A DNA stretch of 64,000 nucleotides from Mobula hypostoma (taxonomy: Eukaryota), in assembly GCF_963921235.1 (NCBI RefSeq), contig NC_086107.1, positions 104,842,001-104,906,000 of the forward strand. Reading direction: 5' to 3'. The notes beneath the pieces were generated by a model that saw only the letters and a list, made by a program, of their open reading frames with translations, was not told where the DNA came from and did not search any database. Positions within the stretch are counted from its first letter, which is position 1; each line of letters opens with the position of its first letter. Positions 1 through 64,000 of this stretch are shown here, in pieces. The translations under genes and the position numbers were made by a program.

Positions 1-760
1 GTGACAAATTCAGTTGAGCAAAAATTGAAATGGAATTGTAACTAAAGATTTGGAGGGAAAAATTGCTAGTGGGAAAGGCACTTCAGAATTCTGTTATGTC
101 ATGTTGCTAGTTGTTAACTATGGTTGTGTCTGTCAACTCCTTTATTTCCTATTTACTGTTCTAAATAAAACTAGATCTAAGCACATTTCTTCAATGAGAA
201 CCAGCCAGTTTGGAGTTGAGACCAGTCATTATATTGGCTAAGAGTTCAAGAACTTCGTTAGCCGCTTTTGAAATTTAATTTCTTTTACTTAAATGCAGTT
301 GCTTCCAATTGTCTATTGATTTAAGGACTTTTGTCGTGAGCATGCACAAAATGTCTTTTGATGGTCTTGGGCAGTCCAAAATGCAGTTGGGTTATGTGTG
401 GCAGCTTGAAATGTGAAAATATATAGGGTAGTAAATAAGGTAAATAGTGCGTTTGCCTTCAATATTTGGGGCATTGAATATACAAATTGGAAAGTCGTGT
501 AGTATAAAAGTTTAGTTTGGAATTTTTCTCAGTTCTGGTTGCCATGCTGAAGGAAGTATGTGATGACTTTGGAGAAGTTACAGAGAGTAGCAATTTTTCA
601 TTACCTTTGCCCTCGCTCATGCTGCACCCCAACACAAAAGGAGATGCAGACCCATAGCCATGGTCAGAATAGGCAAGAATAAAGGACAGTGCTGGATCTA
701 CCCTGCACATACTAAAATTCATTCCAATATTGAGTCATATCAAGCTGCATACTTAACACT

Positions 761-1157
761 AAACATAGAACAGTACAGCGCAGAGTCAAGCACTTCAGTT
801 CATCGTGTCTGTGCTGTGATGTCAATCTGGTCTCATCTGACTATTTGTGGTTGATATCTCTCTCCCCCCCGCCCCCCCATACCCCGACTATTCATTTGCC
901 TGACTAAATGCTTCGTAAACATTCCTGGTAGCGTTCCAGCCACCTACCACTGTGTGTGTGTGTGTGTGTGTGTGGCGGGGGGGCGGGGTACTTGCCTTAC
1001 ACATTTCCTTCAAACTTTTCCCCTCTCACCTTAAGCCTATGTCCTCTGGTATTTGACATTTCTGGCTAAGAGAAAAAGACACCAACCTCATAATTGCAGA
1101 GACTTCTGTCAGATCGCCTCTTAGCCTCTGATGCTCCAGCAAAAACGATCCAGGTTT
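761..1157 (-). mobile_element. CR1-type LINE 3' fragment, decayed
   Basis: Starts with aaacatagaacagtacagc (reverse of a CR1 3' tail) and resembles the other minus-strand CR1 3' ends in the window (e.g. 33345 onward). Confidence 0.6.
951..974. repeat. (TG)12 microsatellite
   Basis: Directly visible. Confidence 0.95.
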
Positions 1158-1159
1158 GA

Positions 1160-4100
1160 TGTTTGTTTCAAGATCAACAATACCCTGGCGAAGCTACTGA
1201 CCCAGCTGGAGACGACTGCGCCAGAATTGCTTCTTAAACTCCGGACCGCACCTGGACCCGACCAGCGAGGCCCACTACGTTTCCGGAGACCCGGGGTCTG
1301 CTACCGTGCCAGAGTGCTTGGAGACGCGGCCCATTCCGACCAGCACCTCTCTGGAGCAGACGACCACACAGAAGTGATGGCGGAGACCTCAAGGTGCCCC
1401 AGACGCTTCCTCGCAGCGACCACTGTAAGGCCCTGTTGGTGGCCATCCACAGCTGCTGGAAGTGAGACCTCCGCCGCCGATCTCAGAAATCGAGCCCGAG
1501 GCTCGGCTGGAGCGGAGGCTTCCGCAACCGTGACTCGGTTTACGGACTTGTTTCAGCCAGGAGCCTGGCCATCCGGGATTAAGTGTTGGCTTCGGAGCCC
1601 GACCCAATCGTCAGCCGGGCCCCTGGCAGCTGGAAGTGGCAGCAGAGCCTCCCCCGTTACTTGGCCTGACCCGGAGTGTCCGACGATGCGACCAGCTGAT
1701 GGATCCCCGCAGGACGCATCCACCTACCTCAAAGAGCTGACAACAACACACTGCATCGATGAAACCTGGAAAGATGCACTACTTACCGAGGAAACGTGGG
1801 AAAAGAGCTGGGCTGCTGGTCAGATTGAAGCTGAGGAGCATCAGGGTCCCTATGTCCACCATCCTACTTGCTAATGTGCAAGCCATGGAGAACAAGGTGG
1901 ATGATCTTAAAGGGAGACTCACCTACTGCAGGGAGATGCAGAACTGCTATGTATTCTGTTTCACCGAGACCTGGCTCTCCCCTGCCACTCCTGACTGTGT
2001 CATCCGACAGGAGGGATTTTCAATCCATCAGATGGACCGCATGGCATCTTCGGGCAAGACGAGGGGAGGTGGTGTCTGCCTATTGATCAACACTGCGTGG
2101 TGCTCAGACACAGTGGCTCTGACAAGCTCCTGCAGCCCGGACCTGGAACACCTGTCGGTGAAGTGTCGTCCCTGCTATCTGCCACGGGAATTCACCTCGG
2201 TCATACTTACAGCGGTCTACATTTCAGCCCCCCCCCCCCCCCAGGCGGACGTGGAGTGTGCTCTGAACATACTGTATGCCAACATCAGTGAACTTGAGAC
2301 CAGGTATCCGGAGGCTTTGCTCATTACAGCCGGAGACTTTAACCAGGCCAACCTCAGAAAGGCACTGCCAAAGTTATACCAACATCTCTCCTGCCCCACT
2401 AGAGGCCCGAATATACTTGACCACTGCTACACAGCAGTCAAGGATGCCTACTGTTCCGTCCCACGACCTCACTTCGGAAAATCGGACCATCAGGCCATAC
2501 TCCACCTCCCAGCTTACAAACAGAAACTGAAGCGGGAGGTCACGGTGTCAGAAGTAGCGTCGCGTTGGATTGAGGAAATGGATGAGGTCCTCTGTGACTG
2601 CTTTGAATCGGTGGACTGGTTAGTATTCAAGGACTCGGCAGCTAACCTCGATGAGTATGCCTCAGCTGTCACGGACTTTATTTGAAAATGCACAGAGGAC
2701 TGTGTGTCTCGCAAGACAATCTGGGTATTCCCTAACCGGAAACTTTGGATGAATTATGAGGCCAAGTCCCTTTTAAAGGCTAGAGCTGTGGCTTTTAGGT
2801 CTAGGGATACCAGTTGCTACACGGAATCCAGGCGTGAACTCCGGAAAGCCATTAAGGGCGCCAAGTGTCAATATCGAGCCAAGTTGGAAGCCCAGGCTAA
2901 CCAGAGGGATGCCAGTAGACTATGGCAGGGTCTAAATGAGATCACTGGGCGCAAAGAAAAGGCTGGGAATATCAATAACTGTGGCGCTTCTCTTCCTGAG
3001 GAACTTAATGTATCCTACGCAAGATTCGAACAGAAGAGGAGCGTCCTGCTCACTCCGGATGAACCAGACCTGGTGGCATCGAGAATCATCGTCACCGAGG
3101 AGGACGTTAGAAGGGCCTTCCTGAAGATAAATCCAAGGAAGGCAATAGGCCCAGATGGCGTCTCAGGACGGGTTGTCCGGGCCTGAGCAAGCAAGCTAGC
3201 TGGAGTGTCTGCTGACATCTTCAATTGCTCCTTGCTTCAGTCTAAGATCCCCTCGTGTTTTAAGAAGGCAACGATAATCCCAGTGCTGAAGAAGAGCAAA
3301 GTGGCATGCCTGAATGACTATTGACCTGTGGCTCTGACATCAATTGCTATGAAGTGTTTCGAGAGATTGGTTATGGCACACATCAACCACAGCCTACCAG
3401 AGCAACAGGTCAACGGCAGATGCCATCTCTCTGGCCCTACATTCCTCTTCAGAATACCTGGAGAATAAAGAAGCATACGTAAGGCTCCTTTTCATTGACT
3501 ACAGCTCTGCCTTTAATACCATCATTCCAAATAAACTGATTCATAAGCTCTGGAACCTGGGCCTCAGCACTCAGGTCTGCAGCTGGATCTTCAGCTTCCT
3601 CACAGACAGGACCCAGGCTGTAAAAATAAGGGACAAGCTCTCCTCTACAATCACTCTGAGCACCGGTGCCCCACAAGGCTGTGTACTTAGCCCCCTGCTG
3701 TACTCACTGTACACCCATGATTGTGTAGCCAAGTTTCCATCAAACTCAATATGTAAGTTTGCTGATGACACAACAATTGTAGGCCGTATCTCGGGTAATG
3801 ATGAGTTTGAGTACAGAGAGGAAATTAAGAACCTGGTGGCATGGTGCGAAGACAATAACCTATCCTTCAACATCAGCAAGACAAAGGAATTGGTTGTTGA
3901 CTTCAGAAGGAGTAGCGGACCGCACGACTCTATTTACATTGGTGGTGCGCAAGGGAACAGGTCAAAAGCTTTAAGTTCCTCGGGATCAATATCACAAATG
4001 ACCTGACTTGGTCCAACCAAGCAGAGTTCACTGCCAAGAAGGCTACCAGCGCCTTTACTTCCTGAGAAAACTAAAGAAATTTGGCCTGTCCCCTAAAACT

Positions 4101-4674
4101 CTCACTCATTTTTATAGATGCACCGTAGAAAGCATTCTTCTTGGGTGCATCACAACCTGGTATGGAAGTTGTCCTGTCCAATACCGAAAGAAGCTGCAGA
4201 AGATCATGAACACGGTGCAGCATATCACACAAGCCAATTTTCTGTCCGTGGACTCACTTTACACCGTGTACTGTTGGAGCAGTGCTGCCAGGATAATCAA
4301 GGACACGACCCACCCAGCCAACACACTTTTCGTCCCTCTTCCCTCCGAGAGAAGGCTCAGGAGCTTGAAGACTCGTACGGCCAGATTTGGGAACAGCTTC
4401 TTTCCAACCGTGATAAGACTGCTGAACGGATCCTGACCCGGATCTGGGCCGTACCCTCCAAATATCTGGACCTGCCTCTCGGTTTTTTTGCACTACCTTA
4501 CTTTCTATTTATGATTTATAATTTAAATTTTAATATTTACTAATTTTTACTATTTTAAATATTTTTAATATTTAATATTTGTAATCCAGGGAGTGGGAAG
4601 CGCAGAATCAAATTTCGCTGTGATGATTGTCTGTTCTAGTACCAATTGTTTGGCGACAATAAAGTATAAAGTAT
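1160..4674 (+). mobile_element. Near full-length Rex1/Babar-type non-LTR retrotransposon (APE endonuclease + RT), inactivated
   Basis: APE motifs CFTETWL, GDFNQ, LDHCY and SDH in ORF 1759..2685. RT motifs [25 protein letters not shown] and KFADD at 3480-3770. 3' AATAAAGTATAAAGTAT tail. Stops at 2683 and 3184, deletion near 3400. The 5' boundary is approximate. Confidence 0.88.
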
Positions 4675-5324
4675 GTTGTGACATTATTCTAGGAATAATG
4701 GCTAGTTGAGCTAGATATTATGGGGCAAACTGTAGGTCTGCAGAGAGCAGTTTGCAATCTTGCTTCCTTGTTCTGAGAAGAAGTTTCCATTTGCTTACAG
4801 ACTTTAACACAGCAAATTCCAAACTTTTGAGAGGAGAGTGAGGCTAAACATAAAGTCCCTTCATTGGGTTGCACTTAATTATACAGAAATGAAAGTGTGA
4901 AGTTTCCTTCATGTAAAACTCTAAAGTTCTGTCTTTAAAAGTTAAGGTATTGTGGAAGTACTCTAAATACAGAGAGCAGCATGATCCAAGGTTCCTCCCC
5001 TCTTTGTGTTGTTAGCTGATTCAGGATTCACAGCAGAGAGATGGCTGAATGTAAAAGTGAGAATTTTTTTTTCAAGAAACAACAAATGTCAAGTTGGTCC
5101 AGTTGTAAACCAGGTCATTCTTGACCTCAAGGTAATTTTGAAACTATCAATAATGTTGATTTTGAAATATAAGTCTGATTGTGCAGCCATAATTTGCTGC
5201 ATTTTAATGGAGCTGTCTGAAACATGATACAGAGGGCTGTTAATATCAGCTATTGCAGGTGCATAGAAATGTTTTAATTGAAATATTCATCAACATAATT
5301 ATCTGATATGCTTTTATCTTTCAG

Positions 5325-5468
5325 CAGACAGATGAAGCAGCACAGACAGATGGACAACAACAAACACAGAGTACAGAGAGCAATGAGAGCAAACCCATAC
5401 CTAAACGGCTTCATGTTTCCAACATTCCCTTTCGATTCCGTGATCCTGACCTCAGGCAAATGTTTGGG
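5325..5468 (+). CDS. RBFOX2: RBFOX2-like coding exon, 144 nt, phase 0-0 (QTDEAAQ...[22 protein letters not shown]; contains RNP2 of the RRM)
   Basis: Acceptor ttttatctttcag (tandem CAGCAG), donor GGG|gtaagg. The translation contains the invariant Fox-1 family motif [22 protein letters not shown]. Confidence 0.96.
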
Positions 5469-8400
5469 GTAAGGAAGAGCTATTACTGGAGCTCTGTTTA
5501 AAGTTTCAGGCAAAAATGATTTTCCATTTGGTTCGTCGTGTTGACTCAAAGGGAATTTACCAGCAATGCTTTGAGAGAATCTTAAGAGATTTTAAAAATT
5601 CGAATTGAAGTGACATAGTCTGGTTGCTTATAACTGCATTTTCATATCAAGATCTTGAAGTGTAGTGTTTGTAAGATAGCTAAATAAGAGCAGAATTGTA
5701 TTTTCTTGCTACTGGAAAATTAACTTTGGAAAGGAAATTGGAAAATATCCTTCCAGTTCTGTGAAGTTGAAATTTAACATGCAGAATTACCTACTATCCA
5801 TCTAGATTATGAACTTTACCAATATTTATTACCTTTGATCTATTTTTACAGTATGTTTAGCATATAAATTGCACTTTAGAAATATAAATTGATAAATATT
5901 GCCCCTAGGCTTACTTAGTATAACTGTGCCAAAATGCTAGAGGTATCACTATGTTTGCGCATGCAGCTGTCGACAGTTGCCAGCCTTGTTAGGATGTACT
6001 TGTAGGAATTTTATTCCATGTCCTCACAGCAAATGAAAAGTGCTCAGAGAAATTTAAATAAAAATATTCAATGTAAATTATTATATTCTCTACCCTATAA
6101 CAGATCATTCTAGTGAATTTTCTCTTTGCAAACTCTCTGAGACATTTCACAATCTTTTAGAAGTGAGGTGACCAGAGCTGGATACATTATTCTGGTAGCA
6201 GCCTAACTAGTTATCAATAGACAGGAGAGGCTGGGATTATTCTCAAAGTAACAGTGTTTGAGGGGATAGTTTATGGATGTGTACATTATCGCTATACGGT
6301 AGATAGCGTCTATTTTCATTAATTGATGGTTCAGTCATTGGGCTACAGATCTGAAATGTTGAGGCAAAGGTTCTAGGGAGATCTTAGAGAAATCTTTTTT
6401 ATGCAAGGAGTGGTTACAATTTGGAGGCTCTCTGCTCGTAAAGATCTTGGAAATAAGAGCCAACAATGATTTCAAAGAGAACTGAATGTGCACTTGAGGG
6501 AAAATAAGTTGTAGAGAAAGAGCATGGGAATAGATCACTCTACAACAAGCCAGCACAGACCCTGTGGGCTTGACAATGGCAAATATCAGAAAGAATCAAA
6601 ACTGAGTTCATCAGCAATGTGCAAGAGTAAGTTGCAGAGGTACAGGGAAGTAAGAAGAGGGTAAGTTGAGCTAATGGGGTTGCTTTCCTGTGAGCTAACA
6701 TGGATCAATGGCCTATTAGTCTCCCATGTCATTATAAGTTCAAAGAACGAAATGCCCAATTTTCTCTCCTGCCCTTTTCATGTTAATGAGGTATAATGCA
6801 CACAGCTGGATGCATTCTATTTCATATTAATGTAATAAGTAATTGTGGCAATTGTTGCATTTGACTTAGCACTAATTCATAATGTGGCAAATTATTTTTG
6901 ATTCATAGTGCATTGAACAATTGTAACTGCAAAGCTGTTGAACTTTGCTACATCAGGGCCTAGAGTACAAGTCACTATGTTGATTATAGCCAGTTGAACT
7001 CGTAAATTAAATCATTGTTAATAAACATGATAATAGGACATGAATGGTGTGAAAAATGTACGTGTATAGTTGGTTAGATGAACATTTAATGTATTAATTG
7101 TAAGTGATTTATTAAGATTCTTTGATGCAAAAACATCTGCTCAGACTGTTTGCTATCTCCAGTGTTAAACATACACAATTGCCATGCTTGGATTTTAAAT
7201 TTCTGTTTTGTGGTGTCATACAAGAAATTACAGGGCAAAACTATCAAGACTGAAATTGTGTTTTATGCTTAGTTTTACAATGAAATCTTGACACAGTAAG
7301 GCATGCAAGGTAGACATAAAAAAAAAATTCCCTCCAGCAGTTGAAGTATAGTAAGTTTTATATTTGCTTTGTTTGAATTTTGATTCTGGCTTGCCAGTGG
7401 CTGTAAACTGCCCTATTAATCTAACTACTTATCCTGGCAGCAGATTCACAGGGCAATGAAAAGCTTGCTGTTGGAATAATGGAATTACAGCACAGACCCC
7501 AGGAACCAGAATGCCAGTCACCAAGAATCTGAATACAAAGTGGTGGCAGAGTAAAACAATAATGTGTGTGAATTAAGCACTTTCAATGAAGGAAGATGTC
7601 AAAAAGCATTTAACAGAATCAAAAAGGAGGGGCGGGGGGAGTGACTGAAAAGAAAATACTGGGAATGTGAAAGAGTGTAAGTTTTTTAGAAGAATATCTT
7701 GGAAGAGGAGTGAGCAAATGGAAAGATAATTGAAGGAGCACCCGAGGGTGGGTTCTTGGTTGCTGTAAGCTGTATTGTCATTGCTCAGATGAAAAGGTGT
7801 AGAGTCCAAGCAACAAAGAAGTTGGATGAATTGCTGCAGTGGACTAATAGGTCATTTAGAGAGAGAGTGAGGAAAGGCCAAGGATGAAGTTAAACAAAAT
7901 CATTAAAATTAAACTTTTGGGGAAATAAGGTTCAGGAATACTTTGTAAGTGAAAAAAAATTGTCTGTTTCTGCCACCTCTGAGTGGCCTTTCTGCCAGTT
8001 TAGCAAGGTCCATGTTTCATAATTTGAGAGAATTAACACCATATAAAAAATTTTAAATGCCTATTGCAATAAATCATTTGAATTTGAATTAGGTCCAATC
8101 TTACATTTCAGTAGGAAACTTTCCAGTGTAGCCACTTGTCAGAGGCAGCTTTTCACATGGAAACTTTGTTTTTCTGTTTTTCACTGTTTTAATTATTTTG
8201 CTTCCTTAACCACAACAGAATCGCAAAGTACAGTAAATTCTGGAAATCTGAGGAAAATGCTCATGAATGAAGTTGATCATTATGTGTAGCTTCTGTAGAG
8301 AAAAGCAGCATTACTTTTTCAGCTCAGTGGCCATTCTATGTGGATTATTGTTTTAATTTTGGCCCTAGAAAATTCTAAAAGTTTTGGTATCCTGTGCTGC

Positions 8401-8472
8401 CTTGGCTTCTGAGGAAGGATTTGTTTCTGCAGATACTGAAATAAGAGAGAGGTTAGGTGGGCAAAAGGTGAT

Positions 8473-10810
8473 CATAACATAAGAACATAAGAAATAGGAG
8501 CAGGAGTAGGACATCTGGCCCATCGAGCCTGTCCCGCCGTTTAATAAGATCATGGCTGATCTGTCCGTAAACTCAGCTCCATCTACCTGTCTTTTCCCTA
8601 TAACCCTTAATTCCCCTACTATGTAAAAATCTATCTAACTGTATCTTAAATATATATAGTGAAGAAGCCTCAACTTCCCTGGGCAGAGAATTCCACAGAT
8701 TCACCACTCCCTGGGAAAAATAATTTGTCCTCATCTCCGTCCTAAATCTTCGCCCCTGAATCTTGAGACAATGTCCCCTAGTTCTAGTCTCACCTACCAA
8801 TGGAAACAACCTTCCTACTTCTATCTTGTCTATCCCTTTCATAATTTTGTATGTTTCTATAAGATCCCCTCTCATTCTTCTGAATTCCAGAGAGTATAGT
8901 CCCAGGCGACTCAATCTCTCTTCATAGGTTAACCCCTTCATCTCTGGAATCAACCTGGTGAACTTCCTCTGCACTGCCTCCAAAGCCAGTGTATTCTTCT
9001 TTTAGTATGGAGACCAGAACTGCACACAGTACTCCAGGTGTGGCCTCACCCGTACCCTGTATAGCTGCAGCATGACCTCCCTGCTCTTGAATTCAATCCC
9101 TCTAGCAATGAAGGCCAACATTCCATTTGCCTTCTTAATAACCTGTTGTACCTGCAAGCCAACTTTTTGCGATTCATGCACAAGCACTCTCAAGTCCCTC
9201 TGCACAACAGCATGCTGCAATCTTTCACCATTTAAATAGTAATCTCCTCTTCTATTATTCCTTCCAAAGTGGATGATCTCGCATTTACCAACATTGTAGA
9301 CCATCTGCCAGACCTTGGCCCACTCACTTAACCTATCTGTATCCCTCTGCAGACTCTCCACATCCTCTGTACAATTTGCTTTCCACTCAGTTTAGTGTCA
9401 TCAGCAAATTTTGCTACACTACACTCAGTCCCCTCTTACAAATCATCAATGTAAATGATAAACAGCTGCAGGTCCAGCACCGACCCCTGCGGCACCCCAC
9501 TCACCACTGACTGCCAACCGGAGAAACACCCATTTATACCAACTCTCTGCCTTCTATTGGTTAACCAATCCACTATCCATGCTAATACACTTCCTCCAAC
9601 TCCATGCATCCATATTTTATTTATAAGTCTCTTGTGCGGCACCTTATCGAATGCCTTTTGGAAATCCAAGTATACGACATCCACCTGTTTCCCCTCTATC
9701 CATTGCACTCATTATGTTCTCAAAGAACTCCAGTAAGTTTGTCAAACAGGACCTGCCTTTTCTGAATCCATGCTGTGTCTGTCTGATGGAACCACTCCTT
9801 TCTAAATGTTTCTCTATTTCTTCCTTAATGACAGCTTCAAGCATTTTCCCGACTACAGATTTTAAGCTAACTGGCCTATAGTTGCCTGTCTTTTGCCTAC
9901 ATCCTTTTTAAAAAGTGGCGTGACATTTGCTGTCTTCCAATCCGCCAGGACCTGCCCAGAGTTAGAGAGATTTGGTAAATGATTACCAACACGTCTACTA
10001 TAACCTCCACCAATTCCCTCAGCACCCTGGGATGCATTCCATCAGGACCAGGGGATTTATCTACCTTCATGCCCTCTAGTTTGCTCATCACTATCTCTTT
10101 AGTGACAGTGATTTTATCAAGGTCCTCACCTCCCATTTCATCCATAACATCATTCTTTGGCATATTAGGTGTGTCCTCCACCATAAAGACCGACACAAAA
10201 TAGTCGTTCAATGCCTCAGCCATTTCCTTATCACCCAATATCAATTTCCCCTTTTCATCTTCCAAGGGACCTACGTTGCCTTTAGCCACCCTCTTCTGCT
10301 TTATATATTTATAAAAACTTTTGCTATCTGTTTTTATATTATGTGCTAATTTACTTTCATACTTTATCTTCCCTTGTTTCTTGTTTAGTTGTTCTTTGTT
10401 GTTCTTAGAGTTTTCCAAATCCTCCAGTTTCCCACTACTCTTTGTGACTTTGTACACATGAGCTTTTAATTTAATACTATCTTTTATTTCCTTAGTTATC
10501 CAAGGCTGGCTCTCCCCACACTTACTGTCCTTACTTTTGACTGGAATATACTTTTGTTGAGCACTCTTTGAAATATTCAACTGTCCTACCAAATAGCCTG
10601 TGCTCCCAATCCACATTAGCCAACTCCTCCTTCATCCTGTTGTAGTCTCCCTTGTTCAAGCATAATACACTAGTTTTAGATCTAACTATTTCATCCTCCA
10701 TCTGTATGCAAATTACAATTATACTATGATCACTCTTTCCAAGAGGATCCCTGACTACAAGATCGTTAATCTTACCTGTCTCATTGCACAGGACCGGATC
10801 TGAGATAGCA
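8473..10810 (-). mobile_element. CR1-type LINE, 5'-truncated, frameshifted ORF2
   Basis: Minus-strand ORFs with [46 protein letters not shown]. Tandem tail (acataaga)n at 8473-8492. Confidence 0.93.
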
Positions 10811-10884
10811 TTTTAAGATCAACGTGTCTCCCCATGATGATGACTTTGTTGAAGTAATATTTCTGGAGATTAATTCAAACTCAC

Positions 10885-11630
10885 AAGGAAAACAGAATAT
10901 GCTGAAAACATTCAGCTGGTCAGGCCACATTTGTAGGAAGGGAAACATTCACTGATTCAGGTCTGTCATCCTTTATCAGAACCAAGAAGGGACAAAGCTA
11001 CAGTGAAGGTCGGGGAGGGAAAGGTCTGTGATAGGGTAAACCCACCGTGACTATGGGGATAGACTGTAACCAAGCCTATTTGGTTAATGAGTAAATCAGA
11101 GCAATTGGAGGGTAAGAACACAGATACAAGAACCTAGACCAAAAAAAGTGCTAGTTGGGTCAGGCTGGCTATGTTCTCCAATCACAAAGAGGTTAAAAAA
11201 GGAAAGAAAAAAAAACAAAAGGTGACAGTCATTTTCTAGGAAGAAATCAAAAACAAAATAACCTGATACAGGTCGACCTTCACTAATCCGACTACCTGTA
11301 ATCCAGTTCCTTCGATAATCCGGCACTGATTATGCTTAATATGATCCTTCTGTAATTCAGCATTTTCACTAATTCGGCACTCCTCAGGTCCCAATGGTGC
11401 CGGATTAGTGGAGGTCGACCTGTATTATGGATGACTAATGCAAACCAAGAAAGAGTTGTGGAATTCAACATAGAAAGCTACAGTGTGCCCAGACAGAAAA
11501 TGAAGTACTGTTCTTCAGACTGCCTTGGGTACAGGAGACCATAGACCAATTAGATCAGAGTGGGAGTTTGGTGAGTAATTGAAATAGTAGGTAACAGGGA
11601 GCTCAGAGTCACCGCTGCAGACTGATTTTC
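10885..11630 (-). mobile_element. Old Penelope-like element remnant, interrupted by a MITE
   Basis: Degenerate similarity to the reverse complement of the PLE at 26022-27066 (terminal repeat at 10885-10985, GIY-YIG region at 11450-11625). Confidence 0.45.
11269..11422. mobile_element. 154-bp Tc1/mariner-superfamily (pogo/Tigger-like) MITE
   Basis: 22-bp TIR CAGGTCGACCT(T/C)CACTAATCCG with 1 mismatch, flanked by TA on both sides (11267-11268, 11423-11424). Confidence 0.88.
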
Positions 11631-12100
11631 ACAAATTTGAAGCCTGTCTGATTAAATCAGATGAATTAAAGAACTTGTTATAAAATTGTTCTATTAGGAA
11701 ATCACAACCTAATGGGCTTAGCCTCTGGTTTGTACAGTAGTGCATAACCTCTCTTAGAAGTAGTGACTTCTAGTCAGATGCCACTCCTTTTCTGGTAATT
11801 CTATTTGAAAATCCATTTCTGTAGATGAGAGAGACAGGATCAGGTTTGCTATAATGTCCTGGGTTATGTAGCCTTGAAAATTTACGGAATAAATTTTCAA
11901 AAAGATTGACTACTGAGTCATTTAAGTATGTTCAGGGCTGGTTTAGACTATTGGCCTATAGGTAATTGAAAGTTATGGGCATCAAGCAGGTAATTGGATT
12001 TGAGAATAATGATCAAGTTGACTGTGCTCTTATTAAATGATGGAGCAGGTAAGAGGGCCAAATGGCTACTCCTGTTTCTTATAAGTTAAGAAATATGATA

Positions 12101-12406
12101 CAGTTCCTCCTCAGGTTATGACAGAGTTCCATTTCTGAGAACTGTTCTTAACCCAATTAATTCGCAAGTTGGAAATCTGGCCACATGGCAATATATTTAA
12201 ATAAAACCAAATGCCACCATATAGTTAAAACAGGGAGTTTAATACAACTATTGTAATTTCTCTGCAAACTGCAATGTTTACTTCAAAACCAAGTTCCCGC
12301 ATGGTAAAAAATGCCTGCAGCAGCCAACAAATCCATTCTGCCATTCTCCCAAACTTGCATCCATATGTATTCACTGTCCATATGTTCGTAACCTAGGGAG
12401 GACCTG
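12101..12406. mobile_element. Tigger-like MITE, decayed
   Basis: TIRs CAGTTCCTCCTCAGGTTATGA / rc CAGGTCCTCCCTAGGTTACGA (17/21). TA on the left flank. Confidence 0.65.
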
Positions 12407-12532
12407 TCTTCACATCTATTCCAGGAGGAGTTAACACCTATAAGAGAATGGGGCACGTATGCAAAATAGAACTTGGAATAGAATTTTAACTGATATTTAT
12501 GCTAACAAATTCTTATTTTATTTTCTCTGCAG

Positions 12533-12586
12533 CAATTTGGTAAAATCATAGATGTAGAAATTATATTTAATGAGCGTGGCTCAAAG
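12533..12586 (+). CDS. RBFOX2: RBFOX2-like coding exon, 54 nt (QFGKIIDVEIIFNERGSK)
   Basis: Branch-like gctaac at 12501, pyrimidine tract ending ctctgcag, donor AAG|gtaagc. Length and peptide match the RBFOX RRM exon. Confidence 0.96.
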
Positions 12587-14832
12587 GTAAGCACTATTTT
12601 AAAAACATTTCTGTGGTAACTCTTAATACCTAGAACAGCTAAAGAAGCAATTAAACTTTGTGGCAGTTTTAAAGCCATTTCCAATTAGTGGCATTTTCCA
12701 AAACTGTTCCTCTTTCACTGATCAGCTTGACAGTAGAACTGCATCTACTGTGCCTGTCATCATAGTCTTAAATTACATATTCATGAAGTTAGTATTGTTA
12801 CTTATTCCTATATCTGTCCTTTATCAGTTACATTTCACTGAAACCAATTAAAGACCCAGAACTGTAGTTGCTTATCGAGACTTGCACCAGGTTGTCTTTA
12901 CCAATTATATAGTTAATTATGTAGTCAAGTCTTAGTTTGCTTGTGACAGTACTTGATGCTTAGAATCATTTTGTTGATACTGTCTGTTCACTGAATCAAA
13001 TCAATTTCTGGTTGATAGTGAATTAATTTGGAAAATGGTGCTTGGCTGGAAATGGTTGCTAGTCATAAAGCTATTCAGCTTAAAAAAAATTTTAGAAATT
13101 ATTTTTTGATCTTTGTCCACTGCTACAATCCTTCCCTTAAAATAATAGTTTATCATAATATTCATAGATATTAACTGTTATGGAGTTGAATTCATTCATC
13201 TCTCTTCATCCTTCCTTTTCAGATTGCTTATTTTTAAATTGTATGCCACTACAATGTAGTAGGAGTGTTGTAATTCCTAGTGTTCTCCAGTTTATCTGGA
13301 AGCAGTTCTTAAAAGCAATTTTCAAGGTAAATGATCTTTGTTTGTTCTTTCGAGAACTAGCCAACTCTGAGTCATCATTAAAGACTTTCTAACTCCAAAG
13401 TAGTTTTAAGATGGTGAAAATCATCTAACCCCTTCAGCCTTTGTACTTTGAGGCAGCAAGTATTCTGTATTGTACTTTCCATTAAGATCTATTTTAATTT
13501 CATAGAAGAGCTCCTGTGATCTCTGCAACCCTGAATTTATGGCTGCAACACCAGAGATGAGGGTCACTGGGGTGGGCTACTGCCCACAAAATAAAGTTGA
13601 AGATTCATTTAGTTCTCTTTCCCTTGCTTATAGTTGATCTGACTAATCAAAACAAAAAGGTATTAACCTCCAGCCTAATTAATGGATTCATAAAAACTGC
13701 AATTAATGCTGATTTCTCACATTTATTTTAGGGACAGTTTCAGAGTTTTGGCAGCAGTCCTGCAACAACTGCAGATGCAGCAAATCATATACTTGTAAAG
13801 TCACCTTTCTAACCTTGTGTTTCTATTCATGGATCTTCGTTGGTGTCAAGGGAAATACCGTATCAGTCAGCAACATGATAACCAGCTCAGCATCAACTTC
13901 CCAGCTTGCCTTGGTGCTCACAGGCCTACTGAGGGCAATATTAAATTGAGTCATACAGTTGTAATCTATATTCAAGATTCAAAGTACATTATCAAAAAAT
14001 AATAGATCAGCTATATCTCAGCAAAATCAAAAGTAAAGCAAAACATCCTTGATCTTCTGTGATAAAACCCCAGCTCCATTTTCAGGCTGCTGCAGAAAGG
14101 AGACAATTAATATTTAAACAACAAAATTTATACCCACAGAATATCTCACTTTTTAACTTGTGACCTCCAGCCTTTAGACACCTATATGGATAATTGTTGT
14201 TACCTCAGAACCCCTCACTCCCCTTATAATAAACTAAACATTGACAGGGAAAGATTAAGATGGCAGAGAGTGGTGGAGTGACAAAAACCTGGTCAGATGC
14301 CATGAAATTTGAGTTTTGCTGCAATGTACAGTGCAAGATATAAAAATTACTAAAACTTATTAAAATCAATAGTACAAGGAGGCAGTGTCATGAACTGTTC
14401 ACAAATCTGATGGCAGAGGGGAGATAACTGCTCTTAAAACGTTGAATACAGGTCTTAAGACTTCTAAATGCCAACAGTATGTTCATACCAGTTTGACTTA
14501 AATTAATGTGCTGCTGAACATTGAGTACAGGTAGTACAGTATTCCAGCAAAGACAACAGTTTCATTGGGAAAGTGAACTGGAAGGCTATTTAATGTATTT
14601 ATGTAGTTGGGAAATGGGAGCTAAATGTTTCTTGATTATTAATAATTTCCATTGCAGAAATGCAAAGGTTTGGGATGGAGAGAGATGACTGATTGTAATA
14701 TTATGTATGATATGCAAATCATGATTAACAATTATGAAAACGTTATGTTGCAGCATTATATAAGATTTTAAAGAGGGGATCTTCCTTTTCCTTGTCCTTT
14801 ACAGCAAGTTTGATATTTCACATAAACCAATA

Positions 14833-15003
14833 AAAAGATGCAGGTGCTGACAACGAAAAAGGAACATTGGAAATACACAACAGGTCAGGTGGCATTTAGA
14901 GTGAAAAAAGCAGTATTTCTGGTTGATGAGCTTTCATCAGAACCAGTTTCACTCCCCACAGATGTTGCTGACCTGCTGTGTATTTGCAATATATTCTGTT
15001 TTT
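14833..15003. mobile_element. Old fold-back copy of a Penelope-type terminal repeat
   Basis: Arms aaatacacaacaggtcag / ctgacctgctgtgtattt surround a central palindrome ctggttgatga-gctt-tcatcagaaccag. Confidence 0.55.
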
Positions 15004-18000
15004 ATATCTTAACTATTTCATCGGTAATTCAGAGATTTGGAAATATCCAGCAAATGGCTCAATGTTGGATTCTTATCTGTCTTTTCCTATCTATGCTGCT
15101 AGAATCTTTGTGAACTACCTATTATTGCAGTCAAAAGTTGAAATTGCCCACATCGCCATTTAGCCACAGGAGTAAAACTTACAAAAGCTAGATCATGAAA
15201 TTTATAGTGGAAGTTTAAACAAGTAGCTACAGACACCCATCTTTTTTTTCTTTGGTGACTTTGTCTTTTTCTTCATCTGTGTGACATGGTACAGAGATTG
15301 TCACAGCTCTGTGATAGTTGATACTATTTATTGCAGAGCATTCTGTTCTACACAGCCTAGGAGCCATAGACCTCTGAGTTGTAATGGTGCTAAGTGGGTA
15401 CCATAGTTCTGAATGCAGAAAGTTATTTGTGAACTGCTCTTCTTCCCAATTTTCATATTGCATTCTGATCTCATTTAAGGTATAATAATCACTTTTGCAT
15501 CTACTTTTGATTTCAGGTGCCTGTACAGGTCATAAAAATAGTCTAATGGAATATCACCTCTTTAAAGCTACATTAATTTGAAATATATTTTAAGATGATT
15601 TAAGTTTTTTTTCTTTTTCTGGCATTATGGTGGGTGGGGGTTGTGTCTAACAGCAAAGGAGTCAGAATGTGATCTGATTGGTTATGTTTGTGTTTTTCCA
15701 GAAATACAGGGGACCAATCGCCACAAAGTATTCTGATGTTTTATATGATTAACTATCTCACTAAAACCACTTCATGCTTAAAAATGGTTAGGAAAAATAA
15801 GATTTTTTTATTCCTTTGATTTTATGACTAATGAAGCAACATTTTTAATACCAAGATAATATTTCTGGTGATGGACTTAGCCAGAATCCTTTCATCCCCA
15901 CACCTTTTGCTTATATTTGTCAATTTCACAGCTGTCTTTGCATAGTTGCTATTCTGTACAATGGGTCCTCAGAGTCGGCCACAGATATCCAGTTTACGGA
16001 GACACACCCTACATTGGTGTACTTGCTGTGTATGGTATCTGCAGGACCACTGCTAACCATGTCCAAACTGCTCTGATTGGGAGAAATCAGAATGAACTGA
16101 TGATGAGGAGTGGCTTGCAAGAATGCTCAGGAATCTTTAGTCAGGATACAAACCATTGATAAAATGGGCACCACAGTGACATTTAAGCAATCAGTCCATT
16201 ACTTGAAATGGTAGATATCTGTAAATTAGTGGAAATTAATTTTCATTGTGCTGCTGGGGTATGCAGTATTTGTTAGTTAACTTACTTTACCCTTGAAGTT
16301 GTTAATATTTTGTTTCATGCAACTTTCACATAGCTTTTTCAAAGTACTTTTAACTCCTGCTTAAGCATAGAAAATGAGTACAGGCAAGTTATTCAGCTTA
16401 ACTATACTAGCCTTCACCTGCTTTCATTTGCTATTTTTTTTTACCATCTGTAAGTAATTGTGGCATTCATTCATGAAAACTCAAATCTCTAGTTCCTGTT
16501 GATTCTAACTGAAGGCACTGCCTTAAAGTCTAAAAGATCTCATGTCATAGTTAGAACTATTCCATTTCAGTTCATCTCAATCAGTGGTGTAAGTACTACC
16601 CCATCAATTATAGAGCTGGTTTCCTGACTGATGTCATATGATAATTGTATGGACACTTGATGAAAACAGGTTTGGACTTGGCTATAATGTTTGTCCTTAC
16701 ATAACCAGCAGAACTGATTGCCAGGGCTTATGCACATATAAGACGCATTAGATTGCATTCGGCCCCCCATAAGCATTTTCATAGAAAATTTGGATTAATG
16801 AATGAAATTTGAATATATGACTAATTAAACTGTAAGATGCATCACAATTCTGGTGTCCTTCCATGATCATAATTGAGCTAAAGCTTAGGCATTTGCCAAA
16901 AAGTCGGATAATTTCAGCAAGCAGCATAATGTTTGTAATGTGAACAGAGGCCTCTGACTTACATTTCTATTAATTATAAACAGATCCTTGTACTGTGGTA
17001 TTTGTAATTTGTTCCTTAGAAAATCACATTGATTTTGTGTTAACTTTATAATGGTAACTTATCAATGTCAAATGCTGAACTAAACATTTTTTAATTTAAC
17101 CTAGTCTAGCTTAGACTCTGAGCTGAAATATAAGTCACACTTTAAAACACGCATCACAGTTAACTATGATTAGACCAGCACAATTTCTGTTCACTGAAGG
17201 GGTCTGTTTCATTTGAATCCTGGTGAGATGGATGACATGGAGCAGCTTGTAGTCTGATTCTCATTGCTCCTGTTGGTGGTAGTTGGTAGCATCACCCGTG
17301 GGATCATGTAGGGGATCTGATTCTTGCAAAAAGCTTCACGTCATTTTTAGTTGATGAATAAGGTTTTAGATTTTAAAAATCCTCTATCTAACGCAGCATG
17401 AAAACAACTACCCTCGACCAATCACTTTAAGCATGATTGTTTTTGCTGCTGAAACTGTGTTATTATGTGCACTGTGGTATATTGGGGATATGGTGCATGT
17501 ATTCTTATGGGTTAAATTGTGTTTTCTGTCTATGAACACACAGGAGTATTGCCTTTTTTGATTTCTCGTTTTTTATATTTGTATCTAGTAACATTTATTT
17601 ATCATTCTTCTGCAGGGGTTGTTGATCTACTTTTTTGACACTGCTCATCTGTGCTTGTATTTATTGCAGTTCTGAGGCCAGGTTAAAACAACAAGTTACT
17701 TGGGCTATCTCCATCTCACCTTCCCTTCCTATATTTTTTATCATTAATATTTTGAAGCTGATGATAAAATTCTTTACATCACTCTTCAAGTACCATAGGC
17801 TTCCATATACACATGTCCAAATATAGTGAGCAAACTTGCATATGTGCTATATGCCCAACTAGGGACCAATGACTATAGAAAAAGTGGGAACAGACTAGGT
17901 TGAATATCTGTACTCTGTGCTAAATAGGTGTTTCTAAGAGCTAGTGTGCAATAAAAGTGGTGTTGATTTTTGTGGTAGGAGAAAGGAAATCTTTACTGAG

Positions 18001-19849
18001 TTGACCTTTCATGGGTATAGAACATTCTAAGTTAGTAAATAACAATTTTTGGAGTTTCAAGAGCCATTAGCTTTTGCTTTTTCTCAGTTCATGCTCTCAT
18101 TCTACAGATGGGGGAATTATAACTGCTTACACAAAATTTGGGAAGCTAGATTCATTCAATATCTATTTCATCCTTGGGAGTTTCACAGTATCTCATAGGC
18201 AGTGAGCTCTTTTGCATGCTCTTCACTCCTATGTGGGCAATCCGCAGTGATTCTATACACAGGAGAACCCAATTAACATCAATGTTATAAGTTGTTAATT
18301 TCTGTGGCAATGTTTTTGGAGGAATGTATGTCAACAGGAGATCAGGAGAACGCTTTTGTTTTTCAGGTAATATCAGACGGAAGTACAGAGGTTTGCTTAA
18401 TGTTACTTTTGAGAGATGGCAGCTTTGAACAAGCACAATTGCATAGTACTGCATGGAAGTTGATCAATTTATATAACCTAGATTTTCAGGCCTTCTGATC
18501 CTGCTATTGAGCTATTCTGAGGTGTAGTACAAAATAAATTTTGCAGATTTATCGTAGCAATATTCTCTAAGGCGTATATCAGTTGTGGGTCACACATTAG
18601 GAGGAAGCTGTCAGTACTTGTGGGAGATTTTTCTGTTTTTTTTTAAAGAAGAGACTTGGCATACCAGAGCAAAATTGGAAAAGAAAAATAAAATGGAAAA
18701 AGTAATAATTGGAATTGTTCAGGAATGTGGCACAGAGGAAATTGCAGAGGTGGGAAAGAATTTTAAGGCACAGATATTGGTTTTGGTATTTTTGTACACA
18801 ATGATAGGGAGTCACTGAAGGCAATGTTGAGATGAGGGATTGGTTGTGATAATATAACAGACTTTTAATTTAAATGATTAACATTTTCCTATTTCCCATT
18901 AATTTCTGACATTACCAGATCTTGACCTGCTTTTCCGCAGTCATTCTCAGCCACATTTGTTGAAACTTTTATCATAGTTTTATTATATCAGTGTTTGCAC
19001 TTAAGAGTGGTTTTCAAAATTTATCAGTTTTAATGTAATGTAAAAACTCTGCAACAGGAAGATGGCTTAATTGGTATAATCACTCATTCCTTATGTACCC
19101 TTCACAGTAGGAGACATTATCATTATTTCGCTCCTACCCACGTTCTACTCAGCCAAAGTAAAGCCAATTGTGTAAATCTAATTAAGCCTTGGTAACCAGC
19201 AAGATTTAAAAAATCAGTAATGCATAATGCGTAGGAATGGATAGGTGTAACGGAATATGGTGATTATTTACAAAACAATATTTGTGAACTGCACTTCGTT
19301 TTTAAATTGTTTCTTAAATTCTGAATACTCTGAGAATTGATTGGCATGTTGCTATCAATCTAGAAATACAATCTGAACATTTTCACTAAAATAGATAAGA
19401 TATTCCCTGTAGATAAGAAATAGTTAAATGTCACTACATAGTTATCTTTAGTTGCATTATATTTTTAACTAGCTCTCATTAAAAGGACAAGTGTTTTATT
19501 TAATTGTTTTTGGTAAATTATAACATTTATTAGTGAAGAATTCCATTTTGAAGTAGTTTTCAATGTTTCTTTAGATGAGATTTGTTTCATTAGACATTCA
19601 TGTTAGATGCTAAGTAAGACTACTAATATACAATTGAAAAGTGCACCTCTCTTCCAATATGGCATCCAAGTACTCAAGCTTCAGTGTTTAGCTTGAGAAG
19701 AACAGCCAGTAATGCTCCATTTTAACTTTTTCATTTCCTTTACTCAGCATTCTTATGACCTCTGAGTAAGATTGCTATTTAGTGCTGAATTACATTTCAT
19801 TTACTTTGTCGACTAGTGTCTATTAGGAGCTAGTGTACAACTGCCAAAA

Positions 19850-19965
19850 TTAATTCCTGTTGGGGCCGTTATAACTGTGAGTGGAGACTTCCATGCCATC
19901 TGTCTCTGCTGGCTTGAACCCAGATTTCAGAGGTGAAAAGGACAGTGTTCTGACTGTGCCACCCA
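19850..19965 (-). mobile_element. Ancient tRNA-derived SINE head (LF-SINE-like)
   Basis: The minus strand reads GGGTGGCACAGTC (A-box like)...CTTTTCACCTCTGAAATCTGGGTTCAAGCC (B-box like). Confidence 0.4.
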
Positions 19966-21474
19966 TTTCCCAAAACAGCAACTTCTTTCAAAGCAAGCCT
20001 ACATAACATTGAATTGCATTTTATTGGACCATTCCCTGTTTAAAATATGCTGTGGTTTAGAAAACTCATGAATTGAGTGGTATTAAAAGTTGACCGGTAT
20101 TTATTAGAATAGTTTGGGTAGAACAACTTCCATGTATCCTTGGGTTTATACTAAATTGTCAAAGCCTAAATATTTCCTGGCTCTGCTGGCAAACATATAA
20201 AAGCATTTGCCCACTGATTACATCATTATCTGTATGGCCTGCTCCTTTCACACCATCAACACTTGCATTTCTTTAAAGAAAAATGTCCTAGGCTATCTCT
20301 CACTTGGTCCATAAGCTGAAAATTTACTGCAGAAGATTATATATTTTGAAGGCTTTTGTAGTTGGATTATTTTTTTTTATCCTCTGTGTGGCTTAGAGAG
20401 TTCTAGCTTTGATGTGATCAGCTGATTTTCCATCGGCTCCTTTCGCAGTATGGTGTGTGGCAGCTCAAATTCATCTCTCACGAACACACATTTAAATTTA
20501 ATTGATACCAGTCTTCCAGGGATCAACCGACATGAAAATAGGAAAATGGTAGAAGCCGGAAGGCAAGGAGAGCTGCGTTTTGTCAACCTGCATTTCAGAA
20601 TCAGATCAGAACAACTGTTAAGTCAACTTGATTTCTATCATTATTAGAATTATATTTTCAGAAAAACAAATCTGTGTTTGGAGTACTTACAAAGCTTTAC
20701 CCTTCAATTTGTCTCCCATATTTCCTGTATGGCAGACTCTAGTCAATATGTAGTTCTACAAATTCTGGTAACTCTGGCATTTCTCCAAGGGATAGGGATA
20801 TTAACCACTCCTGCTATATCTGATGCGGTCTTCATTAATTAGATTTTTTGGCAGAGGTCAGTGGAGAGCCATCAGCAGCAGCATACTATCTGATTTTCCA
20901 GACCCCCTACCCACCCATTATCGTCACCTAGCAGACTTTTGAACTAAAGAATTTGCCCACCCATAATACATCATGATATTGGGTGTAGTTAAACAGTGCT
21001 GTGGTGGCACTGCTGACATATAATATCTAGGGTGAAACAGGAAATAACAGCCAAATAAACCTGTTATTCTAGATGCTACAGCTCGTAAATCTGATTTTTG
21101 CAGAATAAAATCTCATGAACTGGACAGTAGTAGTTGGTGTTTTTATTAGCTATGTAAAATATGTGCTTTGGGGCTCACCTACTAGAACGATCACTGAAAT
21201 GGCTAATCGGCATAAATACTAATTATAGATAATGCACAAGAACACCTTTTTTAAAAAAAATAAATTTGAATATGCGTACTACTGACCTCTGGTGTGCTCA
21301 CTAAAGTTCTATATCCTGTTCTTTGCCGCTTTATCCATCACTCTCCTTTTCCCACAAAAAGCTGTCCCAATCTCCCAATTACTAATGAGCAGCCCAAGTA
21401 ATGAGTACGGTTTTGCTTGGCCTCGTCGCTTACCTTTTTTTTTTAAAAAATTTTTTTTAATTTTCCAAGAAACA

Positions 21475-21678
21475 TGCATGAGGATGAGAGAGAAGAGTAT
21501 TGCTGATTGTGGTCATGTACTTGTTCTATTTATAATGATGTGCATGTTGTTCTCCCCCCCTTCTCCCGCCGCATGCAGGGATTCGGGTTCGTAACTTTCG
21601 AATCTAGTGCTGATGCCGACAGGGCGAGGGAGAAATTACACGGCACGGTGGTTGAGGGCCGTAAAATAGAGGTGCATG
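21475..21678 (+). promoter_or_regulatory. Cluster of RBFOX binding elements (U)GCAUG around the 93-nt exon (autoregulatory splicing silencer)
   Basis: TGCATG at 21475-21480 and 21541-21546, GCATG at 21571-21575 abutting the 3' splice site, and TGCATG at 21673-21678 overlapping the 5' splice site. Confidence 0.88.
21579..21671 (+). CDS. RBFOX2: RBFOX2-like 93-nt RRM exon ([31 protein letters not shown]; RNP1), alternatively skipped in the family
   Basis: gcatgcag|GGA...GAG|gtgcatg. 93 nt, in frame. The peptide is visible in ORF 21507..21827. Confidence 0.97.
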
Positions 21679-22519
21679 TCTTAAAAAAAATTGTTTCCTT
21701 CTATACATTTACTTTAAATGTCTTGCCTCACTTTTTATTTTATACACTGGTTGTTCGATGGTCATCTTATGTGCGTCATTGTTCTAACTCCTCCTTTACC
21801 CTTCAATCTCTTTTTTGCACTCATTAATTTACACAGTAATTCTTCCTGCCTTGCTGACCAGATTATGTTTGTTTTTATTTGGCCTCCGTTGTGCAAGGCT
21901 CTTTTCTGTTCTGTTTTTGCAATGAGAATGTCCAGTTTTACCTCCGTGTCTTTCAAAGCAGGGTGCAAATAGGTTCCCTTGGTTTTAAGAGGTAAAAACT
22001 ACCGAAACACAAAATGAAATGAGTCAGTTTTCTCCAATGCAGTGCTGAGGGTGAATCCATTAGTGGAGTTGGCCTCTCCTTTTATAAACAAGAGGTGGAG
22101 TGGAGCTTCTTTGGACAGCTTTTCCAAGCAGCCGCAGGTGGCCTTAGATCAGTGTTCTGAACAACTTGGAATGTGAATCATAAAATATGAAAGAATGAAT
22201 ATTAAAACAAAGTAAGTTATTCTTTCTCTATTTTTTTAAAAAGAGAAAGTACCCACTGTTTCCTTGCCTCTGGCCTATTAAGAGCCAGTTAAATCTGCAG
22301 ACAGCTTGGAGTATCTTTGTCCAAAGAGGATCTGAAGCCTGATTAATGTTTCATAATTTTGGATAGAATTTTCTTAATTTCCAAAGAACTTTAGGTCTCA
22401 GATTTCCTCCTCAGCTCTGCCTTGTATGCAGACTGGTCTTTATGAATTATTTAAAGCCTTTTGAGTAAGATGTTTGCATATTTTGCTTTTTTTTTATATT
22501 TCCCTCCTCGATGATGTAG

Positions 22520-22589
22520 CGTTTAGGGCCCTTCACTTGAGTCACAGTAACCATGGTAACTATACATGCTGGCGATGGTACGCAAGGGG
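22520..22589 (+). other. Candidate poison (PTC-containing) exon downstream of the 93-nt exon
   Basis: U-rich tract 22481-22509, acceptor tag at 22517-22519 (alternative at 22524-22526), donor GGG|gtaagt at 22590. In-frame TGA at 22538 (or TAA at 22548). Confidence 0.55.
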
Positions 22590-24526
22590 GTAAGTGAACC
22601 AAAAAGGAAAACAAAACAAACGAACACAAACAAAAAGGAAACCCATCTGCCATTTCACGTTTAACGCTACGAATGTGACTTGACTTGTCGTTTTCCCCTT
22701 TTCCAATGCTGTTTTTTGGTGCCGCCTGTACTGGATTGTACATTTTTTTATTTTTTTTTAAGCAGCCTGAGCTATATTTAGTGGTTGATTGATGGTGACT
22801 CCTCCACATCTTACTCAGAGTTTTAACTACGGTTTTGCTGATTAATGCACCCTTTCTTTGTGTTTGTTTGTCCTTGTTCCCTCTCTCTCCCTTTCCTTGT
22901 ATGTCACGCCTGTGAATGGTTACTCTGTTTCTCTGGGATTGTGCCTCCTTCTCTATTGGCTCAATGTGTGGCTTCTCCAATGGTTCTTGGCCCTTGGTGC
23001 TCATGTTGCACACTGCTGGAAAACTGACTTTTGCCCTCACCTAATGTTTAAACCCCATCACTACTATACTTTTAATTTAAGGTTTTTGTTGGCATGTTCC
23101 TTCTTTCATTGTTTTGTCCCATGGTTTTTAGATCTGTTTGTGTGTGGCCAAACAAAGGTAAACCTAGTATTTCTCAGGCTAATAACTGTGTAGACCTTTG
23201 ATGAATGAGAGTGTATTTTGCGGTGTTCTGATTGGTCCCTGATCAACGATCACCCATTGACACTGACTTTTAATATAAAATTTAACTAATCGATTTTTCT
23301 TCCAAATAACATTTTTATTCCGAATTAAATAAAGATGAAATTTGGGAAATGACAATATTTCTTTGTTAAAAATATTCTTTAAATGGGATTCCATTGCCTT
23401 GATTTATTTTTTAATCTTCTCCTGCAGGTGCTGATACGTGCTAGCTTATGATTCTGTTGCCACCACCTGCTCTCTGGTACATAAGTCCTCCCCACAAGTG
23501 GCACTGCTTACTTGTGAGGCTAGCAAGCAAGTGTCATCAGGCTGTTCAGTTTTGAAGGAACATCACAGTTAAGGCTGATCTTCTTGTCACCTAGCATGCT
23601 AATGCCAGCAGAAGTTAGTTACTGGATCTTTGTTCATTTGCCCTAATACATGGCTCACTGACAGATTTTGCCACTGCTATGAAGTGCCTTTGAACGTTTT
23701 GCTCTGTTAAAGGTGCTCTGTTACAGCTGTTGTTTAGGATAGCAAATTTGAGAAATATTGGTTGATTTAAATGCCTTCCCTTTTAACCTTTATGACCTGA
23801 CTAAAGCACTGTTGCCATCACCCTGGCTTAAATTGACATTCCCTGCCCCCGGGATTGAGCATGTTCCCTCCCTGCTCATCTAGGGCTGTTTTCTGTTTAC
23901 CCATTGAATCAATTGGTATGCCTGTTACTCAATCTTAAATAACTAAATGTTAGCAATAACTATAACTGGGTCTCAAAGCAGCAAAGATGGGATGATATAA
24001 AAGGGTTCTTTAAAAAGCTTTACTGCTATTGAGGGACAAGAGAGAGTCCTGACTCTAATGGAAAAGGAAAGCAAAAACTTGATCAAAATTATTGATCAGA
24101 AATTATTTTTTAAAATAGAATGCAGCAAATGCTCAGCAGGTCGGTCAAGCTGTTGGGAAAGAGGTGGAGTTAACGTTGATACAGTTGTATCAGAAACTGG
24201 CTTAATTCCTACCTGAAATAGGGCAAAGGTAACATCGGAATGAAGATGCTAAACTAGACGGGAGGGGTAAGGCGGAGGGTGAATTTAGAAATGATTTAGC
24301 AAAAGTGGACTGTGAAACAGCTACTTAAAGGTAAACTAATATGAGTAGTGTGACGCATTTAGGAAGGAGATTCAGGGTTTGCAATTTAATGTATTTTCAC
24401 AAAGGAAAAGTATGAGACTGCCAAATCTAGATTTAAACTAGTTGATGCAGAACTGGGATCTGGAACTCACGGTCAGAAAGAATGAAAGAGGCATCACATT
24501 TGAAAAGTGTTTGTGTTCTTCCAGCA

Positions 24527-24621
24527 ACACACATCAAAGTTGCTGGTGAATGCAGCAGGCCAGGCAGCATCTCTAGGAAGAGGTACAGTTGACGTTTCGG
24601 GCCGAGATCCTTCGTCAGGAC
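24527..24621 (-). mobile_element. Short Penelope terminal-repeat insert with hammerhead motif
   Basis: Minus strand AGTC-CTGACGA-AGGATCTCGGCCC-GAAACGTC-AACT. Flanked by TCCAGCA at 24520-24526 and 24622-24628. Confidence 0.75.
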
Positions 24622-24787
24622 TCCAGCACCTGGTTGTATACCAGATGTGGTAAATAGATATAGGTTGGGCCCCTCTTTTTCACCCTTCAAGATTAGGCCA
24701 AATGTTCTTCTTCTGAATCATATGTTTTTCTGTAATCTCAGTATATCTGGACTTGAGAAATATGAAACCATTTTACACTGATAAATG

Positions 24788-24979
24788 CAAACAACAGGAA
24801 TTCTGCAGATGCTGGAAATTCAAGCAACATACATCAAAGTTGCTGGTGAACGCAGCAGGCCAGGCAGCATCTATAGGAAGAGGTGCAGTCGAAGGGTCTC
24901 GGCCTGAAACGTCGACTGCGCCTCTTCCTATAGATGCTGCCTGGCCTGCTGCGTTCACCAGCAACTTTGATGTATGTTG
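24788..24979. mobile_element. 192-bp fold-back Penelope-derived insert with 15-bp TSD
   Basis: TSD TTACACTGATAAATG at 24773-24787 and 24980-24994. 68-bp inverted arms at 24825-24892 and 24912-24979. Confidence 0.9.
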
Positions 24980-26021
24980 TTACACTGATAAATGTTAGTT
25001 TTCCTATCTTCATTCATGCTAGCTTATCAAAAGGCACACTTTTTAGTTTTTGAGGGCAATGTCTAGTTTCCTATCTTTGCAGTACACTGTTTAAAATATC
25101 ATTCTGCATCTAATGTTCCTGTAATTCATCTGCAGTGAATAGGTATAGTTTATTCATTTCATTTACATAACTGAAAGTGACCAGATATAGATAGAACCAG
25201 GTCAACCACTGATTTGGGACCTACCAAAATAAAAACATCATTTTTGTAGCGTCTTCTTTAACATGTTAATATTCCTTGGAAGCACTGAGAGCTAATGCAC
25301 TGAACTCATCTCTAAGACCCAAGTTCACCATCATCAGTGAAGGATTTATGTGCTCTGATTGCTGTCTTTATGTCACTTGGAAGGCATTATACACATGTTG
25401 CAAGAAAGCTTGAAGGAATCAGCATGCATGTAGTGAATATTGAGAGGTAAATTTCACAGGCTGTAAATAAAGTGAGTTCCAGAGAGGTTCTTCAGAAATA
25501 TTCTCAAACTCCCTTACAGTTAAACTGAAGTTTGAAAAAGTGAATCTCATGAACCATTTAGTTGTGCTAGCTTTTTGAGCTTTTTTAACTGATAATTCTG
25601 CCCTGTTATGTGTGCTGGTTTTCCTTTTCCAAGAAGGCAGGATATTGAATTCCATTATGAAAGTCACTAAACCTGCTCACAGCAAGCACCCAATAAGACA
25701 ATGTATCCCAGGTCGCAACAAAATGCTGCATGTGTCATCTCCCCTCTTTTTTTAAACAAATTATTTTAAATGTGCCTTTGGTTGCTGTGTGTCCATCCAG
25801 ACACTATCTACTCTAAACACTATTTGAATACTATTAACTCTTCTCATCATCCTCTGTGGAGTGTTAACCCAGCTTTTGCGGTCTCATGCCTCACCCCACT
25901 AACATTCTGCCCTTCCTACAAGGGCTTACTTAGCATCAGTTTGAAGTGTGGTCTGCTCAGAATTGAATGCAATTCTCCACTTGAACCCCAACCAACAATT
26001 GACAAGGACCAGTTCACTAAA

Positions 26022-27066
26022 TCCTCCCGCCACCCCACTAGGAATAGGGTTCCCCTCGTCCTCACCTACCACCCCACCAGCCTCCGGGTCCAACATATGA
26101 TTCTCCGTAACTTCCGCCACCTCTAACGGGATCCCACCACTAAGCACATCTTTCCCTCCCCCCCCCCCACTTTCCATAGGGATTGCTCCCTACGCGACTC
26201 CTTTGTCCATTCGTTCCCCCCCCCCCAATCCCTCCCCACTGATCTCTCTCCTGGCACTTATCCTTGTAAGCGGAACAAGTGCTACACATGCCCTTACACT
26301 TCCTCCCTTACCACCATTCAGGGCCCCAGACAGTCCTTCCAGCTGAGGCGACACTTCACCTGTGAGTCGGCTGGGGTAATATACTGCGTCTGGTGCTCCC
26401 AATGTGGCCGCCTATATATTGGCGAGACCCGACGCATACTGGCAGATCGTTCTGCTGAACACCTATGCTCTGTCCGCCAGAGAAAGCAGGATCTCCCAGT
26501 GGCCACACATTTTAATTCCACATCCCATTCCCATTCTGATATGTCTATCCACGGCCTCCTCTACTGTAAGGATGAAGCCACACTCAGGTTGGAGGAACAA
26601 CACCTTATACTCTGTCTGGGTAGCCTCCAACCTGATGGCTTGAACATTGACTTCTCTAGCTTCCGCTAATGCCCCAACTTCCCCTCGTACCCCATGTGTT
26701 ATTTATTTATTTATATACACACATTCTTTCTCTCTCTCTCTCCTTTTTCTCCCTCTGACTATACCCCTTGCCCATCCTCTGGGTTTTTTTCCCACCTTCC
26801 CTTTTTCCTTCTCCCTGCGCCTCCTGTCCCATGATCCCCTCATATCCCTTTTGTCAATCACCTGTCCAGCTCTTGGCTCCATCCCTCCCCCTCCTGTCTT
26901 CTCCTATCATTTTGGATCTCCCCCTTTCCCTCCCACTTTCAAATCTCTTACTAGCTCTTCCTTCAGTTAGTCCTGACGAAGGGTCTCGGCCGGAAATGTC
27001 AACTGTACCTCTTCCTTGAGATGCTGCCTGGCCTGCTGCGTTCACCAGCAACTTTGATGTGTGTTG
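26022..27066 (+). mobile_element. Penelope-like element, 3' part: GIY-YIG endonuclease (disrupted), pyrimidine-rich 3' UTR, terminal repeat with hammerhead motif
   Basis: Translates across frameshifts to RVPLVLTYHP...PCKRNKCYTC...FTCESAGVIYCVWCSQCGRLYIGETRR...EH...VATHFN...EEQHLI...QPDGLN* (stop 26667-26669). CTGACGA at 26973. Confidence 0.9.
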
Positions 27067-27391
27067 AGAATAACTTCCTTGTTTTGTCTTGTTTCCCTTT
27101 TGATATCTGTAAAATCAAACTTTGCAAAGGCTTTTTGAGAGCTTTCATAACTTTTCCTGCCATTGTCAAAGGTATACATTCCTAGCATCCAATTTTGAAC
27201 ATGAGCCCCCTCCCCTCACTAATACAGGTCCATAATCCCTTATCCGAAATCCTTGGGGCTGGTTGCATTTCGGAATTTAGAATTTTTCAGATTTCAGACC
27301 CCCTCTCCTCTACTCCCCCCCCCGCCGATACCAAAAAACACATATGCTCAAGTCCCTGTTTAACCTGTCTCAGTGCGGTGGACTTTAGGAC

Positions 27392-27550
27392 NNNNNNNNN
27401 NNNNNNNNNNNNNNNNNNNNNNNNNNNNNNNNNNNNNNNNNNNNNNNNNNNNNNNNNNNNNNNNNNNNNNNNNNNNNNNNNNNNNNNNNNNNNNNNNNNN
27501 NNNNNNNNNNNNNNNNNNNNNNNNNNNNNNNNNNNNNNNNNNNNNNNNNN
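27392..27550. other. Assembly gap (159 N)
   Basis: Run of N. Confidence 1.
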
Positions 27551-27807
27551 TTCAATAAAACATTAAAATATACAGCTTCAAATGAACCGAATCAAACACA
27601 TGGTAAATGACTTATTGGAATAAATGTAGAACATCACTGTCACTGTGGCTATCAAACTTCAGTAACTTGTCTTTCTGTTTATTTAAATCATTTACAGTGG
27701 TAGTTCCGACACTATTTTCTTCAGTAAGACACCGCACAGACACACCACGATCAAGCTTCTGCAATAACTCCACTTTCTGCATTATTGATAATGATGGATG
27801 CTACCTT

Positions 27808-28475
27808 TTCTTTCTTTATCTCTTTTCTTTTTCAATCTTTTTATTAGTTTCATAATGATAAACATTCCATAGTATTGATACAAAGTTGTTGGGATTACAT
27901 TGTTATGATTAACATAATTAAATATAAACCCATTTTACACATGGGTATTAAACTCCCAATCATACAGGATGCAAATGTAATATACCAAAAAAAAGGAAAA
28001 AATCATGAAAAAGGAAAAAAATATATAAAAATATACCCCAAAAGAAAAACTAACTTAAACAGTGTTAATCAACTAAACTAAGAAAAAAGACATGGGCTGT
28101 TATATAACATCAAAAAAAAGGAACCATTAAGTGTTGTCAACTCCGCTCCTCTCAACATTAGAAAAGAATAGAATGAGTTTGGAAAGGTCAAATTACATCA
28201 TATGATTATATATTGATTTACAACCTCACCCTATTACTGCAATTTTTGGGTTACTGATGATAGAATCAAGTCACTTAACCTCTTCAGCTCGTCAGATGAT
28301 TGCATTTCTTACATTAATGGCTGAAGATCCATTTTGCTGAATTGGAAAGAGATTAATCCTTCCACCACATTTCATTGGTTCTCTCAAACTACTTAGAAAA
28401 ACTTAGAAGTGTTATTTATGATCCCTCTATTAAATTTGAAAAGACTTGGAGGCCATTTATTCAACATTTTCATAT
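27808..28475 (-). mobile_element. L1-type LINE 3' end with 5' inversion, nested in the Tigger element
   Basis: T-rich tail with tttatt at the left. Inverted ORF2 C-terminal piece (PITAIFGL...IAFLTLMA) at 28206-28475. TSD GATGCT(A/T)CCTT at 27797-27807 and 28476-28486. Confidence 0.75.
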
Positions 28476-29496
28476 GATGCTTCCTTCTCTTTTTCTCATT
28501 GTTACCCATAGGGGTACCTCCAGCTCTTTTTGACATTTTCACAGTGAAATTAAACACAAAGTCAACAGTGAACACAAAATATCAGCGAAAAGCAAATGCA
28601 CGTAACCAGTACGAGCACTGAGCCACAACTGACGTCTGGCGGCCTCTGCTAGTGCTGCCCCGTCACACCTGAGTGACGTCAACTGTTGGCGAAAAAAACT
28701 TCGGTTTTCAGAGCTTTTTGGATTTCAGAATTTCGGATAAAGGAATGTCCACCTGTACTGCTTTTGAATTGTTTTGTCTCCCTGTCCTCACAAAATTTAA
28801 TTTGCTGTGCATTAATTAATTTCTGATTGTGTGTATTTTCCTGAGCTTGCATTATCCTCAAGTTTATTGCATTTTCAAACACAATTGTACTATACCTGAT
28901 CTTTCTGTTGAGCAGTTCCAATGACTTGGCATAATTTTCTGTCCTAACTTATCGTCGTCTTGTGAAAGAGGTATAAACGCTGGAGATGATTGTCTGAACT
29001 ACAGCCAAAGGAATCAATTGTTACCAGTCTGACAGAATAGATTACCTAATATTTTTAACAATTCATTTTGCACCACAGAGGTTATTCACTGTAAAGTGAG
29101 TCCATATATTGCTACTGATTTGTCCCCTCCTTCAAAGAAACTCCAAGCAAACAAACTGTTCAGATTTTTATTGGCTATTTCAGTGTAAAATCATGTCAAT
29201 TCAGTTGTTCAATGCAGAGAGAATTGGAAATTATTTGCCTGAGAAACAAAGGTTTACATTTGAGTGTCCTCCTTGAAAATGTTTTAAAATATTTTGAATA
29301 TAATTAATAATATCTGATAATATATATTGAGATAAAAAGTAAATTGTAAATTTCTTTCTAATTCAAATAATATTGTGACCGTAGTAGTTAGAGTAAATCT
29401 TCATTGATTTTGCTAGACCTTGCATGTTCTGTAGTTTCAAACTCTGACCTTTTCCTTGTTTAACATGCTGGTTCTATGTTGATCTGTGAACCTCAG

Positions 29497-29557
29497 GTAA
29501 ACAATGCCACAGCTCGTGTGATGACTAATAAGAAGATGGTGAGCCCTTATGCAAATG
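29497..29557 (+). CDS. RBFOX2: RBFOX2-like coding exon, 61 nt (VNNATARVMTNKKMVSPYAN-G)
   Basis: cctcag|GTAAAC...AATG|gtaggt. KKMV..YANG is RBFOX2-type (RBFOX1/3 have KKT...YTNG). Confidence 0.95.
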
Positions 29558-30894
29558 GTAGGTATTTTAATGATTGTACAAATGTAGCGGCCTTTTTTAA
29601 AGATTGTGTGATATTGGGATGCATTTTTTGTAGGTATTTACAGAGGAAAACAAAGAAATCCATAGAACTTTATGAAAAACTGTACATTGACAAAGACTCA
29701 GAAACAATCAATGTGCAAAAGATTACAAAAATATAATAGAACACAAGTTGTAAAGAATCCTTGAAAGTGTTGGTATAGTTTCAAGCATTGGCACAAGCTA
29801 AGCAATTCTAAATAATATGCTGCTATCTTACAGAAACAAATCTTTAATTATCCATTTTTAGTTTGTAGGCACTTGACCAATTAAGCTGCACTGAGAAGAT
29901 TTTGAAGCTTAACCTTACCGCTGTGTACGCCCTGTTTTATTTACTGCATTTGCCAATTAGACCAGCCTTGTATTAACTAGCATATGCAGAAGTACCTGAA
30001 TTTACTTGACAGAGCAATGTCCCTAGTGACTTTAGCCTAGGATTAAGAAAACTGTTGAAGAATTTCGTTTGTAATCTCTACAACTGATGCTGGGATAGCC
30101 CTGTGATGAGTGTTCAAAATTAACTGCTAAATTAGTTTAGACCAACATCTGGGGGGGGGGGGAATGTTGGGTGCTGGATGGAGAGATTTCCAGTACAAAA
30201 TCTGCAAGCGTTGATTGACCTTTCCTTGTAGATTTTTGTGGTCCAATAAAGACTTGTTCATAAGGTTGGTTGGCTTGTAATAAGCCTACAGTGAAATTAT
30301 TGCCCTTTCATTTGAAGGTCAACTGTAAAGAAAGGCCATTAAGACAACGTGTTGAGAAGCTGCTACTTCTCATGGAACTTTTTCTCTGCATTTGTATATA
30401 CCCTGAGGCAAAGTGCTTCTGAAAATAATATAGTTCAGTTTTGTTACTGGATTACTGAGTGCAGTGTTTTTAAGCAAGAAAAAATAGATTGCACTTTTAA
30501 GTAGCAGAACAGCCCAAGGCATTTCACAGGAACATTTGTCAGACAAAGATGACGCTGAGTCATATTAAAGGTATGCAGGGAAATGACCAAAAAGAAAAGT
30601 CAAAAAGTTTCTTAGAGAAAGAAAAGGAGACAGAGGGGTTTGTGGGGAAATTCCAGAGGTTAGCAATCTGCTTAACTGAATGCATGGGTGACAAAATTGA
30701 AGGACATTAATGAGATCAAAAGGCCAGAATACCTTGGAGGGTTTTCTACTGGAAGGAGATTGGGAAGTATTAGATTATGAAGAAAATGGAAAATAAATTT
30801 GTGCATTTTAAATAAATCCTTTGCTTAAATGGGAGCCAATGTAATTGGTGTCAAACAGGATTAGTGCAATGTAGGGCATAGAGAGAAGTGTTTT

Positions 30895-33140
30895 GGATGA
30901 ATTAAGATGGAGAGTGACATAGTTAATTCAGAAACAAAGGTTCTGAACTTAAAGAAGGGTAACTTTGAAGGTATGAGATGTGAATTAGCTAAGATAGACT
31001 GGCAAATGATACTTAAAGGGTTGACGGTGGATATGCAATGGCAAGCATTTAAAGATCGCATGGATGAACTACCACAATTGTTTATCCCAGTTTGGCAAAA
31101 GAATAAACCAGGGAAGGTAGTGCACCCGTGGCTGACAAGGGAAATTTGGGATAGTATCAATTCCAAAGAAGAAACATACAAATTAGCCAGAAAAAGCGGC
31201 ACATCTGAGGACAGGGGAGAAATTCAGAGTCCAGCAGAGGAGGACAAAGGGCTTAATTAGGCAAGGGAAAAAAGATTATGAGAGAAAGCTGGCAGGGAAC
31301 ATAAAAACTGACTATAAAAGCTTTTATAGATATATGAAAAGAAAAAGATTGGGTAAGACAAATGTAGGTCTCTTACAGTCAGAAACAGGTGAATTGATCA
31401 TGGGGAACAAGGACATGGCAGACCAGTTGAATAACTGCTTTGGTTCTGTCTTCACTAAGGAGGACATAAATAATCTTCAGGAAATAGTAGGGGACCGAGG
31501 GTCTAGTGAGATGGAGGAACTGAGGGAAATGCATGTTAGTAGGGAAGTGGTGTTAGGTAAATTGAAGGGATTAAAGGCAGATAAACCCCCAGGGCCAGAT
31601 GGTCTGCATCCCAGAGTGCTTAAGGAAGTAGCCCAAGAAATAGTGGATGCATTAGTGATAATTTTTCAAAACTCTTTAGATTCTGGACTAGTTCCCGAAG
31701 ATTGGAGGGTGGCTAATGTAACCCCACTTTTTAAAAAAGGAGCGAGAGAGAAACCGGGGAATTGTAGACCGGTTAGCCTAACATCGGTGGTGGGGAAAAT
31801 GCTAGAGTCAGTTATCAAAGATGTGATAACAGCACATTTGGAAAGCGGTGAAATCATCGGACGAAGTCAGCATGGATTTGTGAGAGGAAAATCATGTCTG
31901 ACGAATCTCGGACTTTTTTGAGGATGTAACTCGTGGATAGGGGAGAAACGGGATGTGGTATATTTGGATTTTCAAAGGGCTTTTGACAAGGTCCCACACA
32001 GGAGATTAGTGTGCAAACTTAAAGTACATGGTATTGGGGGTATGGTATTGATGTGGATAGAGAATTGGTTGGCAGACAGGAAGCAAAGAATGGGAATAAA
32101 CGGGACCGTTTCAGAGTGGCAGGCAGTGACTAGTGGGGTACCGCAAGGCTCAGTGCTGGGACCCCAGTTGTTTACAATATATATTAATGACTTAGACGAG
32201 GGAATTAAATGCACCATCTCCAAGTTTGAGGATGACACAAAACTGGGCGGCAGTGTTAGCTGTGAGGAGGATGCAGGGTGACTTGGATAGGTTAGGTGAG
32301 TGGGCAAATTCATGGCAGATGCAATTTAATGTGGATAAATGTGAAGTTATCCACTTTGGTGGCAAAAACAGGAAAACAGATTATTATCTGAATGGTGGCC
32401 GATTAGGAAAAGGGGAGGTGCAACGAGACCTGGGTGTCATTATACACCAGTCATTGAAAGTGGGCATGCAGGTACAGCAGGCGGTGAAAAAGGTGAATGG
32501 TATGCTGTCATTCATAGCAAGAGGATTCGAGTACAGGAGCAGGGAGGTACTACTGCAGTTGTACAAGGCCTTGGTGAGACCACATCTGGAGTATTGTGTG
32601 CAGTTTTGGTCCCCTAATCTGAGGAAAGACATTCTTGCCATAGAGGGAGTGCAAAGAAGGTTCACCAGATTGATTCCTGGGATGGCAGGACTTTCATATG
32701 ATGAAAGACTGGATAGACTAGGCTTTATACTCACTGGAATTTAGAAGATTGAGGGGGGATCTTATTGAAACGTATAAAATTCTAAAGGGATTGGACAGGC
32801 TAGATGCAGGAAGATTGTTCCCGATGTTAGGCAAGTCCAGAACGAGGGGTCACAGTTTAAGGATGAAGGGGAAGCCTTTTAGGACTGAGATGAGGAAAAA
32901 CTTCTTCATGCAGAGAGTGGTGAATCTGTGGAATTCTCTGCCACAGGAAACAGTTGAGGCCAGTTCATTCGCTATATTTAAGAGGGAGTTAGATATGGCC
33001 CTTGTGGCTAAAGGGATCAGGGGGTATGGACAGAAGGCAGGTGCAGGGTTCTGAGTTGGATGATCAGCCATGATCATACTGAATGGTGGTGCAGGCTCGA
33101 AGGGCCAAATGGCCTACTCCACCTATTTTCTATGTTTCTG
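30895..33140 (+). mobile_element. CR1-type LINE, 5'-truncated
   Basis: ORFs 30907-33054 with [50 protein letters not shown]. Tail ttctatgtttctgtg. Confidence 0.94.
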
Positions 33141-33548
33141 TGAATTCGGTTGAACTGTGAAGAATGTGGATGTCTGACTGTGAAGGCTGAAATAGTGAAG
33201 TCTTATGACATGGTACCAAAGGCATGGATGAGGCTTTCACTGGCAAATTAAGGGAGAGTTGGAATCAAACAATTCAGACTGGTTAGACTGTCTTTTTGAT
33301 GGCACTGATATGCAGTCAAAACTTTATCTCATGTCATATTTCAGATAGAACATAGAAAACCTACAGCACAATGCAGGCCCTTCGGCCTACAATGCTGTGC
33401 CAAACTTGTACTTTAGAAATTACCTAGGGTTACCCATAGCCCTCTATTTTTCAAAGGTCTACGTACTTACCCAAGAGTCTATTGAAAGACTCTATAGTAT
33501 CTGCCTCCACCACCATCGCTGGCAGCCCATTCCACGCACTCACCACTC

Positions 33549-33583
33549 TCCTGACGAAGGGTCTCGGCCTGAAACGTCGACTG
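33549..33583 (+). ncRNA. Minimal type I hammerhead ribozyme motif (core intact, stem I truncated)
   Basis: CUGACGA core, stem II GGGU-CUCG-GCCU, GAAA, palindromic ACGU stem III, GUC cleavage triplet (C33578). Activity unproven. Confidence 0.65.
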
Positions 33584-33680
33584 CGCCTCTTCCTATAGAT
33601 GCTGCCTGGCCTGCTGCGTTCACCAGCAACTTTGATGTGTGTTGCTTGAATTTCCAGCATCTGCAGAATTCCTGTTGTTT
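33551..33680 (+). mobile_element. 130-bp Penelope terminal-repeat insert beginning exactly at a hammerhead core, 15-bp TSD
   Basis: TSD GCACTCACCACTCTC at 33536-33550 and 33681-33695. The insert starts CTGACGA-AGGGTCTCGGCCT-GAAACGTC-GACT. Confidence 0.9.
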
Positions 33681-34051
33681 GCACTCACCACTCTCTGCGT
33701 TTTTAAAAAAAACTTACCCCTGACATCTCCTCTGTACCTACTTCCAAGCACCTTAAAACTGTGCCCTCTCGTGTTAGCCATTTCAGCCCTGGGAAAAAGT
33801 CTCTGACTATCCACGATCAATGCCTCTCATCATCTTACACACCTCTATCAGGTCACCATTCATCCTCCGTCGCTCCAAGGAGAAAAGGCCAAGTTCACTC
33901 AACCTATCCTCATAAGGCATGCTCCCCAATCCAGGCAACATCCTTGTAAATCTCTGCTGCACCCTTTCTATAGTTTCCACATCCTTCCTGTAGTGAAGTG
34001 GCCAGAACTAAGCACAGTACTCCAAGTAGGGTCTGACCAGGGTCCTATATA

Positions 34052-35430
34052 CAGTGGTATGCAAAAGTTGGGGCACCCCGGTCAAAATTTCTGTTACTGT
34101 GAATAGCTAAGCGAGTAAAAGATGACCTGATTTCCAAAAGGCATAAAGTTAAAATTGACACATTTCTTTAATATTTTAAGCAAGATTACTTTTTTATTTC
34201 CATTTTTTTACAGTTTCAAAATGACAAAAAAGGAAAGGGGCCCAAAGCAAAAGTTTGGGCACCCTGCATGGTCAGTCCTTAGTAACACCCCCTTTGGCAA
34301 GTATCACAGCTTGTAAACGCTTTCTGTAGCCAGCTAAGGGTCTTTCAATTCTTGTTTGGGGGATTTTCGCTCATTCTTCCTTGCAAAAGGCTTCTAGTTC
34401 TGTGAGATTCTTGGGTCGTCTTGCATGTACTGCTCTTTTGAGGTTTATCCACAGATTTCCGATGATGTTTAGGTCGGGGGGACTGTGAGGGCCATGGCAA
34501 AACCTTCAGCTTGCACCTCTTGAGGTAGTCCATTGTGGATTTTGAGGTGTGTTTAGGATCATTATCCTGTTGCAGAAGCGGTCCTCTATTTTAACTTCAT
34601 CAGTCCACAGGACTTGTTTCCAAAATGCATCAGGCTTGTTTAGATGTTCCTTTGAACTTTTTGAATAGAACTTTTTGGCCGCAATGAGCAAAGGTATGTT
34701 TGGAGAAAAAAGGGTGCAGAATTTCATGAAAAGAAACACCTCTCCAACTGTTAAGCACGGGGGTGGATCGATCATGCTTTGGGCTTGTGTTGCAACCAGT
34801 GGCACAGGGAACATTTCACTGGTAGAGGGAAGAATGAATTCAATTAAATACCAGCAAATTCTGGAAGCAAACATCACACTGTCTGTAAAAAAGCTGACGA
34901 TGAAAAGAGGATGGCTTCTACAACAGGATAATGATCCTAAACACACCTCAAAATCCACAGTGGACTACCTCAAGAGGCGCAAGCTGAAGGTTTTGCCATG
35001 GCCCTCACAGTCCCCCGACCTAAACATCATCGAAAATCTGTGGATATACCTCAAGAGCAGTGCATGCAAGACGGCCCAAGAATCTCAGAACTAGAAGCCT
35101 TTTGGAAGGAAGAATGGATGAAAATCCCCCAAACAAGAATTGAAGACTCTTAGCTGGCTACAAAAAGCGTTTACAAGCTGTGATACTTGCCTAAGGGGGT
35201 GTTACTAAGTACTGACCAAGCAGGGTGCCCAAACTTTTCTTCGGGCCCTTTTCCATTTTTTTTAATTTTGAAACTGTAAAAAATGGAAATAAAAATGTAA
35301 TCTTAAAATATTAAAGAAATTTGTCATCTTTAACTTTATGCCTTTTGGAAATAAGGTCATTTTTACTCGCATAGCTATTCACAGTAACAGGAATTTTGAC
35401 CAGGGGTGCCCAAACTTTTGCATGCCACTG
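34052..35430. mobile_element. Rearranged (palindromic) Tc1-like IR/DR transposon with partial DD34E transposase
   Basis: TA-flanked TIR CAGTGG(T/C)ATGCAAAAGTT(G/T)GGGCACCCC. Motifs [38 protein letters not shown]. Confidence 0.93.
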
Positions 35431-35741
35431 TAGCTGTAACATTACCTCTCAGCTCTTGAACTCAGTCCCACGGTTGATGAAGGACAATACACCGTATGCT
35501 GCTTTAACCACACAGTCAACCTGTGCAGCAGCTTTGAGTGTCCTATGGACTCAAACCCAAAGATTCCTCAGATCCTCTACGCTACCAAGAGTCTTACCAT
35601 TAATATTATATTTTACCATCATATTTGACCTACCAGAATGAACCAGCTCACACTTTTCTGGGTTGAACTCTGTCTGTCACTCCTCAGCCCAGTTTTGCAT
35701 CCTGTTGATGTCCCGCTGTAACCTCTGATAGCCCTCTGCAC

Positions 35742-35932
35742 CAGGGGTCCCCAACCTTTTGCGCACCGCGGACCAGTTTAATATTGACAATATTCTTGCC
35801 GACGGTGGGGTGGGGGGGGTGTTCAAGTTCAACAGTGCGTGACGGGGAATGAGGAAAGGTGCAGCTGACTCATACCGTTTCGTATCGCCAAATCATATCA
35901 TTTCTGCGTGGCCCGGTGGTTGGGGACTACTG
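35742..35932. mobile_element. hAT/Charlie-like MITE
   Basis: TIR CAGGGGTCCCCAACC / GGTTGGGGACTACTG. Degenerate 8-bp flanks ctctgcac / ctgtacat. Confidence 0.7.
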
Positions 35933-37424
35933 CTGTACATTATCCACAACACCCCCAACCTTTGTGTCATCAACAAATTTACTAACCCATCCCTCCACTT
36001 CCTCATCCAGGTCATTTATAAAAATCACGAAGAGAAGGGGTCCCAGAACAGGTCCCTGAGGCACACCACTGATCACCGATCAAAAATGTAGAATTTCTGA
36101 CTCGGCTCCAAATATATGTGACAGGGAGGGATGGGGTCAATGGCTAAGTGTAAGCAGAGAGTGCTGAAAATGATCGTCAATTCTTCAAGGAAATTTCTCA
36201 TAGGCTATATCAAGTTGTGAACAACTAATGTTGCAAAGACAGGAGTTAAAGTGTGCATTGATGTTTACAGAGCTGAAGAGGAGGAAAGTGATTTCTGTGG
36301 AATATTAATGAATTTACAAATTTCAGGTAACTCACTCCCTCCTTTTCTGATTCCACCTGTCACTCACCTGCCGTCCTTTGTATCTAAAATAAGCCCTGCT
36401 CTTCCCCACCTGGCTCCATCTGCCCACCATGCCATATCTCCTCCACCCTTTCACACCCACCACTCTGTAACAGTCTCCTTCCCACCATATACTACACATT
36501 ACCAGTCCCTATTCAGGGTCCTGACCCAAAGCATAGACTATTCACATGCTGCTTGACTCACTGAGTTCTTTCAGCAATTGTTGCTGAGTGTAACAATAAT
36601 GGTGGAGGAGGTGAGCTAACTGAGATTTTGGATGATAAATGATAGGTCCTCGGAAGAAGTCAGAGGAAATAGTGCAAAAGATGGAAGCCTTTGCTAGATT
36701 CACTTGCTGTGATTGGATAGGTAAGAAAAGTACCTGCTCCTAGACTATCAACAAGTGCAAATTTTGGAACAGAAGGTGTAGTCAAAAAATTCCATACAAA
36801 TTAAGGAAAAAAATTTTCATTACAATCGTATATGGTATCGTGAATGACTTTAATCGGAGACATTTTCATCTCTGGTGCAAGTAGTAAACTAATTTAGACA
36901 GTTCCAGATAGACTGCAATACATTCAGGTACTTTGGGTACGAAAGGGAGGTTGGAGATGGGTGGTAGTTTGCAAAGATGGGAATTAAATGAGTTTTCTGA
37001 TTATTAAAGGGCTGAAGAGGAAATTGGTGTCTGTGGAATATTAATGAGAATAGGGACAAGTAAAGTCTGCAGTTTGAGGTTGGAGGGAAACTAAGGATCA
37101 CTCTGCAGGTTAGGGGAAGCGAAGGGTAGCCATGAGGCTACTGATGTGTCATAAACATGGGAATTGAAAATTTGAATGTGTGCCATGAATATAGATAATT
37201 TTGAACAATAATGCCAGTCATTGTGATGTAGCCATTTAGCACATCAGTATCTGGAATATTAGCTGAAATTAGCTGATATAGTTACTATATTTCTTTAAAA
37301 AGCAGTTGCATGCAACAGAGTGCAAAGTAAATATGATCCCAAGTGTAAAGGGGACTGATGAGGAAGGTCTAGAATAACTGAAGTGTTGAAAAGGGGGTTG
37401 TTTTAACAAGGTATTTATTATTAT

Positions 37425-39600
37425 AAGACTGTAAGACATTGGAGCAGAATTAGGCCATTTGGCCCATCAAGTGTGCTCTGCCATTTCATCATAACTGATC
37501 CATTTTTCCTCTCAGCTCCAATCTCCTGCCTTCTCCCCGTATCCCTTGATGCCCTGACCAATAAAGAATCTATCAACTTCTGCTTTAAATGTACATAAAA
37601 ACATGGCCTCCACAGCTGCCTGTGGCAACAAATTCCACAGATTCACCACTCTCTGGCTTAAGAAATTACTCCTAATTTCCATTCTAAAAGGATGCCGCTC
37701 TATTCAGAGGCTGTGTCCTCTTGTCCTAGACTCTTCCACCACAGGAAACGTCCTCTCCACATCCACCCTATCAAGGCATTTCAACATTTGATAGGTTTCA
37801 GTTACAACATCCCACATTCTAGTGAATACAGGCAAAGAGCCATCAAACGCTCTTCATATGACAAGCTGTTCAATCGTGGAATCATTTTTGTGAACCTCTT
37901 CTGAACCCTCTCCAGTTTCAGCACATCCTTTCTAAGATAAGGGGCTCAAAACTGCTCACAATAGTCCAGCAGAAGGCTGATGTATGCTTGTGTGTCAACT
38001 CGATGGAGTAGGTACGGCATCGCCGCAAACCTTACACGGATCCCTACGCCGTAGCCTGATGCGCACCTCTTCCAAAATGTAACTACACGTCGCAGCAACA
38101 CAGACCGCAACAACTGTGATTGGTCCGCCTGGTAGCATCGCATTTCCTCCTATGCTGCAATAGCTTCCCATTGGGCAACTGAAGAGCAGGGAAGGAACTC
38201 TGGCTGCAATGCTTTCCATAAAGCTTTACAGACCTCCAAAATTATGGAGGACACACTTCGCTTTTACTAAAAAGACGCTCGCTTTAAACTTGCTTACTTC
38301 GAGAAAGACTACCATGACCATGAAGCTTTGAGCGGGCAGGTGTGTGCGCATGCGCGACATGCCTGAATTGCAGAGCGACGCAGACACATCAATGCACAAT
38401 TATAAATGCTCACAATGCACGTAGGCCACTTGCGTAGGTTATGGCGTCAAGTTGACGCACAAGTATAAATCAGCCTTGAGGCTTCACTAGTGCTTTATAA
38501 AACCTCAACATTGCGTCCTTGCTTTTATATTCTAGTCCTCTTGAAATAAATGCTAACATCACATTTACCTTCCTCACCACAGACCTGACCTGCAAATTAA
38601 CCTTTAGTGAATCCTGCACAAGGACTCCCAAGTCCCTTTGCACCTGAGATTTTGGAATTTTCACTCCATTTATATAGCCTACCCCTTGATTTCTTCTACC
38701 AAAGTGCATGACCATACACTTCCCAGCACTGTATTCCATCTGCCACTTCTTTGCCCATTCTACTAATCTGTCTGAATCCTTCTTTAGCTTTTCTACTTCC
38801 TCAAAACTACCTGCCCCTCCTGCTATCTTTGTATCATCTGCAAATTTGCAACAAAGCCATCGATTCAGTCATCCAAGTCATTGACATATAAAAGAAGCGG
38901 TCCCAACACAGACCCCTGTGGAACAGCACTTTGTCACTGGCAGACAACCAGAAAAGGCTCCCTTAATTCCCATTCTTTGCCTCCTCCCAATCAGTCAATT
39001 CTTTATCCATGGTAGTATGTTTTCTGTAATACCATGGGCTCTTAACTTTTTAAGCAGCCTCATGTGTGGCACCCTGTCAGACGTCTTCTGAAAATTCACG
39101 TACATAGCATCAACCGGTTCTCTTTTGTTTAACTTGTTATTTCTTAAAAAATAACTCCATTAATCTTGTCAGGCAAGAAATTCCCTTGAGGAAATATGCT
39201 GACAATGGCCTATTTTATCATGTGCCTCCAAGTACCCCAAAACCACATCCTTAACAATTGACTCCAACATCTTCCCAACCACTGAGGTCATACTAAATGG
39301 CCTGTGATTTATTTTCTTCTGCCTCTTTTTTTGAAGAAAGGAGTGATGTTTGCAATTTTCCAGCCTTCTAGAACCATTCCAGAATGAAGTGATTCTTGAA
39401 AGATCATTACTAATGCCTCCACAATCTTTTCAGCCACCTCTTTCAGAACTCTGGGGTGTACACCATCTGGTCAAGGTGACTTATCTACCTTCAGACATTT
39501 CAGTTTCCCTAGAACCTTCTCCCTAGCAATGGCAAATTCACACACTTCTGACCCCTTATGCTCTGCAACTTCCACCATATTACTAGTGTCTTCCACAGTG
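37425..39600 (-). mobile_element. CR1-type LINE fragment, decayed, interrupted by a MITE
   Basis: Tail ataagactgtaagac. KCMVMHFGRRN, VQRDLGVLV and LKVDKSP on the minus strand. Confidence 0.87.
37974..38476. mobile_element. 503-bp non-autonomous TIR element, probably PIF/Harbinger
   Basis: TIR AGGCTGATGTATGCTTGTGTGTCAACT / AGTTGACGCACAAGTATAAATCAGCCT. 3-bp flanks aga / tga. Interrupts the CR1. Confidence 0.75.
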
Positions 39601-40507
39601 ATGTTCAGTGTTTGGCTCACGCCAAACATAGCATTTGGCCTAATGGCCAAACAGCTCAATTTTGGTTTCATCAGACCATAGAGCATTCTTCCAGCTGACT
39701 TCAGAGTCTCCCATATGCCTTTTGGCAAACTCTAGCTGAGATTTCATGTGAGTTTTCTTCGACAGTGGCTTTCTCTTTGCCACTCTCCCATAAAGCTGCG
39801 ACTGGTGAAGCACCCGGGCAACATTTGTTGTATGCCCAGTCTCTCCATCTTAGCCACTGAAGCTTGTAACTCCTCCAGAGTTGTCATTGGTCTCTTGGTG
39901 GCCTACCTCACTAGTCCCCTTCTTGCACAGTCACGCAGTTTTTGAGGATGGCCTGCACTAGGCAGATTTACACCTGAGCCACATTCTTTCCATTTCTTGA
40001 TGATTGACTTAACTGTACTCCAAGGGATATTCATTGCCTTGGAATTTTTCTTGTATCCATCTCCACACTTGTGCTTTTCAGTAGCCTTTTTACAGAGTTG
40101 CTTGGAGTGTTCTCTTGTCTTTGTGGTATCGTTTTTGCCAGGATGCTGACTCACCAGCAGTTGGACCTTCCGGATACAGGTGTATTTTTACTACAGTCAA
40201 TTGAAACACATTGACTGTACACAGGTGATCTCCATTTAACTAGTTATGCGACTTCTAAAACCAGTTGGCTGCGCTAGTGATGACTTAGTGTGTCATGGTA
40301 AAGGTGTTGAATATTTATGTAATCAGTGATTTTGAGTTTGTAATTAATTTGGATCACTTTGAAGAGATCAGTTTTCACTTGACACAAAGGAGTCTTTCTG
40401 TTGATCAGTGTCAAAAAATAACCAAAATATATCCATTGTGATTCAATGTTGTAAGACAATAAAACATGATATCTTCCAAGGGGGGTGAATACTTTTTATA
40501 AGCACTG
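39600..40507 (-). mobile_element. Tc1-like transposon 5' half (paired-like HTH region to first catalytic D)
   Basis: GDGYKKNSKAMNIPWSTVKSIIKKWK (ORF 39903..40154). Terminus ...gaatactttttataagcactg followed by TA. Confidence 0.85.
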
Positions 40508-41501
40508 TACAGTTTGGAGATGCAGAGAGTAAGACACTCAGCTGTTTTTTTGGCATTAAGCTAACCATGGATCTTTTGTCACATTAAATGTGTGACATCA
40601 CCCTGTAGCTAATTTTAATGTATGTGTTGAATCAGGCAGAGACTTAAAGAAATGATAGAAAACTTGTGACACAGGGGAAATGATTTGAGCTGTGCTATCA
40701 GTGCCCGCTTTAAAAGAGCTGCTTACTGCTGCTTTCCAACACTACAGCCTTAGTCCTACAGGTCACAGATCTTCTGAAACATGCAGGTACTATTTAAATG
40801 TGATGAGTGATTCTGCCCCTATCATCCTTTAAGACAAGGAATTTATGATCCATTACTACACTCTTGAGGGGATGGGTGAAATCCTTTTCCTCACCTTCCT
40901 TCAGGTAGTTCTATCAGAGAACTCTGTGTCCTGATTTGTGATCTCTTGGCTAAGGCAAGGGGTCTTAATGCCTCAAGAGAAAATTAATTCTTTTGTATCA
41001 GAAAAAATTCTAATTATCAATTAAGTCTTCACTCATCTTCCTGAAAGAAAACCCTATGCTTATTCAGCCATTGCTGTTAAATGTTTGTCCAGTCCTGGCC
41101 ACATCCTTGTAAATCTTCTGTACACTCACTCCAGTGCAGTCAAACAAAAAACCTCTGAGGTTTATTAACCTCTGCTGTTAATAAAATATTCAACCTTTTC
41201 AATAACCTTATGATCTGTCCTGCAAAGTTTAAGGATCTTGGATATGTACTTGATGATCCTTCTGTTCTTCCACACCACTCTGTACCTTCATTGTGTATTC
41301 TCTTGCCCTATTACATTTCTCAAATACATTGTCTCAAACTTCTCTGAAATTACATTTGCTGTTTTTCTGCTCAATTATCTAGACCTTGTATATATTCTTG
41401 CGACCTGGAGCTTTACTCTGTCAACTAAGCAGCTAATTTTTAGAATTATCCACATGCTATTAATCATGCTCCATATATTTTAGGTCAAAATCATTATTAT
41501 A

Positions 41502-41963
41502 CACAGTGGCCACTTCATTAGGTACAGGAATGGAACCCTTCTGCTGCTGTAGCCCACTTACTTTCATGTTTTGTGCATTCATAGGTACTCTGCATGCTGC
41601 TGTTTTAACACTTTTTTGAGCTACTGTTGACTTCCTATCAACTTGAACTAGTCTGGCCAATCTCCTCTGATCTCTCTCATCAACAAGATGTTTTCACCCT
41701 GCTGCTCACTGGATGTTTTTTTTCTGTTATTTTACACCATTCTATAAAATCTGGAGACTGCATGAAAATTCCTGGAGATCAGCAGTGTCTGAGATACTCA
41801 AATTACCATGTCTAGCACTTACAGTCATTCAGTGGTCAAAGTCACATAGACCACATTTCTTCCCCATTCTGATGTTTGGTTTGAACAGCTGAACCTCTTG
41901 GCCATGCATTGAGATGCTGCCACTGATTGGCTAATTAGATATTTGCATTAACAAGCAGGTGTG
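41502..41963. mobile_element. Tc1-like non-autonomous fragment
   Basis: TA followed by CACAGTGGCCACTTCATTAGGTACA terminus. The right TIR is not intact. Confidence 0.55.
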
Positions 41964-42463
41964 CTTGTTAAAAATTCCAATTGTTCATCAAACTTAGAAT
42001 GTGGATTTGTTATTGTCCCTGATTTAAATGAAGGTGAAGCTCATATATCATCCTTTAGAATGGATTCTCGTAATTTGCCCACCAATGAAGTTAACTGGCT
42101 ATCTCAAGAGTGAAGTCATGCAGCAACTAAAGAATATATAACTGATGTCAGTATTAACATAGAAACTAGTCTGATCACATGAAAATCAAAAAGAGGTGAT
42201 AAAGGAAACGAGGCTAAGGAAATTCATGAGAAAAGACTGACAGCAAGTATAAGAAGGAATCAAGAGAATATTAGTATTAAATCAAAGAAAAAGATGAGTT
42301 GGAAAATTATTTAGAATTCATTAGAAGATAGCCAAGGCAATGATGTGTTAAAAGAAAATATAATACAAGAGAAGAGCTTGCAAAGAACACAGAAACTGAA
42401 ATTGATTCTATGAGTTCTTTCAGATTGGGGCAGAAGCAGTTTGATTTTGAGTTTTAAAAAAAA

Positions 42464-44645
42464 TTCTTCCTCTTCATGTGCCTTGCACGTTACACACTTG
42501 GGCGATCATGGCTTTCCACATCGAACGATCCCATGCAGTGTCAGTGATATCCCGCACACTTAGATCTGTTAGTGCTTTCACAGCGTCCATATATTTTCTT
42601 CTTTGCCTTCCTCTTCCACGTTTTCCCAGGCATACTGCCTTGTAATGTAAGGCATTCTATTTCTCCCTTTCTGGTGACATGGCCCAGGAATTTCAGGTTA
42701 CATCCACACTACGCCGGATAATTTTGAAAACGAAGCTTTTTCTCTTCGTTTTGACCCTCCGTCCACACTGAAACAGTGTTTTCATCCCCCGAAAACGGAG
42801 ATTTTTGAAAACACTCTCCAGAGTGTGTAAATTTGAAAACGATTGTTTTGCATTGTAGTGTGGACAGGGAAATGGAGAGATTTTAAAACGTTGTCATGAC
42901 AACACCACAACAACAATGCTTTTTCTGCTTCTGTTTGGTACTGCGCAAGCACTGCTGTACGGCTGTTATAAAGCGCAGTCGGTGTGAACGGCGTGAGAGT
43001 TAAATTGTAAAGTGAGCTTTTTTGACTAGGTACCCTAAATTGATTTGATTGAGTCTATTTTTTAAAATAATAATGTCAGAAATTCTGCGCGGGTCTGGCT
43101 GCAGAAGATTCCAATCTCTTGTTGCTCTTGGGTAGAGAACGGCTTCATGCGTGTGTTGTTTACTTTATTGTCTACGTTAATAGTTTGTTTGGAATTAAAC
43201 ATCTCTACTGCTTTGCTGACTTTGTAGTCGTTTGTTACTTGCAGAAACAGCTCAACTTCATTGTCTGTTAAACGAAGAAGTCGGGTCTGATTTTTCCAGC
43301 GGAGGTTTTCTTTGTATTCCTTGAAGACATTGTTGAAAACTTCCTTTCGCTGTTGTTGTTGGTACTCTAGTTTTTGACCAATGGAAGTAGCAGAACACCA
43401 CCGCGGAAACGTAACTATTATACCGTTTCCTCTTCGCTTGTTTTCTGTAGATGTGTCTGTGCATGCCCAGTAGGAGTAGATTCACCCAAATATCCACTTT
43501 GGTGTGGACAGAGATATTTTGAAAAACACGTAGTGTGGATGCCTGTCGTTTTTACTCGAAACCAGCGTTTTCAAAATTATCCGGTCTAGTGTGGAGGTAG
43601 CCTCAGTTTCCTCTCATTTCATGTTCTCATTAAAGATCTTTTCGTATGGACACGTTGGAGTACTGTCTCATCAGTTACCCTATCTCTATATGATATTTTC
43701 AGCATTCTTCTAAGAAACCGCATTCCTATTGCTTCTCAGTTTCTTTGGAGTTCTGGTGTTGTAGTCCATGTTTCGGAAGCATACAGCAAAATTGACCAGA
43801 TGTAACATTTTAGTAGCCTAAGCCATAGAAATGTGTCTGTTGGTAAAAATGGGTTTCATTTTTTGGAAGTTGGTTTTGGCAATGGCAATTCTTTTTATTT
43901 CTACTTCTAGCATCTTGTAATATGAAGCTACCAAGGTAATTAAAGCTGGTCTTTTGTTCAATCTCTTGGTTACCGATGTACAATTGGCAGTTGGGAGTAT
44001 CCTGCTGTTTTGATATCATACATTTGGTTTTTTTTACAGTTGACGGTTAGACCAAAATCTGCACTTGTTTGTACTACTTTGTCTAGGAGGATTTGTAGGT
44101 CTTCTGAAGCACTTGCTGTTAGAGTGGTATCATCTGCATATCTTGCATTGTTGATGTTAACACCTCCAATTTTTATTCCGTCTAGGTCTTCTATTTCTCT
44201 GAGAATCATTTCACTGTAGATATTAAACAATTCTGGTGAGGCAACGCATCCCTGTCTAACTCCTCTTTGAATTTTAGCCCAACTGCTTATATTATCATCA
44301 ATTTTTACTGCCATCGTTTGGTTCCAGTATAAATTTTGAAGCAGTTGTTGGTCTCTTCCATCATTGTTTAGTTTAGCGAGAATTTAAAATAATTTTTCAT
44401 GTTGCACTTTGTCGAATGCTTTAGTGAAATCAATAAAACATAAAAAGACATCATTTTGATATTCAGTTGTCCTTTCTGAAAGCATTCGTAGTATGAAAAT
44501 TGCTTTCCTAGTTCCTCTATCCTCAATAAACCCATATTGTAGTTTAGAAGTTTCTGGCCTTGTTTTTAATTCAACTCGGAACAATTCTCAACAGAATCTT
44601 TATTATGTGACTCATAAAATTGATTGTTCTATAATTTTCGTAGTG
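42464..44645 (-). mobile_element. RTE-clade LINE, 5'-truncated, interrupted by a TIR element
   Basis: FLCFIDFTKAFDKVQH and GVRQGCVASPELFNIY...GIKIGGVNINNARYADDT. (GAA)-like tail at 42464-42476. Confidence 0.88.
42696..43602. mobile_element. 907-bp non-autonomous PIF/Harbinger-like element
   Basis: ~37-bp TIR GGTTACATCCACACTACGCCGGATAATTTTGAAAACG / CGTTTTCAAAATTATCCGGTCTAGTGTGGAGGTAGCC. Perfect 3-bp TSD TCA at 42693-42695 and 43603-43605. Confidence 0.87.
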
Positions 44646-44679
44646 AATAGTTCCATGAATTTTTGGCAGAGTTATAAAT

Positions 44680-47470
44680 TTTAAAAATGGCGGAGAAATT
44701 CAACAAATATTTTGTGTCTGTATTATTGGAAGAAATCAGTTGGGGGAGCAGATGATGATGAAATATATCTGTAGAGTGAACAAAGAACTCTAAAGAAACT
44801 AGATTTAGTTTTAAAAGGTGAAATTACTAGGACCACAAAGCAATAAATCTCCATTACCTGATGATCTGCTTTATTGAGTTTTGAAGTGGCTATGGAGATA
44901 AATTAGTTGTCATCTTCAAAAGTTCCATAGGTCCCAGTGTGGTTCCCAAAGACTGAGAGGTCACAAATTTAATTCCACTTTTTAAGAAAGGAGATAAAAA
45001 AAGAAAATAGGTGACATAACCAGTTAGCCTAATATCCGTAGCAGAGAAAATGCTGGAATCTATTGTTAAGAAAGTGGTAACGTGACTCTTGAAAATTTTT
45101 TTAAAATTATATTTATTCATGAAACGTGGTAGTAACTAGCAGAATAAATAAGGGAAATTAAATTGGTATGCATTGGGACTTTTAAAGGGCTTTTATCACT
45201 CGAGATTATTAAACGTGGTATTTGGAAAGAAATATTTGTATGAATGGAGGTTTGGTTAAAGACAGAAAATGGAGTTCATGTGGTTTGTTTGGACTTTCTG
45301 AAGTTCTTTAATAAAGTGCAGCTCACAATCGTGGGGGAAAAAAGAGTGGCATAGTGTTCGAATAAAGTGTTGGTGTAGATTGTGGAATTGTGGATTGAAC
45401 AACAGATAAAGAAGTAGGAATTAACAGAGTCAGGTTTAATATCACTGGCATATGTTGTGAAATTTGTTGTTATGTGGCAGCAGTACAATGCAGTGTATAT
45501 TAAAACTAAATTACAGCAAGAAATGTATGTGTGTGTGTATATGTCTTATGTGTGTGTGCTCCCTGATGGTAGCAATAAGAGAATGACATGTTCTGGGTGA
45601 TGGTGACCCTTAATGGTGAGTGCTGTCTTTTTGAGAAATTGTTCTTGGGAAGATGTACTGGATGCCACGGAGGCTAGTGCCTACGAAGGAGCAGACTGAG
45701 TTTGCAACCTCCTGCAGCTTATTTTGATCTTGTGCAGTACCCCCCCCCCATACTAGATGGTGATACAGCCAGTTAGAATTCTATCCACTGTATATCTGTA
45801 GAAACTTGCAAGTGTCTTGGCTGTCATACCAAATCTCCTCAAACTCCTAATGAAATAATGAAATACAACCACTTTCATGCCGCCTTTGTAATTGCATCAT
45901 TATGTTGGGTCCAGGATAGGTCCCCAGAGATGTTGACACAAAGGTACCTAAAATTGTTCACCCTTTCCACTTCTGATCCTTTGATGAGGACTGGTGTGTT
46001 CCCTTGTCTTACATATTCTGAGGTCCACAATAAATTTTTTGGTCTACTGACAAGTGTAAGGTTGTTGCTCAACAGTTGATCTATCTCGCTCCTGTATGTC
46101 TTCTCAGCACCATCTGACGTTCTGCCAACAATTGTTGAGTCATCAGCAAATTTATAGATGATATTTAGGCAGTGCCTAGCCACACAGTCATGGGTGTAGA
46201 GAGAGTAGAGCTGTGGGCTAAGCACACATCCTTGAGGTGCACCAGTGTTGATTATCAGCAAGGTGGGGATGGTATTTCCAATCTACACAGACTGGTCTTC
46301 CAGTTGCAGAGGGAGGTACAAAGGCCCAGATTTTGGATCTTTTTGATCAGAATTGTAAGAATGATTGTGTTAAACGCTGAGCTGTAGTCAATGAACAGTA
46401 GCCTGACGTAAGTATTAGTATTGTCCAGGTGATCCAAGGTCACACGAAGAGCCAATGAGATCACATCTGCTGTAGACCTATTTTGGCAATAGGCAAGTTG
46501 CAGTGGGTCCAGGTCCTTCCTTTGGCAGGAGTTGATTCTAGCCATATCAAACCTCTCAGAGCACTTCACCATAGATATGAGTGCTATTAGACAATAGTCA
46601 TGAAGGCAACTCACCCTGTTCTTCTTGGACATTGTTATGATTGTTGCACTTTTGAGGCAAGTGGGAACTTCGGACTATAGCAATGGGAGATTGAAAATGT
46701 CTTTGGTTGGCACAGGTTTTCAGAGCCCTACCAGGTATACCGTTGGGGCCTGTTGCCATGCGAGTGCTCACTCTATTGAAAGATGTTCTGACACCAAGAC
46801 AGAGATCTCAGTCATTTTTGGATTGAAAGACAACACCTAATGGGATGTTGTTGAAACTGGTGTTGATGCTGCAGCTGTTCTATCTGTATCAATGAGTTGG
46901 ATGAGGAGATCAAATATAAAACATGCAAGTTCAGTGAGGATCACAAGACCAAAATACAAAGCTGGGTAACAGTGTATGCCAGTGTAAGAGGGTGGAGAGT
47001 TTTCAGTGCACAGGGCCAAGCTAAGTGAACGGAAGAAGACATGGCAGATGGAATAATGTGACAGAATGTTAAATTGTTTATTTTAGTAGATAAGGAGGTG
47101 CCTGATGAATAATTTTGAAGTCTTCTACTTTGGTAGAAGAAGTAGAAAGTGGGAGAAATCATGAGACGTGAGTGTCCTTGTACATAAATTGTTTGAGAGG
47201 TAACATGCCAGTATATGCAAGCTTTTAGAAAGGCAGACAAATGTTGACCTTCTTTTGACTTTTGAGTGCAAGAGTAATAATAACATCATTTTGTTGCAAC
47301 TTTATGGACCCCATTTGGAATCTTGTCCACAGGTGAAGTTTCTCTACCTGGGTAGAGATAGGTACCCTTGTAGTGATACAGTAATTGCTCAGATTGGGTG
47401 TAGAAGAGGGCCTGAAAGCCTCGTGAAGAAAGAGTAAGCATTCTGGGCCTACATCTTCAGCTTGGAATAA
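44680..47470 (+). mobile_element. Heavily decayed CR1 fragments flanking a Rex1-type insertion
   Basis: Residual motifs ccactttttaagaaagga, ccagttagcctaatatc and aaaatgctggaatc match the CR1 at 31720-31810. Confidence 0.55.
45428..46800 (-). mobile_element. Rex1/Babar-type LINE RT fragment
   Basis: [41 protein letters not shown] and KFADD (ORFs 46255..46632 and 45875..46261). Confidence 0.88.
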
Positions 47471-47699
47471 GATTATGTTTGATAATCTTTCATTGCTGTG
47501 TTATTGATGAGTTCAGTGAAAAACTCTCCGTATTGCAACTAGGGAAATCTATTGATTTCTTTGCAGTAGGAAACTACTTGGCTAAAACAGAATTATGGCT
47601 GAATTACAGAAAGCCCCATCTGTTGTCATTTCTGTGTGGCTGCCACCATGCCTGTGGGAGGGATGGCTCTGTCAAAACAAATCATGAAAGTGCTGATCA

Positions 47700-48560
47700 A
47701 GAACTTTGTCTGAGGCATATTTGTGGAAGGCTATTAAAGGAAGCTGGTAATGAGGGATGCCTTGGAAGTGAATTCTATGACATGGAAACAAATGTGGTGG
47801 GAGTGACTGCAGCTACTTCAGGGCATCTCATATCACTGGGGGGCCCTTTGTTGGAGCCATCTTGAAGAGACAGCACTAATTGTTTGACAAAGTAATTGGT
47901 GGAAGTTTACTGCATCATTTGGCCAAGAAGATCTTCAGTCAACATGATTGTCTCTTTACATCAACCTTAATGTACAAGCAACAGCAAATACAATATTTTG
48001 CTTTTCTGGATTTCACCAATGCATTTGACACCTTGAACAGAATGGAACTCTCCCATATATCTAGAGGTTTCTGGGTCTCAATCGTTCGTTTCATGACAAC
48101 TGCCATGCCACTATACAATTTGATGACTTAATTTCTGTTTGTTTTGAGATGTAAATGGAGTGAAGCTATCTTTTGACTCTTTTGTTTGATTTCTTTTTCT
48201 CTGTACTCCCGACTTGCACTACATTAGGGTCTTGCCCATCATCTTCTCCCATACCGTAACTGACAAGAAAACTCATGATACAACAAACTGTTGTATCATA
48301 CTCAGAGTCTGAGCATACAATCAATACATTTTACTGTATTGGGTTCATTGTGACAGATTGTTGATGATGAAAAATTCAGTGTGGGAATTGGGACGGTTGC
48401 CAATAACTTGGTTCATTTAATAAAACTGGCAAGGAAGAATAACAAACTCACATTTAAGAAAAGGATGCCAATCTACAAGGTCTGCATTCTTAGCATGTTG
48501 CCAGGTGGTATACACTGCTTTCTGACCCAAGCTGTAATTCTTTGGTTGACTTGCCACCGT
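47700..48560 (+). mobile_element. Very old RTE-like RT remnant
   Basis: YFAFLDFTNAFDTLNR in ORF 47880..48131 resembles the RT motif xFxDxxKAFD. Confidence 0.4.
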
Positions 48561-49277
48561 TTGTATAGCTCTCTTGCACAGAATTCTCTCCCATGGCTTG
48601 CCACATTCCCAGCTTCCTTTATAACTCTTCCTCAAACATACCTCTGACCAATTTCTAGATCAGCCTTTTCAATATTTGTTAGTGATAATATGCCTATATG
48701 TACCATACTAGGACACTTGATACTTATTTCAAACACTCTGAAAAGCATTTTGTATTTGGAAGTCATAGCAACCATCTGTGTATAGAAATTAAATTCGCAA
48801 ACATTTACTTATTTGTTTTTACTCCCTGTCTGTTCCCTATCTTCCTCTCCTAATTGCATTGCCTCTTTTGCTGGAGTGCAGTTCCAAAGGTATTAATCAC
48901 ACTCTATAACTTGCCTCAGGTGCCGTGGCAGGTAGCAGCATTTGACCACCAGAACATGACCAAGCAGCTTGTGTGAACCTGATAGTGAATGTCAGTAGGC
49001 AGCTCCCGTACTTGTGCAGAGTTTGGATGGTTTTGCTTTATATAACTCAAGGATACTGAGAGCTCTGGTGTTCAACCACAAATATTGGGCATTTTTTTTC
49101 ATCCATGTGGTTAAAGTTGCTTTTAGAAAGCTATATAAGATAGATTAATTGGTAGACCAACATCTGTCAGAATCTGTAGGTATTCTGATTTGTTTATTGT
49201 AACTATTTTTGGGTACTCAGCATTAAGCTCAAATTACAGCTTGATGTCGCCACCATTTAATGTGCATTTGCATTTAA

Positions 49278-49379
<102 letters not shown>

Positions 49380-49839
49380 TAAAGAAGTCTCAACTAGGAT
49401 TCTATGTTTCCTTATATTTCTATCTCTGTTTCTATTCACTTACTACATTGTACCTTTGAATCAATCTGAGAGAAAAAAATTAGTAAATTTGTCACTAAAA
49501 TTTGTTTTCTGTTTTTGAGAATGTTGCACTTCAGTAGATTCACATATGATTTTAATCCATTTTGAATGTGGATCTGTGACAGATTTTCCATCCGTAGATC
49601 AGGCTTCTGATATCAGTACAGAGAGCCCAGGCTGGGACGAGTATGCGGGCAGTGGGCAAAATATCCCTCTAGTGTTTGTAGATCTCGTACTGGAGATGCA
49701 GTATCACTTCACCCTGCCACTTTGTTTTTGACCCACTTTGTCATCACCTCAGTCTCTGACATGCCTTTATTGGGATCTTTCTCCTCGCTAACCTCTGTTC
49801 TGGAGTTTAAATTAAAATAGTGGAGTTATTGCCTATGGA

Positions 49840-51190
49840 TAGTGTTTTGTGGGGAGGGTTATAGGGAATGGGTGCTGTGATGATCTGGAGGTTGTGCAGT
49901 AGTTACTTAAGGGGTGTTGTGAGGGACAGGCCCAGGGGTAGAGTTAGATAATAGGGGTGGAGGATTCACAGTGAAGGGGGGTGGGGTGGCAACTAGCATC
50001 GTGGGGGGGCGGGGTTTCTGCAGGATCTCGCAGTAGGGGGGAGGGCTGAAAGAGTAACAGAACTGCTGGTGATATTAGGTGAATTTGGCCCCTTGGTGGG
50101 TGAGGGCTTGGGATTATGGGGATGCATAGGAGGGTTGGAGGTGTTCGGCTTAGGGGTATGGCTGTGGGATGGGGCTGCGGGACATTGCGGTGGAAGGAGG
50201 GATTGAAAGAGCACCCAAGCTGATGGTGGAGTGGGGTGTGAGAGGGGATGGTGGGGGTCGGTGTTACATACGCCCCTTTGTGGGGTCTGGCTTGGGTTAT
50301 TTGGGGTGCTGTCCGGTTTAGTTGGGTTGTGCAGTCCATTGGAAATTAGGATTAGGGTGAAGTGTAGGGTTGGGGATGTTTATGGGGTGGCGTGATACTG
50401 GTGATGTGGGGTGAACCTGGCTCCCTGGTGGGGAGAGGGCCCGGGTTTATGGGAGAGTATAGGAGGGTTGGAGGTATTAGGATTAGGGGTATGGCTGGGA
50501 GGTGGGGCTGCGGGACATTGTGGTGGTGGGAGTGGTTGAAAGAGCACCCAAACTGATAGTGGAGTGGGGTGCGAGAGAGGATGGTAGGGGCCAGTGTTAC
50601 GTAAGCCCCTTTGTGAGGTCTAGCTTGGGTTATTTAGGGTGCTGTCTGGTTTAGTTGAGGTGCGCGGTCCATTGGAAGTTAGGATTTGGGTGAAGGGTAG
50701 TGTTGGGGATGTTTGTGGAGTGGCGCAGGTAGTGTTAGACTGGTACTGTGGGGTGAAGTTGGCTCCCTGGTGGGGAGGGGGCTCGGGTTTATGGGGGTGT
50801 GCAGGAGGTTTGGAGGTGTTAGGCTTGGGTAAATGGCTGGGTGGTGGAGCCACTGGACCTTGCAGTGGTGGGAGGAGTTGAAAGAGCACCCAAACTGATG
50901 GTGAAGTGGGGTGAACTTGGCCCCCTGATGGAGAGAGGGCTCAGGTTTATGGGGGTGTGTAGGATGGGTGAAGTTGTTATGTTTAGGGATAGGGTGGAGG
51001 AATGTGGATGCAGGCCTCCCCATGGGAGGGGGAGGAAGAGGAAAAGGAGCATGGGGCCCAGCGTTAAGTAGGCCCCTTAGTGGAGGTGTGGCCAGGGTTA
51101 ATTGGTGCATTGTCCACTTCAGTTGGGGTGTGTGGCCCTTCGGATGTTAGGGTTAGGTTGGGGGAGGTAGGGTCGAGGGATGTCCACTGG
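49840..51190 (+). repeat. G-rich region with ~335-340-bp imperfect tandem repeats (~3 copies)
   Basis: The anchor GAAAGAGCACCCAA recurs at 50205, 50538 and 50880. Many GGG/GGGG runs. Confidence 0.85.
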
Positions 51191-53622
51191 GTACATGGTT
51201 TAAGTAGTAACTGATGGTATCCCAAATTTAAATAAGATAGACTTATGGCAGTTTTTGTTGACCACTGAAATCAAAAGAACATTTTGTTCTTTTGTTTGCT
51301 TGGTTTTATTTTAATCCTAGAAACTTAATTTCTTTAGCTTCTGTAGAAACTTTCATCCTCTGCCCCAAAAAGAAATACAGTGGATTCTGGCTAATTGGGC
51401 CATCAGTTAATCGGGGTGGTCACTTATTTGGGTTAACTCTTAAAGAACAAAAACTAATGGAGAAAATAGCTGGGATTTCCTTTGATTATTTGGGACACTA
51501 TGCCGCCTTATTGGGACAAGAGACTTGCCAAACATTTTCTAACTAGTGTCTGTTGCATGCACTTGTATGGCCATGCGTGGAACAGACAGTTTTTAATAGT
51601 TTCAGTTGTATGTGTTTGTGTTCAAAAAATCAGTGATATTTGCCACTGATCATTGGTAAGAAAAAATTTGAAGGTAAACTGAATTATCAGTTAAGATTTT
51701 TGAATAATCTGTTACTGTCTTCAGATGGAGGCATATAAAACTGAATCTTGGCATGTGACCATGGGTTCAACTTAAAAAAGCATTCTAAAATAAGGATACA
51801 AGGCTAGAGCTGTTTGGGAGGGTTTAAACTAATTTGGCAGTGGGGTGGGAACTGGAGTGATGGTACTGAGGATGAGGTAGTTGCTTTGCGAACAGAGGCA
51901 GTGTATAGTGAGACTGCTAGCAAGAAGAGGCTGATGATGGGGCAGAATTGCAGTCAACAGGATGAGTTGCATTGTAAAAGGCAGACAAAATCAAAAAGGA
52001 TGAATACAGGACTGAAGGTGTTATATTTGAATGTACGCAGTATACAGAAAAAAGTAGATGAATAAGGAAGATTTACAGATTGGTCTGTATGATGTTATGG
52101 GCATCACTGAATCATGGCTGAAAGATTATAGCTGGGTGCTTAACACCCAAGGAACATATTGTATCGAAAGGACAGGCAGGTAGGCAGAGGGGCTGACATA
52201 GCTGTATCGGTAAAAAATTAAATAGTTAGAAAGAGGTAACATAGGGGCAGAATGTGTTGATTTAATGTGCATAGAGCTAAGAGACTGTAAGGCTAAAAAG
52301 ACCCTGATGGGAGTTATATACAGACCCCGCAAAAAGTAGTAAAGATGTAATTTACAAGTTACAGCTGGAGATACAAAACACATGTCAAAAGGGCAGTGTT
52401 TTGGGGAATTTCAATATGGAGGTAGATTGGAAAAATCAGGTTGGTGTTGGATCCCGAGAGGGGGATTCTCTAGAATGCCTATAACATGGTTTTTAGAACA
52501 GCTAGTGGTTGAGCCCACTAGGGATCAGCTATTCTGGATTGGGTGTTGTACAGTGAACTGGAATTGATTAGAGAGGAACACTGGAAAAGTGAACATAATA
52601 TGATAGAATTCACCCTGTAATTTGAGAAGACACTATAGTCAAATGTATCAGTATTACAGTGTAGTAAAGGGAATTACAGAGGCATGAGAGAGGACCTGGC
52701 TAAAATTGATTGGAGAAGGACACTGGCAGGGATGACGACAGAGCAGCAATGGCTAGAATTTCTGGGAGCAACTCAGAAGGTGCAGGATATATACATTCCA
52801 AACAGGAAGAAGTGTTCTGAAGGCAGGATGACACAGCCATAGCTAATGAGAAGTCAAAGCCAACATAAAAGCCAAAGGGAGGGCATATAATAGAGCAAAA
52901 GTTAGTGGGAAGTTTGAAGATTGGGAAGCTTTTTTAAAAAAAAAAGTAACTAAAAAAAGTCATTTTTTTTAAAAATGAAAAGACGGAATAGGAAGGTAAA
53001 CTACCAATAATACTAAAGCAGGTACTAGAAGTTTCTTCAGATATATAAAGTGTAAAAGAGAGGTGAGAGTAGATATTGGACCGCTGGAAAACCTTGCCAG
53101 CTAGGAAGACAAGGAAAAGATGGACAAACTGAGTAAGTATTTTGCATCAGTCTTCACTGTGGAAGTCATTAGCAATATGCCAGAAGTTTGAAGAGTGTCA
53201 GGGCAGAAATGTGTGAAGTTGCCATTAACAGGGAGAAGGTTTGTGGGAAACTGAAAGTTTTGAAGATAGATAAGTCACCTGGACCAAATGGTAGATGCCC
53301 CAAGGTTCTAAAAAAAAAAGTGGCTGAAGAGATTGTAGAGGCATTAGTTATGATCTTTCAAGATTCAATTGATTATGGCATGGTTCTGGAGGAATGGGAA
53401 ACTGCAAATATCACTCCACTCTTCAGGAAGGCCATAGGGGCAGAAGAATGGAAATTACAGGCCAGTTAGTCTGACCTCAGTGGCTGAGAAGATGTTGGAG
53501 TTGATTGTTAAGCATGTGGTAACAGGGTGCTTGGAGGCACATGGTAAAATAGGCCATAGTCCACATGGTTTCCTTAAGGGAAAATCATGCCTAACAAATC
53601 TGGAATTATTTGAGGAAATAAC

Positions 53623-53761
53623 CGTTCAGTTCTGATGAATGGTCTCAGCCCGAAACATCAACTGTTTACTCTTTTCCATAGACACTGCCTGGCCTGTGAG
53701 TTCCTCCAGCGTGTTATGTGTGTTGCTTGGATTTCCAGCATCTGCAGGTTTTCTCTTGTTT
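53623..53761 (+). mobile_element. Penelope terminal-repeat insert (older subfamily) with degenerate hammerhead
   Basis: CAGTT-CTGATGA-ATGGTCTCAGCCC-GAAACATC-AACTG. Interrupts the CR1 RT. Confidence 0.75.
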
Positions 53762-54564
53762 CTGTTTAGACAAAGGAGAATCAGTGGATATTGTGTACTT
53801 GGATTTTCAAGGTGCCATACATGAGGCTGCTTAACAAGTTAAGAGCCCGTGGTACTGTAGGAAAGATTCTAGCATGGATAAAGCATTGGCTTATTGGCAG
53901 GAGGCAAAGAGTGGGAATACAGGGAGCCTTTTTTGTTTGGCTGCTGGTGACTAATGGTGTTCCACACAGATCTTTAGTGGGATCACTACATTTTACGTTA
54001 TATTTCAATGACTTAGGTGACAGAATTAATAGCTTTGTGGCCAAGTTTGCGAGGATAGGTGGAGGGGCAGGTAGTTTTGAGGAAGCAGAGGCTACAGAAG
54101 GACTTAGATTAAGAAAATGGGCAAAGAAGTGGCAGATGGAATACAGTGTCGGGAAGCGTAAGGTCATGGACTTTTGTTGAAGAAATAAAAGGGTAGACTT
54201 CTAAGTGCTGCTGCTACTACTAGTAGTAGTAGTCGTCTAAGTGGAAAGAAAATTCAAAAATCTGAGGTGCAAAGAGACTTGGTCCTCGTGCTGGATTCCT
54301 TAAAGATTAATTTGCAGGTTGAATTGGTGATGAGAAAGGCAAATGAAATGTTAGCATTCATTTAGATCGGACTGGAATATAAAAAGGCTTGTCATATGAT
54401 GAGCGTTTCATGGTTTGGGCCTCAAAAGAGTGAGGGGTGAACCCTATTGAAACCTATTAACTGTTGAAAGTCCTTGATGGAGTGAATGTGGAGAGGATGT
54501 TTCCTATGGTGGGGCAGTCAAGACCAGAGGACACAACCTCAGAATAGTGGGGCATCCTTTTAAA

Positions 54565-54950
54565 TTAGAATCAAGTTTAATATCACCAGCATATGTTGTG
54601 AAATTTGTTAACTTAGCAGAAGCATTACGATGCAATACATGATAATGTAGGGGGGAAAATAAGTAAATCATTTACAGTAAGTATATATGTATATAATTAG
54701 TTAAATTAAAAACAGTGCAAAAACAGAAATGATATGTAAGCAAAAAAAGGTAGTGTTCTTGGGTTCAATGTCCAGTTAGGAATCAGATGGCAGAGGGAAA
54801 GAAGCTGTTCCTGAATCGCTGAGAATGTGCCTACAGGCTTCTGTGCATCCTCCCTGTTGGTAATAATGAGAAGAGGGCATGTTCTGGTTGATGGAGGTCC
54901 TTAAGGAAGGACACCACCTTTCTGAGACACCACTCCTTGAAGATGTTTTT
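54565..54950 (-). mobile_element. Rex1-type LINE 3' end nested in CR1
   Basis: aatcaagtttaatatcaccagcatatgttgtgaaatttgtt closely matches the end of the element at 45428. Confidence 0.65.
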
Positions 54951-55290
54951 GACATTTCAGCGGAGATGAGGAATTTCTTTAGTCAGAGAGTGGTGAATAT
55001 GTGTAATTCATTGCCACAGACGGCTGTGGAGGCTAAGTCATTGGATATATTTAAAGCAGAAGCTGATAGATTCTTCATTAGTCAGGCCATGAAAGGATAC
55101 AAGGAGAAGACAGGAGATTGGGTAAAGAGGAAAATTGGATAAACCATGATGAAGTGGCAGAGCAGACTCAATGGGTCAATTGGCTTAATTTTGTTATTGG
55201 ATTGTGGTCTTATGGTCTTATAATGCATTTACAGTATGCTGCCATGAAAAATAAAATTTAATACTGTATATGTGACCTCTTATTTGTTAG

Positions 55291-55365
55291 GTCCAGCATC
55301 ACTATCATCATTACCCTTTCACCTACATCCTGTTGCCTCTACAGCACTCAGTCCAACACACAATG
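55291..55365 (+). CDS. RBFOX2: Probable divergent cassette exon, 75 nt, phase 1-1 (GPASLSSLPFHLHPVASTALSPTHN)
   Basis: tgacctcttatttgttag acceptor and strong AATG|gtaaga donor. Stop-free in the required frame, symmetric phase, at the position of the variable linker exon of RBFOX1/2. No recognisable peptide homology. Confidence 0.65.
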
Positions 55366-57597
55366 GTAAGACCAATTAAAAGCATTCTATTTAAATTAAC
55401 TATACTGTATTTTAAAGAATGAACATCTGGCTTCCAAGCCATAATGTGTCTCCGTATATCTCTTATTAAAACATCTACTATTAGAGTTTGCCATATCCAA
55501 CTAAATTTGATGACTTATGATCTCTACTATTCCTTCCAGTTTCATGCTCTACTTTTCAATTTTTCACCAATTCCCCTCCCTGTCCTCTTACCCAAGCTCA
55601 GTTTAAGCTTCACCAAGAGGAATTTGATGGCTTTGGTTTGGAAAATCACGTTCCTTCAGATTTATGGATATGAGATGCTTGTACCTTATCTTGTATTGCA
55701 TTTGTTTTGAATTATAGAATAAGATGATGTGTAGAGTACTCTTGATACTCATTCCTCCCATATTAGCAACAAACGGCAAATGAAACCATTATTCTGAGCA
55801 TTCTAAAGGTGACCAGCTGGTCAATTCAAAGAACCCATCCTAATTTGTCATGAGATATTTTCTATGTGCCCTCACCCATACCTAATCCAATCTTATTCCT
55901 CCTTTTGTTAATAATTTGATAAAAGCTTAGAGCCAGAGAAAATGACTATGGGTTAACTTCAACCCCAAAGGTGATCAAACCTGGAAGCTTTGAATATGGC
56001 TATGAAATTAGGAGATTGCCCAGTCAAACATGATTTAGATGTTTGCTATGCATTCACTCACTGCACGTATTGGCAGCTTGCCCAGAATTGAGGGTTAAAA
56101 AAAAATATTCTTTTGACATCTAACTTTTTCTGTACCTCACAACGTGTGCAGTCTGGCACATGCCTATCCGTTCTATTACCTATCCAGCATCCTCCTCAGT
56201 GAAATTACTCTTACGTCATTGCATTCTAATTCAATTATAGCCAAAAAAAAAAGAGAGATTTCTAGGCACAAGGGGTAAGTGTATTTTTGTAAAGGAATAT
56301 CTGCCTCAATTGTATTGAATGGCAAAACAGACACGAACTGTCAGATAGCATACTTCTGCTCTGCCCATGTTTCTGTTGCCTGAAGAGGCTTCTGTTCCCA
56401 TGTCTGTAGGGTCACCAAAGCACCTGCCTTTGGCCCATTCCTATTTGTAATCTGAGTCATTCCCCTCAGCAATATAGTCTGAAAATGTGCTGTCAATCAT
56501 CATATGCATGCTATTACCATCCACCTCTGCATTAGCACTGCTTGTTCTAACCACTCCACTCTAGTTAAATTGTCAAGTTACTTGTCATGCAGCAATAGGA
56601 AGAAACTTTTCAGGTTTAATATTGAGAAAAAGACATCATTTCAGTCCTATCATAATATTCAGATCCTAGACATTGATTCTAGTACTCATCATAGCAGCTA
56701 TCTGAAACTATCAAAGTTATGTATAATCTTCATAACATATTTAAGAAATGAGCTTCAGATCATATTTGGAACTTGGACTGTAACTCTCTTTTTCTATCTC
56801 TTTATGACTCTGCTTCACTCAGCTGCTGAAATTTTCATCAACCCTGACATTAATCACTTCTGTTAGTGATCATCTACAGCTCTGCTATCCATCTTTAAAC
56901 TTGGGATCAATTAAATGATACTTAATCTTTTCCAGCTTGCTTATTATCTACATCAATCTATACCCTGAGATGATCTAAGATTGACAGGCTGTTCAACATG
57001 AGTTCTAATTAGGCTCTGTTTGTCTTTTTAAATCACTTTAAGAAATATATTAGCATTATGTTTTCTTTTGTAGTAACCACACAGTGCTGTTTGCAGACCT
57101 TCAATGACTCATAAACCAGAACCCCTAGTTTGCTCACGTCCAGCAACCTTGAACACACATGGTATTATCAATGTTGCACACGAAGTAGATGTCTGAGCAA
57201 AGTATTCTTTCATACTAGGGGCCATGATTGGATTAGGACCAGGGTCCTACTGCTTCAATTGCAATGTCTAATGTCTACATCACTTAGTCTCACTTTTTAA
57301 TTCAGAAACAATTAATTTTGTGTTTGTGAATAATTATTTTTACAATTTTGGGTGTATTTCAGAGGCAATGTTACTATATTACATATTTATAGAAGTATTT
57401 TGTAGTGGCCTTGTGTTAATTTTACATTGTTTTCGGTGATGCTTGTATGTATCACGTTACAATTGTTGAAGTGGTCTTTAATCGATATGTCAAAGCCACT
57501 GTTGATGCTGCTTAAACAGATATTTTGAACTAATACAGTATTTGATGACAGTTTTTGGCAGTGACCTGTTTCTCTCCTCCATTCTGTACTTCTTCAG

Positions 57598-57727
57598 TTC
57601 CTGGTTTCCCATATCAAGCAGCTACTACTGCAGCTGCACTGAGAGGTGCCCTGAGAGGACGAGGTCGTGCGGTCTATAGCGCATTCCGTGCAGCAGCACC
57701 TCCTGCTGCCATCCCAGCTTATGGAGG
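57598..57727 (+). CDS. RBFOX2: RBFOX2-like coding exon, 130 nt, phase 1-2 ([44 protein letters not shown])
   Basis: Long pyrimidine tract ending cttcag, donor GG|gtaagc. Fox-1 C-terminal motifs PGFPY and LRGRGR are present. Confidence 0.95.
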
Positions 57728-58089
57728 GTAAGCAAATGTGTCTGGAATTGAATTAGCAATCTTTGTGCGTGAAGATTTGACGGATAATTATCACTATCTA
57801 ATATCATTACTCTCTTTGCATTCTGCATTCAGTTACTGTCTTTTTTTTAATAGTGTGCTTAGTGTCATAACACACTGTATTGCTAATTGGATGACCTCTG
57901 ATTGACCCCTTTCCTCAATCCTCACACTGAAAGCAAAAAAAAATCTTTGCTAAGTGATTTGCTGTATCTAATATGGGAGTTTTTATGTGGAACATCGTGG
58001 GTTCTCTGCAAAATTCATGGTTTAGAGATCATTCCAATGTACCACATACCTAATTGTCTGTTGCACACAACAATGTTCTGTTCGCTGTC

Positions 58090-58470
58090 TTGGTAAAACA
58101 GCCAACATAATCAAAGCCCACCCACCCTGGATTTCTCTTTTCTCCTCTCTCCCATTGGGCAAAAGATCCAAAAGCTTGAAAGCACTTACCACCAAGCCCA
58201 AGGACAGCCACTATTCCCTGACTATTGAATAGTTCCCTGGTATAAAAGGATGGGTTGTTGACCTCACTATCTAACTTATCATGATCTTGCATATTATTTG
58301 CTTCCTGCATTGCACTTTCTCCGCAATTTTTACACATTATTCTGCATTATTAGTATTTTAGCTTGTTCTATCTCAGTACAATGTGTAATGAATTGATCGG
58401 TATGAACAGCATGCAAGACAAGCTTTTCACTGTATTGCAGTACACATCACAATAAACCAATTCCAATTGT
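58090..58470 (+). mobile_element. Rex1-type LINE 3' end
   Basis: Similar to 4280-4430 (ataatcaa...cacccacc). Ends caataaaccaattccaat. Confidence 0.55.
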
Positions 58471-61442
58471 TCTTCTATGTCCATCAAATCAACAACAGTT
58501 TTTATTACATTAAGCTACATGTAATATCTTCAGATAACTTCATAGATTGTGCTATAAAATTTGTTTGTGGTCTATTGGTATGCCTTTTGATTAAGTAATT
58601 AAATGGATATTTAATAGGGTATTGTTCAGAATATCTAAAGAGTGGACTTAAACAAATTAGGTTTGAATTGAGCAATTGTAAGATACAAATTCAAGTTTAT
58701 ACTGAAATAGATGTTAAAATAAATCATGTTTTGAAATTTTAGACTTAGTCTTAATTTTAAATTGCGAACATTGCTTTCTCTTTTTAATACCTCCTCTTTT
58801 CATAAGTTGCCTGAACAGTCTGTTTGGACAATAAAATACATCTATTGGAACGTTAAAATAGATCGCTTATTCCTAAATTCTCCTTTTCCATTGAGATTAA
58901 GAACTATATATTTTACCTGATCTGCTCACCATGAAACTCTTTTGTCCATTAATTACTCCTTACAACCTGTTATCAATTCTCTGTGTATACACAGAAATAA
59001 TTGTTATCCTGGTGTTTACTCATTGGAGTGACAGTTCCCCATTTTTTTTTGCTTAGAAGCTTACAGTGACTGACTTTCCTATGAGAGTGTCTCTCATTGG
59101 CAATATCAGTTGTTTTCTTAGAGGTGAATCCTTGCTCACTAATCAGGTGTGTTATGTTAGAGTTCCAACATGTCACTGATTTTTGTTCAGTTAAGCATTC
59201 TATTTTTGATTTATCAAACATAGTGTTCAAGTCTAATACAACATTTTGTATTCTTAACTGAATAGAGAATGCATGCTTAATCATAGTCATTGCAGCATAT
59301 GCTTCCAATTTCACTCTTTAAGCAATAAAGAAATAAGTGTGATATTTTTGTTACATTTTTCATTTTCTCTATACAGTCCATGGTCCTTTGATTCATTTTT
59401 TTAGGCTAAATTGAACATGATTATATAAGTTTATAAATAGAGGAAGATGTTGATCCCTCTCTCAAATATCATAGTTATACAATTGTTTTGACATTTATAT
59501 TGAATATAGAGGTTATCAATGCAGCTTTTTGTGACTTTCATACAATACTTGTTGACCATGTTGTTAGTTTCTTTCTGACCTCTTTCCACTGTGAGCCACA
59601 TATCAGCCACACAAGTTCAAGTGTGTGGAATTTGACCCCTATCATCTCTGTTTATGAAGCCAATTCTTTTCACTAGTTCTCCAATATCTTGAGCTATGGC
59701 AAATGCTTGCCATTCAATTGGTTTACATTCTTGTTAGTAAATAGAACAATAAGTTCATCCTAGATATTGCCACATAACACTTGTGCATAGGTCTTGTGTT
59801 TCTTTCCGTGCATGGTTTCAAAAACTCAAGCATGCTGGGTGCAATAAATGATTGGTGTATTGTTAAATAGTGTGTAACCGATTACTTCAAATCACCTCAA
59901 GTAGGTGATGCCGCCCTGTCAATAAATGTAAAGGAATGGAGAGAAAAGGTATTTAGAAAAAATTGGCAGTAGAGGTCCTTGATCTGCTACAGAAGGATTT
60001 TCTAATTTTCTGTCGATCAAATAACTTCAACAGCACTGTCTCTGGAAAAAAATATTTAACAGAAGCATGTTTTAACATAATATGGACTTAAGAATCCTTA
60101 AAGCATGTGGATAATTTTTGTTGGCTAACATTGTCACTGATGGCTGAGAAGGAAGGTTTTTCTCAAGTGAAACAGGAGCTTAGGTATATTGGATTTTTAA
60201 ATTGCAAAATACTTAATACTGGGCTAGAGAAATTCTGAAATCATTGAAGTGCATACTTCCAAATCATGTGCATTGTATATTAAAATGCTTAATGAATAAA
60301 TGATTTGCCAGAAGTGGTTTTAAGAACTCTTGATTCAAATCACACTCACCAGAACTAGCGTGCATTTCTGAAATTTTCAGTTCATTTTTAAGGCATATAC
60401 TGCAAGAGTTTGCAGTGTTACTGTACAGCAGTGTGAATATCTTCAGTTAGGTGCATCCCACAATGTAACTAATACCAGCCTATTTTACTATAAATATGTG
60501 GGTCTTATTAACCCATTGGTGGAATAAGCCTGCATTGGACTAGACAAAAGGAATCCGGGTCCCTGTGTTGATAAAGGAACATTAGCAGATTTGCAGCCTC
60601 TCAGACTTTTTCTGTCAATCAATGCCTAATTTTAACTTCAGCCACACCTTTCCTGCTTTAATTCCATATCCTTTGATATTCTTAACACATTTTTCATATA
60701 AACGTATCTCAAACTTACAATTTTCCTTTGAACCAGTATCCATCCACAATATTTTGAAGTGAAATTACTTTTGTGTTTTCACTGCTGATGCTATAGAAGA
60801 TGTGATTCCTGGTTGACTTTTAAATAACCCAGCCCTAATTTTTGAAAGAATTCTGAAAGTAATTACTCCAGCTAAAGTACTGAATTCTATCATTTTAGTT
60901 TCTTTGGTTAATCTCACTTAATTTTCTACATCAAGCAAATAAATGCGTAATTTATTGTTCTTAATTTAACACATAAGCTGCCAGTATCATTCTGGTAAAT
61001 CTGAGCTGCACCCTTTTGAAGGCTAAAGTGACTGAGATGTAATGCTAAGAATTGAATGCAGTCCTCCAGATTGAAACTGACCAATGTTCCTTACAATTGA
61101 TGCATTGCTTTTTCATTGGGTATCCCAGTCCTCTTGAAGTAAAAGCCAACATTCTGTTAGCCCTTTGATTACATTTTGTAGATCTCTTTTAGTAACAGAT
61201 GCAACCTGCAAATGAGAAGGATAAGCAGAACATGTCAAGAAAATCAAAAGCTGAGTTAGTAGAATTTCCCTTTAAATTTCTGTGTTCATGTAGTGTAGAG
61301 TTGAATGCTAATTAGATGGCTCACCTAACTGAAGAGCTCTGATACTGCCAAGTTATGTACTGTAAACCTGTAGCCCAGCCCTATTGATAGACAATCAGGT
61401 GCTTAAAAATAGCAGTTCCAAATTAGTGGCTCCAAAATGGCA

Positions 61443-61606
61443 GCATGATTGTAAATACATTTCAGGGGTAGCGTAATTTGAAAGGTATACCTTGCATGTT
61501 TAGAAGGAAAGAAAATTCCTAATGAAGTGTTCAAAGATTTTTGATGGGTATTTGATCTTGCCATGGAGTTCTTGTGACAAACCTTACCTGCATTAGCCCC
61601 TGCATG
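61443..61606 (+). promoter_or_regulatory. RBFOX elements upstream of B40
   Basis: GCATG 61443-61447, TGCATG 61493-61498 and TGCATG 61601-61606, all within ~210 nt of the B40 acceptor. Confidence 0.65.
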
Positions 61607-61650
61607 TTGAAATTGCAGTAATGAGAGTGTTTCTGTGTGCATCTCTGCAG

Positions 61651-61690
61651 TGTGGTTTACCAAGATGGATTTTATGGTGCCGATCTCTAT
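61651..61690 (+). CDS. RBFOX2: B40 mutually exclusive exon (brain/non-muscle type), 40 nt (VVYQDGFYGADLY)
   Basis: ctctgcag|TGTG...CTAT|gtaagt, exactly 40 nt. ADLY is RBFOX2-type (RBFOX1 ADIY, RBFOX3 AEIY). Confidence 0.95.
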
Positions 61691-62470
61691 GTAAGTATAA
61701 ATATTATTTTACACTGTCACCCTTCTGCTGATGAAGCCATTCTTTAAATCAGTATGCTATTACTTCCTCCAGCTATGTATACTTTTCCATATCTGGAAGG
61801 GGTGTTAATTTCAGAGTTTACTGAACCTTAACCCTAGTTATGTAAACTTGAAGGTAGTTGCCTCAGTTTTATACCCTGTTTGAGTTTCATCAACTGAAAA
61901 ATTGTGATCCTTTTCTAATTACAATGTACAGTATTCTGAAACCTGGAAGCATTGCGCTCTGAAAGAATCAGTTTCTTTTGAAATATATTGACAGCATTAC
62001 TTTTCCATTGAGTAAGGATGACCTTTGCTGCACTGGTTCTGATACTGCACCTAGTTTGTAAGTAAGATCTTGAGAAACAAATTTTTAAAGTTCACAGAAT
62101 TGCTCTCAATTCTCTGCCCTTTTCATTTTTACAGTTAATTGTGTTGGAATTAATTGGAAAAAATATTATTCTGTCAAGAATGTATTTGACTTTGAAATCA
62201 AATCCCTCATCTTTTGATCTATAAATAGTAGAGATGGCAGTTGGCAAAAGAAATGTTGTGACAGGTGCTCAGAGTAAATTTAACAAATGTTCAACCTTTT
62301 CAATATAGTCATTGTGCAGCCTGTGACCGCCTCTTGTTTATCAATTAGGTTTAACAGTGTAAACCATCCTCCACATAGAATGGCTTTATCCAAGGAGGGT
62401 CTCTCTCATTTTGGTTGCTTTTTTTTAATCTAGCCTCGTCGCCAATGTTCTTCCCTGTGTTTTATTATAG

Positions 62471-62513
62471 AATAGTATATCAGGAACCAGTGTATAGCAG
62501 TAAGTTACCGCAG
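62471..62513 (+). CDS. RBFOX2: M43 mutually exclusive exon (muscle type), 43 nt (IVYQEPVYSSKLPQ)
   Basis: ttttattatag|AATAG...GCAG|gtatga, exactly 43 nt, same phases as B40. The peptide resembles RBFOX1 M43 (VVYQEPVYGNKLLQ). Confidence 0.9.
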
Positions 62514-62572
62514 GTATGATAGAAATGTGTGAAGAGACCAATCGCACAGATTGTGGATTGCAGTGAAAATCC

Positions 62573-62579
62573 TACTAAC
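62573..62579 (+). promoter_or_regulatory. Candidate QKI (STAR protein) element downstream of M43
   Basis: TACTAAC (contains ACUAAY) 60 nt 3' of the muscle-type exon. Confidence 0.45.
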
Positions 62580-64000
62580 AGCAAAGACTGCAGTTAGGGA
62601 TGGGAGCAGGCACCATGGAGATAAAGCATTCTTGCAGAGTTCTCTGATTTCATCAAGAGCTTAACACAATTGTAAACCAAAAAAATCTCCCCTGCTAATG
62701 AATATAATTGGTAGGTTTATAACGTGGGTTGTGTCGATTACCAACTCAATGCATTTAATTTTGAATCATTAAAGTGCTGAAGGAAGTGTGTTATTCTCAG
62801 TTGGATTAAAGGTTAATGCAACACTAAGGCTTCATTCTAGAGAAAAGTTTCCCCTCCTACTTAGGTGGAATGGAGATCTGGCTTACTCAAGGTGAGAGAA
62901 GAGTTTTCCAATGTGGCACTTGAGTAGATTACCTTATATAGTTAGTGTGAGTGGATTTTACTTATTTATATCTTATTGGAAAAAAAATTTCGTATTTCCC
63001 ATTCCATGGGGAAAAAAATATAAACCGGAAGTTTTCTTACAGATTTGTGGAAACCTTGCAACAGGGACATATAAGCATGACCTAGTGTGACACTGTTTTC
63101 TACCTTTTTCTCTTCTGTTTCATCTAAACTAAACCTGATGCAGATATGATGGGTTTTTAAATATATACTTTACTGCCCAAAAACCTATTTCATTGGAGTG
63201 CTGAAAGACTGGAATATCAGGGTCTCAGCCTGTCTCTGAAAGTAGGTAGTTATAACAGTGTTGTTTACACTTAGGCTTGGAAAAAATCTTTGAGGACACA
63301 TGTCTGTAATAAGAGAGATGAATGAGGTAATAAAACTTCTCCTTTGAAAAGAGTGGAAGCAATATCATTGGGAAATGCGAAACCAGCCTGCAGTACATTA
63401 ATCATGCAAGAAAGTGAAGATAAAACCTAATGGGATCCAAGCATTGAATTCCAATGAACCAAGTCACTTTTATTCACTGAAGTACATTGTGGCGTAAACA
63501 CCATCATACTTTTCCATTAATTCATTTCTCACTGCATTTGGGCAAGGTCTCAATTGAGTGCCTAACTTTAAATATTTAGGAATTTCTTGGTCATAAATAT
63601 TTAAATGCAGTCCAGGTAGAATTATTGTCTTCTGATCACTTTTCACATGCAGTCCATACAAGGAGTGTTCAAGGACACAGTTTCTTTTTCCATGGACATA
63701 CAATTACTGAATGTGTTCACCAAATTTTTGGTAAAATTCAGAATAAAATAAAAAAACTGAATTTGATTTATTGATGTAGAACAATGGCCCTTATAATACA
63801 GACAGAACAGAATTTCTATATATTCTATCAAAAACATCCATTAATTCTGCTGTATTTGTTTTGGAAGTGAATACATGGAGCAGTACATCCTGTTGACTCC
63901 ATATCTATCACTAGTGCCATTCTGTGCATAATATGAGAAAAGTGTGTTTTTAGAGTCAGGTCATACAGCACAAAAACAGACCCTTTGCCCAAGACGTCAG

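Follow-up and report, generated by a model that had tools for sequence, protein, structure and literature searches.

The hammerhead-like units and their surroundings

The introns of an RBFOX-family gene of Mobula hypostoma hold several short units with a hammerhead-like motif, and the question that they raise is whether these are a mobile family in their own right or the remains of a larger element. A first-pass annotation had favoured the former. We think it probable that each unit represents the 3'-terminal module of a Penelope-like element (PLE) of this ray that bears an endonuclease, and that the units are dead by-products of PLE copying; the window gives no indication of a new mobile family driven by a ribozyme. 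By the window we mean the whole 64,000 nt analysed (GCF_963921235.1, NC_086107.1:104,842,001–104,906,000, forward strand).

The host gene lies on the plus strand, with RRM exon peptides near 5412, 12560, 21579 and 29503. Searches with blastn and an nhmmer profile find the unit, of ~100–135 bases, in six copies at five places (E-values of 1e-35 to 1e-47), and both programs agree with the five positions first given for it: 24519/24527–24621, 24788–24979, 26965–27066, 33551–33680 and 53623/53630–53761. The features are listed here in order, and copies are referred to below by their first coordinate.

10910–10984, minus strand: decayed relic with hammerhead and tail, of another PLE family; G8 position changed (nhmmer E = 9e-6)
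14875–14945, minus strand: decayed relic with hammerhead and tail; catalytic box kept (nhmmer E = 5e-4)
24132–24206, minus strand: possible relic, very decayed (by eye; nhmmer E = 1)
24527–24621, minus strand: older solo unit, short form without tail (blastn, nhmmer)
24773–24787, no strand: left copy of the perfect 15-bp target-site duplication (TSD) of the fold-back; right copy at 24980–24994
24788–24892, minus strand: minus arm of the fold-back, long form with 36-nt tail (blastn, nhmmer)
24890–24979, plus strand: plus arm of the fold-back, short form without tail (blastn, nhmmer)
25964–26964, plus strand: body of a 5'-truncated, dead PLE (Pfam, phmmer, tblastn)
26965–27066, plus strand: hammerhead and terminal module, short form, closing the 3' end of the PLE (blastn, nhmmer)
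27392–27550, no strand: assembly gap of 159 N, belonging to no unit
33551–33680, plus strand: solo unit of 130 bp, young and of the long form; perfect 15-bp TSD at 33536–33550 and 33681–33695
36496–36585, plus strand: possible PLE 3' end, very decayed (by eye; no profile match)
53627–53761, plus strand: old solo unit, long form, within a LINE reverse-transcriptase pseudogene

The copies differ in age. By blastn the young copies, 33551 and both arms of the fold-back, are 98–99% alike, the 24527 and 26965 copies are 95% alike, and the 53627 copy has 74–78% identity to the remaining ones. The perfect 15-bp TSDs claimed for two insertions are present at the fold-back and at 33551; of these two target sites one is AT-rich and the other is not. 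At 24527 there is a possible TSD of only 4–7 bp (TCCAGCA), and the start of the 53627 copy is ambiguous, being either 53627 with a 5-bp TSD or 53630 with a decayed TSD of 8 bp (53622–53629 and 53762–53769); a paralogous LINE provides the empty site for this insertion at 39132–39136. Four older relics had also been proposed, of which those at 10910 and 14875 are statistically detectable while those at 24132 and 36496 are visible by eye only. The assembly gap starts 326 nt beyond the end of the closest unit, lies clear of all units, TSDs and PLE reading frames, and has flanks that are unique within the window; none of the findings depends on it.

One copy closes a Penelope-like element

The 26965 copy joins the unit to a PLE. 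Upstream of it we see a frame encoding a linker and a GIY-YIG endonuclease (25968–26669, with one in-frame stop at 26124–26126) and a CT-rich 3' UTR (26670–26964), such that the hammerhead is situated 296 nt past the stop codon of the frame. That this frame belongs to a GIY-YIG PLE, as had been proposed, is supported by its matches to PLE proteins: phmmer finds 5403 relatives (best E = 2.5e-75; best identity 76–81%), and in tblastn the C-termini of eight PLE proteins align to 25968–26831. The Pfam GIY-YIG match (E = 7e-4) is 20.3 bits, slightly under the cut-off of 22.6. Only the last ~230 residues are kept, and the tblastn searches with the eight PLE proteins find no reverse-transcriptase (RT) part in 25964–26964 because the copy is 5'-truncated; a full-length relative, P0006, has a weak RVT_1 match. 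The window holds no full-length PLE of the young subfamily.

The motif resembles the minimal hammerhead of PLEs

The motif had been described as a minimal type I hammerhead, lacking helix III, of the kind known from PLE terminal repeats, and its features in each copy bear this out. CUGANGA is present in all four full copies, in type I order with the GAAA box; the GAA box is kept in six of six segments and C17 in four of four. An extra A follows A9 in every one of the six aligned segments, unpaired between A9 and 10.1. The ACGU palindrome (15.2–16.2), which leaves no helix III loop and allows a dimer, is intact in two of the four full copies (24527 and 33551) and also in the plus arm of the fold-back, and is altered to AUGU in 26965 and to ACAU in 53627. 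C3–A6, A9 and G12–A14 are invariant even in the relics of other families, against a mean column identity of 73%, and the register of the helices is specific, with 77% of cells paired as compared to 17–48% when the partner strand is slid.

Each copy nevertheless has at least one lesion, as first reported. The G10.1-C11.1 pair is G-C in 24527 only, and is G-U in 33551, G-G in 26965 and U-C in 53627; as position 11.1 lies within a CpG, decay after insertion is a plausible source of these mismatches. Helix I has 4 bp in 26965, 3 bp in 24527 and 5 bp in 53627, although three of the last may be target DNA, and in at least two of the three solo units most or all of its 5' strand lies outside the insert, so that the solo units cannot be said to carry a complete ribozyme. 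The covarying stem I reported at 53627 (CAGTT/AACTG) is a single case in which CAG is possibly target DNA, and a formal count over the window finds not one compensatory double change and nothing beyond the level of shuffles. The Rfam search that had been proposed as a check was negative: the Rfam hammerhead models have no match at the gathering score or at E ≤ 10 in the whole window or in 91-nt slices, which we attribute to the missing helix III. For minimal hammerheads (min-HHRs), Cervera and de la Pena had to use a relaxed descriptor made for the purpose (PMC4209133).

Could the resemblance be fortuitous, the unit being simply a PLE end without a ribozyme? The negative Rfam result and the non-significant covariation in the window would agree with this, as would the finding that none of the copies has every feature sought in the motif and that a loose core-box descriptor also matches, by chance, a LINE coding region at 9404. 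Yet in diverged families and in relics the core boxes do not vary although the remainder drifts, and two specific published traits, the ACGU palindrome and the additional base following A9, form no part of the core-box descriptor (PMC4209133). The position at the PLE end is, moreover, where such motifs were reported in the PLEs examined (PMC4209133, PMC6765202), and the lesions are largely CpG-site transitions, as expected of decay after insertion. Chance resemblance is scarcely credible in the face of these features.

The doubt expressed earlier about activity in situ is supported, as all copies carry lesions, and it is very unlikely that the RBFOX-family pre-mRNA is cut by hammerheads which stand singly, are damaged and for the most part have no helix I.

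3' ends, fold-back and clustering

Three copies end at ...GTGTGTTG and the other three extend 36 nt further by nhmmer, leaving about 65 nt downstream of the hammerhead in the short form and about 100 nt in the long form. The difference matches the 30–40-bp 'tail' of PLEs and their two internal RT start sites (PMC8557442, PMC11167929). In the fold-back the tail is found on only one arm. The minus arm has its inner end 0–2 nt past the predicted hammerhead cleavage site after C17 (G1.1 = 24890), at most an indirect hint of cleavage there, the plus arm begins within the core at C7/G8 and is missing C3–A6, and the two are joined via a 3-nt CGA microhomology. Adjacent, inverted and 5'-truncated copies are a described PLE arrangement (PMC8557442). 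A stretch of 2.6 kb holds four of the six copies, and PLEs tend to insert beside earlier copies (PMC6765202). Published features of PLE insertion therefore include all three traits, namely the alternative 3' ends, the fold-back arrangement and the clustering of copies. Truncation at the 5' end is frequent in the window, as seen in one 1.1-kb copy, three solo ends and one TSD-flanked fold-back.

What can be read from the DNA itself is the repeat units with their TSDs, the features of the motif, the connection of one unit to a GIY-YIG frame, the pair of alternative 3' ends and the geometry of the fold-back, and from published PLE work we infer the enzyme steps that may lie behind them. Each copy would have been made by target-primed reverse transcription by the PLE enzyme, with staggered nicks giving rise to the TSDs. 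By analogy with PAc, a Poseidon-type PLE of Anolis carolinensis (Frangieh et al. 2024, PMC11167929), the stretch downstream of the hammerhead may be where the PLE RT binds the RNA and begins copying, and starting the cDNA at either of two internal sites ~36 nt apart would give the short and long 3' ends. Synthesis that ran far upstream would account for the 1.1-kb copy at 25964–27066, and synthesis stopping at the 5' edge of the hammerhead for the three solo units. At the fold-back both nicked strands would have been primed on PLE RNA, one cDNA ending at or within 2 nt of the cleavage site and the other inside the core, before the two were joined through the microhomology.

PAc itself has two internal RT starts whose spacing equals the optional 30–40-bp tail, and it cleaves and extends both DNA strands, which accounts for fold-backs (PMC11167929). 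Measured from the hammerhead cut site, its starts are ~85–120 nt downstream as compared to about 67 and 103 nt in the ray units. The PAc hammerhead is dispensable for insertion in vitro (PMC11167929), and it overlaps the start of the ORF, whereas here the hammerhead is ~300 nt past the stop and no ORF starts in the unit.

The 5' ends of the solo units lie close together

The three solo units begin 0–5 nt before C3, at the 5' edge of the ribozyme, and represent at least two subfamilies. In its own orientation the 24527 copy begins at (A)GUC, 3–4 nt ahead of C3, and the 33551 copy begins at C3 (or C2.1), so that the 5' strand of helix I is absent. With three independent starts no more than 5 nt apart, random 5' truncation does not account for the solo copies, in agreement with what had been proposed. 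This pile-up of 5' ends was not predicted by a plain premature-stop model and counts against the PLE by-product reading, as do the negative Rfam search, the lack in the window of a full-length PLE of the young subfamily that could be its source, and the presence of G10.1-C11.1, 'highly conserved' in the literature, in one copy only. We found no published account of a pile-up of 5' ends at the hammerhead edge, and its cause, too, is something that we can only infer.

One proposal is recombination between the direct repeats of a full-length PLE, leaving solo terminal repeats as in solo LTRs. Such recombination would keep the TSD and yield unit-length remnants with fixed borders. However, the 'pseudo-LTRs' of PLEs are variably truncated upstream copies, for which fixed borders are unexpected (PMC8557442), and a repeat of only 130 bp offers recombination little to act on in two insertions that are so young. 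The fold-back, itself of that young subfamily, cannot arise in this way, and the window is without a full-length copy. We regard recombination as highly improbable.

A second proposal treats the solo units as a non-autonomous family in its own right, resembling SINEs or retrozymes, which has source copies of its own and whose RNA begins at the hammerhead and is copied in trans by the PLE enzyme. In addition to the shared start in three copies and at least two subfamilies, the two long-form solo copies share their end base, suggesting a discrete unit of 130–135 bp, and truncation beyond the cleavage site, on its downstream side, is seen in none of the window's copies. A 2026 preprint (Li et al., 10.64898/2026.07.22.740005) argues that animal retrozymes stem from PLE terminal repeats and that they are found as monomers too. 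The fold-back and the 33551 copy do, as claimed, have the bases GGCCT, CTGCGCC and CTATAG in common, and these are missing from the PLE-attached copy at 26965, but they mark a young subfamily only and are not evidence for a separate family, as a younger full-length PLE subfamily elsewhere in the genome could equally well explain them. Neither nhmmer nor Tandem Repeats Finder finds a tandem or dimeric copy in the window. The ribozyme is incomplete, with the 5' strand of helix I partly or wholly missing, and is of the minimal PLE type rather than the canonical type of non-LTR retrozymes (PMC7229834). [quoted passage not shown] A separate family is therefore unlikely, and its retrozyme-like character in particular is unsupported, given the lack of tandem arrangement, the non-canonical hammerhead and units of 95–135 nt rather than 150–450 nt.

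It is similarly doubtful, although worth stating, that the hammerhead and tail form a discrete template unit, with the 5' end of the RNA at the ribozyme edge, as a transcription start or processing site within the PLE terminal repeat, and copied as a ~130-nt 'strong-stop-like' product. An enzyme starting at the first start site downstream of the RNA end would then make a complete ~130-nt copy, and the pile-up would point to a step in the PLE cycle that has so far escaped notice, or to a ray lineage of SINE-like elements that depend on PLEs.

On our preferred reading, that of PLE 3'-terminal modules, the locus shows cleanly, and in a well-preserved state, how PLEs have been reported to insert, here in the genome of a cartilaginous fish, with one 3-kb stretch showing both RT start sites (tail), two-strand priming (fold-back) and insertion beside older copies. 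Cases of this kind should keep annotators from mistaking such units for novel ribozyme elements, for microRNA hairpins or for retrozymes. If borne out genome-wide, the non-random 5' end at the hammerhead edge would set limits on the start of PLE template RNAs or on the stopping point of the enzyme, on which we found no published answer.

Comparison with known hammerhead elements

We know of no individual description of the ray unit family. It shares with the min-HHRs of PLEs (PMC4209133) the type I topology, CUGANGA with GAAA, the base left unpaired between A9 and 10.1, the lack of a helix III loop, a palindromic ACGU suiting dimers and a position within the PLE end, as well as genomic copies that are mostly solitary with some opposite-strand pairs. 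A short helix I of 4–5 bp may be a further common trait. According to Cervera and de la Pena (2014), the majority of min-HHRs occur singly and are 'probably related to truncated PLEs', and there are pairs on opposite strands 100–700 bp apart (PMC4209133). Cleavage of PLE min-HHRs as dimers is ascribed to Lunse et al. 2016 (as cited in PMC6765202). In contrast to the Schistosoma families, in which helix II has 7–8 bp, the ray helix II has 4 bp with a CUCG loop; unlike the min-HHRs of the literature, the ray hammerhead is a predicted one, with G10.1-C11.1 intact only in 24527.

Animal non-LTR retrozymes are likewise short and non-coding, with a type I hammerhead, probable dependence on PLE enzymes and kinship to PLE terminal repeats (PMC7229834, 10.64898/2026.07.22.740005), and they too have dispersed monomer copies, introns included. 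They differ in having head-to-tail units of 150–450 bp, a canonical hammerhead with helix III and loop-loop contacts, and expression as unit-length linear and circular RNA (Cervera and de la Pena 2020, PMC7229834), whereas the ray units are solitary, 95–135 nt long and mostly without helix I, with a minimal motif. The SINE-like Sm-alpha and Sj-alpha elements of schistosomes are also short, dispersed, hammerhead-bearing retroposons; according to the work cited in PMC6765202, they have an internal promoter, of which nothing is evident in the ray units, and then an active canonical hammerhead.

Distribution of the hammerhead-bearing units

A repeated unit of about 100-140 nt, read as a derivative of a Penelope-like element (PLE) with a minimal type I hammerhead, had been described in the first-pass annotation, and both of our searches of the window bear out the repeat. 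Blastn with four of the units from that annotation as queries, and nhmmer with a profile of six aligned arms, agree on five places with E-values of 1e-35 to 1e-47 and find no further strong ones in the window. Copies are referred to by their start coordinates.

Hammerhead-bearing units and relics in the window, with the searches that detect them
24519/24527-24621, minus strand: older solo unit (blastn, nhmmer)
24788-24979, both strands: two-armed fold-back (blastn, nhmmer)
26965-27066, plus strand: unit closing a truncated PLE (blastn, nhmmer)
33551-33680, plus strand: young solo unit (blastn, nhmmer)
53623/53630-53761, plus strand: old solo unit (blastn, nhmmer)
10910-10984, minus strand: significant relic (nhmmer)
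14875-14945, minus strand: significant relic (nhmmer)

By blastn the 33551 copy is 98-99% alike to both arms of the fold-back and the 24527 copy 95% alike to the 26965 copy, with the 53630 copy (74-78%) representing an older subfamily. Perfect 15-bp target-site duplications (TSDs) flank the fold-back and the 33551 copy, as originally reported, and no convincing TSD unites the 24527 copy and the 27066 end as one complex insertion. The older relics proposed earlier are upheld in part: those at 10910-10984 and 14875-14945 are significant, and the possible relics near 24150-24200 and 36500 are recognisable by eye only. A stretch of 2.6 kb (24519-27066) contains four of the six copies, drawn from two subfamilies of unlike age, which, for this small sample, fits the reported tendency of PLEs to integrate beside older copies (PMC6765202). 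A G-rich tandem repeat at 50078-50913 (period 333 bp, 2.5 copies, 82% matches) has no relation to the hammerhead unit.

The hammerhead motif

The Rfam search that had been proposed as a check is negative, there being no hammerhead match at the gathering score, at E<=10 over the whole window or in two 91-nt slices. Despite this, the reading as a minimal type I hammerhead holds up, as the sequences of the copies fit the traits of PLE minimal hammerheads listed by Cervera and de la Pena (PMC4209133).

Traits of the minimal hammerhead in the window copies
CUGANGA box: 4 of 4 full copies
Extra A between A9 and 10.1: 6 of 6 segments
G12-A14: 6 of 6 segments
ACGU replacing helix III: 2 of 4, the other two being AUGU and ACAU
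C17: 4 of 4 copies
Helix I: 3-5 bp
Helix II: 4 bp, with a CUCG loop

Positions C3-A6, A9 and G12-A14 show no variation, relics included, at a mean column identity of 73%. Pairing is specific to the helix register, in which 77% of cells are paired; sliding the partner lowers this to 17-48%. Covariation is not demonstrated among the copies in the window, because the helices contain no double change and shuffles equal the pairing score. Each copy carries at least one lesion, in agreement with the first-pass annotation: position 2.1/1.1 has a C-A mismatch in 24527 and 26965, the bases at 10.1/11.1 do not form a Watson-Crick pair in 26965, 33551 and 53630, the palindrome is broken in 26965 and 53630, the helix I 5' strand is lost from 33551, and C3-A6 are lost from the plus arm of the fold-back.

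A further candidate at 9404 (minus strand) was rejected as a chance match of a loose CUGANGA...GAAA descriptor. The sequence at 9380-9410 (minus strand), CUGAUGA...GAAA with the two boxes separated by a 4-bp stem, belongs to a LINE reverse-transcriptase pseudogene, where it falls in the FADD box, and serves as a warning for motif scans.

The attached Penelope-like element

The frame at about 25968-26669 reads as a PLE linker plus GIY-YIG endonuclease with one stop (26124-26126), and its Pfam GIY-YIG match (E=7e-4) falls slightly below the cut-off. A phmmer search of 1.8 billion representatives yields 5403 relatives, the top two at 76-81% identity and both in NCBI assembly GCA_030144855.1, and of eight PLE proteins, 379-927 residues long, only the C-termini align to the window copy. 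The Pfam, phmmer and protein alignments together confirm that the 26965-27066 unit closes a GIY-YIG PLE, whose CT-rich 3' UTR runs into the hammerhead at 26965. Because of the stop, the alignment confined to C-termini and the presence of RVT_1 in a full-length relative, the copy ending at 27066 is, judged from its sequence, a dead, 5'-truncated PLE of 1.1 kb. The window contains no further PLE coding piece.

A 3.3-kb Logan contig that carries a complete ORF (47% identity) has no recognisable hammerhead in its ends. At a skate locus (NCBI GCA_028641065.1) all units are decayed; here a decayed hammerhead at positions 2084-2140 of the locus (minus strand) is preceded by an inverted tail piece, an arrangement that suggests the same fold-back habit in a second batoid genome.

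A 15-nt direct repeat, TA[G/C]CTCTTCCTT[C/G]AG, brackets the PLE-attached hammerhead (26952-26966 and 27006-27020, 13 of 15 positions identical). Both copies resemble 3' splice acceptors, with a pyrimidine tract and AG, and the upstream copy ends a few bases from the point where solo units start; in Drosophila virilis Penelope an intron has its end where helix I begins on the 5' side (PMC4209133). In a CT-rich UTR both the repeat and its likeness to acceptors may be due to chance.

Ends of the units and the fold-back

In the nhmmer alignment three copies stop at ...GTGTGTTG and the other three extend 36 nt more, to ...GTTGTTT. The 36-nt difference is the 30-40-bp 'tail' of PLEs (PMC8557442), which Frangieh et al. 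explain by reverse transcription starting at either of two neighbouring internal sites (PMC11167929). The idea of a structured tail finds no thermodynamic support, single-strand folds of the two long units being no better than those of shuffles (z of -0.03 and +1.09).

The tail of the fold-back is confined to one arm, as has been drawn for PLEs in general (PMC8557442). Its minus arm (24788-24892) ends 0-2 nt past the predicted cleavage site, its plus arm (24890-24979) begins at C7/G8, and the two have CGA in common at the junction. This geometry would suit a template RNA that the hammerhead had cleaved, but it is a single case. Over 68 nt the two arms show 99% complementarity, and with a loop of 19 nt they form a near-perfect 192-nt intronic hairpin with a predicted RNA energy of -149 kcal/mol (z = -21). 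The sub-threshold Rfam matches are to microRNA models only (mir-1253, 46 bits against 103; mir-3926, 45 against 82) and respond to the hairpin shape of the fold-back, which annotators could miscall; the hairpin could also serve as a substrate for small-RNA processing.

At the 5' side, the 33551 copy starts at C3, or at C2.1 with its TSD read as 14 bp, and the 24527 copy at (A)GUC, 3-4 nt upstream of C3. For the 53630 copy a paralogous LINE copy supplies the empty site and allows two readings, an insert beginning two bases ahead of C3 with an 8-bp decayed TSD, or one beginning at CAGUU with a 5-bp TSD. That the CAG belongs to the target DNA is unproven, since the older relics have their own (C/T)(A/G)GUU at the helix I 5' position, and for this reason we lean towards a start at CAGUU. 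The covarying stem I put forward previously would then rest on one uncertain case. The LINE family has three decayed copies with a reverse-transcriptase frame (53300-54100, 38779-39443 on the minus strand and 31626-32233); the 53.6-kb unit sits inside one of them, and its empty site is at 39132-39136.

Under all readings the three independent solo insertions begin within 5 nt of one another, and nhmmer detects no copy in the window truncated inside the tail. The 5' truncation is therefore non-random, and the random truncation named in the first-pass annotation as a refutation of its reading is not what the window shows. The 5' strand of helix I is nevertheless partly or wholly missing from the solo units, with most or all of it absent in at least two of the three, so that the inserted sequences lack a complete ribozyme.

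Origin of the solo units

The repeats, TSDs, motif traits, GIY-YIG link, two alternative 3' ends and fold-back geometry that we observe are probably explained by the reaction described in published PLE work. In that work target-primed reverse transcription proceeds from two internal start sites with both DNA strands extended, and the hammerhead is weak, depends on dimers or is assisted by protein, and can be dispensed with in vitro. The solo units would be short products of that reaction, and their common 5' end possibly reflects a template RNA with its own start at this point or pausing by the enzyme.

The solo units had instead been regarded as a separate, retrozyme-like non-autonomous family. 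A 2026 preprint (10.64898/2026.07.22.740005) that connects retrozymes with the terminal repeats of PLEs and includes monomers among them leaves room for this idea as a minority reading. Non-LTR retrozymes form head-to-tail arrays of 150-450 bp with canonical hammerheads and are expressed as circles (PMC7229834), whereas the units here are solitary, 95-135 nt long and of the minimal PLE type, with no tandem copy found in the window by nhmmer or Tandem Repeats Finder. The diagnostic bases common to the two young insertions do mark a young subfamily, but this could equally be a subfamily of full-length PLEs located elsewhere in the genome; the window contains no full-length PLE of this subfamily. 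Cervera and de la Pena describe most minimal hammerheads as single motifs 'probably related to truncated PLEs' (PMC4209133), and we favour short PLE products as the origin of the solo units.

The host gene

In six-frame probes, RRM exon peptides of the RBFOX type appear on the plus strand near 5412, 12560, 21579 and 29503, which places the units in introns of an RBFOX-family gene. The 26965, 33551 and 53630 copies and the plus arm of the fold-back are in the sense orientation (four sense against two antisense arms in the window, too few to indicate a strand bias). Each of them stands alone, is damaged and lies kilobases from the next, which makes it very unlikely that the host pre-mRNA is cleaved, in keeping with the doubt expressed earlier about activity in situ. 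The assembly gap, an N run at 27392-27550 that starts 326 nt past the end of the 26965-27066 unit, is touched by no unit, TSD or PLE frame and bears on none of the results, and its flanks are single-copy in the window.
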